DNA of 64,000 bases from Alphaproteobacteria bacterium (GTDB lineage: Bacteria > Pseudomonadota > Alphaproteobacteria > Bin95), in NCBI GenBank assembly GCA_964291285.2, contig OZ219787.1:1472001-1536000 (forward strand). Direction: 5' to 3'. A program made the position numbers and the translations under genes. Of the stretch, positions 1 through 64,000 are shown piece by piece; positions within the stretch are counted from its first letter, which is position 1, and each line of letters opens with the position of its first letter. The notes under the pieces were generated by a model. The model saw only the letters and a program-made list of their open reading frames with translations. It was not told the DNA's origin and ran no database searches.

Positions 1-851
1 AGGCCGAATTCCCCCTCTCCGCCGAGCATCGCCGCCTGCGCGTCCGAGAGCGGTTCGGTCAGGCTGGCGAAGCTCGCAAGCGGCACCGCCCGGTGCTTCA
101 GAAGGCCCATCTCCTCGGTGAAGATATGGGTGCAGAGCACGACCTGGCGCGCCTCGACCGTGCCGTCCGGGCAGGCGAGGCGGAAGCCCTCCCCCGTGCC
201 CATCTCCAGAACCGGGCTTTCCTCGTAAAGCGCGACATTCGCCGGCAGGGTCGCGGCGAGGCCGCGCATCATGGCGGACGGCTGGACGAGGGCGGAGCCG
301 TCCACCCGCACGCCGCGCCGGTAGTAGCGCGAGCCGGTGACAGCCTTGACCCCGTCCCGGTCGAGTTCACGCCATGGCACGCCCAGCGAGTCGAAGCCGT
401 CCGAGACGTTCCTGAGTTCCGCCTCCGCACCCCCGCCGGCAGCGACATAGATACGGCCCCAGTCGCTCCACTGGCACTGGATCTGGTGTTCCCGCACGAG
501 CCTGCGAAGCCAGTCGGTGCCGGCCGAGGACAGGCGGACGTTCTTCCGCGCGGCCTCCATGTGCTTCATGCCGCCATGGCTGTGGTTGTCCAGCATGAAG
601 CCCGCATTGCGCCCGGACGTGCCGTAGCCGACCCGACTCGCCTCGATGAGCGCCACACTGTCATCGGGCCGGAGCTCAGCGAGGCGCCGGGCGGTCGAGC
701 AGCCGCATATGCCCGCGCCGACAACCGCGAAATCGACTTTCACCCGGCCCTCGACCCGTCGCGCGGGCGGCGGAGGAGGCAGGCTCTCGAACCAGCCGTT
801 GCGCGGTCCGTCATCGGGCAGCTTCCGCGCCCCGAACCTTCTCGACGCCAT
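1..851 (-). CDS. FAD-dependent oxidoreductase (DAO/PuuB-like), 3' end runs off the window
   Basis: Manual minus-strand translation from ATG at 851 gives MASRRFGARKLP...DFAVVGAGICGCSTA (GxGxxG) and GTSGRNAGF. Absent from the ORF track because it lacks a stop inside the window. Confidence 0.85.
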   Translation of the reverse strand, partial: MASRRFGARKLPDDGPRNGWFESLPPPPPARRVEGRVKVDFAVVGAGICGCSTARRLAELRPDDSVALIEASRVGYGTSGRNAGFMLDNHSHGGMKHMEAARKNVRLSSAGTDWLRRLVREHQIQCQWSDWGRIYVAAGGGAEAELRNVSDGFDSLGVPWRELDRDGVKAVTGSRYYRRGVRVDGSALVQPSAMMRGLAATLPANVALYEESPVLEMGTGEGFRLACPDGTVEARQVVLCTHIFTEEMGLLKHRAVPLASFASLTEPLSDAQAAMLGGEGEFG

Positions 852-911
852 GTCCGGTCCCCCCTGGATTATCAGGTAACGGCGGCCTGCCCGGCCGCAG
901 CGAAGCCGGAG

Positions 912-1343
912 CTACCCGGTGGCGATGTAGTCCTTGAGGGCCTGCGCCTCGGCTTCGATCTCGCTCATGCGGGCCTTCACAACATCGCCGATGGACACGA
1001 TGCCGACCAGCTCTTCGCCCTCCAGCACGGGCAGGTGGCGCATCCGCCCCTCGGTCATCCGCGCCATCAGGTCGTCTATATGGTCCGAGCGCGCGCAGGT
1101 GATGACCCGGCGCGTCATGATCTCTTCGACCGGACGGTCCAGCACGTCGCGTCCGTGCTCGGCAAGCGCCGCGACGACATCGCGCTCGGAAACGATCCCG
1201 ACGAGCGCACCTCCGGGCGAGGACACCGGCATGGCGCCGATGCGCCGCTCGAACAGCACGAGCGCGATGCGCCCCACCGATTCGCCGGGATCGGCCGTCA
1301 CCACCTCATGGCCCTTGTCGGCGAGGATCTGCGCAACGAACAT
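912..1343 (-). CDS. CBS-domain protein
   Basis: Two CBS repeats (LVGIVSERDVV; RHLPVLEGEELVGIVSIGDVVK), with GGAG upstream of the ATG. Confidence 0.9.
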   Translation of the reverse strand: MFVAQILADKGHEVVTADPGESVGRIALVLFERRIGAMPVSSPGGALVGIVSERDVVAALAEHGRDVLDRPVEEIMTRRVITCARSDHIDDLMARMTEGRMRHLPVLEGEELVGIVSIGDVVKARMSEIEAEAQALKDYIATG

Positions 1344-1729
1344 GTTCCATTCTCCGTCCGGACATGAAACGGCCCCGCCGGAACTCGGGTTGCACGGCGG
1401 GGCTTTATCGATGGTGTTTCGATGGGTCTCTTTTGAAACCTGTCGCCCGCCGCAGGGCGGTCGGGCCAGTCTGTTTCTCTTGTCGGATGGCCCCTATGAG
1501 GGGCGGACCCGGACCGGTGGTTTCATGGCGTTCATCCTCCTCGATCCTGACCGGCAACGCCCATCGCATTCCCGTCTTCGCAAGACAAGTCTGCGACCTT
1601 CCGTCGCAAGCTGTCAATAAAAACTATATACTCAAAATCAACGGCTTGCGGATTTTCTTGTGGCAGAAAAGCGCATTTCCGCAGGTGCGGGTCGCCGGAC
1701 GGACTTCCTCCGGTCCGGACGCAATCCGG

Positions 1730-2536
1730 TCAATGCGCCATGAAGACGGGGAGCGTGCTTTCGGCGAGGATGTGGCTGGTCGGGCCGCCCAGGATCATCT
1801 GGCGCAGCCGGCTGCTGGTGTAACCACCCTTGAAGACCAGATCGGCCCCGAAGGCGGCGGCCTCCGCCAGCATAGCCTCGCCCGCGCTGCGCCGCCCGCG
1901 CTGCCGCACCGCCGACTCGACCGGCAGGCCGTGCCGCGCCAGCCCTTCGGCTATTTCCGCCGCGCTCGGCCCGGGCACGAACGCGCCTTCCACCGTCACC
2001 ACCAGCACGCGCTCCGCTTGCCTGAGCAGCTCCATGCCCATGGCTATGGTGCGCGCGGTCTCGGTGCTGCCGTTCCAGAGGACCGCGATGTTCGCGCCGA
2101 AATCCTCCGGCGCCTGCGGCGGGGCGACCACCATCGGACGGCCGCTCTCGAACAGCACCGCCTCCAGCGTGCTCATCGAGGGCGAGTCGCCGGCGCCGGT
2201 CGGCCGGCCGACCACGGTAAGGTCGAAGGCGCGGGCGCGCTCGGAGACATCCAGATGGCGCGCGACCTCCTCCCGCCATGCGTGCGGGCGCCCTTCAAGC
2301 GCCGCTTCGAAACGGGTGCGCGCGCGGCCGGACGCTTCGTTGTCGCGGCGTTCCAGATCGTCGAGCAAGGCCGGCGACGCCGCGTCCGCCGCGCCGGCAG
2401 CCATGATGTCCGGCAATGAACGGCGCTGGTAGAAGCCCTCGACATACGCGCCGAAACGCCCCGCCACGATCCGCGCGCAGGCCAGCATCGAGTCAAGCCC
2501 GCCCGCCTCGTTCATCGGCACCAATACGGTCTTCAT
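1730..2536 (-). CDS. Universal stress protein (tandem Usp domains)
   Basis: Starts MKTVLVP after AAGGAGG; C-terminal ADLVFKGGYTSSRLRQMILGGPTSHIL...PVFMAH is the Usp motif. Confidence 0.9.
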   Translation of the reverse strand: MKTVLVPMNEAGGLDSMLACARIVAGRFGAYVEGFYQRRSLPDIMAAGAADAASPALLDDLERRDNEASGRARTRFEAALEGRPHAWREEVARHLDVSERARAFDLTVVGRPTGAGDSPSMSTLEAVLFESGRPMVVAPPQAPEDFGANIAVLWNGSTETARTIAMGMELLRQAERVLVVTVEGAFVPGPSAAEIAEGLARHGLPVESAVRQRGRRSAGEAMLAEAAAFGADLVFKGGYTSSRLRQMILGGPTSHILAESTLPVFMAH

Positions 2537-2695
2537 CCGTCCCTCCTTCCGCCTCGGTTGCACGGGGCCCTTCCCATGCGTTCGATTTGCGACGGCCTTA
2601 TGAAATCGCGTCAAAATGACGCAGTCAACAGTGCAGCATTCATGCCGGCGGCAACGGCCTCGCCGCGGCGCCTCAGGCTGCCCGCCGGCCTTCGT

Positions 2696-3829
2696 TCATG
2701 CGCCGTGCGGGGCGAGGATCTGCCTCACCGTGGCGACATCCTGGAGCTTGTCGAAACCGGCGTTGATCTCCTCGAAGCCGATCTTGCGATCGATCAGCCG
2801 GTCCACCGGCATCCGGCCCTGGCGGTAGAGGTCGATGAAGCGCGGAATGTCGCGCACCGGCACGCAGCTTCCCATATAGGAGCCAAGGATGGATTTCTCC
2901 TGGGCCACGAGCTCGCTCTGGTTGAAGGTGAAATCGGCCGCGGCCGGCGAGAGGCCGGCGGTCACCACCGTGCCGCCGTAGCGGATGCTGTTCCACGCCG
3001 TTTCCATCGCCTTGATCGTGCCGGCGAGCTCGACCGCGAAATCCACGCCACCGCCCGAGATGTCGTGGATCTGCTCGATATGGTCGGCATCGCGGGCATT
3101 GACCGTGTGCGTCGCGCCCAGCTGCCGCGCGAGGCCGAGCTTCGAGTCCTCCAGATCGACCGCAATGATCTGCCCGGCGCCGGCGAGCTTCGCGCCGAGC
3201 AGGCCATTCAGCCCGACGCCGCCAAGGCCGATGATCGCCACGCTGTCGCCGGCGCGCACCCGCGCGGTGTTGATGACGGCGCCGGCGCCGGTCATCACCG
3301 CGCAGCCGAAGATCGCGGCCTCCTCGATGTCGATCGACTTGTCCACGACCACGCAGGTGCCCCGGTCCACCACCGCATATTCCGCCATGCAGGAAATGCC
3401 GGTGTGGTGCGCGATATATTCGCCGTTCAGCTTCAGGCGCTGTTCGCCGGACATGAGCTGGCCCTGCCCCTTGGTGCGCGCCGCCGTCTCGCAGACCTGC
3501 GGGCGCCCTTCCAGGCAGCGCCGGCAACGCCCGCAGGCGGAGCCGAACTGGAAGACGATATGGTCGTCCGGCTTGATGTCGTGGACGCCCGGCCCCGTCT
3601 CGACGCAGATGCCGGAGCCTTCATGGCCCAGCACCATCGGCACCGGGCGCGGCCGGTCGCCGTTCAGCAGCGAGAGGTCGGAATGGCAGAGGCCCGCCCC
3701 GCCGATCCTGACCAGCACTTCTCCGGGCCCCGGCGGTTCGAGCTCGACTTCCATGATCTCCACGGGCCTGCTGTGGGCGAACGGGCGCGGCGCTCCGCAT
3801 TGCATCAGCACGGCGGCGGTCATCTTCAT
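2696..3829 (-). CDS. Zn-dependent alcohol dehydrogenase (MDR family)
   Basis: GLCHSD, GHEGSG, CGRCRRC...C structural Zn site, GLGGVG NAD-binding motif. Start placed at MKMTAAVL. Confidence 0.92.
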   Translation of the reverse strand: MKMTAAVLMQCGAPRPFAHSRPVEIMEVELEPPGPGEVLVRIGGAGLCHSDLSLLNGDRPRPVPMVLGHEGSGICVETGPGVHDIKPDDHIVFQFGSACGRCRRCLEGRPQVCETAARTKGQGQLMSGEQRLKLNGEYIAHHTGISCMAEYAVVDRGTCVVVDKSIDIEEAAIFGCAVMTGAGAVINTARVRAGDSVAIIGLGGVGLNGLLGAKLAGAGQIIAVDLEDSKLGLARQLGATHTVNARDADHIEQIHDISGGGVDFAVELAGTIKAMETAWNSIRYGGTVVTAGLSPAAADFTFNQSELVAQEKSILGSYMGSCVPVRDIPRFIDLYRQGRMPVDRLIDRKIGFEEINAGFDKLQDVATVRQILAPHGA

Positions 3830-3980
3830 GCCTCGGATATCCTCTCGTTCCAAGTCCGGCCGGGGGAGAATAGCCGAGCCGGCGCAAGGCAAACAGCCGC
3901 CCGGCAGGGTCCGCCGCCTCGCCTTGACCGGGCAGGCGAATGGTGGATGCTCGCCCATCCCCTTTTCGAGAGCAGGATTC

Positions 3981-5075
3981 ATGGTTAGCCAGACCGAGGG
4001 CGAGTTTCTCTGCCTTCACGAGATCGTCCACCGCGCGCACAACAATCTGAACCGGAACTACTGGGACTATCTGGCGGGCGGCAGCGAGAGCGAGGCGACG
4101 CTCAGGCGCAACCGCGCGGCGCTCGACCGTCTGGCCCTGAAACACCGCGTGCTCCGCGATGTCTCCACCGTCTCGGCCCGACGGCGCGTGCTCGGCCATG
4201 AGCTGCGTCTGCCGGTGCTGCTGGCGCCCATCGGCTCGCTCCAGAGCTTCGATCCCGGCGGCGGCGCGGCGGCGGCGCGGGCGGCGCACGCCTTCGGCAC
4301 CATGAACATCCAGAGCTCTGTCTCCCAGCCGGGCCTGGAGGAGACCGCCGCGGCGGCGCCCAACCCCAAGGTCTATCAACTCTATGTCCGGGGCGATGAT
4401 GACTGGGTGGACGACATCGCCCGGCGCGCTATCGCCGCCGGATATACGGCGTTCTGCATCACCGTCGATACCGCCCATTACAGCCGGCGCGAGCGCGACA
4501 TCGCCAAGCGTTTCGTCAAGCCCTGGCGCATCGACAACCGCAATATGGAGTTCCAGGGCGCCTTCAACTGGGACAACATAAAGCGCTTCAAGGACCGCCA
4601 CGACATCCCTCTCGCCATCAAGGGCATCGGCACGGGCGAGGACGCGGCGCTCTGCGTCGAGCACGGGGTGGATGTCGTCTATGTCTCCAATCACGGCGGT
4701 CGCCAGCTCGACGCCGGGCGGGGCGCGCTCGACATATTGCCGGAAGCGGTCGCCGCGGTGGCGGGCCGGGCCGAGGTCTGGGTGGACGGCGGCATCCTGC
4801 GCGGCACGGACGTGGTCAAGGCGCTGGCGCTCGGCGCGAACGCGGTCGGCATCGGGCGGCTGTCGGCGGCCGCCCTCGCGGCGAACGGAGAGGCCGGCGT
4901 CGTCGCCATGCTGGAACTGCTGGAGGACGAGGTGGTGACCGCGCTCGGCCTCATGGGCTGCACCGGCTGGCAGGACCTCGGCCCGGACTATGTCGCCCGC
5001 GCCGGGCTGACCTCCCAGCCCTCGGTCTTCAGCGGCTACCCGCTGCTCGATCTCGACGAGACGGGCTATAACTGA
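3981..5075 (+). CDS. FMN-dependent alpha-hydroxy acid oxidase/dehydrogenase
   Basis: YQLY, ITVD, IKGI, VSNHGGRQLD and DGGILRGTDVVKALALGA motifs. Confidence 0.92.
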   Translation: MVSQTEGEFLCLHEIVHRAHNNLNRNYWDYLAGGSESEATLRRNRAALDRLALKHRVLRDVSTVSARRRVLGHELRLPVLLAPIGSLQSFDPGGGAAAARAAHAFGTMNIQSSVSQPGLEETAAAAPNPKVYQLYVRGDDDWVDDIARRAIAAGYTAFCITVDTAHYSRRERDIAKRFVKPWRIDNRNMEFQGAFNWDNIKRFKDRHDIPLAIKGIGTGEDAALCVEHGVDVVYVSNHGGRQLDAGRGALDILPEAVAAVAGRAEVWVDGGILRGTDVVKALALGANAVGIGRLSAAALAANGEAGVVAMLELLEDEVVTALGLMGCTGWQDLGPDYVARAGLTSQPSVFSGYPLLDLDETGYN

Positions 5076-5117
5076 GGGGTATCGGCTAGGACCCCTTGCC
5101 TGGAGGAAGGTATCGAG

Positions 5118-5936
5118 ATGAACCGGGAACCCCTGCGCGAGATCACCGATGGGGAAATCCGCACCTTCCGGGAAGACGGGGTCGTCCTGCTCAAGGGCCT
5201 GTTCGACATGGAGTGGGTCGAGCGAGTACGCGGCCTCGCCGAGGCGGACATGAACACGCCCGGCGAGATGAAACAGGAGCTGGCGAAGGACGGCGACCCG
5301 GGCCGCTTCTTCAACAACACATTCCTCTGGCCCCGCAATGACGACTTCCGGGACATCGTGTTCAACTCGCCGGCAGCCCGGATCGCCGCCCGCCTGATGG
5401 GCGCCGACAAGGTCAACATCGTGTTCGACCAGTTCCTCATCAAGGAACCGGGAACGCAGGAGAGGACCCGCTGGCACCACGACCTGCCCTACTGGCCCAT
5501 TAACGGCGACCAGGTCTGCACGCTCTGGCTGGCGCTCGACCCGGTGGATGCGGCCTCCGGCGCCGTCGAGTATGTCCGGGGCTCCCACAGGTGGGGCACG
5601 CGCTACAAGGCCGAGGCTTTCCTGGGCGAGGGCCGCTACAAGGAGGACCTGCCGCCGGTCCCGGATATCGAGGAGATGCGCGGCGATCTGGAATTCGTCC
5701 AGCCCGAACTGGAGCCCGGTGACTGCACGGTGCATCACGGGTTGACCGTGCATGGTGCGCCCGGCAATGCGACGGCGGACCGGCGGCGGCGCGCCTATGT
5801 CACCCGCTGGGCCGGCGATGACGTCGTCTATTATCCGCGTCCGGGCATCCAGCCGATGCTCAGGGACCCGGACATTCCGTCGGGCGGCCCGCTGGACAGC
5901 GACCTCTGGCCAGTTGTGTGGCACGGCGCGCCGTAG
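5118..5936 (+). CDS. Phytanoyl-CoA dioxygenase family (PhyH) 2OG-Fe(II) oxygenase
   Basis: WHHD (HxD), GSH, PGD...H...HG and RRA motifs. Confidence 0.9.
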   Translation: MNREPLREITDGEIRTFREDGVVLLKGLFDMEWVERVRGLAEADMNTPGEMKQELAKDGDPGRFFNNTFLWPRNDDFRDIVFNSPAARIAARLMGADKVNIVFDQFLIKEPGTQERTRWHHDLPYWPINGDQVCTLWLALDPVDAASGAVEYVRGSHRWGTRYKAEAFLGEGRYKEDLPPVPDIEEMRGDLEFVQPELEPGDCTVHHGLTVHGAPGNATADRRRRAYVTRWAGDDVVYYPRPGIQPMLRDPDIPSGGPLDSDLWPVVWHGAP

Positions 5937-5961
5937 GGATGCCTCCCGTGTCCGCCGCCGT

Positions 5962-6258
5962 TCAGGCGTCGGTCACGTCGAAATAGCGGATGCCCGGACG
6001 CTCGGTAAGGGCCTCGAAGAGCCGATCGCTGTCGCCCCGCTCCCGCCGCCAGGCCAGGTATTTCTCATAGTGCCCGCGCGTTTCCCAGGCAGCCGACAGC
6101 ACCAGATTGTCGGTGTCGTCGCCGTTCTGGAGCACCTCGACGCTTATGCAGCCCTCCTGGGAACGGGTTTCCGGCAGGATGGACCGGAAGTGCGATACGA
6201 CATCGGCCCCGGTGCCGGGTTTCGCCTTCATTTCGAAAAGCACTCTTACGGCCATCAT
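5962..6258 (-). CDS. Antibiotic biosynthesis monooxygenase (ABM) family protein
   Basis: ~98 aa ferredoxin-like pattern (AKPG...TRSQEGC...WETRGHYEKYLAWR); GGAGG RBS. Confidence 0.8.
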   Translation of the reverse strand: MMAVRVLFEMKAKPGTGADVVSHFRSILPETRSQEGCISVEVLQNGDDTDNLVLSAAWETRGHYEKYLAWRRERGDSDRLFEALTERPGIRYFDVTDA

Positions 6259-6474
6259 GAGTTCCTCCAATTTGTACAATGAGAATAACTCAAATTACTG
6301 ACCAGCGAAACTTCAAGTGTGGCATATCGGAGCCAAGCCTGTGCTTTTTGCTGGCACTTTGCCGCGACTATGGCGACGATAACCGGGGCAAGTAAATAAC
6401 TCTCCACGAAGCACCCACTTCGGCATCCTTGCCAGGCCCTTCCATTCGAGGCATATGTGACATAAGCAGTTGCG

Positions 6475-6503
6475 TTGACACGATTATTTCAGTCCGCTAG
6501 ATT
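6475..6503 (+). promoter_or_regulatory. Sigma70-type promoter
   Basis: TTGACA (6475-6480), 17 nt spacer, TAGATT (6498-6503), pointing into the integrase operon. Confidence 0.7.
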
Positions 6504-6509
6504 GCGGCC

Positions 6510-6773
6510 ATGGAACCCACAGTCGCCAAACGAGACAAGAGAGCGAGTGCTTACGACCCGTTTCGCACGCTCGCATTCCCGCTGCGCTTACGAGAAAATC
6601 GACCCGTTCCACCACAGGACGCCATCCGTCGAATCCGGTTCGGCGAGGCCGTGACGGAGAGAGCGATGGCGCAGACCGAATTCGGACCGGACCTGCCGCA
6701 ACGCGGAGCCGGCATCGTCGTCTTCGTCGTCGCCATGACCGAACGCCCTCGTCTCCGGAGCAGGACGCCATGA
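6510..6773 (+). CDS. Small hypothetical protein (87 aa), possibly leaderless, coupled to integrase 1
   Basis: ATG lies 7 nt after the -10 box; its TGA overlaps the integrase ATG (ATGA, 6770-6773). No recognisable motif. Confidence 0.4.
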   Translation: MEPTVAKRDKRASAYDPFRTLAFPLRLRENRPVPPQDAIRRIRFGEAVTERAMAQTEFGPDLPQRGAGIVVFVVAMTERPRLRSRTP

Positions 6774-7951
6774 AGCAACGCCAGTACCGCACCCTCTCCA
6801 AGCGTATCGTCGACAGTCTCCCCGTCGATGGCAGGGACACCGTCTACTGGGACCGCGAGCTGCCCGGTTTCGGCCTGCGCGTCTACGCGAGCGGCAAGAA
6901 GGTCTTCGTCGTCCAGACGCGAGCCTTCGGCCGTTCCAGGCGCGTGACCCTCGGCGAGCACGGCAACCCGTTCTCCGCCGACCGGGCCCGCAAGGAGGCT
7001 GCCGAGGTCATCGTCCGCATCAAGACGGGGCAGCCGCCGATACCGAAGGACCCAGCCAACGATCCCACCGTCGCCGACCTCGCGGACCGCTACTTCCGCG
7101 AACATGTCGAGATGCACTGCAAGCCGGCCACCGTCTCCCGCTACCGGATCACGCTGCGCAAGCACATCGTGCCCGCCCTCGGCGGGCGTCTCGTCGCCGA
7201 GGTCGAGCACAGGGACATCCTGCGCTTCCACGACGCGCTGCATCACAGCCCCAGTGTCGCCAACCGGGCGGCCGACATTCTGGTCAAGATGTTCAATCTG
7301 GCGGACGCGTGGGGCTGGTGTCCCTCGGGGCGCAACCCGGCCCGGAGCGTGCCCCGTTTCAGGGTCGAGAAGCACGAGCGCTTCCTCACCCGCGAGGAAC
7401 TCTCCCGGCTCGGCGAGGCGCTCAGGGCCGCGCCCGCCGGGCGCCGGGCGTCCCCCCATGCGGCGGCCGCCATCTACCTTCTCGTGCTGACCGGATGCCG
7501 GCGCAACGAGATCCTCGGCCTGCGGTGGGACGACCTCAACTTCGACACTGGCGAGATACGGCTGCGCGACTCCAAGACCGGCGCGCGGATGGCGCCGATG
7601 CCGGCAAGGGTGGCCGCGGTGTTCGCCGGCCTTCCCCGCACGCCCGGCAATCCCTGGGTCTTCCCCGGCAGGAAGAAGGGCGCGCACCTGGTCAACCTCA
7701 ACGACTCCTGGGGCCGCATCCGCAAGGACGCCGGTCTCGACGGCGTCCGCCTGCACGACTTGCGCCACACCTTCGCTTCCAGGGCGCTCGCGCTGGGCGA
7801 GGGCCTGGCGATGATCGGCGACCTGCTCGGCCACCGCAAGGTGAGCACCACCGCGCGTTACGCCCACCTCGCGCGGGACTCGGTGCGGGTGTCCTCGGCC
7901 CGGGTCGCCGCCGACATCGGCGCCAGGATCATGGCGCCGGACGGCCGCTAG
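6770..7951 (+). CDS. Tyrosine recombinase/integrase 1 (Arm DNA-binding N-domain, P4-like)
   Basis: WDRELPGFGLRV Arm domain; catalytic set TGCRRNE, DSKTG, HDLRH, LLGH and RYAH intact. Confidence 0.95.
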   Translation: MKQRQYRTLSKRIVDSLPVDGRDTVYWDRELPGFGLRVYASGKKVFVVQTRAFGRSRRVTLGEHGNPFSADRARKEAAEVIVRIKTGQPPIPKDPANDPTVADLADRYFREHVEMHCKPATVSRYRITLRKHIVPALGGRLVAEVEHRDILRFHDALHHSPSVANRAADILVKMFNLADAWGWCPSGRNPARSVPRFRVEKHERFLTREELSRLGEALRAAPAGRRASPHAAAAIYLLVLTGCRRNEILGLRWDDLNFDTGEIRLRDSKTGARMAPMPARVAAVFAGLPRTPGNPWVFPGRKKGAHLVNLNDSWGRIRKDAGLDGVRLHDLRHTFASRALALGEGLAMIGDLLGHRKVSTTARYAHLARDSVRVSSARVAADIGARIMAPDGR

Positions 7952-7988
7952 CGCGCCCGCGTCAACGCATACTCCGGAAGGACACTCC

Positions 7989-9191
7989 ATGCACAGCACC
8001 AACAAGCTGACCCTCTCCAGGCAGTCCGTCGACCGGCTTCAAGTCGCTGACCGGGAGATCGTCTACTGGGACCGCCACCTGCCCGGCTTCGGCGTGCGCG
8101 TCTATGCGACCGGGGCGAAGGTCTACATCGCGCACGCGCGTTCCGGCGGGAAGACCCGGCGCGTCACCATCGGGCGCCACGGCGCATGGTCGACCGAGCG
8201 CGCCCGGCGCGAGGCCGGAGCGCTGATCGCGGACATCAAGGCGGGCAGGACGCCGGGCCGTCCCGGCGCGGACTCCGCGTCCGCCACTGGGCCGACGATC
8301 GCCGGGCTGGCGGACGACTACATGACCCGGCATGTGGCCCTGCGCTGCAAGCCGTCCACGCAGCAATCCTGCCGCCACATCCTCGACAGGTTCCTCCTCC
8401 CCCGGTTCGGGGCGCTGCGCCTCGGCGAGATCACGCCCGATCACGTTGCCGCGCTGCACTACCGGCTCCGCGAGACGCCCATCATGGCGAACCAGACGGT
8501 CTCCCTGCTGTCGCGGCTCTTCCTGAGGGCCGCGGCCTCGGGCGACGCGCCGCCTGGCGGCAACCCCTGCCGGTTCATCAGGAAGTATCCGGCGCGAAGC
8601 CGTGAGCGCTTCCTGTCCGAGCAGGAATACGACCGGCTGGGCGCCGCGCTCGACGAACTCGAAGGCGCGGGCCGGGTCCTTGTCAGCGCCACCGCGGCGA
8701 TCCGCCTGCTGATGCTGACCGGCTGCCGGCGCAACGAAATCCTCACCCTCAAATGGGAGGATGTCGACCTCGAACACGACGAGCTCCGGTTGCGCGACGC
8801 GAAGACCGGAGCGCGCGCGGTCCCGCTGTCGCCGACGGCGAGAGGAGTGCTCACCGCCATCCCCCGGCAGCCCGGCAATCCCTGGGCCATCTTCGGGCGC
8901 GAACCCGGAACGCACCTCGCCAATCTCAACTCGTCGTGGGGGGTGGTCCGCCGCGAGGCCGGACTCGAGGACATGCGGCTTCACGACCTTCGCCACAGCT
9001 TCGCCAGCAGGGCGCTCGCGCTCGGCGAGAGCTTGCCGACGATCGCCCGGCTCCTCGGTCACAGCCAGATCCAGACCACCGCCCGCTACGCCCACCTCGC
9101 GCGGCAACCGGTGAAGACCGCCGCCGCCACCGTCGCGGACAGCCTCGCGGACGACATGGGGCCGGCACCGGGCGCTCCCTCCATCACCTGA
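7989..9191 (+). CDS. Tyrosine recombinase/integrase 2 (Arm DNA-binding N-domain)
   Basis: WDRHLPGFGVRV; TGCRRNE, DAKTG, HDLRH, LLGH and RYAH intact; paralogous to integrase 1. Confidence 0.95.
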   Translation: MHSTNKLTLSRQSVDRLQVADREIVYWDRHLPGFGVRVYATGAKVYIAHARSGGKTRRVTIGRHGAWSTERARREAGALIADIKAGRTPGRPGADSASATGPTIAGLADDYMTRHVALRCKPSTQQSCRHILDRFLLPRFGALRLGEITPDHVAALHYRLRETPIMANQTVSLLSRLFLRAAASGDAPPGGNPCRFIRKYPARSRERFLSEQEYDRLGAALDELEGAGRVLVSATAAIRLLMLTGCRRNEILTLKWEDVDLEHDELRLRDAKTGARAVPLSPTARGVLTAIPRQPGNPWAIFGREPGTHLANLNSSWGVVRREAGLEDMRLHDLRHSFASRALALGESLPTIARLLGHSQIQTTARYAHLARQPVKTAAATVADSLADDMGPAPGAPSIT

Positions 9192-9270
9192 CCGGCAGCC
9201 CTGTGCGCACTGCCGCTGAGAGTCTGTTCCTGGAGTAGCGGTTGGCCTCAAGACATGGTCGCTCAACGGG

Positions 9271-9457
9271 TGTTGAGGCCGATATGGGGGTTCCCATGGC
9301 TTGGGGGGAGACCATCCAGGCGAAGTGTCAAGGACCGGATGACCATCGGCAAAACGGCCTGAACGACGAGGAGTGGTCGCTCGTGGTTCCGCTGGTCCTG
9401 ATGTAGGGGGCGGCCGCACTCGACGAATCCGCGCCGCGTGTATCTATCCGGTCTGTA
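9271..9457 (+). mobile_element. Possible orphan non-coding left end of an IS110-family element
   Basis: No convincing CDS. TGTTGAG...TGGTCCTGATG..GGGCGGCCGCACTCGACGA...GTATCTATCCG resembles, from memory only, alphaproteobacterial IS110 leader regions. Ends abruptly at an ISKra4-like remnant. Confidence 0.3.
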
Positions 9458-9886
9458 CCGTCGAAGTTCTCGATCCACGACCCCAGCACCGCGCAGCCCA
9501 GCACGTTCACGACCTCCCGAACTCGCTGCTCCATCTCCTCGAACGCCGCCGGACAGGGCTCCGGGGCAAGCGCCGCACGGCACACGGCCGCCAACCCCGT
9601 CAGCGCCTCGAGAACCCCAGCCGGCAAGCCCGACAGATCGATGACGAAGACTGCGCAGGCTGCAACACTGGCATGGAACCGCTCCCGAGGGTGACGTGTA
9701 CACAACATCCTGACCGCCTCTGGCAGGGCGAAGCGGTCCCACACAACATCTCCGCCATCGTGCAACCGTGACAAATGCCGGCCCTCCAACCCCCGATTGT
9801 CACCAAACCTCGTAATCGGGGACCCGAAACAAAGGCAAAATCTCAGTAAATAAACTGATTACAATAGCCATACCGGACTTGCACCC
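9458..9886 (-). mobile_element. ISKra4-like IS remnant (one terminus plus transposase 5' end)
   Basis: Highly similar to ~47560-47992, including the terminus TAGCCATACCGGACTTGCACCC. Confidence 0.85.
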
Positions 9887-9965
9887 CGACGATATCAACT
9901 CAACTCCATGATCCCACGCTTCATTCGCAGCGCCGTCAGAACACAACCCATCCCATATCAACGTC

Positions 9966-10274
9966 TCACCTCTGGATTAAATTCAGGGATAAGCAGGTAG
10001 TTTTAAGAAAATTCCGCATGTCATTTTTTCTCGTGGAAGATGCATAAAATCCGTCCATCACGGGATACATTTTGACATTCCCATTTGGCGCCTGCAGCGC
10101 TGCGGTGTGCAATTTAAATATGAAGTTGGCGCTTTTTGCGAGCGAACGGGACATGGACACTTGTATACCCATGACGTCAATCCACGCCGCATATTCTGGT
10201 GAAGCAGGTGGAAAATGGTCAGCATTAAATATCAGCGGCATAACGTGTCTTCGATCTTGTGGATTTCGTGCCAA
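9966..10274 (-). CDS. Short hypothetical protein, possibly a truncated nucleotidyl-cyclase-like gene
   Basis: AT-rich ORF with YAAWIDVMG and a second acidic motif VMDGFY; probably a fragment. Confidence 0.35.
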   Translation of the reverse strand: MARNPQDRRHVMPLIFNADHFPPASPEYAAWIDVMGIQVSMSRSLAKSANFIFKLHTAALQAPNGNVKMYPVMDGFYASSTRKNDMRNFLKTTCLSLNLIQR

Positions 10275-10291
10275 GACTCTTCGTTCCTTAA

Positions 10292-11101
10292 TCAGAGTGG
10301 GTTGTCGGGCTTGGCATCATCCCTGTTGCTGAGATATCTGCCTACACCATCCAGGATCTGATCAACGATAGCAAGACAGTGCTGAATGAAATCCGAGCTC
10401 ATGTAGAAAATCCATGGTTTGCCACCAGTGCTAGACTGAGTGAACCAATTCAAGGGCCAATGGTTATGAAGTATTGACCTCGCAAATTTCTCTCGCTCAT
10501 CTATTGGCCATTCGAACCCATTATGAAACATCCTATTACGGTATTCGAATAACGCCGACAGGGTCTTAAAGAGGTTATCTGGCAGATACGCCATGAGTCC
10601 AGTACATTCCGAGAGCTGCCGTATTCCCCTGACGAGGTGCTTTTGCCGTTTGCTCCCTTCGAACACATAGTGCGGGTCCCAGAATGCATCATGGAGAGTG
10701 GAAACATGCCTTTCTGTTGCACAATTTACAGGCAGTGGGCTTGCGCGGACCTCCTTGAAAACTGCAACAAACAACGACTCGACAAACGGGGCTAGCATGC
10801 CAATGGCTGACATACTATGTGCGGCATCTTGAAATACGGAGCCGTGTAGGTGGTCGATCCTCGAGTCCTGCAGGTAATCGGCGTAGGCTCCGCTGTGCTT
10901 GCGGATTTCAGCCTCCAACGCCTTGATTTCCGCTTCCAGGTTCTTGTCGCTCTCACTATTGCGCTTCAAGAGGCTTTTGATCGCCAATAGCTGGGCTTCC
11001 AAGTCGTACTCCTCGATCAGAAACAGCGCTCGATCGCGATTGGTGATTTCGAATGGGTCCGCCTCAGCTGTCTCCAAGTCAGGTAAGATCTCATTGCTCA
11101 A
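10292..11101 (-). CDS. Hypothetical protein with HEPN-like RxxxxH motif
   Basis: 269 aa helical ORF containing LFEYRNRMFHNG; more AT-rich than its flanks. Confidence 0.65.
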   Translation of the reverse strand: MSNEILPDLETAEADPFEITNRDRALFLIEEYDLEAQLLAIKSLLKRNSESDKNLEAEIKALEAEIRKHSGAYADYLQDSRIDHLHGSVFQDAAHSMSAIGMLAPFVESLFVAVFKEVRASPLPVNCATERHVSTLHDAFWDPHYVFEGSKRQKHLVRGIRQLSECTGLMAYLPDNLFKTLSALFEYRNRMFHNGFEWPIDEREKFARSILHNHWPLNWFTQSSTGGKPWIFYMSSDFIQHCLAIVDQILDGVGRYLSNRDDAKPDNPL

Positions 11102-11117
11102 TCGACCATCCTCTAGG

Positions 11118-11918
11118 TTATACGTTCACGTATTCTATGCCGGGCAATCCTCGGGAAACAGGTACATTAGGCTCGTTATGTGGAAAAACACGCAGTCTCG
11201 GAGTTTGATGGTCAACGCCGTGCCAGGGATCCATGACCCGTGCCAATCCGGATATCGAGCGGTTTACCGCGCCCCACGCTTTTCTTTCCCCCGTCCCCGC
11301 TCCGACGAGGTCATAGCCCACTTGGTCGGCTGTGACCCGGATGCGGTGCTCCCCGCCCCTCATCGCCCAAGAGATTTCGAAGTCTAGGAACTGATCGAGC
11401 ACCGGCGTCCAATATCCCACGACGAGCAATGTGGGAAAGCCCTTTTTGGACGCAGGCCGCAGCTGTTTGGCGGCGCGGTTAATTTTGTTTCGGACGCGTT
11501 TGGCCTCTTGCTTCAGACTCGTCGTCTCCGCTTCTCGACACATTGAGAGGGATATCTCGCCATCGTCTGACCGGAAGCTGCAAAAGGGAACGACAATCTC
11601 CTTGATTTCAGCAATCACTTTCGGCGCATCAGGCCTGTCCCAGGTCAACAATACGTCGGGCATCCTGCGGCCACGCTCGTTCTCATAGTCCATGCTCTCG
11701 ACTTGGACGTCCCAAGTCTCGGCCCAGATTCTAAGGTCGCGTTCCACCTTTCCCTTGTACTGTCCATGCGAGTGCATCACGCGCGTCATTCCCACATGGT
11801 CCGACATCGCTCCGCATGTGCAGCTGCCCCCCGTCCCATATGCCTTGCGTTCTCCTCCCATCCGCTTTCCTTGGCTTCGACTATCCACCATCCACGCCCC
11901 CATCTCTTTAGGTAGCAC
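11118..11918 (-). CDS. PD-(D/E)xK nuclease-fold protein (start uncertain)
   Basis: RMPDVLL...VIAEIKE followed by INRAAKQL. Confidence 0.6.
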   Translation of the reverse strand: MLPKEMGAWMVDSRSQGKRMGGERKAYGTGGSCTCGAMSDHVGMTRVMHSHGQYKGKVERDLRIWAETWDVQVESMDYENERGRRMPDVLLTWDRPDAPKVIAEIKEIVVPFCSFRSDDGEISLSMCREAETTSLKQEAKRVRNKINRAAKQLRPASKKGFPTLLVVGYWTPVLDQFLDFEISWAMRGGEHRIRVTADQVGYDLVGAGTGERKAWGAVNRSISGLARVMDPWHGVDHQTPRLRVFPHNEPNVPVSRGLPGIEYVNV

Positions 11919-12266
11919 ACTGCCGCCTACCGCGAACCAATCTCGTACGCCTCCATGAGGTCGATGTTCGTCCTATACGCCCATCTACCTGCCTTTCACC
12001 GAGCAAACAACCGACCGCGGGGATATCTGATCACGCCACAACGCGCCGTAACCGCGAGGTGCCATGCCGCCGGACCCGGATGTTAACGGCCGGCCCGGGC
12101 CTGGTGATCACCGCCCTACAGCGCCAAGCCGGCCCAATGGTCCATCGATCCCACGGCTGACGGAACGGATACCCCGCGCGTAACCGTTCGACGCTCGGGG
12201 GATCAGTGTGGCAACAGGCCAAGCCGAACGTTCGGAAGCTGGCGGTTTACCTCGGGACTGCATCAC

Positions 12267-13589
12267 TCCTCTGTGACGAGGGTTTTGTTTGCGGCCTCGA
12301 CGACACCGGAGCCGATGGCGATGCTCCGGTCGCTGAGGTGGCGGTATCGCATGCGCTTGCGGTGCTTGCGGAAGAAGGCGAGTTCGCGCTCGATGGTGGG
12401 GCGCGCGGTGCGGTTGCTGCCTGCCTTGTCGCGCAGGTAGCGCAGCGCCCTTATGACCCTGGCGCTGCCGTGCGGGTCGTGTCGCAGGGTATGGCGGCAA
12501 GTCTCGAACCAGTTGGGATCGACGGCATGGTCGGAGGCTGTGCGGAGATGCTCGCAGGCGTGCCAGAAGTCGACGGCTTGCGCTTCGGGCGAGAGGCTCT
12601 CCGGGAAGGTCCAGTTGTCGGGGGCGCCCCCCGCCTTCGCAGGGGCAGGCTCTGGCGAGCGCAACGACCGCGATATCGGGGCACGCGCGGCGGATATGCG
12701 CGACCTCGCTTGCGAGCTGGGCCTTCAGCGTGCGCTTGCCGCTCTCGGGCATACGGGCGAGATAGAGGGTCTTGAGCCGTTCGCCTTCCCGGTCGTGCAA
12801 GGAGACCGTGCCGCAGGCGGCCTCGCGCCAGCAGGCCTCGTCGCGCCCGTCCTCGCCGGCGCGCAGCGCCACCATCACGCCGTCCAGCGAGACCGAGGCG
12901 CTGACCGCCCCGGACGGGATGTCCTCCCTGTCGCGGATACTCTCCAGCGCCTGCGGTCCGAGGCCTTCCCAGCGCTCATGCATGGTCCGGACGAGCCGTT
13001 GCAGCGTGCTCGCGGACGGCCTCATGGCGCCCATCTCCGAGAAGAACCCCTCCGCTTCCCGCGCCGTGCCGTGACCCATCATCATCAGCCCGGTCCGGGC
13101 GGCCGGGCGCGTCAGGTAGTCGTTCACCAGCCCCAGGCTCTCGTCCACCGGCACGAGCGAGGGGCCGCCCACGCCGTGGCGATAGCGCGCCCGCCTGTAG
13201 GTCACCGGGCCGAGCGTGCTCATGATCGTCTTCGGCGTCGCCGCCACACGGAACCGCCGCTGCCCGGCCCGCTCGACCCGCTCAGCCCCGTCGTCGAGGC
13301 GCTCGATCCACGACCCCAGAACCTCGCAGCCTAGCGCGTTCACGCTCTCCCGAACACGAAGCTCCGCTTCCTCGAATGCAACCGCGCATGGCGCGGAAGC
13401 AGGCGGCTCACGACAAACCGCAACCAGCCCCGACAGCGCCTCCAGTATCCGAGCCGGCAAGCCGGCAAGATCGATGGACGAGCAGGATGCAGACTGCTTC
13501 GAAACGGCCATGGGGCCGCTCTTTTGGTTGCGATTGCTTCAGAACGACATCCTACCCGCCTCCGGCGGGTGGAGCGGTCCCGCACAACG
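12267..13589 (-). pseudogene. ISKra4-like transposase copy, truncated at both ends and frameshifted
   Basis: Homologous to 46315-47992 (SVSLDGVMV, WREA, DFWHACEHL, IGSGVVEAANK). Frameshift at the 25 bp insert 12629-12653; no IRs. Confidence 0.85.
12629..12653 (-). repeat. Short palindromic insertion element (AGAGCCTGCCCCTGCGAAGGCGGGG)
   Basis: Sits where the Asp codon of the expected A-D-G-A motif should be; identical to 46900-46924. Confidence 0.8.
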
Positions 13590-13940
13590 CCCGAGCGCCC
13601 ACAGAAGCGACCGCTCGCGCGGGATCGGCGGGCCGGTCACGATGCCGGAGCAGACCGCCAGGGCGTCCGCCACGGGCGGCATGGAGGTTGTCGCGGCGGC
13701 CGCCGGCGGGCAGGCCACCTCCGCAAGTGACCGGCGTTCCCCTGGCCGCCGATACAGGCCCCGGTGAGTTGGGTGGCCTGAACGGCCGCCGACCGCACAT
13801 TCCCGTCCTGCGCCGGCCCCCCGCCTGCGCGCCGGCACAAGCTCCCCCGGCGCGATGAGGAAAGGGCCGCGGGGGTCCGGTGAACGGCCGGGCGCCCGGA
13901 GGGAGCCCGCGCCGCATTTCCGCCATTCCGGAGGCTGCCG

Positions 13941-14960
13941 ATGACCGACACCGTTTCCGCCGACTACACGCTGCGCCCGAGCGAACTCGCGCCGACCCTG
14001 GCGCTGCTGGTCGAGGCGCGCCAGCCCTGCATCCTTTGGGGCGCGCCGGGCTGCGCCAAGAGCGCGCTCGCGCAGCAGGCCGCCGCCGAGGGTTCGCGCC
14101 GCTATGTCGACGTGCGCGCGCTGCTGCTCGATCCGGTGGACCTGCGCGGCATCCCGTGGCGCGACGCCGACGGGCGCACCCGCTGGGCGCCGCCGGCCTT
14201 CCTGCCGCCCGCCGGCGACCCCGGCCGCTGGCTCATCAACCTGGAGGAACTGCCCTCCGCCGTGCCGATGGTGCAGGCGGCGCTCTACCAGCTGGTGCTC
14301 GACCGCAAGGTGGGCGAATACGAGCTGCCCGGGGGCGCCTCGCTGATCGCCTGCGGCAACCGCGAGAGCGACCGCGGCGTGGTCCACCGCATGCCGACGC
14401 CGCTGGCGTCGCGCTTCGTCCATCTGGAGGTCCGGGTGGACGCGGAAGACTGGCTTGCCTGGGGGGCCGCTAACGGCATCGCGCCCGAGGTGCTGTTCTA
14501 CATCCGGATGCGCCCCGACCTGCTGCACTGCTTCGATCCGCAGGCGAAGGAGAAGGCGTTCTGCTGCCCCCGGACCTGGGAGATGGTCTCCGGCATCGTC
14601 AACCGGCGCGCCGGTCCCGACCCCTCTGTCGAGCGGGCGCTGTTCCGGGGCACGGTGGGCGAGGCGGCGGCGGTCGAGTTCTCGGCCTTCCTGAAGGTGT
14701 GGCGCGAACTGCCCCATCCCCGGGCCGTGCTCGACGATCCCGGGAACGCGGTCGTGCCGGACAATGCCAGCGCCCTGATCGCGCTCTGCGGCGCGCTCTA
14801 CCGCATGGCCGACGACATCACGCTCGACGCCATCGTCACCTATGCCGGGCGCCTGCGCCGCGAGGTCGGCGAGTTCCTGGTCGGGTCCTGCATCCGGCGC
14901 GACCCCGCCCTCCAGCACTCGCCCGCCTTCATCCGCTGGGCCGCCGCACGCACGCAATGA
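13941..14960 (+). CDS. MoxR-like AAA+ ATPase
   Basis: Walker A GAPGCAKS, Walker B LINLEEL, ACGNR, PLASRF and CPRTWE. Confidence 0.88.
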   Translation: MTDTVSADYTLRPSELAPTLALLVEARQPCILWGAPGCAKSALAQQAAAEGSRRYVDVRALLLDPVDLRGIPWRDADGRTRWAPPAFLPPAGDPGRWLINLEELPSAVPMVQAALYQLVLDRKVGEYELPGGASLIACGNRESDRGVVHRMPTPLASRFVHLEVRVDAEDWLAWGAANGIAPEVLFYIRMRPDLLHCFDPQAKEKAFCCPRTWEMVSGIVNRRAGPDPSVERALFRGTVGEAAAVEFSAFLKVWRELPHPRAVLDDPGNAVVPDNASALIALCGALYRMADDITLDAIVTYAGRLRREVGEFLVGSCIRRDPALQHSPAFIRWAAARTQ

Positions 14961-14982
14961 CCGCCCCTTCAGGAGGACACCG

Positions 14983-15882
14983 ATGAACCTCAGCCACGAC
15001 GCCATGCTGGTCAGCCTGCGCATCGCCGCCTGGTCGGGCCGGCTCCATGACCGCCAGGCCAGCACCCATGTCGCCGTCCACCACGAGGCGAGCGTCAGCG
15101 CCGGGCGCTACAACAAGTGCCTGCTGCCCCGGACCGCCTTCGCCGCCCTCAACGCCACCGTCAGCGCGGCGCGCGCGGCCCATGACGCCCAGACCCTGCC
15201 CTGGGACGACCGGGGGAGCCGGCTGCTCCCCGTCGCCAACCACGAGCGCTACACGGGGCTGATGGACGGCTTGCGCGAGCGCATGGTGCGCGAGCGCGCC
15301 CGCTTCATCGAGGACTATGACGACAATATCGAAAAGGCCCGGCTCGACCTCGGCAAGCTGTTCCGCATCGGGGACTATCCCTCGAAGGAGGCGCTCCGGG
15401 ACAGGTTCGGCCTGCGCTGGCGGATCGTCCCGGTGCCCGACGCCGACCATTTCATGGCGAAGCTCGCCTCCGACGACACCGACCGGGTGAAGCGCGACAT
15501 CGAGAGCCAGGTGGAGGAGCGGCTGCACGATGCGGTGGGCGACCTCTACCGGCGCCTGGGCGAGGCCGTGGAGCGGGTCTCCGAACGCCTGCGGGAGGAC
15601 GGCGAGGGCAAGCCGCTGGTGTTCCGGGACTCGATGATCGGCAACATCCGCGACCTGGTCGACATCGTGCCGCGGCTGAATATCTTCGGCGACGACGAAC
15701 TCGCCCGGCTCTGCGGGCAGGTGAAGGAGAAGATCGCCGGCGTCGAGCCGGACGCGCTCAGGCCGTCGAAGAGTTTCGATCCGGTCGCCCGCGCGCGGGT
15801 GAAGCGCGATGCGGATGCGCTGGCGGAGAGGTTCGCGGGATATTTCGCGGCGGCGGTCTCCCCGGCGCGGGAGGCCGCGTGA
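14983..15882 (+). CDS. Hypothetical helical protein (DUF3150-like, tentative)
   Basis: AGGAGG RBS, 299 aa, coupled between the AAA and vWA genes. Confidence 0.7.
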   Translation: MNLSHDAMLVSLRIAAWSGRLHDRQASTHVAVHHEASVSAGRYNKCLLPRTAFAALNATVSAARAAHDAQTLPWDDRGSRLLPVANHERYTGLMDGLRERMVRERARFIEDYDDNIEKARLDLGKLFRIGDYPSKEALRDRFGLRWRIVPVPDADHFMAKLASDDTDRVKRDIESQVEERLHDAVGDLYRRLGEAVERVSERLREDGEGKPLVFRDSMIGNIRDLVDIVPRLNIFGDDELARLCGQVKEKIAGVEPDALRPSKSFDPVARARVKRDADALAERFAGYFAAAVSPAREAA

Positions 15883-17192
15883 TGGCCGCCCGCCCTTGCC
15901 CGGAGTCGGCGCAGCGGGTGAGCCGCTGCGTGACGGCGCTGCTGCGGGAGCAGCCCTTCTTCGGCAGCTTGGCGCTCCGCCTGCCGGTCCGCGCCGACGC
16001 CGGCAGGAAGACGCTGGCGAGCGACGGGCGGGAGATCCGCTATTCGCCGCAATGGGTCGCGGAGACCGGGGCGCACCTTATCGGGACCGCGATCGCCCGG
16101 GTGGTGCTGGCCTGCGCGCTGAAGCACCACACGCGCCGGGGCGAACGCGATCCGGAACGCTGGCAGCTGGCCTCGCAGCTCGTCACCCACGGCCTGCTGC
16201 GCGATGCCGGCTTCACCCTGCCGCCCGGCGCGGAAGCCAGGGACGGGATCAGCGTCGAGGAAGCCTACGAGCAATTGCCGAAGCCGGACGAAGGTGGATC
16301 CGGCGGCGGCAATCCGCCGGACGCCGGAGGAGGTTCGGGCACCGATGGAGCCGAATCTCCAACGGCCGACGGGGGCGATGACGATGAGCAATCCGGTAAC
16401 GGCGATGCCGGGAGAGACGACGGCTCGGCGGAGGCGCCGAGCAATGGCAACGGCGGCGACGCAAGCTGCGATCCGTCGGGCACCGGCGAGGTCATGGACG
16501 CGCCGGCGGGCGGCGCCGGGGACGGCGCGCCTTCGCCTGGCGACATGACGCGGGAGGAACAGGCCTGGGACGAGGCCATGCACCAGGCGCTCGGTCTCGC
16601 CAGGGCCGAAGGCCGGTTGCCCGGCGCGGTCGAGGAAACCGTCCGCGGCGCCCATGCGGGCGCGCTCGACTGGCGCTCGCTGCTGCGCCGCCACATGACC
16701 GACGCGGCGAAGAGCGACTATTCCTGGAGCCTGCCCAACCGGCGCTTCATCGACTCCGGCCTCTATCTCCCCTCGATCCGTTCGGAGGGCATGGATACCA
16801 TCGCCGTCATCGTCGACACCTCGGGCTCGCTGCCGGCGGAGACGCTGGCCGCGTTCTGGGCCGAACTGCGCGAGGTCGCGACGGAGGTCCGGCCCGAACG
16901 CGTCGTCGTGCTCCAGGTCGATGCGGCAGTGCAGGACGCGGCGGAATACGCGCCGGACGGGCTTCCCGGCGAGATCGCCGTCAGGGGCCGGGGCGGCACG
17001 GACTTCCGCCCGGGCTTCGCATGGCTCGACGAGCAGGGGATACAGCCGGGCGTGTGCCTCTACTTCACCGACATGGAATGCTCCCGCTATCCGGAGACGG
17101 AACCATCGTTCCCGGTGCTGTGGTGCGACCACGGGGACAGCCCGTGGCGGCAACCCGCGCCCTGGGGCGAGCGCATCGACATCGCCGCCTGA
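15879..17192 (+). CDS. DUF2201-type protein: degenerate metallopeptidase-like N-domain, acidic/Gly linker, vWA domain
   Basis: QPFFGSLAL...DGR..RY N-terminus, MIDAS VDTSGS, GRGGTDFRP and YFTD. Confidence 0.85.
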   Translation: MMAARPCPESAQRVSRCVTALLREQPFFGSLALRLPVRADAGRKTLASDGREIRYSPQWVAETGAHLIGTAIARVVLACALKHHTRRGERDPERWQLASQLVTHGLLRDAGFTLPPGAEARDGISVEEAYEQLPKPDEGGSGGGNPPDAGGGSGTDGAESPTADGGDDDEQSGNGDAGRDDGSAEAPSNGNGGDASCDPSGTGEVMDAPAGGAGDGAPSPGDMTREEQAWDEAMHQALGLARAEGRLPGAVEETVRGAHAGALDWRSLLRRHMTDAAKSDYSWSLPNRRFIDSGLYLPSIRSEGMDTIAVIVDTSGSLPAETLAAFWAELREVATEVRPERVVVLQVDAAVQDAAEYAPDGLPGEIAVRGRGGTDFRPGFAWLDEQGIQPGVCLYFTDMECSRYPETEPSFPVLWCDHGDSPWRQPAPWGERIDIAA

Positions 17193-17440
17193 CCTCCGAC
17201 GGCGGCGCGCCGCTTCCCGACCCTCCACGGCGCCTTCGTCTGGCTGCGTGCAGGACCTGGACCCCGCGCCGTCTTCCGCCTTTCCCGATACCGCCGCACC
17301 GCGCCGTCGGCCGTATCCGGCGCCGGCGCCCGCCGGACCGCACCGCCCGGAGCCGGAGCGGGGCGGCGGTCCGGGCAGGCGCGGGGCAGCCGGAGTGGGC
17401 CGCCCGCGCCGACCGTCCGCAACCCTCCATGGAGACTGGC

Positions 17441-19828
17441 ATGAACTTCATCGCCCCCGGGGCCGCGCCGCTGATCCGGGACATCCCGCTCGCCCGGCTC
17501 GGCCTCGCCCCCGAGAACGTCCGCAAGACCCCGCCCGATGCCCGGGCCGACGCCGAGCTCAAGGCCTCCATCGCCGCCCTCGGCCTGCTGGAAAACCTCG
17601 TCGTCCGGCCGGAGGAGCCCGGTTCGGACGGCATCGGGCGCTATGCCGTGGTCGCTGGCGGGCGCCGCCTCAAGGCCATGCAGGCGCTCGTCGGGGACGG
17701 CGTCCTCGACGCCGACCACCCGGTGCCCTGCCTGGTCAGGACCGGCGACGCCGAGCCGGCCGAACTCTCGCTCGCCGAGAACGTGGTCCGCATCGCCATG
17801 CACCCGGCCGACCAGGTGGTCGCGTTCACGAAGCTGGCCGACGCCGGCCAGCCGGTTGCCGCCATCGCGGCGCGGTTCGGCGCCTCGGAGCGCACCGTCG
17901 AGCAGCGCCTGCGCCTCGGCAACGCCGCGCCCGAGCTTCTGGACGCCTACCGGGCCGGCGGGATCGACCTCGAAGTGCTCAAGGCGTTCGCCGTCACCGC
18001 CGACCGCGCGCGCCAGATGACGGTATGGGAACAACTCTCCGGACAGGCCGGCCGCCCGTCGGCCTGGCAGGTGAAGCGCCTGCTGACCGAAGAGCGCGTG
18101 CCGGGCGCCTCGGCCGTCGCCCGCTTCGTCGGGGTCGAGGCCTACGAGGCCGCGGGCGGCCAGGTCATGCGCGACCTGTTCGCCGACGAATACGAGCACG
18201 GCATCTGGTTCGAGGACCCGGTGCTGCTGGAGAAGCTGGCGGCGGAGAAGCTCCGGACCGCCGCCGACGAGCTGGCGACCCGCTGGAAGTGGGCCGCGGC
18301 CATGGTCGAGGTCGACTGGAGCGACACCGCCCGTTACGGGCGCATCGAGCCCCGGCCCGGCGCGCCGACCGACGCGGAGCGTGCCGGGATCGACAAGCTG
18401 ACGACCCGCCACGACGAACTCGTCAATCTCGATGACGACGAGTGGACCGAGGAACTGGCCGCCGAAGCGGAGGCCGTCGAGGCCCGGCTCGACGGGATCG
18501 AGGCCGCCGTCGAGGCGCGCGCGGTGTTCCGGCGCGAGGACTTCGCGATCGCCGGCTGCATCGTCACCGTCGGCCATGACGGCGCGATGCAGGTCATCCA
18601 GGGCCTGGTGAAGCCCGAGGACATGCCGGCGGAAACCGGCGCCGCCGGCAACGGCCACGACGCGCACGCCGCCGCGCAAGATGCCCACACCGCCGGTCAT
18701 GGCGTTCACACCGCCGGCCCGTGCGTTTCGGGGCCGGCGGCGCCGCCGAAGGACCCCGAATCCGAGGCGCGCAGGGAGGCGGGCGTCGGCGTCGGGCTTG
18801 CCGACGACCTGCGCGCGATCCGCACCGCGCTGGTCAAGGCCCATCTCGCCGGGGACTTCGAGGCCGCCTTCGACCTCGCGCTGTTCCGGATGGGCCGCGC
18901 CGTGTTCGCGCCGGGCCGTCACGGCCACGCCCTCGACATCGCGGTCAAGGAAACCCCCGACAGGCCCATGACCCGCATGAACGATGCCGGTTTCGCGGCC
19001 TGGTCGCCGGGCGAGGCCATGCTGGAGGACCGCTCGCACCTGTCGCTCGACTGGCTGGCGATCGAGGACGACGGCGGATCCTTCGCGGCGCTCCGGGCGC
19101 TGTCCGAGGCGGAGAAGCAGGCGCTGTTCGCGGCCTGCGTTGCGCGCACGGTGAAGGGCCAGCTCGCCTTCGAGCCGCAGGCGCGGCCCGAACTCGAAGC
19201 CACGGTGGCCCGGCTCGGCATCGACTTCGCGCAGCATGTCCGCCCGACGGCGGCGATGCTGTGGTCGCGGATTCCCAAGGCGCGGGTCCTCGACATCGCC
19301 CGCACGGTGTTCGGCATCAACTGGGCCTCGGCGCGGTCGAAATACAGGAAGCCGGCGCTCGCCGAGGCGATGGAGGCCGCCTTCGCCGCCGGCGACCCGC
19401 CGGTCGGGGTGAGCGCCGCCATGCACGCCGCCGCGCTCGCCTGGACGCCGCCCGGCTTCACCGCGTTCGACACCGGGCGCACGGTCGGCGATGCCGGGGA
19501 GGAGGCGACGGACGCCGCGGGGACCGCCGCAACCCCGGAAGGTGCCGAAGCGACCTCCGGAACCGGTCCGGCGGCGCCGGCCGGCAACGGTCATGCGACC
19601 GAGGCCGCTGCCGCACCGCAACCCCCGGAAGGCGCAGCGGCGGAGGCCGGCAACGGCGCCGCCGACGCGGTCGATACCGCTCCTGAGACCGATCCGGGCG
19701 ATGCCGGGGAGGCCGGTCCCGGCACGGTCGCCGCGAACGGGCCGGACGGTATCGGGGCGACCGGCCCGGTCAACGGGCATGCCGCCCACCCGACGGAGAT
19801 CCCCGAGTTCCTCCGCCAGGTCCGGTAG
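17441..19828 (+). CDS. ParB/RepB/Spo0J family protein (long ICE/plasmid type)
   Basis: ENVRKT, LKASI...GLLENLVV, VVAGGRR, SLAENVVR, HTH and GG..RDLF. Confidence 0.9.
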   Translation: MNFIAPGAAPLIRDIPLARLGLAPENVRKTPPDARADAELKASIAALGLLENLVVRPEEPGSDGIGRYAVVAGGRRLKAMQALVGDGVLDADHPVPCLVRTGDAEPAELSLAENVVRIAMHPADQVVAFTKLADAGQPVAAIAARFGASERTVEQRLRLGNAAPELLDAYRAGGIDLEVLKAFAVTADRARQMTVWEQLSGQAGRPSAWQVKRLLTEERVPGASAVARFVGVEAYEAAGGQVMRDLFADEYEHGIWFEDPVLLEKLAAEKLRTAADELATRWKWAAAMVEVDWSDTARYGRIEPRPGAPTDAERAGIDKLTTRHDELVNLDDDEWTEELAAEAEAVEARLDGIEAAVEARAVFRREDFAIAGCIVTVGHDGAMQVIQGLVKPEDMPAETGAAGNGHDAHAAAQDAHTAGHGVHTAGPCVSGPAAPPKDPESEARREAGVGVGLADDLRAIRTALVKAHLAGDFEAAFDLALFRMGRAVFAPGRHGHALDIAVKETPDRPMTRMNDAGFAAWSPGEAMLEDRSHLSLDWLAIEDDGGSFAALRALSEAEKQALFAACVARTVKGQLAFEPQARPELEATVARLGIDFAQHVRPTAAMLWSRIPKARVLDIARTVFGINWASARSKYRKPALAEAMEAAFAAGDPPVGVSAAMHAAALAWTPPGFTAFDTGRTVGDAGEEATDAAGTAATPEGAEATSGTGPAAPAGNGHATEAAAAPQPPEGAAAEAGNGAADAVDTAPETDPGDAGEAGPGTVAANGPDGIGATGPVNGHAAHPTEIPEFLRQVR

Positions 19829-19848
19829 GCGACCGCAGACCCCGCAAG

Positions 19849-19905
19849 ACGCCCCGCCGGCGCATTGCTCCGGGCTTCAGGCCCCGGGCAGCGCCGGCGG
19901 GGCGT
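19849..19905 (+). other. Long intergenic stem-loop
   Basis: Perfect 15 bp inverted repeat ACGCCCCGCCGGCGC / GCGCCGGCGGGGCGT with an imperfect inner stem, between parB and the next gene. Confidence 0.7.
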
Positions 19906-19936
19906 TTCCGTTTCCGCAATCCATGGAGGTCCGTCC

Positions 19937-21682
19937 ATGAACCGGACGATCCGCGCCCGCATCCACGAAACCGCCGTGAAGCGGGTCACCCGCATCTACG
20001 CCGCAACCCTGGCCGACATCTTCGCCGAGACCCTGCAGAACAGCCGCCGCGCCGGCGCCACACGGGTGCGCATCTCGGTTGCCGCCGCCCGGCCGCACGA
20101 AACCGCCGCCATTGCGAGCGAGACGCCGCTCACCGTCACCGTTTCCGACGACGGCTCAGGCATCGCCGACCCCGCCGTGCTGCTGAGCTTCGGCGAGAAC
20201 GGCTGGGACGACGCGCTGGTCCGCCGCGAGGACGCCGCCGGCTTCGGCTTCGCCAGCCTCGCGCGCCGCAACTGCGCCGTCTCGTCCAGGCCCCGCTCGC
20301 CGGACGGGCAGATATTGCCCGGCTGGCGCGTCGCGCTGCAACCGACGCATTTCCTCGGGGAGGCCGACGCCGGGGTGCAGGGCGACAACGAGGCCCCGTA
20401 TCCCTGCGGGACGGCAGTCTCGTTCGAGGCCACCGAGGCCGCCCTGGCCATCCGCAGCGCGGCCGGGAATGCCGCCCGCCACTACCCGCTGCCGGTCGTC
20501 TTCGATGACGGCGGGGGAGACGGCGCCGGGGAGGAACTGCCCCGCCGCGCCTTCCTCGACGGCGCGGTCCATGTCGAGCCCTGGCGCGGCCTCGTCTTCG
20601 GCGTCTTCAGGGACCGCCGCAGCGGCTACAACGACCCCGACCTCAACGTCTTCGGGCTGACCCTGGCGCTCCGCCTGCCCACGGTCGAGACCGTCCACGG
20701 CGCGACCTGGACCGTATTGGCGGATCTGGAAGACTGCCCGGACCTGGAACTGGTCCTGCCGGCCCGCAAGGAAGCGGTCGAGAACGCCTTCCTGACGGAC
20801 ATGCGCGAGGCCGCGCGGCTGGCGGTCTGGCGCGCCATGGCGGCCGACCCCTCGCCGCGCCCGGCCTTCGCCGACTGGACGCGGGCGCGCAAGGCCGGCA
20901 TCGCCATCGCGCCGCCGCCGGCCGCCCTGCGGCCCTGGCGGCCCATGATCGCCGACTGCAACGACTGGCGCGATCCGGGCAAGCTGGCCGATGCCGGCCA
21001 TGACGCCCTGGTCATGGACCGCGATCCGGAGCCGCCCGAGGCGCAGGCGCTGTGGCGCGCCGCCGAGCGCGCCGGCATCGCGCCGCGGCTCTTCGAGGCC
21101 GACCGGCGGCTGGAGGGCCATGGCTGGTACGACGCGCTCGACCGGGTGACGGATATAGCCGTCCGGGTCGCTGCCGGGGACGACTGGACGACGCTCGCGG
21201 AGTATCCGCTGCCCGGGCCGTCTCGCGCCGCGCCCCTGCCGGCCCGCCCCGCCGCCATTCGCATCGCGCTCACCGTTCGCCCGGCGTCGGGGCCGGAACG
21301 CACCCTCGACCTGCCGGCCGACATCGCGTTCGCCGGCGAGGCCTGGTCCCGGATCGACGAGGCCATGCCGCTGGTCACCGAAGACAGCGCCCTCCAGCCG
21401 CACGAGCTCGCCGCGCTGCTCATGGCGGGGTTCTTCTCGCCCTGCGACGATGCCGACGCCGACAGCCGGGAGACCCAGCGCGTCCGTTTCGAGGAGGACG
21501 CGCTGCATCTCGCGACCCGCCTGCTGCTGTCCGACGACGAGGCCTGCCGGACATCCATCGCCGAGGCGGTGCGGCGCGAGCTGATGTGGCTTGCGCCCCG
21601 CAACCGCGCCGTCGACATCCGCATCCGCCGGCCCGACGTCACCGTGATCCTCGGCGACGGAAGCGCGGCGGACGGCGCCTGA
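19937..21682 (+). CDS. GHKL (HATPase_c) ATP-binding protein
   Basis: ETLQNSRRAGA (ExxxN), VSDDGSGI (DxGxG), AGFGFASL and GT motifs; GGAGG RBS. Confidence 0.8.
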   Translation: MNRTIRARIHETAVKRVTRIYAATLADIFAETLQNSRRAGATRVRISVAAARPHETAAIASETPLTVTVSDDGSGIADPAVLLSFGENGWDDALVRREDAAGFGFASLARRNCAVSSRPRSPDGQILPGWRVALQPTHFLGEADAGVQGDNEAPYPCGTAVSFEATEAALAIRSAAGNAARHYPLPVVFDDGGGDGAGEELPRRAFLDGAVHVEPWRGLVFGVFRDRRSGYNDPDLNVFGLTLALRLPTVETVHGATWTVLADLEDCPDLELVLPARKEAVENAFLTDMREAARLAVWRAMAADPSPRPAFADWTRARKAGIAIAPPPAALRPWRPMIADCNDWRDPGKLADAGHDALVMDRDPEPPEAQALWRAAERAGIAPRLFEADRRLEGHGWYDALDRVTDIAVRVAAGDDWTTLAEYPLPGPSRAAPLPARPAAIRIALTVRPASGPERTLDLPADIAFAGEAWSRIDEAMPLVTEDSALQPHELAALLMAGFFSPCDDADADSRETQRVRFEEDALHLATRLLLSDDEACRTSIAEAVRRELMWLAPRNRAVDIRIRRPDVTVILGDGSAADGA

Positions 21683-21992
21683 CCGGCCGCCGCCATGCCC
21701 GCCTCCGAAGCGACCGCTCCGCGTGACCCCGGCGACGAGGCGCGGAAACGCGCCATCGCCGTGTGGACCGACCCGCCGATGCCGACCGGCCGCACCGTCA
21801 CCGTCCGTGACGGTCACCGTCCGCGACGGCAGGGCCGCGGTCGAGCCGGCCCCCACGGCCCGGACCCGGAAGTCCCGGCCCGCCGATCCGCCCGGGATCC
21901 GTTCACCCCGACGCTGCCCCGTTCCGCCATCGGCCCCGTTCCCGCTTGCCGGAACCGGGGCGTTTGCCTTCAAACCCGCGGAGGACGCCGCC

Positions 21993-22757
21993 ATGCCCGA
22001 TTCCCTGCCGGCTCTCGACGACATGCCGCTGCACGACATGCCCGCAGCGCCGGCCCCGGATCGCGGTCCGGGGCAGGCTCTGATCCGCAAGACCGCCGAC
22101 CGCCGCCGGCTCCAGCGCCGCTTCCTCCGCGCCGGGCGCGAGGCGGTCGACGACCGCGACCTGCTCGAACTGCTGCTCTCCGGGCGCCCGCCGGTGGACG
22201 ATGCCGGGGCGCTTGCCCGCGCATTGCTGGACACCTTCGGCGCCGCGCCGCGCGCCCTCGCCGCCCGTCCGGACCGGCTGCGCACCGTTCCCGGCCTGTC
22301 TGAAGACGCCATCGCCGCCCTCAAGGCCGCCGAAGCGCTCGCCATCCGCATGGCGCGGGCCGAAATGCCCGACACCCTGCGCCCGTCCCTCGCCGGCTAC
22401 GACAGGGTGATCGAATATTGCCGCACCCTCGCCGGCCACCGCGAGGTCGAGCAGTTCCATCTCCTCTACCTGAACCGCAACAACCTCCTCATTGCCGACG
22501 AGCGCCTCCAGAAGGGCTCCGTCTGCCACACGCCGGTCTATCCCCGGGAGGTCTGCATCCGCTGCCTGGAGCTTCAGGCCAGCGCGGTCATCGCGGTCCA
22601 CAACCACCCGTCGGGCAACCCGGAACCATCGAGAGCCGACATCGCCATGACCGAACGCCTACGCGACGCGCTGAAGACCATAGAGGTCACGCTGCTCGAC
22701 CATCTGATCGTCACGCCGACCGGCTCCGTGAGCTTCCACGAGAGGGGGTTGCTCTGA
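21993..22757 (+). CDS. radC: RadC-family JAB/MPN domain protein
   Basis: ELLELLL, EQF, VYPREV, HNHPSG.PEPS.AD and LLDHLIV. Confidence 0.92.
   Translation: MPDSLPALDDMPLHDMPAAPAPDRGPGQALIRKTADRRRLQRRFLRAGREAVDDRDLLELLLSGRPPVDDAGALARALLDTFGAAPRALAARPDRLRTVPGLSEDAIAALKAAEALAIRMARAEMPDTLRPSLAGYDRVIEYCRTLAGHREVEQFHLLYLNRNNLLIADERLQKGSVCHTPVYPREVCIRCLELQASAVIAVHNHPSGNPEPSRADIAMTERLRDALKTIEVTLLDHLIVTPTGSVSFHERGLL
22054..22081 (-). repeat. Short palindromic insertion element (AGAGCCTGCCCCGGACCGCGATCCGGGG) inside radC
   Basis: Same 12 nt leader as the ISKra4 inserts and the same CCCGGA..TCCGGG stem as the 28422 repeats; the radC ORF stays open. Confidence 0.75.
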
Positions 22758-22834
22758 AAGGCGAACCGATGACCTCCCCGGTGCGCCCCCGGCCGCGTCG
22801 GGCCGATCCCCCGCCACCCAGCCCGGAGACCGCC

Positions 22835-23362
22835 ATGCTCCACCGGATCACCGGCCGCGCCACGAAGTGCGGCCCGTCCGCGATTTCCGCGATCGCCGGC
22901 GTGCCGACCCACGAGGCCGCCGCCGTCATCCGCCGCCTGTTCGACCGGCCCTCGGTGAACGGCGTCTTCATCGACGAACTCGCCGCCGCGCTCGAAGCGT
23001 TCGGCTGGGCGCCGGACTACGCGCTCCGCCATCCGGAATACCGGAACCGCCGTTTCGCCCGGCGCGAGCGGGAATGGGAGCGCCTCTTCGCCGGCGTCCC
23101 CTTCGACGAGCGCGCAATCACGCTGGGCGCGTTCCTCGACGCCGCGCCCGCCGGAACCTGGGCGATCTCCGCGAGCCGCCACTTCGTGGCCTGTGCGGAC
23201 GGCTTCGTCGCGGATTCCGGTGCGTGGTTTGCCCGCATGCCGGCTTTCTGGTTCCGGGCCGACCCCGGTCACAACCGCGTCGCGCTCCGCCGCGTCCGGG
23301 AAGCGGTCCGGTTCGTGCGCGTCACCGGCATCCCCCGCAACCCCCGTCCGCAGAAGGGCTGA
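22835..23362 (+). CDS. Hypothetical protein with possible Cys-His (C39-like) dyad
   Basis: GGAG RBS; N-terminal CGPSAISAI and later SRHFVA...D. Confidence 0.6.
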   Translation: MLHRITGRATKCGPSAISAIAGVPTHEAAAVIRRLFDRPSVNGVFIDELAAALEAFGWAPDYALRHPEYRNRRFARREREWERLFAGVPFDERAITLGAFLDAAPAGTWAISASRHFVACADGFVADSGAWFARMPAFWFRADPGHNRVALRRVREAVRFVRVTGIPRNPRPQKG

Positions 23363-23593
23363 CCATGCCGCAGGTCTTCTTCACGGGTTTCCGGATTCAG
23401 GGCGACGGCGCCTCGTTCGCCGGTCACTACAGTCACGCCAGAGGCGCCGCCAAAGCCATTCGCGCCTGCGCCCCCAAGGATGACGAGTTGCATCGCATTG
23501 CAGGCCATCCAGAAGCAGAATTTCCACCAGCTGCATGCCACGATCCGCCAGCGCGGGCGATACTGCCACGAATACACCATGTCCACCGAGGTG

Positions 23594-24809
23594 CAGGGCA
23601 ATCGCTTTTGGGCCTGTCATGCTGCGGCCCGGATCAAGTTGAGGAGGAAGTCGTCGTTCCAGGCGGCGCGCTTGAGTTTTCCGCGCATGGCGTCTTTTGT
23701 GGGTTCGCGGCGTGCGATGTTGAGGGCGAGGCGTCGGATCAGGGCGAGGTTTTCGGGTCCGTGGTCCTTGCGGTTTCGCTGTCGGTCCTCGTTCATGGTC
23801 ACGTCGAGCACCCAGTGCAGGCAGTTTTCGATGGTCCAATGGGCGCGCGCGGCGTGCTGGAAGCGCTCGGGCGCGCGCGGCGCGCTCATGATGTAGTAGC
23901 GGGTTTCGGTTTTGGTGCTCCTTGCGGTTTCGCGCCTGGCCTGGATCTTGCCGATGGCGGCCAGCCCCGGCCAGTCATGGCGCTCGCGCAGCCATGCAAT
24001 CTCGTGGCAGACCGAGGCGCGGCGCGTCTCGATGCGCCCGTGATCGCCATCGACATGCTGACATGATTGGAGTTTGTCCGCCTGGGCGGGATCGTCCAGA
24101 TACAGGCGCACATCCTCATACAGGCTGCCCTGATTGCCCTTGAGCGCCAGCACATGGTCCCCGCCCCTGGCGGTAACGGCCTCGGCCGTCGCCCGCTGGG
24201 TATGCATCGCGTCCGCCGTCACGATCCCGCCCTTGAGCGCCAGCATCTCCAGCAGCTTCGGCATCGCCGCAATCTCGTTGGACTTGTCATCGACCTTCAC
24301 CTGGCCGAGCACCAGGCGGGTCCCGGCGGCGAAGGCCTGCACCAGATGCACCGGCGAGCGCGCCGCGGCATCGGCGAAGGAACGCCGCAGCGACTTGCCG
24401 TCAATCGCGATCACATCGCCGTCCAGAACCGCCGCCCAGTCCTCCAGAAGCCGCAGCAGCACTTTCTGCAGGCTGTCGGGATCGAGGGCGTTGAACAGGT
24501 CCGAAAACGCATCGTGGCTCGGGATGCCGTGCTTCAACTCCATGAAACGGCGCAGAAACCCTTCCTTCGCCCGACCGAAACGCTCCATGTCCGCGCATCC
24601 CTCCCCGCCGCACAAGGTCGAGAGCAGCGCGATCATAAGCATCTCGTGCAGAGAGTGGCGCGTCGCATTGCTGCGACGCGGATCCGTAACTCCTTCGAAT
24701 ACTGACGAAAACTCCTCCATCTCACACCCCAACTCAACAGAAACGGAAACGGGAGTGTGAATCGAAAACGCAAACTCCTAAAAGCTAATCTTCAAAAGCG
24801 ATTCCCCTG
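23594..24809 (-). mobile_element. ISAs1-family insertion sequence
   Basis: IRs CAGGGCAATCGCTTTTG / CAGGGGAATCGCTTTTG; 10 bp TSD CACCGAGGTG (23584-23593 and 24810-24819). Confidence 0.95.
23617..24720 (-). CDS. ISAs1 transposase
   Basis: GIPSHD, IAIDGKSLR, KSNEI, VTADAMHTQ, LKGNQ and HWTIENCLHW. Confidence 0.95.
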   Translation of the reverse strand: MEEFSSVFEGVTDPRRSNATRHSLHEMLMIALLSTLCGGEGCADMERFGRAKEGFLRRFMELKHGIPSHDAFSDLFNALDPDSLQKVLLRLLEDWAAVLDGDVIAIDGKSLRRSFADAAARSPVHLVQAFAAGTRLVLGQVKVDDKSNEIAAMPKLLEMLALKGGIVTADAMHTQRATAEAVTARGGDHVLALKGNQGSLYEDVRLYLDDPAQADKLQSCQHVDGDHGRIETRRASVCHEIAWLRERHDWPGLAAIGKIQARRETARSTKTETRYYIMSAPRAPERFQHAARAHWTIENCLHWVLDVTMNEDRQRNRKDHGPENLALIRRLALNIARREPTKDAMRGKLKRAAWNDDFLLNLIRAAA

Positions 24810-25175
24810 CACCGAGGTGGAACGGGACAGCCCGACCCGGCAGCCGCCGACAAACGATGCCGGGGACACGGTGACCGGGGCCATGCGCGGCCTCGCGCGC
24901 TGGCTCTACCGCAGCTTCGCACCGAGTACGAACACCTGAGCTCGGACGAAGCGGGCGACGAAACAATTGCGGCCAACTCCCGGTCGTTTGCGACCTCTGG
25001 AAACCGGTTCGGCTGACAGGGTGCATCGACTGGACTTCAACCCGCCAATTGTGGATTTTCGTCACGTCGCAGGCGTCCTTCGCCCCCAATCGTCCGTCGC
25101 TGACCGATCGTTGACAGTGCCGTACTCCGTCAGGCAATCCATCGACGCTCTTGCTCGATACACCCGGCAGTCCCC

Positions 25176-26207
25176 ATGCCCGACCTCTACGCCATCAATC
25201 TTCATCTTCAGGAACGGCTCGAACAGGAGTGGCACGAGGAAGTCCGCGCCGTAGAGGCCGCGCGCTGGCTCGACAAGGCCAGCCTCCTGCGAAACCGCAA
25301 GAACGGCCTGCCGTTGCGCAGATTGCTGTGCGCCGGGCGTATTGCAGGCCAGGTGCAGCGTCCCAACCGGAAGAACGGCGCATGGTTCGTTCGCCGGCTC
25401 GCCGTATCCCGCGACCCCGACGCGATCCGCGAGGCCCGCGAACGGATGCGCCGCTGTCTGCCCATCGACCGTGACGCCCTGCCGCCCGACTGGCCGGTGA
25501 ATCAGGGGCCTGCCGCCTTCTGGCAGGAACTCGGCAAGACCGTAGCCGCCTTCGGCTACCTGGAGCACATTCTGGCCTCCACCTGCTACGCGCTCCTGGG
25601 GACGGGCGAGAGGGCAATCGCCCTTCTTGAGGAGAACGACCATGAAGCCCTGTCCGAGTGGTATAAGCGGCTCCTGCGCTCCCAGACCGACAGTCTGTAC
25701 CGCCTCACCTGCGAACTCGACCGGGTCCTGACCGAAGGCGGGCTGATTCCCCGCGCCGTTTGCGAGGATCTCGTCGCGCGCCTCGATGAACTCCGGCCCT
25801 GGCGCAACGCACTCTGCCACGGCGCATGGCTCAGCGTCGATGAGGACGGTTCCGCCCGCCTTGAGCACGTTTTCAGGCATGAAGGCCTTCCCGCCGGATT
25901 CGAGCATCGGAACGTTGACGTCAAGCGCCTGTCCGACATCCGCGCCCGCACGGTCGATGTCACCATACGCATCGCCGAAGCCGCCTCCGTCGCCGGTCCC
26001 GCCTACACCCACATGGGCGGCACCGGATACGCCCTCGCTACCGTAATTCCGCGCATGTACGCCCCGGGGAGCGCTCCTCCCGAACCGGACCTGCTGAGTG
26101 TGGCGCGGCGCGCTATCGAGCGCGACCACACGCTCGCCCGGGAGAGGCTCTTTCGGGGTCTGGGGACGTTCACTACCGGCGGGACCGCGCCGACCGAACG
26201 GGAATAG
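25176..26207 (+). CDS. Two-domain hypothetical protein with C-terminal HEPN-like domain
   Basis: LGKTVAAFGYLE helix and WRNALCHG (RxxxxH). Confidence 0.65.
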   Translation: MPDLYAINLHLQERLEQEWHEEVRAVEAARWLDKASLLRNRKNGLPLRRLLCAGRIAGQVQRPNRKNGAWFVRRLAVSRDPDAIREARERMRRCLPIDRDALPPDWPVNQGPAAFWQELGKTVAAFGYLEHILASTCYALLGTGERAIALLEENDHEALSEWYKRLLRSQTDSLYRLTCELDRVLTEGGLIPRAVCEDLVARLDELRPWRNALCHGAWLSVDEDGSARLEHVFRHEGLPAGFEHRNVDVKRLSDIRARTVDVTIRIAEAASVAGPAYTHMGGTGYALATVIPRMYAPGSAPPEPDLLSVARRAIERDHTLARERLFRGLGTFTTGGTAPTERE

Positions 26208-28421
26208 CCAGGTCTCTCAGCCTCCTCAGCCGGCCGCTCCGCCGGGTGCGGCCATCCCAACGCTCCCCGGCGACTTGCCGGAACTGCGCATCCTGCCGGG
26301 TTGGACGCGGTCCGGCGCGGCCTTGCCAACCGGTTTCAGCCGGTCTTGATCGCCCGCCAGGCGCCTTCCCGCCCATCGCTTGCCCGCCTTGCACCGTTTC
26401 GACGGTGAACATCAAATCCTCCCACGAGACCGCGCGGCCGTATCTTTCGTTCATCGGCTCAATCATCGCCTGAATACGATTCGAGAATTCCGGCTGCTAT
26501 CGGCAACGCTGCGGCCGATTTTCCGCGGCCGCACTTATCCGTCTTGATGCCTGAGCGCCCTCCGCAGCCCCACTGATACCACCGGCCACAGATAAGAACC
26601 GATTAGCCTCTCTCGGCGGAGATTACCTCTTGCAGTAGGAGGCCTCGGCTCAGGGGGCGAGCTGCGGAGGGAGGATCTGCTATCGGTTCCAATCAACGAC
26701 CGTTGGTATGACACGGCCCGGGCGGACCGTCCGCTGTTCCGGCCAATTCCCTCCATCTTCGCGTCTCCGTGCGTCCCGCCGGCGGGAGTCCGGCCAGCCG
26801 TCCGGGGGCGGTCCGCCGGGCGGCGCGGGAGGACTTGCGCCGCCGGCCGCCGTCACGCCCTTCCAGCACGGAGCCTGCCATGCTCGACGCCCCCACGGCG
26901 CCGGACGCCCTCGCGCGTCCTCTTCCTCCCTCAGTCCCTACCGCCCCGCCGGCCCGCCCGGCCGCGGGCGATGCGCTCTTCGCCGCCGCCCGAACCCTGC
27001 TGCCGGCGCTGGAGGTCGGACGGCCGCTCGACGCCGCGACGCTGCGCGACGCCATGACAAAGGCCTTCGGCGCCACCGACGCCGGGGGCGGCTGGGTGTG
27101 GAAGGACGCCTACGAGGCCGCCGAGGCGGCCGTGGTGATCTTCATGCAGCGCTACGCCCGGGCCATGCGCCGGAACGCCGGCGGACCCCGCCGCATGCTG
27201 GCCATGCTGGAGGCCCTCGCCGCGCTGGAACCGTCGCATACCAGGCGCTCGGAGGAACAGGTCCTGCTCCAGCAGTTCTCGACCCCGCTACCGCTCGCCT
27301 ATGCCGCGCTTCAAGCTGCCGCTATCCGGCCGGGCGATACCGTGCTGGAGCCGTCCGCCGGCACCGGCATGCTGGCGGTGATGGCGCAGTGCGCGCTCGG
27401 CGACCAGGCGGCAGGCGCGCTCCATCTCAACGAATACGCGCCCACGCGGGCGGGGTTGCTGACGCGGTTGTTTCCCGAGGCCATTGTCACCGCCTTCAAT
27501 GCCGAGACCATCGCCGACCGGCTGCGCGATGTCCGTCCCACCGTGGTGCTGATGAACCCGCCCTTCTCGGCGACGCCCGGCGTCGACCGTATCAGCCATC
27601 ACGCGGATCTGCGCCATGTCCGCTCGGCCGCCTCGATGCTGCCGCCGGGCGGGCGGCTGGTCGCGGTCACCTCGGCCCATTGCGCGCCCGGCGGCACCGC
27701 ATGGCGCGATGCCTTCGGCTCGCTCGACGACGCCCGCTGCCTCTTCACCATGGCGATCGACGGCCGCGCCTATGCCAGGCGCGGCACCGGCTTCGACACC
27801 CGCCTCACCGTGCTGGAGCGCGGCGCCGGACCTGAAGTCGAGCTGGACACGACTGCCCGCGCCGCGAACGCTGCCGGGCTGCTCGATGTCGTCATCGCGC
27901 GCGTGCCGAAGCGCCAGCCCATCGCATCCGTTCCCGCCGGACCCGCGCGCGACCTGTTCGGCGCCGCCGTCGCACCGCCGCCCGCGAAGCGGCAGGGCCC
28001 CAGGCCCGCATCGACCGCCGAGATGCGGCAGGCCCATGACCGGGGGCCGGTCTCCGAACTGGTCGTCGAGACCGGGCCGGTCGAGCCGGTTGCCGCCGCC
28101 GACACCGGCCCCTGGGCGCCCTGGCGGCCCGGCGTCTTCCAGGTGCCGGGCGCGGTCGAGCATCCGACGCCGCTGGTGCAGTCCGCCGCCATGGCCGCCG
28201 TGCCCCACCCGGCGCCGGCATACCGGCCCATGCTGCCGGAGCGCGTGGTGACCGAGGGCCTGCTGTCCGACGCCCAGCTCGAGAGCGTCGTGCTGGCGGG
28301 CGAGGCCCATTCCCGCCATCTCGCCGCGCAATACCGCATCGGCTCCGGCTGGGAGACCGTCCACCGCTGCCCGCAGGACGGCGAAGTTGAAGAACCCGGC
28401 ACGTCTCCGGCCACCCGGGAC

Positions 28422-28517
28422 AGCCTGCCCCGGACCGGATCCGGGAGCCTGCCCCGGACTCGATCCGGGAGCCTGCCCCGGACGGGATCCGGGAGCCTGC
28501 CCCGGACGGGATCCGGG
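28422..28517 (+). repeat. 4 x 24 bp in-frame tandem palindromic repeat AGCCTGCCCCGGAC(CG/TC/GG)GATCCGGG
   Basis: Four adjacent units differing only in the loop; encodes (SLPRT[G/R]SG)x4. Confidence 0.95.
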
Positions 28518-29473
28518 GACGAGACCCTGTCGGAACCGGTGCGCTTCCGCCGGGGCTGGATGCTGGGCGACGGCACCGGCTGCGGCAAGGGCCGGCAGGT
28601 CGCCGCCGTCATCCTCGACAGCCGGCTGAGGGGCAGGACGCGCGCCCTCTGGCTGTCGCAATCCGACAAGCTGCTGGAGGACGCAAGGCGCGACTGGACC
28701 GCTTTGGGCGGGCTGGAGAGCGACGTCATCCCGCTCGGCGCCTTTCGCCAGGGGCGGGAGATCCCCCTCGACGAGGGCATCCTGTTCGCCACCTACGCGA
28801 CACTGCGCTCGCCCTCCCGCCAGGGCAGGCCCTCGCGGCTGGAACAGGTCGTCGAATGGCTCGCCGGCTCGTTGGACGAGGAGGACCGCCGCGCCTTCGA
28901 CGGGGTCATCGTCTTCGACGAGGCCCACGCCATGGCCAACGCCGCCGGCTCGAAGAGCGGACGCGGCGAGACGAAGCCGTCGCAGCAGGGAAGGGCCGGC
29001 CTGCGCCTGCAGAACGCCCTGCCCGACGCCCGCATCGCCTATGTCTCCGCGACCGGCGCCACCACGCTCCCCGGCCTCGCCTATGCGGGGCGTCTGGGAT
29101 TGTGGGCCGCCGGCGAGACGCCGTTCGAGACCCGCACCGCCTTCGTCTCCGCCATGGAGGCCGGCGGCGTCGCCGCGATGGAGGTCGTCGCACGCGATCT
29201 GAAGGCCCTCGGCCTCTACCAGGCAAGGGCGCTCGCCTATGACGGCATCGAGGTCGACATCCTCGAACATTCGCTCACCCCGGAGCAGCGGCGCATCTAC
29301 GACGCCTATGCCGACGCCTTCAAGGTGATCCACCACAATATCGGGGAGGCGCTGAAGGCCACCGGCATCGTCCGGGGCGAGGACACGCTGAACAGGAACG
29401 CCAAAGCGGCAGCGCTGAGCGCCTTCGAGGGCACGAAGCAGCGCTTCTTCGGCCATCTGCTCACCGGCATGAA

Positions 29474-31169
29474 CCTAAATCCGGCAGTTGACGAGCTTGA
29501 TCGCTGTCTCGGGGTAGTGTGAACGGTCGGATTTGGGCGTGGATTTCAGCACGTGGTCGCGGCCCTGGGTGGCGGCAGCCAGGGTTGACGCCCCGGTTCG
29601 CGGCCATGGAGGTATTTCCTGAGCGCCTCGGCGAGGATGCGGCGCCAGCGATCCCCGGCGCTCAACTGCTCCGCAGTTTGCGTCAGCGACCGGAAGAAGC
29701 CGGCGATCCGGCGCAGCGCCGCCATCACCGTCTTGCGACGCCCGTGATGGGAGGTCACCGTCAGCCGGGTCTGGCCGGCGTGGTGGGTCTGGCGGGCAAC
29801 CCCGTGCAGGAGCAGCGGCCGGCTGGTGATCGCCTCGCGGTGATGGTCGGGGTCGGCGAGGCGCACGAACAGGCTCCACCAGTTGTAGATGAGCGCGATC
29901 AGCCGGGCCATGTGCCGGCAGCGCGTCAGGTCGCGCGTGGTGAAGCCGCCCCAACCCCACTGGTTCTTCAACTCGTCGAAGCCGTTCTCCGCGTCCGCCC
30001 GGTCGCGGTAGAGCTGGGCCAGCGAGCGTATCTCCAGGTCCAGCGAGGTCGCCAGCACCGCGAACTCCCACACCCCGGTGCCGGGCTGCGCCTCGGTCCA
30101 GAACAGCTCGCCCTGGGCCTTGTCGCCACGCGTCAGCGCCAGCGTCGCAGGAAGCCGCCGACGCAGCACCACAACCCGGCGCGTCCGGCTCCAGCCCTGC
30201 AGACGCAGATCGGCCCCGATCCCCGACCAGCCCTGGCCTGCATCCTCCCAGCCGTCCCGCACCATCAGCCGCTCGGCAAGCCGGCGCGCCCCCTTCGTCA
30301 GGCGCAGCTTGAACAAATAGTCCAGACCCGCAGCCTCGCACGACGCCATGTTGGCCTCGCTGCCCCAGTCCTTATCGCCCCGCACCAGACGCGGCCAGCG
30401 ATCCCGACCGAGACGGTCGAGCAACGCCCACAAGGACGGCGCCGCGCGCCTCGAATGGTGATGGTTGCCCGGCGCCACCTCGACATCCAGAACAAGCCGC
30501 GTGCCCGCCATCAGGAACGCATGGCAGGCATGCGAGGGGCGGCCCGGCTTCTTCGGGTTGTAGCTCACAACCGCCCCCTCCTGACGACCGTAAAGCGCCT
30601 TGATCGTCGTGTCGCAGTCCAGAACCCACGGCTCCCTCAGCAGCGGACGGACCACCTCGTCCAGATGGCCCTGAAGCCACGATGTGCCGACATCCGCACC
30701 GATCCGCTCCAGACCGCGCCGCACCGAATCCTCGCTCGCAACCTTGTCCATACCCAGCAGCGCAGGGTTCACCCCGTCGCCGCGCAGCGACGTGATGTGC
30801 GCATAGCGAGACTGCCCCGCCAGAACCGACAGAAGAACCGTCCCCAGGACATCCCGCTTCGACGGCGCGTTCGGGCTCGTGTAGTGCAGCGGGCAGTCCG
30901 CAACCAAAGCGTCAAAGCGACCGCTTACCTTCAGGTATTCCGAGAAAAACGCCAGATGCCCCAGCGGCGTCACCGCCGCATCAGGGTCCCATTCCACATG
31001 AACCGCGCCGCCGAAGGTGTCCACCTTCACCGACGCTCGGGCGACATCCCGCACAGCGCCAGGATAATCACCCAAAGGGTGAGCCTCTTCGGCCCCTGAA
31101 AAGCCGCTCATACCCGCAGACTACAAGGGATTCGGCAAGGCCAAGCCATCCTCAACTGCCGGATTTAGG
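29474..31169 (-). mobile_element. IS1380-family insertion sequence
   Basis: Perfect 18 bp IR CCTAAATCCGGCAGTTGA; 5 bp TSD ATGAA (29469-29473 and 31170-31174). Confidence 0.9.
29546..31111 (-). CDS. IS1380-family DDE transposase
   Basis: LDCDTT..YGRQEGA..YNP, VRGD and YRDRADAENGFDELKNQWG. Confidence 0.9.
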   Translation of the reverse strand: MSGFSGAEEAHPLGDYPGAVRDVARASVKVDTFGGAVHVEWDPDAAVTPLGHLAFFSEYLKVSGRFDALVADCPLHYTSPNAPSKRDVLGTVLLSVLAGQSRYAHITSLRGDGVNPALLGMDKVASEDSVRRGLERIGADVGTSWLQGHLDEVVRPLLREPWVLDCDTTIKALYGRQEGAVVSYNPKKPGRPSHACHAFLMAGTRLVLDVEVAPGNHHHSRRAAPSLWALLDRLGRDRWPRLVRGDKDWGSEANMASCEAAGLDYLFKLRLTKGARRLAERLMVRDGWEDAGQGWSGIGADLRLQGWSRTRRVVVLRRRLPATLALTRGDKAQGELFWTEAQPGTGVWEFAVLATSLDLEIRSLAQLYRDRADAENGFDELKNQWGWGGFTTRDLTRCRHMARLIALIYNWWSLFVRLADPDHHREAITSRPLLLHGVARQTHHAGQTRLTVTSHHGRRKTVMAALRRIAGFFRSLTQTAEQLSAGDRWRRILAEALRKYLHGREPGRQPWLPPPRAATTC

Positions 31170-33294
31170 ATGAAGTGTCCGAGCCTGATCCGCGCCATCG
31201 AGGCCGACCTCGAAGCCGGGCGCTCGGCCGTGGTCCAGCTGGTCTCGACCGGCGAGGCGCTCATGGAGCGGCGCATCGCCGAGGTCCCTGCATCCGAGTG
31301 GGACGACCTCAATATCGACCTCACGCCCCGGGACGCCATCCTGTCCTGCCTGATGCACGCCTTCCCGGTGCAGTTGCAGGAGCCCTTCACCGACGACGGC
31401 GGCAAGCTGCTCAGCCGCCCCGCCAGGGACGCCGACGGCAACACGATCGTCTGCAAGGAGGCCGAGGAGCGGCGCGACGCCCTGATCGAAAAGCTCGCCG
31501 CGCTCCCGCCGGTGCCGACGGCGCTGGACCGGCTGGTGCAGCATTTCGGGCACGAGGCCGTCGCCGAGGTCACCGGCCGGTCGCGGCGGGTGCTGCGCAT
31601 TGTGGACGCAAGGGGCGAACGCCTCGCGCTGCGCTCGCGGCCCGCCTCCGCCAACCTCGCCGAGACCGCCGCGTTCATGGACGGGAGCAAGCGCATCCTG
31701 GTGTTCTCCATGGCCGGCGGCACCGGGCGCAGCTACCATGCCGACCTCGCTTGCGGGAACACGCAGCGGCGCATCCACTACCTGCTGGAGCCCGGCTGGC
31801 GGGCCGACCAGGCGATCCAGGGGCTCGGACGCACCCACAGGACGCACCAGGCCAGCGCGCCGCTGTTCCGGCCCGTCACCACGGACGTGAAGGGCGAGCG
31901 CCGCTTCATCGCCACCATCGCCCGGCGGCTCGACAGCCTGGGCGCCATCACCCGCGGCCAGCGCGACAGCCAGACCGCCATGGGCGACGCCGCGCTGTTC
32001 CGCGAGAGCGACAACCTCGAGAGCGCCTACGCGAAGGCGGCGCTCAGGCAGTTCTACGGCGCGCTCTGGCGCGGCGCCATCGAGGGCTGGAACGCGGAAC
32101 GGTTCGAGCAGGCCACCGGGCTCAAGCTTACCTGGGAGGGCAGTCTCAAGGACGACCTGCCGCCGATGCCGAAGTTCCTCAACCGGCTGCTGGCGCTCCC
32201 CATCGCCGAGCAGAACCGGCTCTTCGCCGAACTGGAGGAACGCATCGCCGCCAATATCGAGCAGGCGATCGAGGCCGGCAGCTACGAGCGGGGGGTCGAG
32301 ACCGTCACCGCCGACTCGCTCACCGTCGCCGGCAGGGAGACGCTCCATGAGCATCCCGGCGCCGGGGCGGCCACCGAACTGGTCGGGATCGTCCGCCGCG
32401 ACAGGCTCATGCCGCTCACGGCCGATGCCGCGCTGGAGATCGGAAGCCGCGACCCGGGACCGGACGGGAAGCCCCGCCTCGTGGTCAACGCGCGCTCCAG
32501 GCGCGCCGCCGTCCTGCTGCCCGCCCCGTCGCGCATGCTCGACGACGGCGGGGTGCAGGAACGCGTGCAGCTGCTCCGCCCCGCCACACGGGACCGGATG
32601 GCCCGGGCCGAGTTCGCCGCTTCCAGCTGGGGGCAGGCCGACGAAGCCCGCTGGCGCATGCTCTGGGACGCCGAGACCGCCGGCCTGCCGTCCCACCGCG
32701 AGTCCCGCTTCTGGCTCGCCACCGGCCTGCTGCTGCCCGTCTGGGACCGCCTCCCGGCCGAGAACATGCGCGTCCGCCGGCTCACCCCGGACGACGGCAT
32801 GGCCCTCATCGGGCGCGTGCTCGACGCCGGGCAGGTCCGCGCCGTGCGCGCCGGGTTCGGCCTTGACGGCGGACCCGCCATGACCGGCGCGGAGGCCTTC
32901 GCGGCGGTGATGGATCGCGGCAACCCGCTCGCGCTCGCCAATGGCTGGCGGCTCGCCCGCCGCCGTCTCATGGGCGCCGACCGGGTCGAGGTCGAGGGGC
33001 CGGCCGATACCGACCTGCCGGCGCTCCGGCGCATGGGCTGCGCGATCGAGATCGTCTCGTTCCGCGCCCGGATATTCGCGCCTCATGCCGGCGCGCTCGA
33101 ACGCATCCTCGAACGCTGGCCGCTCGCCGCCTGAGCCGCCTTGCGCTATCCGTATCGCCGGCCCCGCCGCCGCCGTCTCGCGCGGGGGGCCGGTACCGTC
33201 TGCGAACCCACACAATGACAGGCTCGCGCCGCCGCCCGCCGGGATCCATGATGGCCGACGGCCGCCGACCCGCCCCGACAAGGAGACCGACCCC

Positions 33295-33564
33295 ATGACC
33301 GCGCAGACCCTGCCGGACTGCCCGAACTTCTGCTTCGCGCCCGCCTGGGACGTCGAAGTCGATGCCCAGCAGATCAGGATCGTCATCGAAGGCCTGGCCG
33401 GCCATGTCCCCACCGCGCTCATCGCCCTCGACCTCGACGATGCTCTCGGCCTGTGCGACAGGTTGAACCGTCGGCTTGGCTTGGACCGCAAGGCCTGGAC
33501 CGCCATGGTTGCCGCCTCCATGCGCGCCGGGGACGGCGATCCCGACAGCGAGCCGTGGCACTGA
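33295..33564 (+). CDS. Small hypothetical protein
   Basis: AAGGAG RBS, 89 aa, co-oriented with the backbone. Confidence 0.6.
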   Translation: MTAQTLPDCPNFCFAPAWDVEVDAQQIRIVIEGLAGHVPTALIALDLDDALGLCDRLNRRLGLDRKAWTAMVAASMRAGDGDPDSEPWH

Positions 33565-33878
33565 GGCTGAACCGCCCTCTGATCGTTCCTTTCGCCATGT
33601 CGCCTCCCTTCCGGCGCGACGGAACAGGCGGCCCGACCGTGTTCGTCTTCCTGCTGCGCCGCCGGCCCGTCGCCGTCCGGCGACCCATGGGGGCTCGCAC
33701 ATGGCGGCCATGCTCCGCTGCCGGTCCGCCGCCCTGTGTCGTCACCCGCGCCGTGCGAGCCAGGCGATCCGGATCGGCGGGACGGGCAGCACCGCCGCTG
33801 CCGCCACCGGCCCGGGCAGGCCCGCGAACAGCGTCGCCGGGGCCGTCGCGGGGCCCGGACCGATCCCGGTCGCCCAGG

Positions 33879-33913
33879 TGTAGGTGACGGTCAGGAACTG
33901 CATTTATTTGCTG
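33879..33913 (+). repeat. Orphan IS21-like left end
   Basis: TGTAGGTGACGGTC-N11-TTATTTGCTG: same motifs and spacing as the IS21 end at 41540. Confidence 0.7.
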
Positions 33914-34238
33914 AAGTCGGCAGCCGAGCGCCCCGGATCGGTGTTCCGGCCAGGCAGCAGCAGACCGCGGGGCGCGAGGAACGCGAGCGATGCCGCGGCC
34001 GTCAGCAGCTCCCCCGGACCCGCAAACGCACCGGCGGCCTCCGGCCCGCAAGGAAGCGCCAGCGGCCCGGAGGCCGCGCCATCGATCCCCGCCCGTTCAT
34101 GCGCACCGATGCCCCGGGCAGCGCGGCAATGCAGGCGAGGCCGACCCGTTCGCGCCGCAGAGGTGGAGAGGAGCGCGCGGGGGAGCGAAGCCGTTGACCG
34201 GGAGGGAGTCGCGGCGGACGCAACCGGGGAGATCGGAC

Positions 34239-34775
34239 ATGGCGACATTGCGATATGCGGGGATCGGGGCGCGGGCGACACCGACGGCCGTGCTGGCGGA
34301 TATGGGCGTCATCGCGGGATGGCTGGCCCGGACCGGCTGGCATCTGTCTTCCGGCGGGGCGGACGGGGCCGATGCTGCGTTTGCGGCGGGAGCGTCAGCA
34401 GAGCAGCGGACGATCTGGCTGCCGTGGCGGGGCTATAACGGGCATCGCGGCGCCGACTGCCGGACCCTGTCTCCGGCGGCGATGGCGGCAAGCCTGGAGA
34501 TCGCGGCGCCCCTGCATCCGGCCTGGGAGCGCTGTTCGCCGGCCGTGCGCAAGCTGCATGCCCGGAACGCGGCGGTGGTGCTCGGCGGGACCCTGGAGCG
34601 CCCGGTCGATGCGGTCGTGTGCTGGAGCGAACGCGGCGCGTCAACCGGCGGCACGGGCATGGCCATCCGCATCGCCCGGACCCGCGGCATCCCGGTGCTG
34701 AACCTGGGGTCGATGCCGCCGCGCGCCGTCTGCGAGCGCCTGGCCGCGATCCGCCGCGCCGTCCTCCCGTCGTAG
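34239..34775 (+). CDS. SLOG-fold (DprA/Smf-like) protein
   Basis: YAGIGAR.TP, SGGADGADAAF, LHARN and GGTGMAIR. Confidence 0.8.
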   Translation: MATLRYAGIGARATPTAVLADMGVIAGWLARTGWHLSSGGADGADAAFAAGASAEQRTIWLPWRGYNGHRGADCRTLSPAAMAASLEIAAPLHPAWERCSPAVRKLHARNAAVVLGGTLERPVDAVVCWSERGASTGGTGMAIRIARTRGIPVLNLGSMPPRAVCERLAAIRRAVLPS

Positions 34776-34896
34776 AGAGGAGTGAAGCGCCTGCCGGGCG
34801 AGTGTCCGGCAGGGCGGAGGAGAGGACTCCCCGCCGATGCCGGATCGGTGTCCGGCACAGGTTGCCGGGCAGGGCAACGGCAGAGGAGTTCCCGCC

Positions 34897-35160
34897 ATGT
34901 TTCATCCCGATACATCCCTCGACCTTCCGCTCGGCTGCGACCTGCTCGCCGAACTCGGCGTCGACCGCCGCACCGTCCGCGAAATCGCCGAGGACGAGCG
35001 CGCCATCCGCTGTCCCGACCGGGGCGCGGCCTGTCCGGTGCACGGCTTCGCGAGCCTCTTCCCGGAACCGGCGTTCGGGATGTCCCTCCAGAACGCGGCG
35101 GAGCCCCTGGACCCGTGGTCGTCGTTCCCCCCCGGCGGCATGGAGGGGAGGAGGGCCTGA
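34897..35160 (+). CDS. Small hypothetical protein
   Basis: GAGGAG RBS, 87 aa, C-x6-C-x2-H cluster. Confidence 0.5.
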   Translation: MFHPDTSLDLPLGCDLLAELGVDRRTVREIAEDERAIRCPDRGAACPVHGFASLFPEPAFGMSLQNAAEPLDPWSSFPPGGMEGRRA

Positions 35161-35252
35161 AGAGATTGAACGGTCGGGGGGTCGGGGGAGTGACCCCGGC
35201 CCCGGTCGTTCGCAACCCATCGTCATGAACGCGAACCTGAAGGAGTATCGCA

Positions 35253-35696
35253 ATGAGCTTCGGACTGAACAAGGTGCAGATCATCGGCCGCCTCGGCGCG
35301 GACGTCACCGTCAACCACCTCGCCTCGGGCGGGCGCGTCGCCAACCTGAGCATCGCGACCGACGAGTCGTTCATCAACAAGCAGACCGGCGAGAAGGTCG
35401 ACAGGACCGAGTGGCACCGGGTCGTGACCTTCCAGGACGGGCTGATCGACATGCTCGGGAAGCACGCCACGAAGGGCCGGCTGGTCTACATCGACGGCAA
35501 GCTCCAGACCCGGCGCTGGTCGAAGCCGGGCGAGGACGGCGACCGCTTCTCGACCGAGATCCTGCTGGTCCCCGGCGGGCGCGTCCAGTTCCTCGACAAG
35601 GCGAACGGCAACGCCGCGCAGCCCGGCCCGGACGCGGCGGACGGCTCCGCGCCGGCCGGCGGCGACCCGATGGACGGGGACGAGATCCCGTTCTAG
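35253..35696 (+). CDS. ssb: Single-stranded DNA-binding protein
   Basis: LNKVQIIGRLG, TEWHRVV, KGRLVYIDGKLQTRRW and acidic DEIPF tail. Confidence 0.95.
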   Translation: MSFGLNKVQIIGRLGADVTVNHLASGGRVANLSIATDESFINKQTGEKVDRTEWHRVVTFQDGLIDMLGKHATKGRLVYIDGKLQTRRWSKPGEDGDRFSTEILLVPGGRVQFLDKANGNAAQPGPDAADGSAPAGGDPMDGDEIPF

Positions 35697-35720
35697 AGCT
35701 TCCCGTTCTTCCTTCCCCAC

Positions 35721-35752
35721 AGGCCGGCGCCTCGCGCGCCGGCCTTTTTTTT
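35721..35752 (+). terminator. Rho-independent terminator
   Basis: AGGCCGGCGC-CTCG-GCGCCGGCCT-like stem followed by a T8 run, just after ssb. Confidence 0.85.
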
Positions 35753-35884
35753 GCAGCCGAACCGGAGGCGGTCCGTCCGGGCGCCGCGCCCGCGCCTGGC
35801 GCGGGCCGCTCGCCTTCCGGCGCCGTCCGGAGGCGGAGGGCGGCCGGTATCGGGCGTCCCGCTCGACCTGGAAGGAAGTCCCGC

Positions 35885-37036
35885 ATGCAGCACCAACCGT
35901 CTCCCGCCGCCGCCATCGCCGCCGCGCTTGCCGCGCGCGCCGAGGCGGTCTGCCGACGCTATCTGCCCCATGGCCGCCGGCAGGGCCGCTACTGGATCTG
36001 CGGCGACCTCGACGGCGCCCGCGGACGCTCGCTCTTCGTCCGCCTGCGCGGACCCGGCACGCCGGGCAAGTGGACGGATGCGGCAACGGCGCAGCACGGC
36101 GACCTGCTCGACCTGATCCGCTACCGCTCGGGCGCGCCGACGCTGCGCGCGGCGCTCGACGAGGCGTGCGCCTTCCTCGCCCTGGAGCCTGCCCCGGACA
36201 GTGCCCGGACCTGTTCCGGGTATCCGGGAACCCCGGACGCACCCTGGGACGCGACAGAGGCTGCCCGCCGCCTGTGGCGGCGCTGCCGCGCCATCGCCGA
36301 CACCCACGCCGAGCGCTACCTGCATGCCCGGGGTCTCGCGCGCTGCCGTTTCGCGGCGCTGCGCTATCACCCGGAGCTTCGCTACCGCGAAGGCTCCCTG
36401 GTGCGCCGCCTCCCGGCGCTGGTCGCCGCCGTCACCGGCGACGACCCCGGATACCCGGAACAGGTCCGGGCACTGTCCGGGGCAGGCGGCGCCATCCTCG
36501 GTGTGCAGCGCACCTGGCTCGATCCCCGCGCACCCGCCAAGGCGGACGTCGCCGCGCCGCGCAAGGCGCTCGGACGCATCCACGGCCTCGCGGTGCGCTT
36601 CGGCGCGCCTGCCGGCCACGCGCCGCTCGTCGTCGGCGAGGGCATCGAGACGGTGCTCTCGCTGGTCACCGCCGTGCCCGAGATCACGGCCGCCGCCGCG
36701 CTCTCCGCCGGGAGCCTCGGCGCGTTCGCGCCGCCGCCCGGCCTCGCGCGGCTGGTGATCGCGCAGGACAATGACGAGCACGGCGCGCTCGCGGCCGAAC
36801 GCCTCGCCCGGCGCTGCGCGCGGGCCGGCGTCGCCGCCACCGTCATCCTGCCCGCCGGCAACGATTTCAACGACGACCTCGTCGCGCTGGGCCCGGCAAC
36901 GCTCCGCGCCCGCTTCGCGCCGCTGTTCCGCACCGCCGCCTGCGCCTCCCCGGCCGGCGCGGGCTCCCGGTCCGGGGGAGGAAGAGGAGAGCGGAGGGCC
37001 GGGCAAGCCGACCCGAAGAGTGGAGGGAGTCCATGA
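35885..37036 (+). CDS. Toprim-domain primase-like protein of ICE backbones
   Basis: GRSLFVRL.G...GKWTDAAT..HGDLLDLI, VQRTWL, VGEGIET.LS, QDND and DFNDDL; carries two 14 aa inserts. Confidence 0.88.
   Translation: MQHQPSPAAAIAAALAARAEAVCRRYLPHGRRQGRYWICGDLDGARGRSLFVRLRGPGTPGKWTDAATAQHGDLLDLIRYRSGAPTLRAALDEACAFLALEPAPDSARTCSGYPGTPDAPWDATEAARRLWRRCRAIADTHAERYLHARGLARCRFAALRYHPELRYREGSLVRRLPALVAAVTGDDPGYPEQVRALSGAGGAILGVQRTWLDPRAPAKADVAAPRKALGRIHGLAVRFGAPAGHAPLVVGEGIETVLSLVTAVPEITAAAALSAGSLGAFAPPPGLARLVIAQDNDEHGALAAERLARRCARAGVAATVILPAGNDFNDDLVALGPATLRARFAPLFRTAACASPAGAGSRSGGGRGERRAGQADPKSGGSP
36187..36228 (+). repeat. 42 bp nested palindromic element, copy A (in frame)
   Basis: GCCTGCCCCGGACAGTGCCCGGACCTGTTCCGGGTATCCGGG. 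Confidence 0.85.
36446..36487 (-). repeat. 42 bp nested palindromic element, copy B (exact reverse complement of A, in frame)
   Basis: CCCGGATACCCGGAACAGGTCCGGGCACTGTCCGGGGCAGGC; adds PGYPEQVRALSGAG. Confidence 0.85.
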
Positions 37037-37389
37037 GAGCCGTCGTCAACCTGAATACCGAGCCGCGGCTGCGCGAGGCGTTCGAATACGCGCATGTCTT
37101 CAACAACACCGTGCTGATCGACCGCCGCACCCGGTGGGGCAATCCGTTCCGAATCGCCCCCGGCCAGGACCGCGCGCAGGCGATCGCCCGCTACCGCGCC
37201 GACCTCTGGCGCCGCATCCGCGCGGGCGAGGTCCCGCTGGAGGAGCTGGCCGAACTCAATGGCTGCTGGCTCGCCTGCTGGTGCGAGCCGCTGCCCTGCC
37301 ACGGCGATGTCCTCGCCCGGGCCGCAGAATGGGCATCCGGGCAGCTGGCGCAGCGCAACACCGGCCGGACGGAAGGAGGCGCGTCATGA
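37033..37389 (+). CDS. DUF4326 family protein
   Basis: IDRRTRWGNPF and LACWCEPLPCHGDVL. Confidence 0.85.
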   Translation: MRAVVNLNTEPRLREAFEYAHVFNNTVLIDRRTRWGNPFRIAPGQDRAQAIARYRADLWRRIRAGEVPLEELAELNGCWLACWCEPLPCHGDVLARAAEWASGQLAQRNTGRTEGGAS

Positions 37390-37613
37390 GCACCATCTCC
37401 TTCCGCCGCATCGCCCCCGACGAATCCCGCATCTACCGGGACGGCGACCATGTCGGCGACATCCACGCCTTCGACGACAGCACCCGGCCGGGGCACAGGG
37501 TGTTCGCCATACACCTCGACGAAGACCCGCGCGGCCCCGTCTATCTCCACGACCGCGCCCGCATCCGCGAGACCGCCCGGCAGCGGGTCGACTCCCATCC
37601 CCTGTGGGGTTGA
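37386..37613 (+). CDS. Small hypothetical protein
   Basis: ATGA-coupled to DUF4326; GGAGG RBS; 75 aa. Confidence 0.6.
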   Translation: MSTISFRRIAPDESRIYRDGDHVGDIHAFDDSTRPGHRVFAIHLDEDPRGPVYLHDRARIRETARQRVDSHPLWG

Positions 37614-37813
37614 CGCAAGGGCGGGCAACGGCGCCTCCCGCTCCGGCGCCGTGCCGGCCGAACCGACGATGGGGTCCGTGCAGGGCGAGAGAAATACACC
37701 ACCCCGCTGTGATCTCCAATCGTGTCACACGTGCTCGCGACAGCAACCCCTGCGGGGTCCTCCGGTCGCTCCGCTCCCTGCGGCCCGGCCAAGAAGCTCC
37801 AGGGGCGGACCGT

Positions 37814-37870
37814 GAAAGTCGACGACCGTGAAGATCGCAGGGCGATCTTCCGCACCACTCGCCGACTTTC
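37814..37870. other. Compound intergenic stem-loop
   Basis: Outer GAAAGTCG/CGACTTTC and inner GAAGATCGC-AGG-GCGATCTTC inverted repeats. Confidence 0.7.
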
Positions 37871-37985
37871 CGCACCACTCCGCCCAGGAGCTTCTACGCC
37901 CGGGTGCTTCTGCTGCGCGCGCGTGCCCCGACAGGACATCACAACGGGGATCGGCCCCGAACGTGAAAACCGAAAGGAAAACGAC

Positions 37986-38912
37986 ATGACCTTCGATATC
38001 GAGACCACCGAAACCGCCGCGCAGTCCGCAACCGCGATCGTCTGCGACAACGCCGCTCTCTTCGGCGCAACCCCCGAGCGCGACGAGTTCGACACCCGGG
38101 AGATCTGGGACCAGGACGAGGCCATCACCGCCGTCAACGAAGCCTTCCGCATCCTCAGCCAGGGCGTCGCGCCCGACGGATACCAGATGGCAGACGAACG
38201 CGAGAGCCTGCTCTGGGGCTTCGTCAACATGCTCCACGCCCAGACACAGCGCCTCGACCGCAGCGTCGACAAGCTCACCCCCGAACTCCAGGACCTCCAG
38301 CGCACACAGGACGGCTCCGAGATCAGGTCCCTCGAACTGGAACTCGTGACCGACCGCGCACAGTGCCTCACCGCACGCCGCGACGCCTTCGAGACCCTGC
38401 GCAACGAGGCCGCCGAAGCCTACCGCGCAGACACCGGCGACACTTGGCGGCCCCGGCGCGGCAGCCACGCCAGCCAGACCGGACATCTGACCTCCGCCGC
38501 CATCGACGCCCGCGACTTCGTCCGCGCCCGAAAGGACCGCAAGACACAGGCTCACCTGCCCCAGGGAACCCTCGTCGCCATCGCAGGCGGAAAGGACATC
38601 GCAAACCCGGCGGCGGTCATCGAGCGCCTCGACAAGGTCCGCGCCAGGTATGCCGACCTCGTCCTCGTCCATGGCGGCGGCCCCGGCGTCGAGAAGATCG
38701 CCGCAAGCTGGGCCGAGCGCAACGGCGTCCACCAGGTCGTCTGCAAGCCCGACTGGGACCGCCACGGTCGCGCCGCACCCTTCCGCCGCAACGACGAACT
38801 GCTCAACCTCCTGCCGAAGGGCGTCATCGCCTTCCCCGGCTCCGGCATCACCGAGAACCTCGTCGACAAGGCGAAGCAGCTCGGCATCCCGGTGATGAAG
38901 GTAGCAGCCTGA
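37986..38912 (+). CDS. DUF2493 / YspA SLOG-domain ICE backbone protein
   Basis: VLVHGG..GVE.IAASWA, PDW.RHGRAAPFRRND.LL and FPGSGI..NL.DKA. Confidence 0.88.
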   Translation: MTFDIETTETAAQSATAIVCDNAALFGATPERDEFDTREIWDQDEAITAVNEAFRILSQGVAPDGYQMADERESLLWGFVNMLHAQTQRLDRSVDKLTPELQDLQRTQDGSEIRSLELELVTDRAQCLTARRDAFETLRNEAAEAYRADTGDTWRPRRGSHASQTGHLTSAAIDARDFVRARKDRKTQAHLPQGTLVAIAGGKDIANPAAVIERLDKVRARYADLVLVHGGGPGVEKIAASWAERNGVHQVVCKPDWDRHGRAAPFRRNDELLNLLPKGVIAFPGSGITENLVDKAKQLGIPVMKVAA

Positions 38913-39550
38913 CCGCAACGCATCGCGGGCCGTGTCGTCGCTCCGGCTGCGGCACGGTCCGTTTCCTCTTTCGCACATCGATGACGCGGCAACGCCAACC
39001 TCGCGCGCTTCGCGCCGCACTCGTGCTCCGGCTTCGCCGATCGCGCTTGCGTTCCGCGTCCGCGTCACGCGCCGCTGCACCATGCTTCGCCCGGGTGCAT
39101 CGCCGTCCGCGCCGATCCCGGCGCACCGCCCGCCGCACTTCCGCCAGCGTGACTGTCGACGGCACTGCCGGCGCTGCCGCCCGTCCGCTCGGCACGGTGC
39201 TTCGCACCAGTGCCCGCGCTCGCGCCGGCGAGGCCGTCCGCTCACACGCCGCGGCGGCTCCCCTCCGCCGGGTTCCCCGGCGTCGATTTCCCCATCGTGT
39301 ATGCTATCCCTTCCGGCTCTGTCTCGACGGCGGAGCCGCTATTTCGTCACACCCGACGCATCCTTGATGCAGGGAGCGAGGCCCGGCCGGCCTGCATCGG
39401 TCGGCAGTTTTCCGTTGCGTGACAGACGGTTGGGCCTGGCCCGGCCTCTGGCCGCGGTTTCGCGCGCGGGTCGCGTTGTCCGTTCAGGAGCGCCGTTCCG
39501 TTCCCCCGGGACGGACGGCGCCCGAGGGAACAGACAACGGAGACACGCCC

Positions 39551-40687
39551 ATGCGCATCCATGCCCCCGTCAACGAGCGGACGGTCCGCCGCACCTTCAG
39601 GGAGAAGAAACCCGGACGATACGGCCTGACCGTCATCGACAGGGACCTGCCCGCCTTCGGCTTCACCGTCGCCGGGAACGGAACGAAGACCTTCTTCGTC
39701 CGGACCTCACGCCAGTTCGGCGCGCCCAGGGCGATCCTCGGCACGACCGACGACATGACCGCCGCCGAGGCGAGGGAGAAGGCCATTGCCGCCATCGCCG
39801 AAGCCAAAGCCGACCGCGAGACCGGGCCGCTGTTCGCCGACTTCGCGGCCGACTTCATGCGCCGCCAGGGGCGGCGCTGGAAACCCTCCACGAGGAAGGC
39901 CAACGCCCATCTGATCGAGCGCCGCCTCGTGCCCTTCTTCGGCGCGATGCCCGTCGCGAAGATCGACCGCGCCGATGTGCGGCGCTGGTTCGATTCCCTC
40001 AGCGGAACCCCCGGCAGCGCCAACCGGACCCTGCCGGTGCTGTCGGTGATGATGCGGCAGGCGGAGCTGTGGGACCTTCGCCCGCAGGGTTCCAACCCCT
40101 GCCGCAACATGCGGCGCTACAGGACGGCGCCGCGCGAGCGGTTCCTGTCCCTGGACGAGTTGAAGCGCCTCGGCTTCGTGCTCGACCATGCCGAGGACCG
40201 GCAGGCCGCCGCCGCCATCCGCCTGCTGCTGTTCACCGGCGCCCGGTCGTCCGAGATCGCCGGCCTGCAATGGGACTGGATACGGGACACCCGCGCGGTG
40301 TTGCCGGACTCCAAGACCGGACCGAAGGCGCTCCAGCTTCCCCCGCCCGCGCGGGCCGTCCTGAATGGCCTGCCGCGCGAGGGACGCTTCGTCTTCCCGA
40401 ACGGGAAGGGCGACGGCCCGATGACCGGCCTCGGCCTGCGCTGGCAGAAGCTGCGCGGTCTCGCCGGGCTGGACGATGTGCGCATCCACGACTGCCGGCA
40501 TACCTTCGCCTCCCATGCCGTGATGAGCGGCCTCGACCTCTACACCGTCGGCCGCCTGCTCGGCCATGCCGATACCGCCTCCACCGAACGCTACGCCCAT
40601 CTCGCCGACGAGCATGTCCGCGAGGCGGCCGGGCGCATCTCCGGGATCGTCCACGAGGCCATGACCGGGAAGGAGAGCGGGCGATGA
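39551..40687 (+). CDS. Tyrosine recombinase/integrase 3
   Basis: DRDLPAFGF Arm-like domain; TGARSSE, DSKTG, HDCRH, LLGH and RYAH intact. Confidence 0.93.
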   Translation: MRIHAPVNERTVRRTFREKKPGRYGLTVIDRDLPAFGFTVAGNGTKTFFVRTSRQFGAPRAILGTTDDMTAAEAREKAIAAIAEAKADRETGPLFADFAADFMRRQGRRWKPSTRKANAHLIERRLVPFFGAMPVAKIDRADVRRWFDSLSGTPGSANRTLPVLSVMMRQAELWDLRPQGSNPCRNMRRYRTAPRERFLSLDELKRLGFVLDHAEDRQAAAAIRLLLFTGARSSEIAGLQWDWIRDTRAVLPDSKTGPKALQLPPPARAVLNGLPREGRFVFPNGKGDGPMTGLGLRWQKLRGLAGLDDVRIHDCRHTFASHAVMSGLDLYTVGRLLGHADTASTERYAHLADEHVREAAGRISGIVHEAMTGKESGR

Positions 40688-41920
40688 GCGGCCGCAGGCA
40701 CCGGCTCACCGTGAAGGCCGTCGCCGCCGCCAAGCCGGCGGAACGGGAATACACCCTGTGGGACAATCTGCTGGCGCATTTCGGGGTCAGGGTGCAGCCC
40801 TCCGGCGTCCGGTCCTGGATCGTCCAGACCCGCGTCCGGGGACGCATGCGCAAGATCACCCTCGGGCGCTTCCCCGAACTGCCTCTCGACGCGGCCCGCC
40901 GGGAAGGCGCGGCCGTGCTCGCCCGCCTGTGGAGCGGCGAAGACGTGACGCCGCCGCGCAAGGAGAAGGCGCCGCTGTTCCGGGACTTCGCCGCCCGCTA
41001 CCGCTCGCGGCGGAAACACCGCTGGAAGCCGTCCTCGCTCAAGACCTTCGATAGCTACATGAAGAACCGCCTGATGCCGCATTTCGGCAGGCTCCGGCTC
41101 GACGCCATCGACCATGCGCGGGTCTCGGCGTGGTTCGACGCCGCCAGCGCGGACAGGCCCGGCGCCGCCAACCGCGCCTTCGAGATACTCCGCGCCATGC
41201 TCGGGACGGCCCGGCAGTGGGGCGACATCGGCGAGCATGTCCCCGATGCCTGCGCCAACATCGTGAAGAACCCCCGCAAGCCTGTCGCGCGTTACCTCAG
41301 CCGCGAAGAGCTGGAGCGCCTCGGCGCGGTGCTGGATCGGCACCGGGAGCAGCACCCCTGGCCGGTGGCGGCCATCCGGCTGTTGACGCTCACCGGGGCG
41401 CGGCTCTCCGAAGTCATCAACCTCAGGTGGGACGAGATCGGAGAGCTGGGCGGAGACGGCGCGAGCGCACGCATCGAAGACTCCAAGACCGGCCCGCGCA
41501 CCATCTGGCTCGGACCCGAAGCGGCAAGGCTGGTCGAGGTGTAGGTGACGGTCGTAAAAGGCGCTTATTTGCTGGCGTTGCGCGTTTTTGCGGGGCGTGA
41601 TGATCGCAGTGATTGTGGTGCGGCGGTGTTTGTGACGGGGGCCTGGGACGGAAGGAGGGCGTAGCCCGACTGGAGTCGCCGGCCCCCGTCGCGTTGATAT
41701 TTTCGCCTGCCGAGGGGAGGGTGTCCTGGCGCTGTCGGCGGGGGTCGCCGGGCTGCGCGAGGGGGTAGACTGGGGCTGCTGAGAACGATGCGGCGCCGGC
41801 CCCGTTTGCTAGGTGGCAACGACCGGCGCCGCACCCCCCGAGCCATGCAAGGCACGGCCCGTATGCGCAGTATCGTAGGCGTTCGGGCGTGGGTCCACCC
41901 CGTTCTCATCGGTCTTTGCG

Positions 41921-42355
41921 ATGAGGAACGCCGCCCGCCTGTTCACCTGCGCTTCGTGCCATCGCCAGGTTGTGCTGTGCCGGCGGTGCGACCACGGCAA
42001 CATCTACTGCTCGCGTCCGTGCAGCGGCCGGGCGCGGCGGCGCTCGCTGCGCCTTGCCGGGCGTCGCTACCAGAACAGCCGGCGGGGCCGTCACAAGCAT
42101 GCCGAACGCCAGCGGCGCTACCGCGAGCGCCGTCGCGTCCGTGCGCCTGAGGAGGGGCGCCGTGCGCAGAAAGTGACGCATCACCCTTTGACCCGTTCAC
42201 CGCGCCGTCCTGTTGTGGCGGGCATGCCGGCGGGGCGCTCGGGAAGGAGGCCCTTCGGACCCGACCGTCCCGCCGGAGTGTTCCGCTGCGATCACTGCGG
42301 GCGGTTCTGCGCCCGGGCGGTCTATCCGGGCCTGCGCCCGGCGCGAAGGGAGTGA
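41921..42355 (+). CDS. Arg-rich Zn-finger-like passenger protein
   Basis: CASC, CRRC, YCSRPC and CDHC; stop is 1 nt before the istA ATG. Confidence 0.7.
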   Translation: MRNAARLFTCASCHRQVVLCRRCDHGNIYCSRPCSGRARRRSLRLAGRRYQNSRRGRHKHAERQRRYRERRRVRAPEEGRRAQKVTHHPLTRSPRRPVVAGMPAGRSGRRPFGPDRPAGVFRCDHCGRFCARAVYPGLRPARRE

Positions 42356-42356
42356 G

Positions 42357-43862
42357 ATGGCGATCGACCAGCAGACCCGGGCCGAGATCCTGCGGCTGTA
42401 TTTTGCCGAGAAGTGGCGGATCGGCACGATCGCGCGCCAGCTCGGCGTCCACCACGGCACGGTCGAGCGCGCGGTGGCGGCCGCCGGGGCGCCCACGCCT
42501 GAGAAGCGGCGCAGATCTTCGATGATCGATCCGTTCCTGCCCTTCGTCCGCCAGACCCTGGCGGTCTGGCCGAAGTTGCCCTCCAGCCGGCTCTACCGGA
42601 TGGCGGTCGAGCGCGGTTACCGGGGGTGCGAGAGCCACTTCCGGCGCATGATCGCGCCCGAGCGTCCGCGGCCGGTGGCCGAGGCCTATCTGCGCCTCAA
42701 GGCCCTGCCCGGCGAGCAGGCCCAGGTCGACTGGGCCCACTTCGGCAAGGTGAGGATCGGGCGTGCGGAGCGCCCGCTGATGGCCTTCGTGATGGTGCTC
42801 GGCCACTCGCGCCGCCTCTTCCTGCGCTTCTACCTCAACGCCGGGATGGACAACTTCCTGCGCGGCCATGTCGAGGCCTTCGAGGCTTGGCAGGGCGTGC
42901 CCCGCGAGCTCTGGTACGACAATCTGAAGAGCGTCGTGCTGGAGCGGCGCGGCGACGCCATCCGCTTCAATCCCCGGCTTCTCGACTTCGCAGGCGCCTA
43001 CCGCTTCCTGCCGAAGCCGGTCGCGGTCGCCCGAGGCAACGAGAAGGGCCGCGTCGAGCGGGCCATACGCTATGTGCGCGACAGCTTCTTCGCCGCCCGC
43101 GCCTGGCGTGACCTCGACGATCTCAACGCCCAGGCCCGGGAGTGGTGCGAGGGCGTCGCCGCCGACCGCCCCTGGCCGGACGACCGCTCCCTCACCGTGA
43201 GCGAGGCCTTCGAGCGCGAGCGCGGCTCCCTGATGGCGCTGCCCGACGACCGTCCCCCCGTCGACGAGAGGGTCGAGGTCAGGATCGCCAAGACCCCCTA
43301 TGCCAGGTTCGACCTCAATGACTACAGCGTCCCGCATACCCATGTCCGGCGCACCCTCACCGTGGCCGCGACGCTGGAAGAGGTGCGCATCCTCGACGGC
43401 ATGGAGGTCATCGCCCGCCATCCGCGCAGCTTCGACAAGGCGGCCCGCATCGAGAACCCCGAACACATTGAGGAGCTGGTCAGGCGCAAGCGTCACGCCC
43501 GCAGCCTGCGCGGGCAGAGCCGGCTGCTCCAGGCCGCGCCCAACAGCGAGCGCCTGATCGCCGAGGCCGCCCCCCGCGGCGCTTATATCGGCGCCACCGT
43601 CGCCGCCCTGCTGCGCCTGCTCGACCAATACGGCGCCGCCGAGCTCGAAGCCGCCATCGACGAGGCCCTCGAACGCGGCGTCCCCCATCCCAATGCCGTG
43701 CGCCTCAGCCTCACACGGCGGCGCGAACTGCAGGACAGGCCGCCGCCGATCCCCATCGACCTGCCCAGGGACCCGCGCGTGCGCGACATCGCCGTGCGCG
43801 ATCACGATCTCGGCGGATACGACGGGCTGGCCGGCTACCATGAAAAGGACAGCGAAGAATGA
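42357..43862 (+). CDS. istA: IS21 transposase
   Basis: PGEQAQVDW, WYDNLK and EKGRVERAIRY (DDE). Confidence 0.95.
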   Translation: MAIDQQTRAEILRLYFAEKWRIGTIARQLGVHHGTVERAVAAAGAPTPEKRRRSSMIDPFLPFVRQTLAVWPKLPSSRLYRMAVERGYRGCESHFRRMIAPERPRPVAEAYLRLKALPGEQAQVDWAHFGKVRIGRAERPLMAFVMVLGHSRRLFLRFYLNAGMDNFLRGHVEAFEAWQGVPRELWYDNLKSVVLERRGDAIRFNPRLLDFAGAYRFLPKPVAVARGNEKGRVERAIRYVRDSFFAARAWRDLDDLNAQAREWCEGVAADRPWPDDRSLTVSEAFERERGSLMALPDDRPPVDERVEVRIAKTPYARFDLNDYSVPHTHVRRTLTVAATLEEVRILDGMEVIARHPRSFDKAARIENPEHIEELVRRKRHARSLRGQSRLLQAAPNSERLIAEAAPRGAYIGATVAALLRLLDQYGAAELEAAIDEALERGVPHPNAVRLSLTRRRELQDRPPPIPIDLPRDPRVRDIAVRDHDLGGYDGLAGYHEKDSEE

Positions 43863-44653
43863 CCGACACCCTCATGAACCGCGCCCGCGCGCTGGGCCTG
43901 CACGGCCTCCTCGCCCATTGGGGCGAAGTCGCGGAGCGCGACTGGCTCGCCTCCCTGATCGCGTGGGAAGAAGATGAGAAGCGCGCCCGAAGCCTCAAAC
44001 GCCGCCTCGCCGACGCCCGCCTCGGACAGTTCAAGCCGCTCGCAGACTTCGACTGGGACTGGCCAAGGCGCTGCGACCGCATGGCCGTCGAGGACCTCAT
44101 GACCCTCGACTTCCTCAAGGAGGCCGCAAACCTCGTACTGGTCGGACCCAACGGCGTCGGAAAGTCCACCATCGCCGCCAATATCGCCCACCGCGCCGTC
44201 CTCGAAGGCCACATCGTGCGCTTCGCAACCGCCGCCAGCCTGCTCGGCGAACTCGCCGCCATCGACTCCGACACCCTGCTCCAGCGCAGGCTGCGCTTCT
44301 ACGCCCGACAGCACCTGCTGGTCATCGACGAAGTCGGATATCTCTCCTACTCCAACCGCCACGCCGACCTGCTGTTCAACATCGTCTCAAGCCGCAGCCA
44401 GCAGAACTCAACCATAATCACCACGAACCGCCCCTTCGCCGAGTGGAGCGAGGCCTTCCCAAACGCCGCCTGCCTGGTCGCCCTCGTCGACCGGCTCGTC
44501 CACAACGCCGAGATCGTCGCCATCGACGGCGACTCCTGGCGCCGCAAGGAAGCCGAGGAACGTCAGAAGCAGCGCAGCGCCGAACGCCGCCGCCGGCGCG
44601 GACCGAAAGCCGGGCAAAGCACTGGAAAGGCGAACCCGGTCCCGTCGCCATAG
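43859..44653 (+). CDS. istB: IS21 helper AAA ATPase
   Basis: GPNGVGKS, LLVIDEVGY, ITTN and LVDRLVH. Confidence 0.95.
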   Translation: MTDTLMNRARALGLHGLLAHWGEVAERDWLASLIAWEEDEKRARSLKRRLADARLGQFKPLADFDWDWPRRCDRMAVEDLMTLDFLKEAANLVLVGPNGVGKSTIAANIAHRAVLEGHIVRFATAASLLGELAAIDSDTLLQRRLRFYARQHLLVIDEVGYLSYSNRHADLLFNIVSSRSQQNSTIITTNRPFAEWSEAFPNAACLVALVDRLVHNAEIVAIDGDSWRRKEAEERQKQRSAERRRRRGPKAGQSTGKANPVPSP

Positions 44654-44655
44654 CC

Positions 44656-45528
44656 ATGCATCCCTCCCGCCCCCGCGAGCGGCGGGTGCGGGCCGAGAGC
44701 CTGCGGGGCTATCCCCTCGAACCCGTCGCCCGAGCCCTCGGCTACCGCAGCGATCCCGACAATGCCGTGCGCTGGAGACGGCCAGGATCGGTCCTCTCCA
44801 TCAACCGCTTCATGTTCTACGACCATCTGCGCGCAGAGGAGGGAGCCGGGGCTATCGAACTGGCGGTCCATGCGCTCGGATGCACCCCGCCGGACGCCAT
44901 CGACTTCCTCGCCGAACTGTCCGACCTCTCAATGCCCCCAGGCGGCCGCCGGCAGGCGCCGGCCAAGGACCCCCGCTGGCCCAACCTCCGGCGATACCTC
45001 GTCGAGCGGCGCGGCCTCGCGGACGCGCTCGTCACCCTGTGCCGCGACCTCGGCCTGGTCCATGCCGACCCTCACGGCAACCCCGTGTTCGTCCGCCGAA
45101 ACGCCGCCGGCGAGGCTACCGGCATCGAAACCGTCACCGCTGACCGCAAAACGACCGCGGGCGGCGGCTTCTGGATGTCCTGGGAGACCGAATGGCCACA
45201 CGCCGTCATCCTGGCCGGCAACGCCCTCGACGCACTCTCCATCCTCTCCCTCCACCTCGGCCCGGTAAAACGCACCGAATGCGCCACCGTCTCCACCGGC
45301 GCCGTCGCCACCAAAGTCCCCAAATGGATCGAGGCATGGAACCCGCGCCTCATCTTCTGTGCATACGACGCCACCACAAACGGCGATCACGCCGCAAGGC
45401 GCCTCGCCCGCAACGACACCAGAATCGTCCGGCTGCGACCCGCACTCGACAACCGGGACTGGAACGACATGCTCATCCGCGACCGAGCCGGCGAACCAAT
45501 CGAAACCGATGACCAACAGATCAACTGA
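44656..45528 (+). CDS. Primase/Toprim-like passenger protein (DUF3991+Toprim-like)
   Basis: GAGAIEL, YLVERRGL, NALDALS, CAYDA...GD.AA and DWNDML; lies inside the IS21 IRs. Confidence 0.7.
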   Translation: MHPSRPRERRVRAESLRGYPLEPVARALGYRSDPDNAVRWRRPGSVLSINRFMFYDHLRAEEGAGAIELAVHALGCTPPDAIDFLAELSDLSMPPGGRRQAPAKDPRWPNLRRYLVERRGLADALVTLCRDLGLVHADPHGNPVFVRRNAAGEATGIETVTADRKTTAGGGFWMSWETEWPHAVILAGNALDALSILSLHLGPVKRTECATVSTGAVATKVPKWIEAWNPRLIFCAYDATTNGDHAARRLARNDTRIVRLRPALDNRDWNDMLIRDRAGEPIETDDQQIN

Positions 45529-46314
45529 AAAACCGCAACCGGCCGAAAAATGTCAGCGAATAGGCGCGCTCTGTAACCGTCGCTAACACGAGGCGCTGCC
45601 GCGACCGGATGGCCGGGAGCGAGTGTTCCCCGAGACCCTCACATCGGCAAGGCTTTACACCTTCTGGTGCGGTATCCGCGACGAGGCGGGGCTTCCGGGC
45701 CTTCGTATCCACGACTGCCGCCATACCTGGGCCTCGCAGGGCGTCATGAACGGCGTCGGGCTCACCACCGTCGGACGGCTGCTCGGACACCGCAAGCGGG
45801 AGACCACCGCGATCTACGCCCATCTCGACGATGGCGCGCTGCGCGACGCCGCCGCCCAGGCCGCGGCCGTCATCGCGCGAGCGATGGGGTACAAGGCGGA
45901 AGCGCCTCCGCTGCCGGACGAGGCGGCGCACGGCGATGCATCGGCCGACATACCTGCGCCGTCCAGGCCCGGTGCGTCGGCATCACCGGAGGGAGGGCGA
46001 TCCTCCCTCCGGGGCAGGACCGGGGATCCGGAGCGATCGGATGCAAGCATCCGCCGTAGACCGCAGGGTATCGGGATCTGAGTTTGCGGCGGGCATGGAG
46101 CTGATCGGGGACCCTCAGGCGGAGTCTTGCCGTGAAAATGGTTGGGAATCAGGCGCACGAAAACCCCTCCCCGCCAAAGCACTGCTCCCGAGGCGTCCGA
46201 TACTCGCCATCTGCGGCGCCCGTCTTGCGAACCGTGACCGGTAGGCAACCCCGTAAAAGCCCGAAGTCCCGCCCGCGCGGCCGGCACCTGTTTTCATGAT
46301 ACGGGGTGGCCGAC

Positions 46315-47992
46315 GGGCGTGAGTCTGACATGGCGATGCCGGGACCGGTCGGCTGATGTGGCTCATGCGGCGCGCCTGGCGGCGTAGCCAAGGCAGTTGT
46401 TGTCGTTGGCCGGGGTATCAGCATCGCTCATGAGGCCTGCCCATGCGCGGTCGAAGCGCCCGGATTTGATGAGGGCGCGTACGGTGAGGACGGCCTGCGC
46501 GCCGGCGATGCGCCATCGCATGCCGGAGCGCTTCATCCTCTGTGCGACGAGGGTTTTGTTTGCGGCCTCGACAACGCCGGAGCCGATGGTGATGCCGCGG
46601 TCGCTGAGGTTGCGGTATCGCATGCGCTTGCGGTGCTTGCGGAAGAAGGCGAGTTCGCGCTCGATGACGGTGCGCGCGGTGCGGTTGCCGCCTGCCTTGT
46701 CGCGCAGGTAGCGCAGCGCCCGGATCACCTTGGCGCTGCCGTGCGGGTCGTGTCGCAGGGTATGGCGGCAAGTCTCGAACCAGCGGGGATCGACGGCATG
46801 GTCGGAGGCTGTGCGGAGATGCTCGCAGGCGTGCCAGAAGTCGACGGCCACGGCCTCGGGCGAGAGGCTCTCCAGGAAGGTCCAGTTGTCGGGGGCGCCC
46901 CCCGCCTTCGCAGGGGCAGGCTCTGGCGACGGCGACTATGGCGATGTCGGGCCGGGCCTGGCGGATATGCGCGACCTCGCTTGCGAGTTGCGCCTTCAGC
47001 GTGGGCTTGCCGCTCTCCGGCATGCGGGCGAAGTAGAGGGTCTTGAGCCGTTCGCCTTGGGCGTCGTGGAAGGAGACCGTGCCGCAGGCGGCCTCGCGCC
47101 AGCAGGCCTCGTCGCGCCCGTCCTCGCCGGCACGCAGCGCCACCATGACGCCGTCGAGCGAGACCGAGGCGCTGACTGCCTCGGATGGGATGTCTTCCGT
47201 GTTGCGGATACTGTCCAGCGCCTGCGGCCCCAGGCCCTCCCAGCGCTCATGCATGGTCCGGGCGAGCCGCTGCAAGCTGCTCGCCGACGGCACCATGGCG
47301 CCCATCTCCGAGAAGAACTCTTCCGCTTCCCTGGCCGTGCCGTGGCCCATCATCATCAGCCCGAGCCGCGCGGCCGGGCGCGTCAGCCAGTCGTTCACCA
47401 GCCCCAGGCTCTCGTCCACCGGCACGAACGAGGGGCCGCCCACGCCGTGGCGATAACGCGCCCGCCTGTAGGTCACCGGGCCGAGCGCGCTCATGATCGT
47501 CTTCGGCGTCGCCGCCACACGGAACCGGCGTTGCCCGGCCCGCTCGACCCGCTCAGCCCCGTCGTCGAGGCGCTCGATCCACGACCCCAGAACCTCGCAG
47601 CCCAGCGCGTTCACCTTCGCCTGCACACGCCGCTCCATCTCTTCGAACGCCGCCGGGCAGGGCTCCACAGGAAGCGGCGCGCGGCACACAGTCGCCAATC
47701 CCGTCAACGCCTCCAGAACCCGAGCCGGCAAGCCCGACAGATCGATGGACGAAGACTGCGCAGGCTGCGACACTGGCATGGGACCGCTCCCGAGGTTGAT
47801 GTGGCAACAGCATCCTACCCTGCCTCTGGCGGGGCGGAGCGGTCCCGCACAACGGCCCCGCCATCGTGCGATCGTGACAAATGCCGGCCCTCCAACCCCC
47901 GATTGTCACCAAACCCCGTAATCGGGAACCCGAAACAAAGGCAAAATCTCAATATATCAACCGGTTACGATAGCCATACCGGACTTGCACCC
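46315..47992 (-). mobile_element. Full-length ISKra4-like IS with frameshifted transposase (46363-47779)
   Basis: Imperfect IRs GGGCGTGAGTCTGACATGGCGA / GGGTGCAAGTCCGGTATGGCTA; 8 bp TSD TGGCCGAC (46307-46314 and 47993-48000); GSGVVEAANK..V..RMKRSGMRW. Confidence 0.88.
46900..46924 (-). repeat. Short palindromic insertion element, identical to 12629-12653
   Basis: AGAGCCTGCCCCTGCGAAGGCGGGG at the same transposase position. Confidence 0.8.
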
Positions 47993-48253
47993 TGGCCGAC
48001 CCGCCCGGCAATGGACGTTTGTGCGCCCGATCTCCATAATTTTCACGACAAATCACAGGCGGTCTACGCTAGAGGCTTACGTTGAAGCGCGCTCACAAGG
48101 GAACCTCCCACAAGCTCTCCGGGACCCTTGTTCTCCCCTAAGCGCCGGTTAACGCAGCCCGCATCTTCCGGGCCGTGGGGCGCGACAGGGGCCTTGGATA
48201 GCCGGGAAGGCCGGCGCGGCGCTCTACGGCGATTTGCGGCGGCGCGCCGGCGG

Positions 48254-49003
48254 TCAGGCGAATTTCAGGATTGCGACGGCCAGCGCGATCATGCCGAAGA
48301 TTGCAAGCAGCATCGCCCGGTCGCGCTGCGCCAGTTCCTTCGATAGCCGCTCAATATCGGTCTTGTATTCCGCCGCCTTCGATGCCGGCCGCCCGTTCTC
48401 CGATGACGAGGCGCCGTTCCGATGGCCGCCTCGCGGCTCGGCTTGCGCCGGCAGGGCGGTGAGCTTGTCGGCCCTTGCCCGGCTTGCGGCAGCGAGGATC
48501 GGTTCCGTGTGACGCGGCGGGGCGCTGGCAGTAGGATTCCAGGGCCTCGGCCTCCTGATCGGTTCCGTGTGACGCGGCGGGGCGGGTTCTTCTGCCGGCA
48601 GTGCTGCCCGGACGGGCGCAGCATGGACGCCGTCTGCATAGTCTTCACGGACGGACAGACGGTCCAGACGGTCGAGGATATCCAGCAAGCGGTTCCTGGC
48701 GACGGTATCTTCCATTCCATCAACCAGCGTTTCGACCCACGCCGCCAGTCTCCGAGCGTTGTGCGGGTGATATTGCTTGTTCCATTGAGAACATATATAC
48801 CATCGATCATTATAAAGGTACGGATAGTACCTTTTTTGGTACTTCCCGTCTCTATCTCTGCGGATCAGTGTATAGCTGAGCTTTAAGCCCAAGGGATTTT
48901 TAGTGGTCAACAAAAAATTGATTGTTTCGTTGTCCAGCGTTCCGGGAAAGTCCTCGAGAACGGTTCGCATAAAATATTGCACAATCTTCTGAAGCGTGTC
49001 CAT
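48254..49003 (-). CDS. Mosaic hypothetical ORF (AT-rich N-domain, antisense primase Zn-ribbon remnant, coiled-coil/TM tail)
   Basis: GGAGG RBS before MDTLQK; composition shifts mid-gene; the + strand at ~48420-48620 reads LVGPCPACG..DRF..FFCRQC. Confidence 0.5.
   Translation of the reverse strand: MDTLQKIVQYFMRTVLEDFPGTLDNETINFLLTTKNPLGLKLSYTLIRRDRDGKYQKRYYPYLYNDRWYICSQWNKQYHPHNARRLAAWVETLVDGMEDTVARNRLLDILDRLDRLSVREDYADGVHAAPVRAALPAEEPAPPRHTEPIRRPRPWNPTASAPPRHTEPILAAASRARADKLTALPAQAEPRGGHRNGASSSENGRPASKAAEYKTDIERLSKELAQRDRAMLLAIFGMIALAVAILKFA
48497..48584. repeat. 28 bp direct repeat - 32 bp spacer - 28 bp direct repeat
   Basis: GATCGGTTCCGTGTGACGCGGCGGGGCG at 48497-48524 and 48557-48584, exact match. 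Confidence 0.9.
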
Positions 49004-49081
49004 AGCGTTCCTCCAAGGGGCTGGGCAGACGGGGATTTTGCACCCGAACATTTGCGTACCATCTCACTTCTCAAATTCACC

Positions 49082-50353
49082 TCAACAGATAGTGAATTTC
49101 TGAGGTAGCTGAGCAGATTCGCTTCCGAGAGCCAACCTATAGGAGTACAGAAGCTTCCGCCGGTCTACCTCGATACCGCTCATGTATGTCAGGAGGCGTC
49201 CGGCCAACGGTGCACCTTTCGCAATCATTCTTTTCCGCTCTGTATCCCAAATTATCCCCCTAAATGGCGGTAGCGCCATATCCAACGGAAAGTTATGTGC
49301 TCTCTCAAAAGCTGCATTTAAATCCTTCGACTTTGCTATCATTGCCATGGCATTGGCGAACGCTATTTGTCCAACCGGGCGAAAGAGTACATTTCGTACT
49401 TCAGGACTCCGCGCGATTTGGGCGATTCCACTATTGGGGCCCTCTTCTAGGTATCGCTGCAATTCTACATTTAGCTTCGCCATGCTACAAAAATATTGCA
49501 GAACTCGATTATAGTAATAGTCAATACGTGCCTCAGAAAGGCGTATGTTAATCGCTTCTTTGACCTCTACTCTCTCCTCCACGCTGGCCGCCAACGCATT
49601 GGAAAGAAGTCGCTTGATTACCGTATAGAGTGTCGCTATAGAAAACAGTGCATCAGAATCAGCAGGAATTGTTGACGTAAAACTCTTGATATCAACTTGA
49701 CCATGTGAAAACCACTTATGATCATCAACCAAGCGTCGCGCTAGAATGGCGGGCAGATCGATTTCATCGAGAATTATTATGTCCTTGAGGCCAACTGGCA
49801 CAGCGCGCTTATTTAAGTCAATAAACAATCTCCGGGTTCTTTGAATTCCTGTATCGGTATTCAAGTGAGGCACAAACAGGACAGTAAGTATATCACCCGA
49901 TGCGTTACCACCGTTCTCAAGTGCTCTTTTAATTCCAGAAACACGGTGCTGGCCATCGAGAGCAAACAGACGCTCGGTGCCTGTCAATTCCAGGAAGCCG
50001 ACACGCTCCTGCTCCGCGAGGTATCCGATATTCTCCATGTTAAAATCAGGTCGAGCTGTGATTCCGAAAGGATGCCAAACCGGTTCTCCCCCATATATAC
50101 CCACAACGATGGCATTGAAGAAGCGGGAGTCAGTTTCTTTCAGGTAGTTCGCGATTGCATCCTGCCGATTTCGTTTTCCAGAACCTGAGTCTTGCAATTG
50201 TCGCTGAATCAAGTTGCCTAGATTTCGGTTCTTATGCAGTAAATGGGCGAAACCAATGCGATCTTTGACTTCAGACAACGGCATTATTGCTGCATAGTAA
50301 ACCCAATCTCCAAATTGGCCTTGAAGGGCTGGCAATAGGATCGGTGTAGTCAT
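49082..50353 (-). CDS. DGQHR-domain (DndB-like) protein
   Basis: IQR, RFFNAIVV, LFALDGQHR and RRLFIDLNKRA. Confidence 0.9.
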   Translation of the reverse strand: MTTPILLPALQGQFGDWVYYAAIMPLSEVKDRIGFAHLLHKNRNLGNLIQRQLQDSGSGKRNRQDAIANYLKETDSRFFNAIVVGIYGGEPVWHPFGITARPDFNMENIGYLAEQERVGFLELTGTERLFALDGQHRVSGIKRALENGGNASGDILTVLFVPHLNTDTGIQRTRRLFIDLNKRAVPVGLKDIIILDEIDLPAILARRLVDDHKWFSHGQVDIKSFTSTIPADSDALFSIATLYTVIKRLLSNALAASVEERVEVKEAINIRLSEARIDYYYNRVLQYFCSMAKLNVELQRYLEEGPNSGIAQIARSPEVRNVLFRPVGQIAFANAMAMIAKSKDLNAAFERAHNFPLDMALPPFRGIIWDTERKRMIAKGAPLAGRLLTYMSGIEVDRRKLLYSYRLALGSESAQLPQKFTIC

Positions 50354-50838
50354 TGCCACGCACTCCTGGCATCGCGAACCTCAGCGGAGAAGTCTCTACG
50401 GCTATAGGGTGGCATCATGGCATCATTGAAGTCTTTTTCAAGTTTAGAAATATCAAGGGTAGTTGTGTCAATCTCCGACCAGATAAGCATTAATTCGCCT
50501 TCAAACACATGTAAGAATCGTCGGACGGGAGTCCGGCCCGAACTCGAGTCCTTTTCAGAAAAATATTTCATGCAACGTCTTCGAAGCGAAACTCTGGAGA
50601 TTCCACCATATAGGGAAAGTCCGAGAGGCGGAAGACAAGTGAGATCATGTCCGACGTGAAAACAATATACGCCGGGTCTGTCGCTGATCTTGGATACTTC
50701 GTCAGGTTCGAAGGGTGTGAAATGCCAGTTAGGTTGGTATTGGGCACAAAACAGCCGCCAGCGATCCGGGAACAGTGCAATTCGGACGGTTCGCAAGTCG
50801 AGTTCCGCAAGCTGGTCGATAAATGGGTGCAGGGACAT
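50350..50838 (-). CDS. GIY-YIG-like nuclease
   Basis: PGVYCF ... LYGGIS..SLRRR..KY ... LEKDF....PPY; stop overlaps the DGQHR ATG. Confidence 0.7.
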   Translation of the reverse strand: MSLHPFIDQLAELDLRTVRIALFPDRWRLFCAQYQPNWHFTPFEPDEVSKISDRPGVYCFHVGHDLTCLPPLGLSLYGGISRVSLRRRCMKYFSEKDSSSGRTPVRRFLHVFEGELMLIWSEIDTTTLDISKLEKDFNDAMMPPYSRRDFSAEVRDARSAWQ

Positions 50839-50930
50839 CAGGCTATCTCAGCTCTCAGCGGGAATTTGCGTTCTTTCATGTGCAATCCGCACACAGTCGC
50901 GAAAGCAGGAGACGGTAGGTGGCTGTTGGT

Positions 50931-52463
50931 TCATGGGGTCCAGCATAGGACTTTCTGGGTGCGGGCCTCTGAGCGTATCCGGCAAAGCGCTTCGCCCACT
51001 TGCAGGCCGGTCAGGGAGACGGTGCTGCCGAAGATGCGCTTCGTCGGACCCGGTCTGGCTTGGGTATTGAAGGCTAGGGTCATGCCCATATTGTCCAAGT
51101 AGCCATCCTCGGCACCATCGAAGTCGTCAGGGGATTGCGATATCAACATGAGGGACCCACCCTTCGATCGACTCATTCGGACGAGATTGCCAAGAGCCGG
51201 AAGCTTTGTCGACAGGATTACATGGGCTTCGTCGAGCATGGTCAGATGGCGGAGCTCGCGCGCACCCTGGTTGTCGGTGGGTGCGTCTGGTTGAGAGTTG
51301 ATCCAACGGTCCAAGGCATCAAGGGTCAAGTTGATGATAAGTCGCCGCATTTCCGGGGATCCGTCTTGTGGAAGCTGGATGATCCAGCTTCTTGCAAAGA
51401 ACGCGGCTGGGGAAAGGTCGGGCTTGAAGAGGGCGAACTGGGTCAGTTCGTTCAACGTCGCCGTCAACTCATCGGCTTTCCGCCCACGATCCTCGTACTC
51501 CGATTCCACTGCCATCGCGACGTCCGGCAGATTTGCTGGGGCATCCGCCGAACTGTGACGAAGGACGGATGCGACTGCTTCCCTCAGCGCTTCTGACTGG
51601 ACGCCGCTGGGCTTGCGTACCTTCACCGCGGCGATCGAGTCCCGAATGCGGGCGGCGGCGGTTTTGATGGATGTGTCATCACTGGACGAAACATGCAGCA
51701 CGTCCAATGGGATTGCCATCTCCGGGGGGATGATTGACGTGGCTCCGAAGCTCTGCGTGAAGCTGTCGATGAGGTCGCCCTTGAAGTCGAATGCCAGGAG
51801 CGGAAGCTCGCAGTGTCGGCGCAATGTGCGCAGCATGTGGACGGCGGTCCTGGTTTTGCCGGAACCGACACCGCCCATGATGGCTATGTGGGGGCTGCCG
51901 CCTGCCCCGTTCACCGAAAACGTGACATGCTCGTTCGACCTGAGATCACGAGCGATTTCGCCCACGGGCAATCGGACTTCTCCAGCGTAGGTGGACGCCG
52001 CGGCATCTGGCGGGGCATCGTCGCGCCGATCACCGTCTCCAGCAAAGCTCGCGAGTTCAGCGAGGCGCGCGACAAAGCCCCCCATCTGCTGGTCGCCGTC
52101 GCTCCAGTCCTGCCTGAGAAGCAACGCACCCCTGTGCCAATGGCGTGTGACCAATTCTTGCAGGACCCTCTTGGTCATTTCAGTGTCGCGGCTGTGCTGC
52201 GTGATGAGAGCCAACCATGCGGCAGCGTGTGCGTCCTCTCCGAAGAGTTGCATGCCGCGCAACGGGATCGCCATGTCCTCGCTGTCTTCATCCTTCAATT
52301 CAGGTGGCTGCTCAGGGAGTGACAGCGATCTACCCACGGCCAGCCGGGCGGCGACATATCGATGCTTCCAACCCAACTTCGCGGTGAGGTCGGCGCAAAT
52401 GTTGTCCGCGGTTCGGGTCGTCCGAAATGTCGATGTCGCAAGATCCAGAATGCCGATAACCAT
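50931..52463 (-). CDS. DndE-like N-domain fused to a HerA/FtsK-type (DUF87-like) ATPase
   Basis: N-terminal ARLAVGRSL...LFGE...HWHRGA resembles DndE; Walker A GGVGSGKT, FDFKGD, Walker B MLDEAH and RMSRSKG..LMLISQSP. Confidence 0.75.
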   Translation of the reverse strand: MVIGILDLATSTFRTTRTADNICADLTAKLGWKHRYVAARLAVGRSLSLPEQPPELKDEDSEDMAIPLRGMQLFGEDAHAAAWLALITQHSRDTEMTKRVLQELVTRHWHRGALLLRQDWSDGDQQMGGFVARLAELASFAGDGDRRDDAPPDAAASTYAGEVRLPVGEIARDLRSNEHVTFSVNGAGGSPHIAIMGGVGSGKTRTAVHMLRTLRRHCELPLLAFDFKGDLIDSFTQSFGATSIIPPEMAIPLDVLHVSSSDDTSIKTAAARIRDSIAAVKVRKPSGVQSEALREAVASVLRHSSADAPANLPDVAMAVESEYEDRGRKADELTATLNELTQFALFKPDLSPAAFFARSWIIQLPQDGSPEMRRLIINLTLDALDRWINSQPDAPTDNQGARELRHLTMLDEAHVILSTKLPALGNLVRMSRSKGGSLMLISQSPDDFDGAEDGYLDNMGMTLAFNTQARPGPTKRIFGSTVSLTGLQVGEALCRIRSEARTQKVLCWTP

Positions 52464-52465
52464 CT

Positions 52466-54541
52466 CTATATGTGCTCCGGATCGAGCCTGTGGACGCTCG
52501 TTACGGCTATGCCCTTGTCGGTGCGGACCTTCAATTCGAAGGCAGCCACCAAACGCTCTCTGATCGCATCGAGTTTGTCGTCGATGATCTCTTCGTCAGT
52601 GGACAGGAGAATTACCTGGCCCGGTCGGTCCGTGAACGTGTTGAGGACGCCGATCCTTTGCGCCCGGCTCAGCCGCGCTAAGGGTGTGTCCACAACGAAC
52701 GGAAATATTCGGCCGCTGACTCTTGTAATCGCCGTAATGAGAGCCTGAGTAAACACTTGGCTGGCGCCCGCGGACTTGTCGACCTCGTGCAGATCCTCAT
52801 CGTCTCCGGTCAGCATTCTCACCTCGCAGTCAGGGGTGATTTCGATCCGGTTCACCCGATCCGACAGGTGAGCCATCGCCTTCCAGGCCCGAGTCATTTC
52901 CTTGGCGACCTCGCCAATCTCGCTCGGTAACGCGTCTTTGAGGACGTTCTGGATGAGGTCTGCGTATCGATCAGCGTAGTCAGCCCGCCGTAATGCGGGC
53001 GCGCTGGCACCTTGGCGTGACATGTAGCGTCCGAGTTCCGCTCGCTTCTGGGCAAGTTCCGCTTCCTTGCCCTGGATGGCACGATCAGCCTCATTTCTCT
53101 GGGACTTGTAGTGCCCCATCTGTTCGGAGAGCTCCCTCAATCGCATCGTAAGCCGCTCGACTTCCGGCGCCGTCGACTCGAGCTCCTGCCATTCACGCTT
53201 CACGGAATCGGCGCGTTCGACGGCGATACGGAATCGTTCCTCCTGGCCGGCGACTTCTCCTTCGGTGTGATTGTCCAGCGACAGCAGGCGTTCGATCGCC
53301 CGGTCGCGCATCGTGCCATTGAGAGACGGATGGCGATAGTTCTCGGGACAGCCCTCCGGAGCCGGATGCCACAGGGCGTCCCAAGCCTCTTTGCCTGCTT
53401 CGACAACGGCGAGGCGATGGCCTTCATCGAGTGGAGGGTCGAGCGCCGAGACACGACGCCCAAGTTCGAGGGCGAAGCGGTCGAGATTCTGAGCGCCTTC
53501 GTTGCGACCTGCCTCCCATCGCTCACGTTTTGCTTCCGCCTCCAGCCGTTCGCGTGTGCGCTTCCGGAGTTCGGGACCCGCAACCGCCAGCGCGACATCT
53601 TCCTGGATGAGGGCCAGCAGTGCGTCCATGGCGCGCTGCGCTTCGTCCCGATGCCGTTGTTCGGCCTGCATGAGCTTTCCGACCATTGCGGTCGTGCCTT
53701 CGCCACGGCCGCCGATGGCTTGGGTCAGCTCGTCGATCTCGGCTGTAAGTCCGGGCAGAACCGTCGCCGCCTCGTTGAGGCGATCCTGCTCCTTGACTAT
53801 GGCTTCCGAAATCTCGGCGACATCGGCCTCCACCTTCATGACTGTGCTGTCGGTCGGTGCGGCCGCAGAGGTGCGTCGTTGTTGCGCATAGGTCTCGAGT
53901 GAAGACTTCAGGTTCCGCAGGATGGGGAGACCGAGCAGGCCCTCGATCCCGAGACGGACTTGTTCGCCCATTTCGCGATTTGCATAGCGCTGCACCTGTT
54001 CGCCGTCGAAGAGAAAGAACTCGGCGAGACTGGGGTGCAGGAAGCGTTGCGCTATCCAGTCACGGAACCATCCGTCACGATTCTCGATTCCGGATGGGGG
54101 TATGACGGGTTCCCTGGCCAAGCCGTGAAAAATGGTGAGGTCATCGTCGCTCGGCTTATGTTGACGGTTCTGGCGAAAATGCCAGATCCGCGTGAGCTCG
54201 ATCGGATCTCCGCTGTCGTCCTCGACCTCAATCGACACGGAGCATTTTGCCGGCCCGGTCTCTGTGGCCCGATAGTGAAGGGTGTTGCTGAGAAACTGGC
54301 TGTAGCTGGCCTTGAAGCGGTCGACGGCGTCGCCATGGGCGACTGCCCGGGCGCGGGGCACGAGGACCAGCCCGTCGCGTCCGAACAATCCCAGCGTTAT
54401 GGCCTCAAAGAAAGAAGTCTTCCCGTACTCGTTGGGCGCCCTGATAAGTATGACATTCCGGTGGCCATGCGGGGTTGGAAAGTCAAAGCGAGCATGCCTG
54501 TAGGAGCGCCAATTGATCAATTCGACCGAACGGAGGTGCAT
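52466..54541 (-). CDS. dndD: DNA sulfur modification SMC/ABC ATPase
   Basis: NEYGKTS, FFLFDGEQV, long coiled coil, SAGASQ and PFVVDTPLARL...QVILLSTDEEI. Confidence 0.88.
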   Translation of the reverse strand: MHLRSVELINWRSYRHARFDFPTPHGHRNVILIRAPNEYGKTSFFEAITLGLFGRDGLVLVPRARAVAHGDAVDRFKASYSQFLSNTLHYRATETGPAKCSVSIEVEDDSGDPIELTRIWHFRQNRQHKPSDDDLTIFHGLAREPVIPPSGIENRDGWFRDWIAQRFLHPSLAEFFLFDGEQVQRYANREMGEQVRLGIEGLLGLPILRNLKSSLETYAQQRRTSAAAPTDSTVMKVEADVAEISEAIVKEQDRLNEAATVLPGLTAEIDELTQAIGGRGEGTTAMVGKLMQAEQRHRDEAQRAMDALLALIQEDVALAVAGPELRKRTRERLEAEAKRERWEAGRNEGAQNLDRFALELGRRVSALDPPLDEGHRLAVVEAGKEAWDALWHPAPEGCPENYRHPSLNGTMRDRAIERLLSLDNHTEGEVAGQEERFRIAVERADSVKREWQELESTAPEVERLTMRLRELSEQMGHYKSQRNEADRAIQGKEAELAQKRAELGRYMSRQGASAPALRRADYADRYADLIQNVLKDALPSEIGEVAKEMTRAWKAMAHLSDRVNRIEITPDCEVRMLTGDDEDLHEVDKSAGASQVFTQALITAITRVSGRIFPFVVDTPLARLSRAQRIGVLNTFTDRPGQVILLSTDEEIIDDKLDAIRERLVAAFELKVRTDKGIAVTSVHRLDPEHI

Positions 54542-54756
54542 TAATCTTCCGTTTCGGGCTCGATGTTGTCAAAAATCTCGTTAAACGCTTCCGTTATCCC
54601 GCGTTTTCGAAGCTTGCCCTGCTGATCCATCTCTATAGCGATCAACTGTTCGAGCACACCTAGATCAAGGTCTGCTTCCCTGCACTTCGAACGGACGAGC
54701 TTTCTGCCTGCTTCACTACGAAGGAGTACGACATCGCCATGGCCGCTCGGCATCAC
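54541..54756 (-). CDS. Small Dnd-associated protein (71 aa)
   Basis: Overlaps both the dndC stop and the dndD start; helical, with RKRGI...NEIF. Confidence 0.75.
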   Translation of the reverse strand: MMPSGHGDVVLLRSEAGRKLVRSKCREADLDLGVLEQLIAIEMDQQGKLRKRGITEAFNEIFDNIEPETED

Positions 54757-56000
54757 GCGCCTCCGGTGGCCACGGTGCGCTGCGCTTCCGCATTTCGTTC
54801 TGCACTGACAATCACATCCTCCACCCAGAGCTCCCGTATGCGTTCGATTTCGGATCGGGCAATCAAGACCATTTCCGATTGTGCTTGGAGCGCTAGCAAT
54901 CGATCAAGAATTTCGCGTCTGGTTGCCATGTTGAACGGACCGGGCACGAATACACCCTTCTTGGTGATCGTGACGCGCCCATTGCGGCGCCGGGCAAGAC
55001 GGCGCGAGGGGTCATTGCGAATCTCCACGAGCCAGTCGCGAAACTTGAGCAGCGGCATGAATTGATCGAAACCGGAATCGACGAAGCCCGCCAGGCTCTT
55101 GTCCTTCTCGACGACCGTGCACGTCCAGCACCCGAAACGAGAAGACCTCGTGCCACACGAAGGCACGTCGGCCGTGGAAGTCACGACTGGGCATTCGCCG
55201 CCGCCCGCGTCCCGATAGAGCTGGATCAATCGATCGTGGCTGCCGCCCCAGGGAGGTTTGTTCTCTGCGAGAAATTCCCAAACATCGTCGGTGTCGAGTT
55301 CGAGGATAGGTCGAAACACCAAACAGCCCGGAAGATCGTTGTGCCGGTTCAGTCGCGAACCGTTATCGTAGCGTGCCGCCACGCCCGCCCGCGTGGCGCT
55401 CTCTTTTCTGCGCACGCCAAGGAGAAGGATCACTTCGCCCGAGGTGTTCGCCTGCTTCCGAATGTAGTTGCTGGTCGGCTGGATCTTCATTCGATCGGTG
55501 CACCAGCGGAAGTTGCGGTTGGGTGAGGCATAGCCGCGGCCGATCAGATTGACCCAGAATGTCTGATTCGGTTCGGGCGTGGTCGTGGCAACAACCACGG
55601 GCAAGTCGAATGCCCGTGCTGCCTTCTCGATCTCCGCGAGGCCGATCCTGACATGTTCCATAACCAACGGACTCTCGACGAGCGTGTCGTTCGCGACGAC
55701 ATGGACGGCCCGCGTTCGTTCGCTGCGTGGCAAAGAGACCAAGTGCTCGACAACGAGGTGCGCGACGAGGGTACTGTCCTTGCCGCCGGAGAATCCGACT
55801 ATCCATGGCTTGCCATGAGGCTCAGCGTATTCCTCCTGAATCTGTTGTCGGATGAAGGCAAGGGTGTCGTCGGAGGCGGATTGGGGAGGGTACGTCGGGG
55901 ACCGCGTGTCCATGTTGCTGGACGACGCCGGAGGCTCTGATGCGACGATATGCAACATCCTGTCGAGGCGGTTCTGAGCCGGGAGGGTATCCACACTCAT
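54753..56000 (-). CDS. dndC: DNA phosphorothioation sulfurtransferase (PAPS-reductase family); start uncertain
   Basis: PWIVGFSGGKDS, DTLVESP, FWVNLIGRGY.SP...FRWCTDRMKI, ECP and SRFGCWTCTVV..DKS. Confidence 0.93.
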   Translation of the reverse strand: MSVDTLPAQNRLDRMLHIVASEPPASSSNMDTRSPTYPPQSASDDTLAFIRQQIQEEYAEPHGKPWIVGFSGGKDSTLVAHLVVEHLVSLPRSERTRAVHVVANDTLVESPLVMEHVRIGLAEIEKAARAFDLPVVVATTTPEPNQTFWVNLIGRGYASPNRNFRWCTDRMKIQPTSNYIRKQANTSGEVILLLGVRRKESATRAGVAARYDNGSRLNRHNDLPGCLVFRPILELDTDDVWEFLAENKPPWGGSHDRLIQLYRDAGGGECPVVTSTADVPSCGTRSSRFGCWTCTVVEKDKSLAGFVDSGFDQFMPLLKFRDWLVEIRNDPSRRLARRRNGRVTITKKGVFVPGPFNMATRREILDRLLALQAQSEMVLIARSEIERIRELWVEDVIVSAERNAEAQRTVATGGA

Positions 56001-56354
56001 GCGCGTGCCGTCGGCGACAGGACAGGGCCCCGAAGCTGACCGTCCCGCCCCTGAAGTGTGTACGGAGTGTCAGCGCTTGATCGTCTCGTGGCGGCCACGA
56101 TCATTTGTTCGGCCAAGTCCAGGCTGTCGCGATGGCAACCGTCAGCCGCCCGGATCTTGTCATCGGCGGCTTCGAGGTGGATTTCCTTGGTTGCAGCACG
56201 CCCTTCGAAGACAGGCGCGCTTCGATTGCGAGAGAACCCGTATGCCCGGTCGAGGATTCGCGCACGTTCAACTTTGACCTCTCTGCATGTGAAGCCGCGT
56301 TTCACATACGTGAGTTCGGCGAGCAGTTTACACGACGCCCTCATCTAGAAGCAA

Positions 56355-56374
56355 CCTCAACTGCCGGATTTAGG
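56355..56374. repeat. Orphan IS1380 terminal inverted repeat
   Basis: CCTCAACTGCCGGATTTAGG, identical to 31150-31169. Confidence 0.85.
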
Positions 56375-56651
56375 ATCAACAGGCATCTCGACCATATGGT
56401 GAGGCGTGTGCGCTGTTTGGAAGTTCTTTCTGAGCAAGGCATTGCGGAGGGTCTGGATTTTTCTTACCCCGTCAGGATGGCTGATTTCCGGGGTTTTTGC
56501 GGTTTGGAGGGAAAGGTTTTGTGGATTTCCACCCCATGGCCGTGCGCGGGCTGGTTTTCGGGCGCGTCGCGTTGAGGCGCGGGACTGAGTAGAAGGTGTC
56601 GCCATCGGGCCTGCGGCCCTTGTTCCATCCACCGGCGCTGGTTGGGAGAAC

Positions 56652-57989
56652 ATGATGGCGACAGCGGAGAAGTTAGCCTTTTCGTGGTGGTCTGTGGAGG
56701 GCCTTGCGGACCTTGAGCGTCTGCGTGTGGTGCTCGACACGCTTCCCGACGAGAAGGTTGTGGCTGCGCTTGAGGCGGGTCGCGGTCGCGGGCGGAACGA
56801 CTATCCGGTACGGGCGATGTGGCGTGCGTTGATCGCGGGGATCGTGTTCCAGCATGCCTCGATGCAGTCGCTGCTGCGTGAGCTGGGCCGCAACCCGGCA
56901 TTGCTTGAGATTTGCGGGTTCGAGGCGCTGCCCTTGCAGGGTGCGCCGGTGGTGGCGCTTTGCGCGGGGCGGGTGGTGAGGTATCCGGCGCCGTTGCGCT
57001 CGACGGTGCCGGGCGCCTGGAACTTCTCGCGGTTCCTGGGGCGCGTGGTGCGCCTTGAGGACGAGCGCGGCCTTGTGTCGGGGATGATCGGGCGTCTGCG
57101 CGCCTCGCTGTTCGAGGAGTTGCCGGACTTCGGTCGCCATCTCGGGTATGACGGCAAGGCGGTGGCGAGCCACTCGACGGGCCGGGTTGCCGGGGCCAGG
57201 GGGCAGACCTCGGACCCCGATGCGGACTGGGGCAGGCACGAGACGGGCGGGGTGAACGCGAAGACCGGCGCGGTGTGGAAGAAGGTGAAGTCGTGGTTCG
57301 GCTACGGGCTGCACCTGATCGCCGACACGGACCACGAGGTTCCTGTGGCCTTCGAGGTGACGCGGGCGTCGGCATCGGAACCCGGGGTGCTGTCCGGGAT
57401 GCTGGAGGAGTTGTTCGCCGAGGCGCCGGAGATGGCCGGGCGCTGCGCCGATTTCAGCGCCGACCGCGGTCTCGACAACGCCCGCCTGAAGGCGCGGCTG
57501 TGGGACAGGTGGCATATCCGCCCGCTGATCGACACGCGCCTGATGTGGCGGGTCGAGAAGAAGGAGCCGGGCCATGACCCGGCCCGGCCGATCACGCGAC
57601 CGCTGTTCCCCGGGCGCGCCGACGTCATCGTTCATGACGAACGCGGCCGGGTGTCCTGCGTGTGCCCGCAGACCGGCGAGGTCCGCGCCATGGCCTTCCA
57701 GGGGTTCGAGGTCGGGCGCGGCGTCTGCGGCACGCTCAAATACCGCTGCCCCGCAGCCGCCTTCGGCTTCGAGTGCAAGGGACGCCGGGCCTGCCATCGG
57801 GCGGGTGGGGTGAAGTCCGGCGAATACGGCCGCATCCTGCGCGTCGACCTCGACAGCCATGACCGGCGTATCTTCACGCCCACGCCCTGGGGCAGCCCGT
57901 CATGGCGGCGCGGATACAACCGGCGCACCGCCATGGAGCGGATCAACGCCCGCCTCGACCGCAGCTTCAACTTCGAGACCCATTACATC
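56652..57989 (+). pseudogene. DDE transposase (IS1182/IS5-like, DUF772-type N-terminus), C-terminus cut by IS66
   Basis: GRNDYP, YDGK, SDPDADWG, WFGYGLHL, ADRGLD and YNRRTAMERINARL. Confidence 0.8.
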
Positions 57990-58018
57990 GTAAGCGGTGC
58001 GGGGGAGGCACCCGGCTT

Positions 58019-59638
58019 TCAGCTTGACGGCGTCTGGAAGTTCCAGGGCAGGAGTTCGTCGATGCGGCTGTTGGGATGACCTGCCGCGATCTTTTCGAGC
58101 GTGATCTTGAGCCAGGCGTAGGGCTCGACACCGTTCATCTTCGCCGTCTCGATGAGCGAGCCGATGCGGCCCCAGGAGCGCGCGCCCTCGTCGTGGCCGG
58201 CGAACAACGCATTTTTCGCGGTGAGCTTGATCGGCCGGATCCGATTTTCGACGAAGTTGCTGTCCATCTCGACGCGCCCGTCGTGCAGGAAGACCAGCAG
58301 CCCGTCCCACTGGTTGGCGATGTAGGTCAACTTCTCGCCGAGGCGGGACTTGGGCGAGACGCGCGAGCGCTGCTCGTCGAGCCACACCCCGAAGGCGTTC
58401 ACCAGCGGCGCGGACCCGGTCCAGCGGACGAACTGGCGCGTCGCCGGCTCCTCACCCCGGATCCTGTCCTCGATCCTGTAGAGCTGCGCGATGCGCTCCA
58501 GTCCGGCCTTCGCGATCGGCGAGCGGCTGCTGTCGAACACCGTCTCAAGGCCGCGCCTGGCGTGTGCCCAACAGGCACAGAGCGTCAGCGCCCCGCCCGG
58601 GCGATCCGCCCGGCCGAGCCGGTTGTGGCCGGCATAGCCGTCGACCTGCACCGATCCCTGGAAGCCCTCGAGGAGCTTCTCGCCATGCTTGCCGCTGCGC
58701 CCGGGCGCATACTCATACGCCACCCCCGGCGGGTCCGCCCCGGACCAGGCCCGCTGGTCGCGCACCATGGTCCACAGATAGCCGGTTTTGGTCTTGCCCC
58801 GGCCCGGGTCGAGAACCCGAACCGTGGTTTCGTCCAGACCCAGGGTGCTCGACGTCTTCAGCGCCGTCTTCAGGCGCTCATACACGGGGCGCAAGTGGAA
58901 CGCCGCCTTGCCGACCCAGCCGGCCAGCGTCGAGCGGTCCAGTTGCAGCCCCGAGCGGGCATAGATCCGGGCCTGGCGGTACAGCGGAAGGTGGTCGGCA
59001 TATTTGGAGATCAGGACATGGGCGATGGCGCCTTCGGTCGGCAGCCCACCCTCGATCAGCCGCGCCGGCGCCGGCGCCTGGGTAACGCCTTCCTCGCACT
59101 TGCGGCAGGCGTATTTCGGGCGCACCGTGACGATCACCCGCAACTGCGCCGGCACGATGTCGAGCCTCTCGGCGCGGTCCTCGCCGATCTTCACCATCTC
59201 CCCGCAGCCGCAGGGGCACAGCGTGCTCTCCGGCTCGATCACCTGCTCGATCCGTTCCAGGTGCTCCGGCAAATGGCCGAGATTGCGCTCCGGGCGGGGC
59301 TTCCTCGGTGCGCGCGGCGGCGACGGATTGTCGGCCGCGGCCTGTGCTTCCCCCTCCGCAGACGCGCCCTCCAGCTCCTCGAACGCCAGCTGGCGCTCGT
59401 CCGCCGACAGCTTCTCCGACCTCTTGCCATACACAAGGCGGACCAGTTCGAGGTTCAGATGCTCCAGACGGCGGATGCGCGCCGACAGCGCCTCATTCTC
59501 ACCCGCGAGGCAGACCTTCTCTTCCGTCAGCGTCCTGTTCTCGGTGCGAAGCGTCTCCAGCGCCGCAAGCGCCTGCCTCGCAGCAGACGCCTGTTCGGGC
59601 GTCAGCGTGTCGAGGTCCATCTCCGCAAGCGCTGCCAT
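58019..59638 (-). CDS. tnpC: IS66 transposase
   Basis: YGKRSEK, CPCGC, KYADHLPLYRQ, DET, DGY, CWAHARR and ENRIRP. Confidence 0.95.
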   Translation of the reverse strand: MAALAEMDLDTLTPEQASAARQALAALETLRTENRTLTEEKVCLAGENEALSARIRRLEHLNLELVRLVYGKRSEKLSADERQLAFEELEGASAEGEAQAAADNPSPPRAPRKPRPERNLGHLPEHLERIEQVIEPESTLCPCGCGEMVKIGEDRAERLDIVPAQLRVIVTVRPKYACRKCEEGVTQAPAPARLIEGGLPTEGAIAHVLISKYADHLPLYRQARIYARSGLQLDRSTLAGWVGKAAFHLRPVYERLKTALKTSSTLGLDETTVRVLDPGRGKTKTGYLWTMVRDQRAWSGADPPGVAYEYAPGRSGKHGEKLLEGFQGSVQVDGYAGHNRLGRADRPGGALTLCACWAHARRGLETVFDSSRSPIAKAGLERIAQLYRIEDRIRGEEPATRQFVRWTGSAPLVNAFGVWLDEQRSRVSPKSRLGEKLTYIANQWDGLLVFLHDGRVEMDSNFVENRIRPIKLTAKNALFAGHDEGARSWGRIGSLIETAKMNGVEPYAWLKITLEKIAAGHPNSRIDELLPWNFQTPSS

Positions 59639-59689
59639 GGCCCGCTCGATAGCACAGTGTCGGGGAGCCGGGGGCCCCGATCCGCTGAG

Positions 59690-60043
59690 TCATTCCGCCT
59701 CAGCCGGGGCCCGGACGGACAGCGCCCGAACACGACGCCAGTCCAGCCCGCAGAACAGCGCCTCGAACTGTGCATGGTTCAGCGTCATGACACCGTCGCG
59801 GATCGCAGGCCACACGAAGCCCTGATCCTCCAGACGCTTGTAGACCATCACCAACCCGGTCCCGTCATGGAAGACGAGCTTCAGCCTGTCGCTTCGTTTT
59901 GCCCTGAAGAGGAAGACCGTTCCCGTGAACGGGTCCTTGCGCAACACGCTCTTCACATGCGCAACAAGGCCGTCGTGCTGCTTCCTGAAGTCCACGGGCT
60001 TCGTCGCAACGACGATCCGCACACGGTTCGATGGGAAGATCAT
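59690..60043 (-). CDS. tnpB: IS66 accessory protein
   Basis: PVDFRK..DGL, DPF.G..F.FR and KRLE...F.WP. Confidence 0.95.
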   Translation of the reverse strand: MIFPSNRVRIVVATKPVDFRKQHDGLVAHVKSVLRKDPFTGTVFLFRAKRSDRLKLVFHDGTGLVMVYKRLEDQGFVWPAIRDGVMTLNHAQFEALFCGLDWRRVRALSVRAPAEAE

Positions 60044-60438
60044 GACGCCGCGTTCAGCGCAGAAACGATCTCCGCCAACCGTCCCGCCGGCACGGCCGCG
60101 TCCAGACGGACCGTAACCCTGTCCATAACGACTTCCAGACGCGCGCCGCTCGCCTCACCGACACCGCTACCCTCCGCCCGGACAACCAGCGGCGCAAACG
60201 CCACTTCCGCCGCAGGCAAAACAAGCCGACCTTCCCGCGCCAGGCGACGCCAGCCCGTCAACTGGTTCGCATGGACGCCATGTCTGCGCGCAACCTCGCG
60301 AACCGTCGCACCCGGCTCCAGCGTCTCCGCCACAATCCGCGCCTTCAAATCATCCGGCCAGCGACGACAACCGCCTCCAACCGGAAGCACTTCTACGCTC
60401 CTGAGTGTCTCAACTGAGCCCAACATTGTGAAACTCAC
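60040..60438 (-). CDS. tnpA: IS66 HTH protein
   Basis: RRWPDDLKARIVAETL.PG..V..VARRHG...NQL..WRR. Confidence 0.9.
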   Translation of the reverse strand: MSFTMLGSVETLRSVEVLPVGGGCRRWPDDLKARIVAETLEPGATVREVARRHGVHANQLTGWRRLAREGRLVLPAAEVAFAPLVVRAEGSGVGEASGARLEVVMDRVTVRLDAAVPAGRLAEIVSALNAAS

Positions 60439-61097
60439 CTCCTGCTCAAATCACAGAAGGGGAATCCCAAATCACGCCTTCAACTGGAAGGTGGCTCAGC
60501 CGCCCCGCTTACCATTCAAACAGGTGAACCGTGAGGACATTGGGGCACTGCCAATCACGGTTCCGTCCCTCCACGAGCAACGACGGATTGCGGAATTCCT
60601 GGACAAGGCGGACGCGCTACGGGTCAAACGCCAGGCCGCGCTCGTCCAACTCGACACGCTCACGCAGTCCATCTTCATCGACATGTTCGGAGACCCTGCC
60701 AGCAATACAAAGAGGTGGCCTGTCGCGTTGCTGAGAGAAGCCACCGCGCGGATTCAGATCGGCCCCTTTGGATCGCTCTTGCACCAACAGGACTACGTGA
60801 AGGGAGGGATCCCCCTTGTAAACCCCAAACACATTCAACAACGGGCAATCCAGCCTGACCCTTCGGAGACGCTCAGCGCTCGGAAATTTGCTGAACTCGA
60901 CACCTATCATTTGCGGGCCGGTGACGTGGTAATGGGACGCCGAGGTGAAATGGGGCGCTGCGCAATTGTCAACGAGGGCAGCGGCCCGCTGTTGTGTGGT
61001 ACAGGATCGCTGTTCGTTCGACCGGACAATGAACACACCACAAGCCTCTTTCTGCTTTTTCTTCTTTCGAGTGTGGCACTAAGCTCGACTTTGTGCA

Positions 61098-62480
61098 TTA
61101 TGCTGCGAAGCAGAGGGCGTACTGCATCCGCCTTATCTTGTCGGGCGGAATTATGTTTGGTTCCCGGTGTGGCGGGGAGCGCGATAAATTGTTTCCAAGC
61201 CAGAGTTGGCATCGTATGGCCGCGATTGCATCGGAGAATGTGACGCTGGTTTTCTGGTACCAGGCGGCGGCGTAGGACAGGTGGTTTGTCGAGAGCACGT
61301 CTGTGGCCCAGAGGCAGACGAGGCTGTAGAGCCCGCAGAGGACGGGGGTGGTTCGTGCGATCGCCGCGTGTGACCACTGGCGTTGTGTTTCGAGCCCGAG
61401 ATGGGCGCGCAGTTCCTGGAAGGTGACCTCGACCTGCCAGCGCCGCACGAAGGTGGCGATGATCTTGGCCGGCTCCATGTTGGTGTCGGTGCAGAAGAAC
61501 GCCTGCGGGTCCCGCTCGCCTTCCGGGTCTCGCACCAGCACCCATCGGATGGCCTTGGGAGGTGTGCCGGGACGATACCAGAGCGCGGTATCGGAGATGA
61601 TCTGGAGTGTCTTTTCCTTCGAACTTCCGTACCAGCGCGGAAGCGTGATGCTTGTCCAGCGGGCATCGGGGTCGTCAAGGCGGGTCTGGAGCTTGGGCAG
61701 GGGCGGCCCCTTTTGCCGGGGTCGACCGCGTTTGTTCGGGTCGCGCGGCGGCGGGGGCGCGAAGAGGTTGGCATCGAGCCTCAGCCTGCTGATGAGGGTT
61801 GCGCGCTGTCCGATGCGCCAGGCGAGTTCGTGGGTTCCGAAACTGCTGTCGGCGACGAAGACGATCGCGCGTTGCGGGACCCAGCGAAGGATTTGAAGCA
61901 TGCCCTGTCGCGCCCAGTCGGTGAGTTGCTTGTGACGCCGGCCTTGCCTGGCGGCGAAGCGTTCGGACGGGGCCAGGATGGTCAGGAAGGGCAGGGCCCT
62001 GATGCCCGGCGACCAGGGCAGCGGGACAAGCAGCATGAAGCTGAGCCAGCGCAGCCCGCTGGTCTTGACGAAATGGCCATGGCTGGAACGCACCGGGTCG
62101 CGATAGATGCCGCGCGCCTTGATACGCGCGCCCCAGCGGCGCTCGATGGTGTCATCGAGCCCGATGATGATCGGTCCCTGCCCGGCAAGCCGCGCCACCA
62201 GCACGAGCACGAGCCGGCGTGAAAGGTCACGCGGGTCCCAGCGGGCGCGATTGAGAACCTGATGGTAGGACGAGAATGTCTCGCACATCGCCCGCCCGGT
62301 CACCCGCAGGCAGGCCGACACGGTTCTCTTGCCCGGCGCCAGCAACGCTCCCATGACCAGAACCGCCACCAGCCGCCAGGTCGGGGATGAGAAGGCGCCT
62401 CGAAAGGGCTCCAGCCAGTCGATCAGGAACGGCGGAACCGGATCGCCGATGGCGCTCGAAGGGTCGTCGAAATGTGTCAT
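61098..62480 (-). CDS. IS701-family transposase
   Basis: IGLDDT..RRWG, YRDPVRSS, VADSSF and RRWQVEVTF.E.RAHLG. Confidence 0.9.
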   Translation of the reverse strand: MTHFDDPSSAIGDPVPPFLIDWLEPFRGAFSSPTWRLVAVLVMGALLAPGKRTVSACLRVTGRAMCETFSSYHQVLNRARWDPRDLSRRLVLVLVARLAGQGPIIIGLDDTIERRWGARIKARGIYRDPVRSSHGHFVKTSGLRWLSFMLLVPLPWSPGIRALPFLTILAPSERFAARQGRRHKQLTDWARQGMLQILRWVPQRAIVFVADSSFGTHELAWRIGQRATLISRLRLDANLFAPPPPRDPNKRGRPRQKGPPLPKLQTRLDDPDARWTSITLPRWYGSSKEKTLQIISDTALWYRPGTPPKAIRWVLVRDPEGERDPQAFFCTDTNMEPAKIIATFVRRWQVEVTFQELRAHLGLETQRQWSHAAIARTTPVLCGLYSLVCLWATDVLSTNHLSYAAAWYQKTSVTFSDAIAAIRCQLWLGNNLSRSPPHREPNIIPPDKIRRMQYALCFAA

Positions 62481-62589
62481 GACGACCTTCGAATCCAGAA
62501 GCATCCGGCATGCAAGGGCGCCCGCATGCGACCGGGTGAATCAGCATCGCTGCAGCGACAGAAGCCATCCAATCCGATATCACTGCTTC

Positions 62590-62877
62590 ATGGCCGCATC
62601 CGACCCCTGTCTGGCGCGCATCGAAGCGTTCAACAAATCCAGGGGCGGGGGCGTGACGGTCACCAGGGTGCGCGGCGGCTACAATCTGTATCTCACGGCC
62701 ACGCAGGCACCGATCGCAAGGCTCCAGCCGAAAGGCTCAGGTGACAAGATGAGGGTGCGCTACTGGTCCTGGCGCCAGTCCTGGCAGGACGTCGGAGACA
62801 TGGGGGGCATCGTGCTCCCGCTCGAACAGGCCCTCGACGAAATCGCCAAAAACGAGATCTTCTGGACATGGACGTGA
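62590..62877 (+). CDS. Small passenger protein (DUF3024-like, tentative)
   Basis: 95 aa, divergent from the transposase and inside the IRs; PIARL...YW...W...ALDEI....IFW. Confidence 0.6.
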   Translation: MAASDPCLARIEAFNKSRGGGVTVTRVRGGYNLYLTATQAPIARLQPKGSGDKMRVRYWSWRQSWQDVGDMGGIVLPLEQALDEIAKNEIFWTWT

Positions 62878-63128
62878 GGTAATTTTGTACAAAGTCGAGC
62901 TAAGAGCACGGTTAGAGCGCTTGTCGCTGGGACAGACCCTCCCAAATGTCAACTCTCAGATTGTCGAAAGCCTCGAAGTTCCCTTGCCACCCCTTGCTTT
63001 GCAACTTGAGTTCGCCGAACGAGTCGAGGGTGTGCACCGGCTCGCCAATGCGCAAACACAAGCCGCCAATCAACTGAGCTCGTTGTTCGCGTCCCTTCAA
63101 CAGCGTGCCTTCCGAGGAGAGCTGTAGC

Positions 63129-63977
63129 ATGCGCAGCGACTTCGTCGGCGTGTGGTCGGAATTGTTGCGGGAGGTCTGGCTTCCGCTGATCGATGAGCCG
63201 CTGCGAGAAGGCGAGGACGACGTTCCGCAGGACATCTTCTGCGAGCTGTACCGGGAGGTCGCCAGTGCGCTGAAGGATCAGCCATCGATCGAAGCGCTGG
63301 CCGACGTCATCGATGACCCGGTTCAAAGCCGGGAGGCATTCGAAAAGACGACCAGGGCCGACCTCGTAGGCGAAGGAGCGGTGGTGACGTTCCTGGAGGC
63401 GGTACACCCGGTACTCGATGACTTGCGCGGCGACGAGCTCTCGAACCGCTACTTCAACCTGTTATCTGGCTTCATCGACAAGTTCAATCTCCGCTACGAT
63501 CTGCGACGTCCCTGCATTCTGTGCCCGACTTTGCCCGGAGTATTTGCAAGCCTCGTAAATGATTTGAGGGCTCTTACCAACCAGGACCCTCACCTCGACG
63601 CGCTTATGAAGGAGTTCGAGGAGTCAGTCCGGGACCTGCGCATTGATTGCTCGGACCGACGAATAAAGACCGTCATCCAGAAGCAAGTGAACCTTCTTGA
63701 GGCGATCGGTGGTGCGGCGCCGGCCGTCACCGGAAACACGCTGGGTGTGATTTGCGATCAGGTCGGTACGTGGCCGCACGAGAAGCTCAAGGAGGCGATG
63801 AAGAACCTGTACGGCTTCGCTTCGGACTACCCAGGTATTCGCCACGGTGGGACACCCGAATCCGCGCTGCGTGCTGTAGACATGCGCGACATGGTGGCAA
63901 TGTCGGTCCTGCTTGCTGGCTTTACGCCATATCTTGCCCACGGGCTCGACGCCGATGTCGTGTATCGGGGGGCATGA
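63129..63977 (+). CDS. AbiJ-like / HEPN-like protein inserted in the type I RM operon
   Basis: Starts 1 nt after the hsdS stop; C-terminal LYGFASDYPGIRHG. Confidence 0.65.
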   Translation: MRSDFVGVWSELLREVWLPLIDEPLREGEDDVPQDIFCELYREVASALKDQPSIEALADVIDDPVQSREAFEKTTRADLVGEGAVVTFLEAVHPVLDDLRGDELSNRYFNLLSGFIDKFNLRYDLRRPCILCPTLPGVFASLVNDLRALTNQDPHLDALMKEFEESVRDLRIDCSDRRIKTVIQKQVNLLEAIGGAAPAVTGNTLGVICDQVGTWPHEKLKEAMKNLYGFASDYPGIRHGGTPESALRAVDMRDMVAMSVLLAGFTPYLAHGLDADVVYRGA

Positions 63978-63978
63978 G

Positions 63979-64000
63979 ATGAGCCAGTTCGCGTTCCTCC
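63979..64000 (+). CDS. hsdR: Probable start of type I restriction subunit (partial)
   Basis: MSQFAFL resembles common HsdR N-termini and fits the operon position; only 7 codons are visible. Confidence 0.5.

What the first reader, a model, noticed from the sequence alone, without database searches (positions are those of the whole stretch)
12629..46924. Family of tiny hairpin elements that invades coding sequences (9 copies in 5 genes)
Seen: a shared (AGA)GCCTGCCCC-[stem-loop]-GGG(G) unit at 12629 and 46900 (25 bp, transposases), 22054 (28 bp, radC), 28422-28517 (4 x 24 bp, helicase), and 36187 and 36446 (42 bp, Toprim). Copies occur in both orientations with a constant leader and variable hairpin. 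Every copy I found is intragenic, and those in backbone genes leave the frame open. No TSD and no cognate transposase are visible. Established analogues: REP/RAYT substrates (short leader plus hairpin) and Rickettsia palindromic elements. Inference: a non-autonomous ssDNA-hairpin element, mobilised in trans, that adds peptide loops to proteins.
Basis: partly seen in the sequence, partly recalled or inferred. Interest (0 to 1): 0.8.

Follow-up and report, generated by a model that had tools for sequence, protein, structure and literature searches.

The report
Tiny hairpin repeats inserted inside genes
A 24-base DNA hairpin repeat, a variant of a repeat class already known in many bacteria, has been inserted in frame into several genes of a conjugative element, adding short extra peptides; it is a new example of a known phenomenon, not a new kind of element.

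Summary
The motif is real and non-random: 7 units of GCCTG-CCCCGGA-loop-TCCGGG in the window against 0.00 expected. The "9 copies in 5 genes" reduce to about 5 events.

- **The units are insertions.** In-genome paralogues and genus orthologues show clean presence/absence: 24 bp in radC, 24 bp in the helicase linker (×4 tandem here), 42 bp in the Toprim gene. Most orthologues lack these peptides.
- **One site is hit repeatedly.** Toprim site 2 needs at least 4 gains or losses on the gene tree.
- **The transposase copies differ.** They are a different hairpin, a 22-bp insertion in two copies of one IS, and they frameshift the transposase.
- **Not always intragenic.** Genome-wide the units also lie between genes, nest inside other repeats, and hitch-hike in IS elements.
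- **Family.** The hairpin is that of the genus's CGTC-tagged REP / Ssn-related motifs, but the GCCTG head fails that consensus (0 of 25).
- **Enzyme.** No RAYT exists in the genus. In relatives, small GIY-YIG (Ssn-like) genes are flanked by these hairpins; this genome has only a 43% paralogue.

Verdict: a new variant of a known kind.

The parts
22055..22078 (-). 24-nt hairpin unit GCCTGCCCCGGACCGCGATCCGGG inside radC; encodes PDRGPGQA (about residues 111-119 of the ORF that starts at 21723)
   Evidence: Clean 24-bp insertion against 3 in-genome paralogues. At the same site, 6 of 19 genus loci are filled and 12 empty.
28422..28517 (+). Four tandem 24-nt units in the acidic linker of the methylase/helicase (strawberry-notch-like) gene; encodes 4 x SLPRT(G/R)SG, residues 552-583. 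The copies differ only in two loop bases (CG, TC, GG, GG).
   Evidence: Paralogues carry 0 copies (C4, C5, C3_757k) or 1 copy (C3_450k). 26 of 30 genus loci have no unit in this linker.
36187..36228 (+). 42-nt composite unit at Toprim site 1: an outer GCCTG unit whose loop holds a second hairpin CCCGGACCTGTTCCGGG; encodes (E)PAPDSARTCSGYPG, residues 101-115 counted from M at 35885
   Evidence: Present in 2 paralogues; a third paralogue is 18 nt shorter. The site is hypervariable across 30 genus loci, 9 of which are 66-nt forms without a unit.
36446..36487 (-). Exact reverse-complement copy (42 of 42) of the site-1 composite, inserted 217 bp downstream in the same gene (Toprim site 2); encodes PGYPEQVRALSGAG, residues 188-201
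   Evidence: Absent from all 4 in-genome paralogues. 22 of 30 genus loci are empty at this nucleotide and 7 others carry other unit forms. Unique among the 120 closest homologues.
12632..12653 (-). 22-bp insertion AGAGCCTGCCCCTGCGAAGGCG, head and 5' arm of a different GCCTG-headed hairpin, in the transposase of an ISLre2/UPF0236-like IS; it shifts the reading frame
   Evidence: Homologous IS copies in G030 (5 loci aligned) lack it and have one continuous 505-codon open frame.
46903..46924 (-). The same 22-bp insertion in the second copy of that IS (not an independent event)
21723..22757 (+). Host gene: RadC-like JAB protein (domain at residues 227-343; the insert lies in the N-terminal part)
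26769..29522 (+). Host gene, N-terminal part: methyltransferase + AAA_34 helicase. The gene is split by an IS (transposase 29546-31111, - strand); the C-terminal part (Helicase_C_4) lies at 31170-33134.
35885..37036 (+). Host gene: DUF7146 + Toprim protein (primase-like), 383 aa counted from the M at 35885
12108..13511 (-). IS transposase region. The true frame changes at the hairpin: N-part 13568-12654 in frame -2, C-part 12640-12269 in frame -3.

Best explanation
**What it is.** The core of the finding is a 23-26-nt DNA hairpin module, 5'-(A)GCCTG-CCCCGGA-[C N2-4 GA]-TCCGGG(G)-3'. It is a head variant of this genus's own CGTC-tagged REP / Ssn-related-motif (SRM) hairpin family.

**How it behaves.** It acts as a discrete, copyable insertion module whose ends are GCCTG and CCGGG, whatever the loop holds. 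It is found:
- between genes;
- nested in the loops of other REP hairpins;
- inside IS transposase genes, where it hitch-hikes;
- unusually often, inside DNA-processing genes of conjugative elements (radC, helicase, Toprim/primase, SSB).

**Why it survives in genes.** The common form is 24 nt. The unit forms I read by eye show no stop codon in any of the six frames. An insertion into coding DNA therefore adds 8 residues (SLPRTRSG, PDRGPGQA or PGSxSGAG). It persists where the protein tolerates this, as in linkers and probable loops. It can then amplify in tandem (x4 in the helicase) or decay by point mutation.

**Inferred mechanism.** New copies are probably made from folded single-stranded DNA by an enzyme acting in trans. 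This is not a RAYT. The best candidate is a small single-domain GIY-YIG nuclease of the Ssn type, because in relatives its gene is flanked on both sides by this same hairpin. Conjugative DNA passes through a single-stranded stage, which would explain the bias towards these genes. This genome has no close homologue of that nuclease, so its copies may predate its loss, may have arisen in earlier hosts of the elements, or may depend on another enzyme.

**Sub-confidences.**
- Real insertion module of the REP/SRM class: about 0.85.
- Enzymatic, site-preferring insertion or excision: about 0.6.
- An Ssn-type nuclease is the agent: about 0.3.
For: **Shown: the units are insertions**
- Clean presence/absence at six sites in this genome alone: radC +24; helicase site 1 +24, then x4; helicase site 2 +24 in the C5 paralogue; an SSB paralogue +24; Toprim site 2 +42; the IS +22 against G030.
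- Further clean cases in relatives: G007 L073 against its paralogue L060, +24 at the same helicase position; L084 (against L066, from another genome, G012) at another position.

**Shown: the ends define the unit**
- The 42-nt composite was copied from GCCTG to CCGGG exactly, 42 of 42.

**Shown: one nucleotide is hit repeatedly**
- Toprim site 2 is filled in 8 of 30 loci with five different insert lengths (+24, +36, +42, +48).
- The state needs 6 changes on the gene tree, at least 4 of them forced by well-supported branches.
- The window's nearest relatives (96% identical) are empty.

**Shown: family link**
- CGTC[AG]C-CCCGGAC...ATCCGGGG repeats occur in 13 of 16 other genomes of the genus and in 0 of 24 genomes searched outside it. 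They are missing from G001, G003 and G013.
- G003 and G013 also lack the GCCTG unit; G001 has one copy.
- The genome's CGTCAC and CGTCATG repeats fit the published SRM consensus: 101 matches against 23 for the backwards control, 35 of them with this hairpin.

**Shown: nuclease link in relatives**
- G015 has a 95-aa GIY-YIG ORF (Pfam E 3e-17) with a GCCTG unit on each side, each nested in a composite REP.
- The G008 homologue (86% identical) is flanked on both sides by TGTCAC-CCCGGAC...ATCCGGGG repeats.
- A 57-60% subtype in G010, G009 and G016 is flanked on both sides by CGTCATGCCCGGACTTGTTCCGGGCATC.

**Shown: bias to conjugative DNA**
- 21 of 25 units in this genome lie in ICE-type or F-type transfer DNA.

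**From the literature (passages read)**
- CGTC REPs lack a dedicated transposase and do occur inside genes, often replication and repair genes (PMC3733652).
- Ssn nucleases cut folded ssDNA next to their hairpin. The hairpin loop is dispensable and can carry extensions (PMC11893778).
Against: - The GCCTG head fails the SRM consensus in 0 of 25 units. In Neisseria SsnA the conserved head is essential (PMC11893778), so cleavage of these units by an Ssn enzyme is unproven.
- Ssn enzymes are known only as nucleases. No transposition or integration has been shown for them.
- This genome has only a 43%-identical GIY-YIG paralogue, flanked by a different repeat.
- With that protein as query, no homologue was found in seven repeat-bearing genomes (G002, G004, G005, G007, G011, G012, G014). 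Two of these are highly fragmented assemblies.
- In G006 the homologue's locus, near a contig end, showed no hairpin.
- Copy numbers are inflated by hitch-hiking. In G015, 17 of 20 sampled copies sit in two IS-like repeats. Several chromosomal copies are inherited orthologous loci. True events are therefore far fewer than copies.
- Scattered presence at one site can also come from precise loss, or from recombination among the many ICE copies. The tree count cannot tell gain from loss.
- At Toprim site 1, unit-bearing alleles are only about 9 nt longer than unit-free ones, so that site is not a clean insertion.
- The helicase that carries the x4 array is split by an IS, so that array may sit in a dead gene.
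Confidence: 0.6

Rival explanations
1. A classical REP/REPIN mobilised by a RAYT (IS200/IS605-type Y1 HUH transposase).
For: The units are short dispersed hairpins with a conserved 5' head and no visible target duplication. The genome's related CGTC repeats form inverted pairs about 100 bp apart.
Against: - The Y1_Tnp family has 0 matches in this 100%-complete genome. In the genus, 1 of 17 genomes has a match: a 95-aa fragment covering model positions 48-97, with no hairpin within 3.1 kb. The same search rings in 6 of 14 control genomes.
- No TnpB zinc-ribbon domain was found.
- The head is GCCTG or CGTC, not GTAG.
- No gene bracketed by inverted hairpins looks like a transposase.
Confidence: 0.03
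2. No dedicated enzyme is involved. The units spread and vanish through general DNA transactions: gene conversion or recombination among the many ICE paralogues, replication slippage at hairpins, and templated repair that copies a nearby hairpin.
For: - The genome holds several copies of the same ICE genes at 77-96% identity, ample substrate for allele exchange.
- The x4 array and the 1.5-unit form (L164, +36) look like slippage products.
- The Toprim site-2 copy was templated from 217 bp away in the same gene.
- Palindromes are known to be prone to precise deletion (general knowledge, not tested here).
Against: - The head GCCTG is not present at empty sites, so it must be copied from another unit.
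- Insert boundaries are the same (GCCTG...CCGGG) at unrelated sites in unrelated genes: SSB, radC, helicase, Toprim and an IS5-like transposase.
- Homology between unit and target is at most a few bases.
- The four tandem copies differ only in the two loop bases, which simple slippage followed by random mutation would rarely give (3 changes all in 2 of 24 positions; my estimate is about 6e-4).
Confidence: 0.2
3. The units are kept for a function of their own. They could be DNA sites on transferred single strands, either recognition or restriction sites for a hairpin nuclease or head-mutated decoys that escape it. Or the peptides could be useful flexible linkers. Their spread would then be selective rather than parasitic.
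For: - 21 of 25 units lie in conjugative DNA.
- Head and stem are conserved while loops vary.
- In seven independent + strand events the same frame, SLPRT(R/G)SG, is used (the rest read by eye).
- SsnA limits the uptake of DNA that carries its site (PMC11893778).
Against: - Old copies inside radC decay freely (L003, L023).
- Most orthologues do without the units.
- The units sit in both orientations and in at least five reading frames.
- One insertion frameshifts a transposase.
- The frame bias can follow from a target preference for ...GAG^GG at codon boundaries.
Confidence: 0.1
4. A chance motif in GC-rich DNA, or an assembly artefact.
For: The genome is 68% G+C, and GCCTGCCCC alone occurs 286 times.
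Against: - The full unit has 0.00 expected matches per window against 8 found.
- The backwards control pattern gives 0 in all 41 genomes, against 1-54 matches in each of the 18 genomes that have the pattern.
- Identical units recur in independent assemblies.
Confidence: 0.01

Closest known systems
Ssn-related motifs (SRM; Neisseria NTS/dRS3) with Ssn single-domain GIY-YIG ssDNA nucleases (Nat Commun 2025, PMC11893778; passages read)
   Same: - A 20-50-nt hairpin repeat with an oriented, non-palindromic head.
- Genus-specific copy numbers.
- The loop is free to vary or to carry extra sequence.
- In relatives a GIY-YIG gene of about 95 aa is bracketed by the hairpins (G015, G008, G010, G009, G016).
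- The genome's own CGTCAC and CGTCATG repeats fit the SRM consensus.
   Different: - The GCCTG-headed unit fails the SRM consensus (0 of 25) and has no conserved tail.
- It occurs singly, nested, or in tandem rather than in inverted pairs.
- It is concentrated in conjugative-element genes.
- The window's genome has no close Ssn homologue for this hairpin.
- No cleavage data exist for it, and the paper's passages that I read do not describe coding insertions.
CGTC-tagged REP superfamily (Di Nocera et al. 2013, BMC Genomics, PMC3733652; passages read)
   Same: - Mostly alpha-proteobacterial, with a GC-rich stem and a 4-6-nt loop.
- No dedicated transposase.
- Head variants are tolerated (TGTC, CCTC).
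- Units occur inside genes, notably replication and repair genes.
- Copy number varies between related genomes.
   Different: - The head is GCCTG (it contains CCTG, not CGTC).
- The stem is 7-8 bp and starts with G-C rather than A-T.
- There is no CCA tail, and no head-to-head dimers of the unit itself.
- This work adds empty-site proof, repeated use of one site, and nesting.
Rickettsia palindromic elements (RPE), as cited in PMC3733652
   Same: Palindromic repeats inserted in frame into genes that stay open, adding peptide segments. According to that paper, RPE-4 and RPE-6 belong to the CGTC families.
   Different: - Different sequence and a different host lifestyle: a free-living, GC-rich genome with many conjugative elements.
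- The units here are only 24 nt (8 residues).
- I did not compare the sequences with RPEs.
REP/REPIN with RAYT (GTAG-tagged REPs)
   Same: A short hairpin with a 5' head, dispersed copies, no target duplication, and a presumed single-strand mechanism.
   Different: There is no RAYT in the genus, the head is not GTAG, and many copies are intragenic.

Membership tests
REP/RAYT (GTAG REP, REPIN) | Cognate RAYT (Y1_Tnp, IS200/IS605-type) gene present, typically flanked by the repeats | tested here: not met
   PF01797 has 0 matches in the window's own genome (100% complete). In the genus 1 of 17 genomes has a match, a 95-aa fragment with no hairpin nearby. The control search rings in 6 of 14 known genomes.
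REP/RAYT (GTAG REP, REPIN) | Conserved GTAG head 5' of the hairpin | tested here: not met
   The head is GCCTG in all 25 units found with the pattern G[CT]CTG[CA]....
CGTC-tagged REP superfamily | CGTC (or TGTC/CCTC) head directly before the stem | tested here: not met
   The unit head is GCCTG. The genome's other repeats with the same hairpin do have CGTCAC, CGTCGC or CGTCATG heads.
CGTC-tagged REP superfamily | Stem of 8-9 bp, loop of 4-5 nt, 3-nt CCA tail, head-to-head dimers | tested here: inconclusive
   - The unit has a 7-bp stem (8 where flanked by G...C) and a 5-6-nt loop.
- There is no conserved tail, and the unit occurs singly, nested or in tandem.
- The genome's CGTCAC repeats show the GTCCA tail and inverted pairs about 100 bp apart.
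CGTC-tagged REP superfamily | The same hairpin and the same phyletic distribution as bona fide CGTC repeats of the host | tested here: met
   - The hairpin cores are identical (CCCCGGAC-CCCG/TTG-ATCCGGGG).
- Among the 16 other genomes of the genus, the CGTC form is in 13 and the GCCTG form in 14.
- G003 and G013 lack both forms. G001 lacks the CGTC form and has one GCCTG unit.
Ssn-related motif (SRM) / Ssn system | Fits the published degenerate SRM consensus HGTCWY N0-2 YYVSBRH N0-5 WNVSBRG N0-2 RNCYNB | tested here: not met
   0 of 25 GCCTG units match, and the window has no SRM match. The genome has 101 matches against 23 for the backwards control, 35 of them with this hairpin.
Ssn-related motif (SRM) / Ssn system | Single-domain GIY-YIG gene of about 94 aa, bracketed on both sides by the repeat | tested here: inconclusive
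   - Met in relatives: G015 (GCCTG units on both sides), G008, G010, G009 and G016.
- Not met in the window's genome, whose only small GIY-YIG homologue (43% identical) is flanked by another repeat.
- Membership in CDD family cd10448 could not be tested here.
Ssn-related motif (SRM) / Ssn system | Site-specific cleavage of the folded single strand next to the hairpin | not testable with these tools
   This needs purified protein and oligonucleotides.
MITE | Terminal inverted repeats of an IS, target-site duplication, length 70-300 bp | tested here: not met
   The units are 23-26 nt (42-48 when nested). Filled and empty alleles show no duplication beyond 1-3 ambiguous bases.
Rickettsia palindromic elements (as a behaviour) | In-frame insertion into genes that stay open, absent from orthologues | tested here: met
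   Seen in radC, the helicase, Toprim and SSB. Sequence relatedness to RPEs was not tested.

The most novel reading that the evidence does not exclude
The GCCTG-headed hairpin is an actively homing mini-element of the Ssn/SRM world. It is cut out and pasted as folded single-stranded DNA into preferred sites (often ...CGAG^G...), above all in DNA that passes through a single-stranded stage during conjugation.

Its altered head could then have one of two meanings:
- it redirects it to a different Ssn-type nuclease; or
- it makes it a cleavage-resistant decoy in a conflict between host ssDNA nucleases and incoming conjugative elements.

If so, this would be the first case in which the long-missing mobilising machinery of CGTC-type repeats, and its effect on protein evolution (8-residue cassettes, nesting, tandem growth), could be studied through fresh events.
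Probability: 0.15. Interest if true: 0.8.

Novelty: new variant of a known kind. Interest (0 to 1): 0.45.

Why it matters
Short hairpin repeats inside genes have been reported for Rickettsia and for CGTC/GTAG REPs. Their link to small GIY-YIG ssDNA nucleases dates from 2025. How such repeats get copied is still unknown.

This locus offers unusually clean material for that question:
- a 42-nt copy made from a donor 217 bp away in the same gene;
- one nucleotide position hit, or cleared, at least four times within a genus;
- nesting of one hairpin in the loop of another;
- a 1-to-4 tandem expansion;
- a head variant that no longer fits the nuclease's published motif;
- a strong bias to conjugative-element genes.

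It also has two practical consequences:
- Gene callers and orthology pipelines will meet 8-16-residue indels of non-protein origin in ICE primases, helicases, RadC and SSB.
- Copy counts of such repeats are inflated by hitch-hiking in IS elements.

Tried and rejected
- **Any-hairpin test.** I rejected 'constant leader, variable hairpin' as a rule.
- **REPtron-like search.** I looked in this genome for a gene bracketed by inverted hairpins 0.3-3.5 kb apart and found 7 pairs. Only the C3 305858-307024 pair, the flanks of three other intergenic units and one further neighbouring ORF were annotated. These are metabolic genes (PEP mutase-like, UbiA, FGase, FAD oxidoreductases) and one DDE transposase fragment. 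None is a candidate enzyme.
- **Transposase families.** Y1_Tnp and the TnpB zinc ribbon gave nothing.
- **Rfam.** Window 12000-47500 has no family at gathering score.
- **Plasmid collection.** A search with the helicase gene returned only distant ICE and plasmid homologues and told nothing about the units.
- **Empty site downstream of the SLOG gene.** The window has a different 45-nt stretch where eight other ICE copies have the unit. It is not a clean empty site.
- **AlphaFold2 of the Toprim protein (63-row alignment).** The model is poor: mean pLDDT 54, pTM 0.36. Residues 103-124 (site 1) score below 50, directly after a confident N-terminal domain. Site 2 falls between two predicted strands in a low-confidence region. 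This hints at a linker or loop position but proves nothing.
- **Target-templated loops.** I checked by eye whether the loop bases come from the target sequence. There is no consistent match.
- **Earlier notes of this scan.** Look-ups by place and by sequence returned nothing.
- One search failed because my coordinates for one locus contained stop codons. I repeated the search with the G015 protein alone.

Full report
**1. What is in the window**

GCCTGCCCC occurs 12 times against 2.1 expected. The genome-wide density is 286 per 6.13 Mb, about 3 per 64 kb. Read in context, the matches fall into three groups.
- Seven are a true unit, GCCTG-CCCCGGA-loop-TCCGGG(G). They lie at 22055-22078 (-), 28423-28517 (four copies) and 36187-36228 (+), with its exact reverse complement at 36446-36487. 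The strict pattern has 0.00 expected matches.
- Two (12642, 46913) carry another hairpin, GCCTG-CCCCTGCGAAGGCGGGG.
- Three (32630, 51900, 57229) show no such hairpin in the printed context, read by eye.

All units fold as DNA hairpins. The 42-nt form folds as a hairpin within a hairpin. TRF reports 4.0 copies of a 24-nt period at 28422-28517.

The host genes are:
- a RadC-like gene;
- a methylase/AAA_34 'strawberry notch' helicase, split by an IS;
- a DUF7146-Toprim gene;
- an ISLre2/UPF0236-like transposase present twice.

The window is a genomic island. It holds integrases, ICE-type maintenance genes and a Dnd cluster.

**2. Empty sites inside the same genome**

The genome (6.1 Mb, 5 contigs, 68% G+C) holds several diverged copies of these ICE genes. 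Alignments show:

| Site | Result |
|---|---|
| radC | Window has 24 bp more than 3 paralogues |
| Helicase linker | 0 units in 3 paralogues, 1 in C3_450k, 4 in the window |
| Toprim site 2 | 42 bp absent from all 4 paralogues |
| Toprim site 1 | Composite shared with 2 paralogues, 18 nt shorter in a third |
| Helicase site 2 (C5 paralogue) | Clean +24 |
| SSB gene in an F-type transfer cluster | Clean +24 |

The peptides added in the window are (A)PDRGPGQA, 4 x SLPRT(G/R)SG, (E)PAPDSARTCSGYPG and PGYPEQVRALSGAG.

**3. Across the genus**

- *radC site:* 6 of 19 loci are filled, 12 are empty, and 1 has a 39-nt insert a few bases away. Two filled copies are visibly decayed.
- *Helicase linker:* 26 of 30 loci have no unit. 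G007 has a clean +24 at the window's position relative to its own paralogue. It also has another unit elsewhere in the linker.
- *Toprim site 2:* 22 of 30 loci are empty. The other 8 carry +24 (4 loci), +36, +42 (the window) or +48 (2 loci, a + unit nested in a - unit). All of these lie at ...GGCGAC(GAC)^GGC....
- *Gene tree for site 2:* I built the tree without the two sites. The filled state needs 6 changes, at least 4 of them forced by well-supported branches. It is no more clustered than shuffled labels (119 of 500 shuffles are as low). The window groups at 100% support with two empty paralogues that are 96% identical to it.
- *The 120 closest homologues in the large protein collection, at site 2:* 71 have no insert, 23 have an unrelated 5-residue indel and 26 have longer inserts. 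Many of these are of unit type (PGSGSGAG and nested forms). The window's peptide is unique.
- *Site 1* is hypervariable. Unit-type peptides (EPAPDRVPG and similar) are common there. Unit-bearing forms are only about 3 residues longer than unit-free ones, so site 1 is not a clean insertion.

**4. The transposase copies**

All four copies of this IS in the genome carry the hairpin. Homologous IS copies in G030, a genome of another family, have one continuous 505-codon open frame and lack 22 bp exactly here; 5 loci were aligned. In the window the homology jumps from frame -2 to frame -3 at the hairpin.

This is a real insertion into a coding sequence. But it belongs to a different hairpin module, counts as a single event, and is not in frame.

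**5. Distribution and context**

*Other genomes.* The unit pattern occurs in 14 of 16 other genomes of the genus, with 1-54 copies. It is absent from the 8 genomes of two sister genera that were searched. Three genomes of other families have 1-2 copies. The backwards control gives 0 everywhere.

*This genome.* Of 25 units:
- 13 are inside genes of conjugative elements, or at the start of one;
- 8 lie about 125 bp downstream of a SLOG/YspA gene that is 84% identical to the window's;
- 4 lie between other genes.

*G015.* Of 20 sampled copies out of 54:
- 15 lie in one long repeat;
- 2 lie in an IS5-like transposase, read by eye as ...GYDAGKKIK-[SLPRTRSG]-GRKRH...;
- 3 lie at unique sites.

*G011, G007, G012 and G015.* My crude codon-bias test called 8 of 40 sampled sites coding. 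Most of the rest are modules of composite repeats, including units nested in the loop of a CGTC-headed hairpin. Some are inherited orthologous loci.

Copy number therefore overstates the number of events.

**6. Relation to known repeats**

The main repeat of this genome is CGTCAC-CCCGGAC-TTG-ATCCGGG-GTCCA, in inverted pairs about 100 bp apart, with CGTCGC and CGTCATG variants. It matches the description of CGTC-tagged REPs (PMC3733652, passages read):
- mostly alpha-proteobacterial;
- no dedicated transposase;
- intragenic copies known, often in replication and repair genes.

It also fits the SRM consensus of the Ssn paper (PMC11893778, passages read): 101 matches against 23 for the control, 35 of them with this hairpin.

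The CGTC form and the GCCTG form share the hairpin. Their distributions nearly coincide. The CGTC form is in 13 of 16 other genomes of the genus and in 0 of 24 outside it. Both forms are missing from G003 and G013; G001 lacks the CGTC form and has one GCCTG unit. But 0 of 25 GCCTG units fit the SRM consensus, because the head differs and there is no conserved tail.

**7. Search for an enzyme**

Y1_Tnp (RAYT) is absent: there is only a fragment in 1 of 17 genomes. No TnpB domain was found.

A GIY-YIG search of the genus found UvrC everywhere, plus small single-domain proteins:
- In G015 a 95-aa GIY-YIG ORF (Pfam E 3e-17) has on each side a composite repeat that contains a GCCTG unit. Its nearest solved relatives are UPF0213 proteins.
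- Its 86% homologue in G008 is bracketed by TGTCAC-CCCGGAC...ATCCGGGG repeats with extended loops.
- A 57-60% subtype in G010, G009 and G016 is bracketed by CGTCATGCCCGGACTTGTTCCGGGCATC.

The window's genome has only a 43% paralogue, flanked by a different repeat. With this query nothing was found in:
- the repeat-free G003 and G013, and G001, which has a single unit;
- seven repeat-bearing genomes.

**8. How it most likely works**

*Shown:*
- The module has fixed ends.
- It is inserted, or precisely lost, at defined positions, repeatedly at some.
- Its loop can carry another hairpin.
- It can duplicate in tandem.
- In coding DNA only 3n forms are seen in intact backbone genes, while a 22-nt form sits in a frameshifted transposase.

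*Inferred:*
- Copying goes through folded single-stranded DNA and a trans-acting, hairpin-specific enzyme. An Ssn-type GIY-YIG nuclease is the best candidate.
- The bias to conjugative genes reflects their single-stranded transfer stage, weak selection on these genes, or both.
- Of 7 sites with an observed empty allele, 4 have (T/C)CGAG directly 5' of the insert. Seven independent + strand events use the frame SLPRT(R/G)SG, several of them read by eye. This is compatible with a weak target preference at codon boundaries.

*Unexplained:*
- the origin of the GCCTG head;
- why the four tandem copies differ only in their two loop bases;
- how a nuclease alone would integrate DNA.

**9. Novelty**

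In-frame REP/RPE insertions and the Ssn-hairpin pairing are both published. Earlier reports of this scan describe the same class in other phyla. I found them after reaching the same reading from the papers, and I did not test them.

What is particular here:
- the head variant lies outside the SRM definition;
- the units are concentrated in conjugative-element genes;
- there is direct evidence for recent events and for repeated events at one site.

This is a new variant of a known kind.

**10. Limits**

- Gene calls rest on ORFs, third-position G+C and Pfam.
- Several frames and peptides in relatives were read by eye from alignments.
- The tree was a quick search and cannot separate gain, loss and recombination.
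- Several genomes of the genus are fragmented.
- Only parts of the two key papers were read, and no supplements.
- CDD membership and nuclease activity could not be tested.

Noticed in passing
window 29546-31111 (- strand): An IS (DDE_Tnp_1_4 / IS1380-like transposase) splits the methylase-helicase gene into 26769-29522 and 31170-33134. Its roughly 50-bp end recurs about 45 times across the five contigs.
   Followed up: partly
window 12108-13511 and 46418-47779: Two copies of the hairpin-frameshifted ISLre2/UPF0236-like IS lie in the same orientation and bracket the whole ICE-type gene block (about 13.9-46 kb), like a composite transposon. The copies are only 86-93% identical to each other and to two further copies in the genome.
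   Followed up: partly
window 28422-28517: The four tandem units are identical except for two loop bases (CG, TC, GG, GG). All three or more differences fall in 2 of 24 positions. Slippage followed by random mutation does not predict this.
   Followed up: no
G000 C4:60715-60939 (L175 1200-2000): This genome's own small GIY-YIG gene is bracketed by direct copies of another repeat (GTCCTTCGATACGC...GCTTCCGGCTG.CGCCGGAAGC...CTACTCAGGATGAGGG). This could be a second nuclease-repeat pair with a different hairpin.
   Followed up: no
whole genome G000: Two other GCCTG-headed hairpins recur: GCCTG-CCCCCGCGAAGGCGGGGG (10 copies; seen twice directly before a GTCAC/GTCGC-headed repeat, C3:22112 and C3:787389) and GCCTG + GCCCGCGCCTGCGGGC (11 copies).
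   Followed up: no
window 35253-35696 (+): The SSB gene just upstream of the Toprim gene has third-position G+C of 0.98-1.00, far above its neighbours (0.84-0.94).
   Followed up: no
window 48000-56000: A Dnd-type DNA phosphorothioation cluster (DndB, DndE/HerA-like, AAA_23, PAPS reductase-like) lies in a low-G+C stretch (0.54-0.61) next to the ICE block.
   Followed up: no
L142 and L166 (G004), Toprim site 2: A +48 allele: a + strand unit (AGCCTGTCCCGGAC..GATCCGGG) sits inside the loop of a - strand unit. Here one unit has inserted into another within a coding sequence.
   Followed up: partly
window 38990-39085: Eight other ICE copies carry a unit downstream of the SLOG gene. At that position the window has an unrelated 45-nt stretch of similar length. 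It is neither a filled nor a clean empty site.
   Followed up: partly
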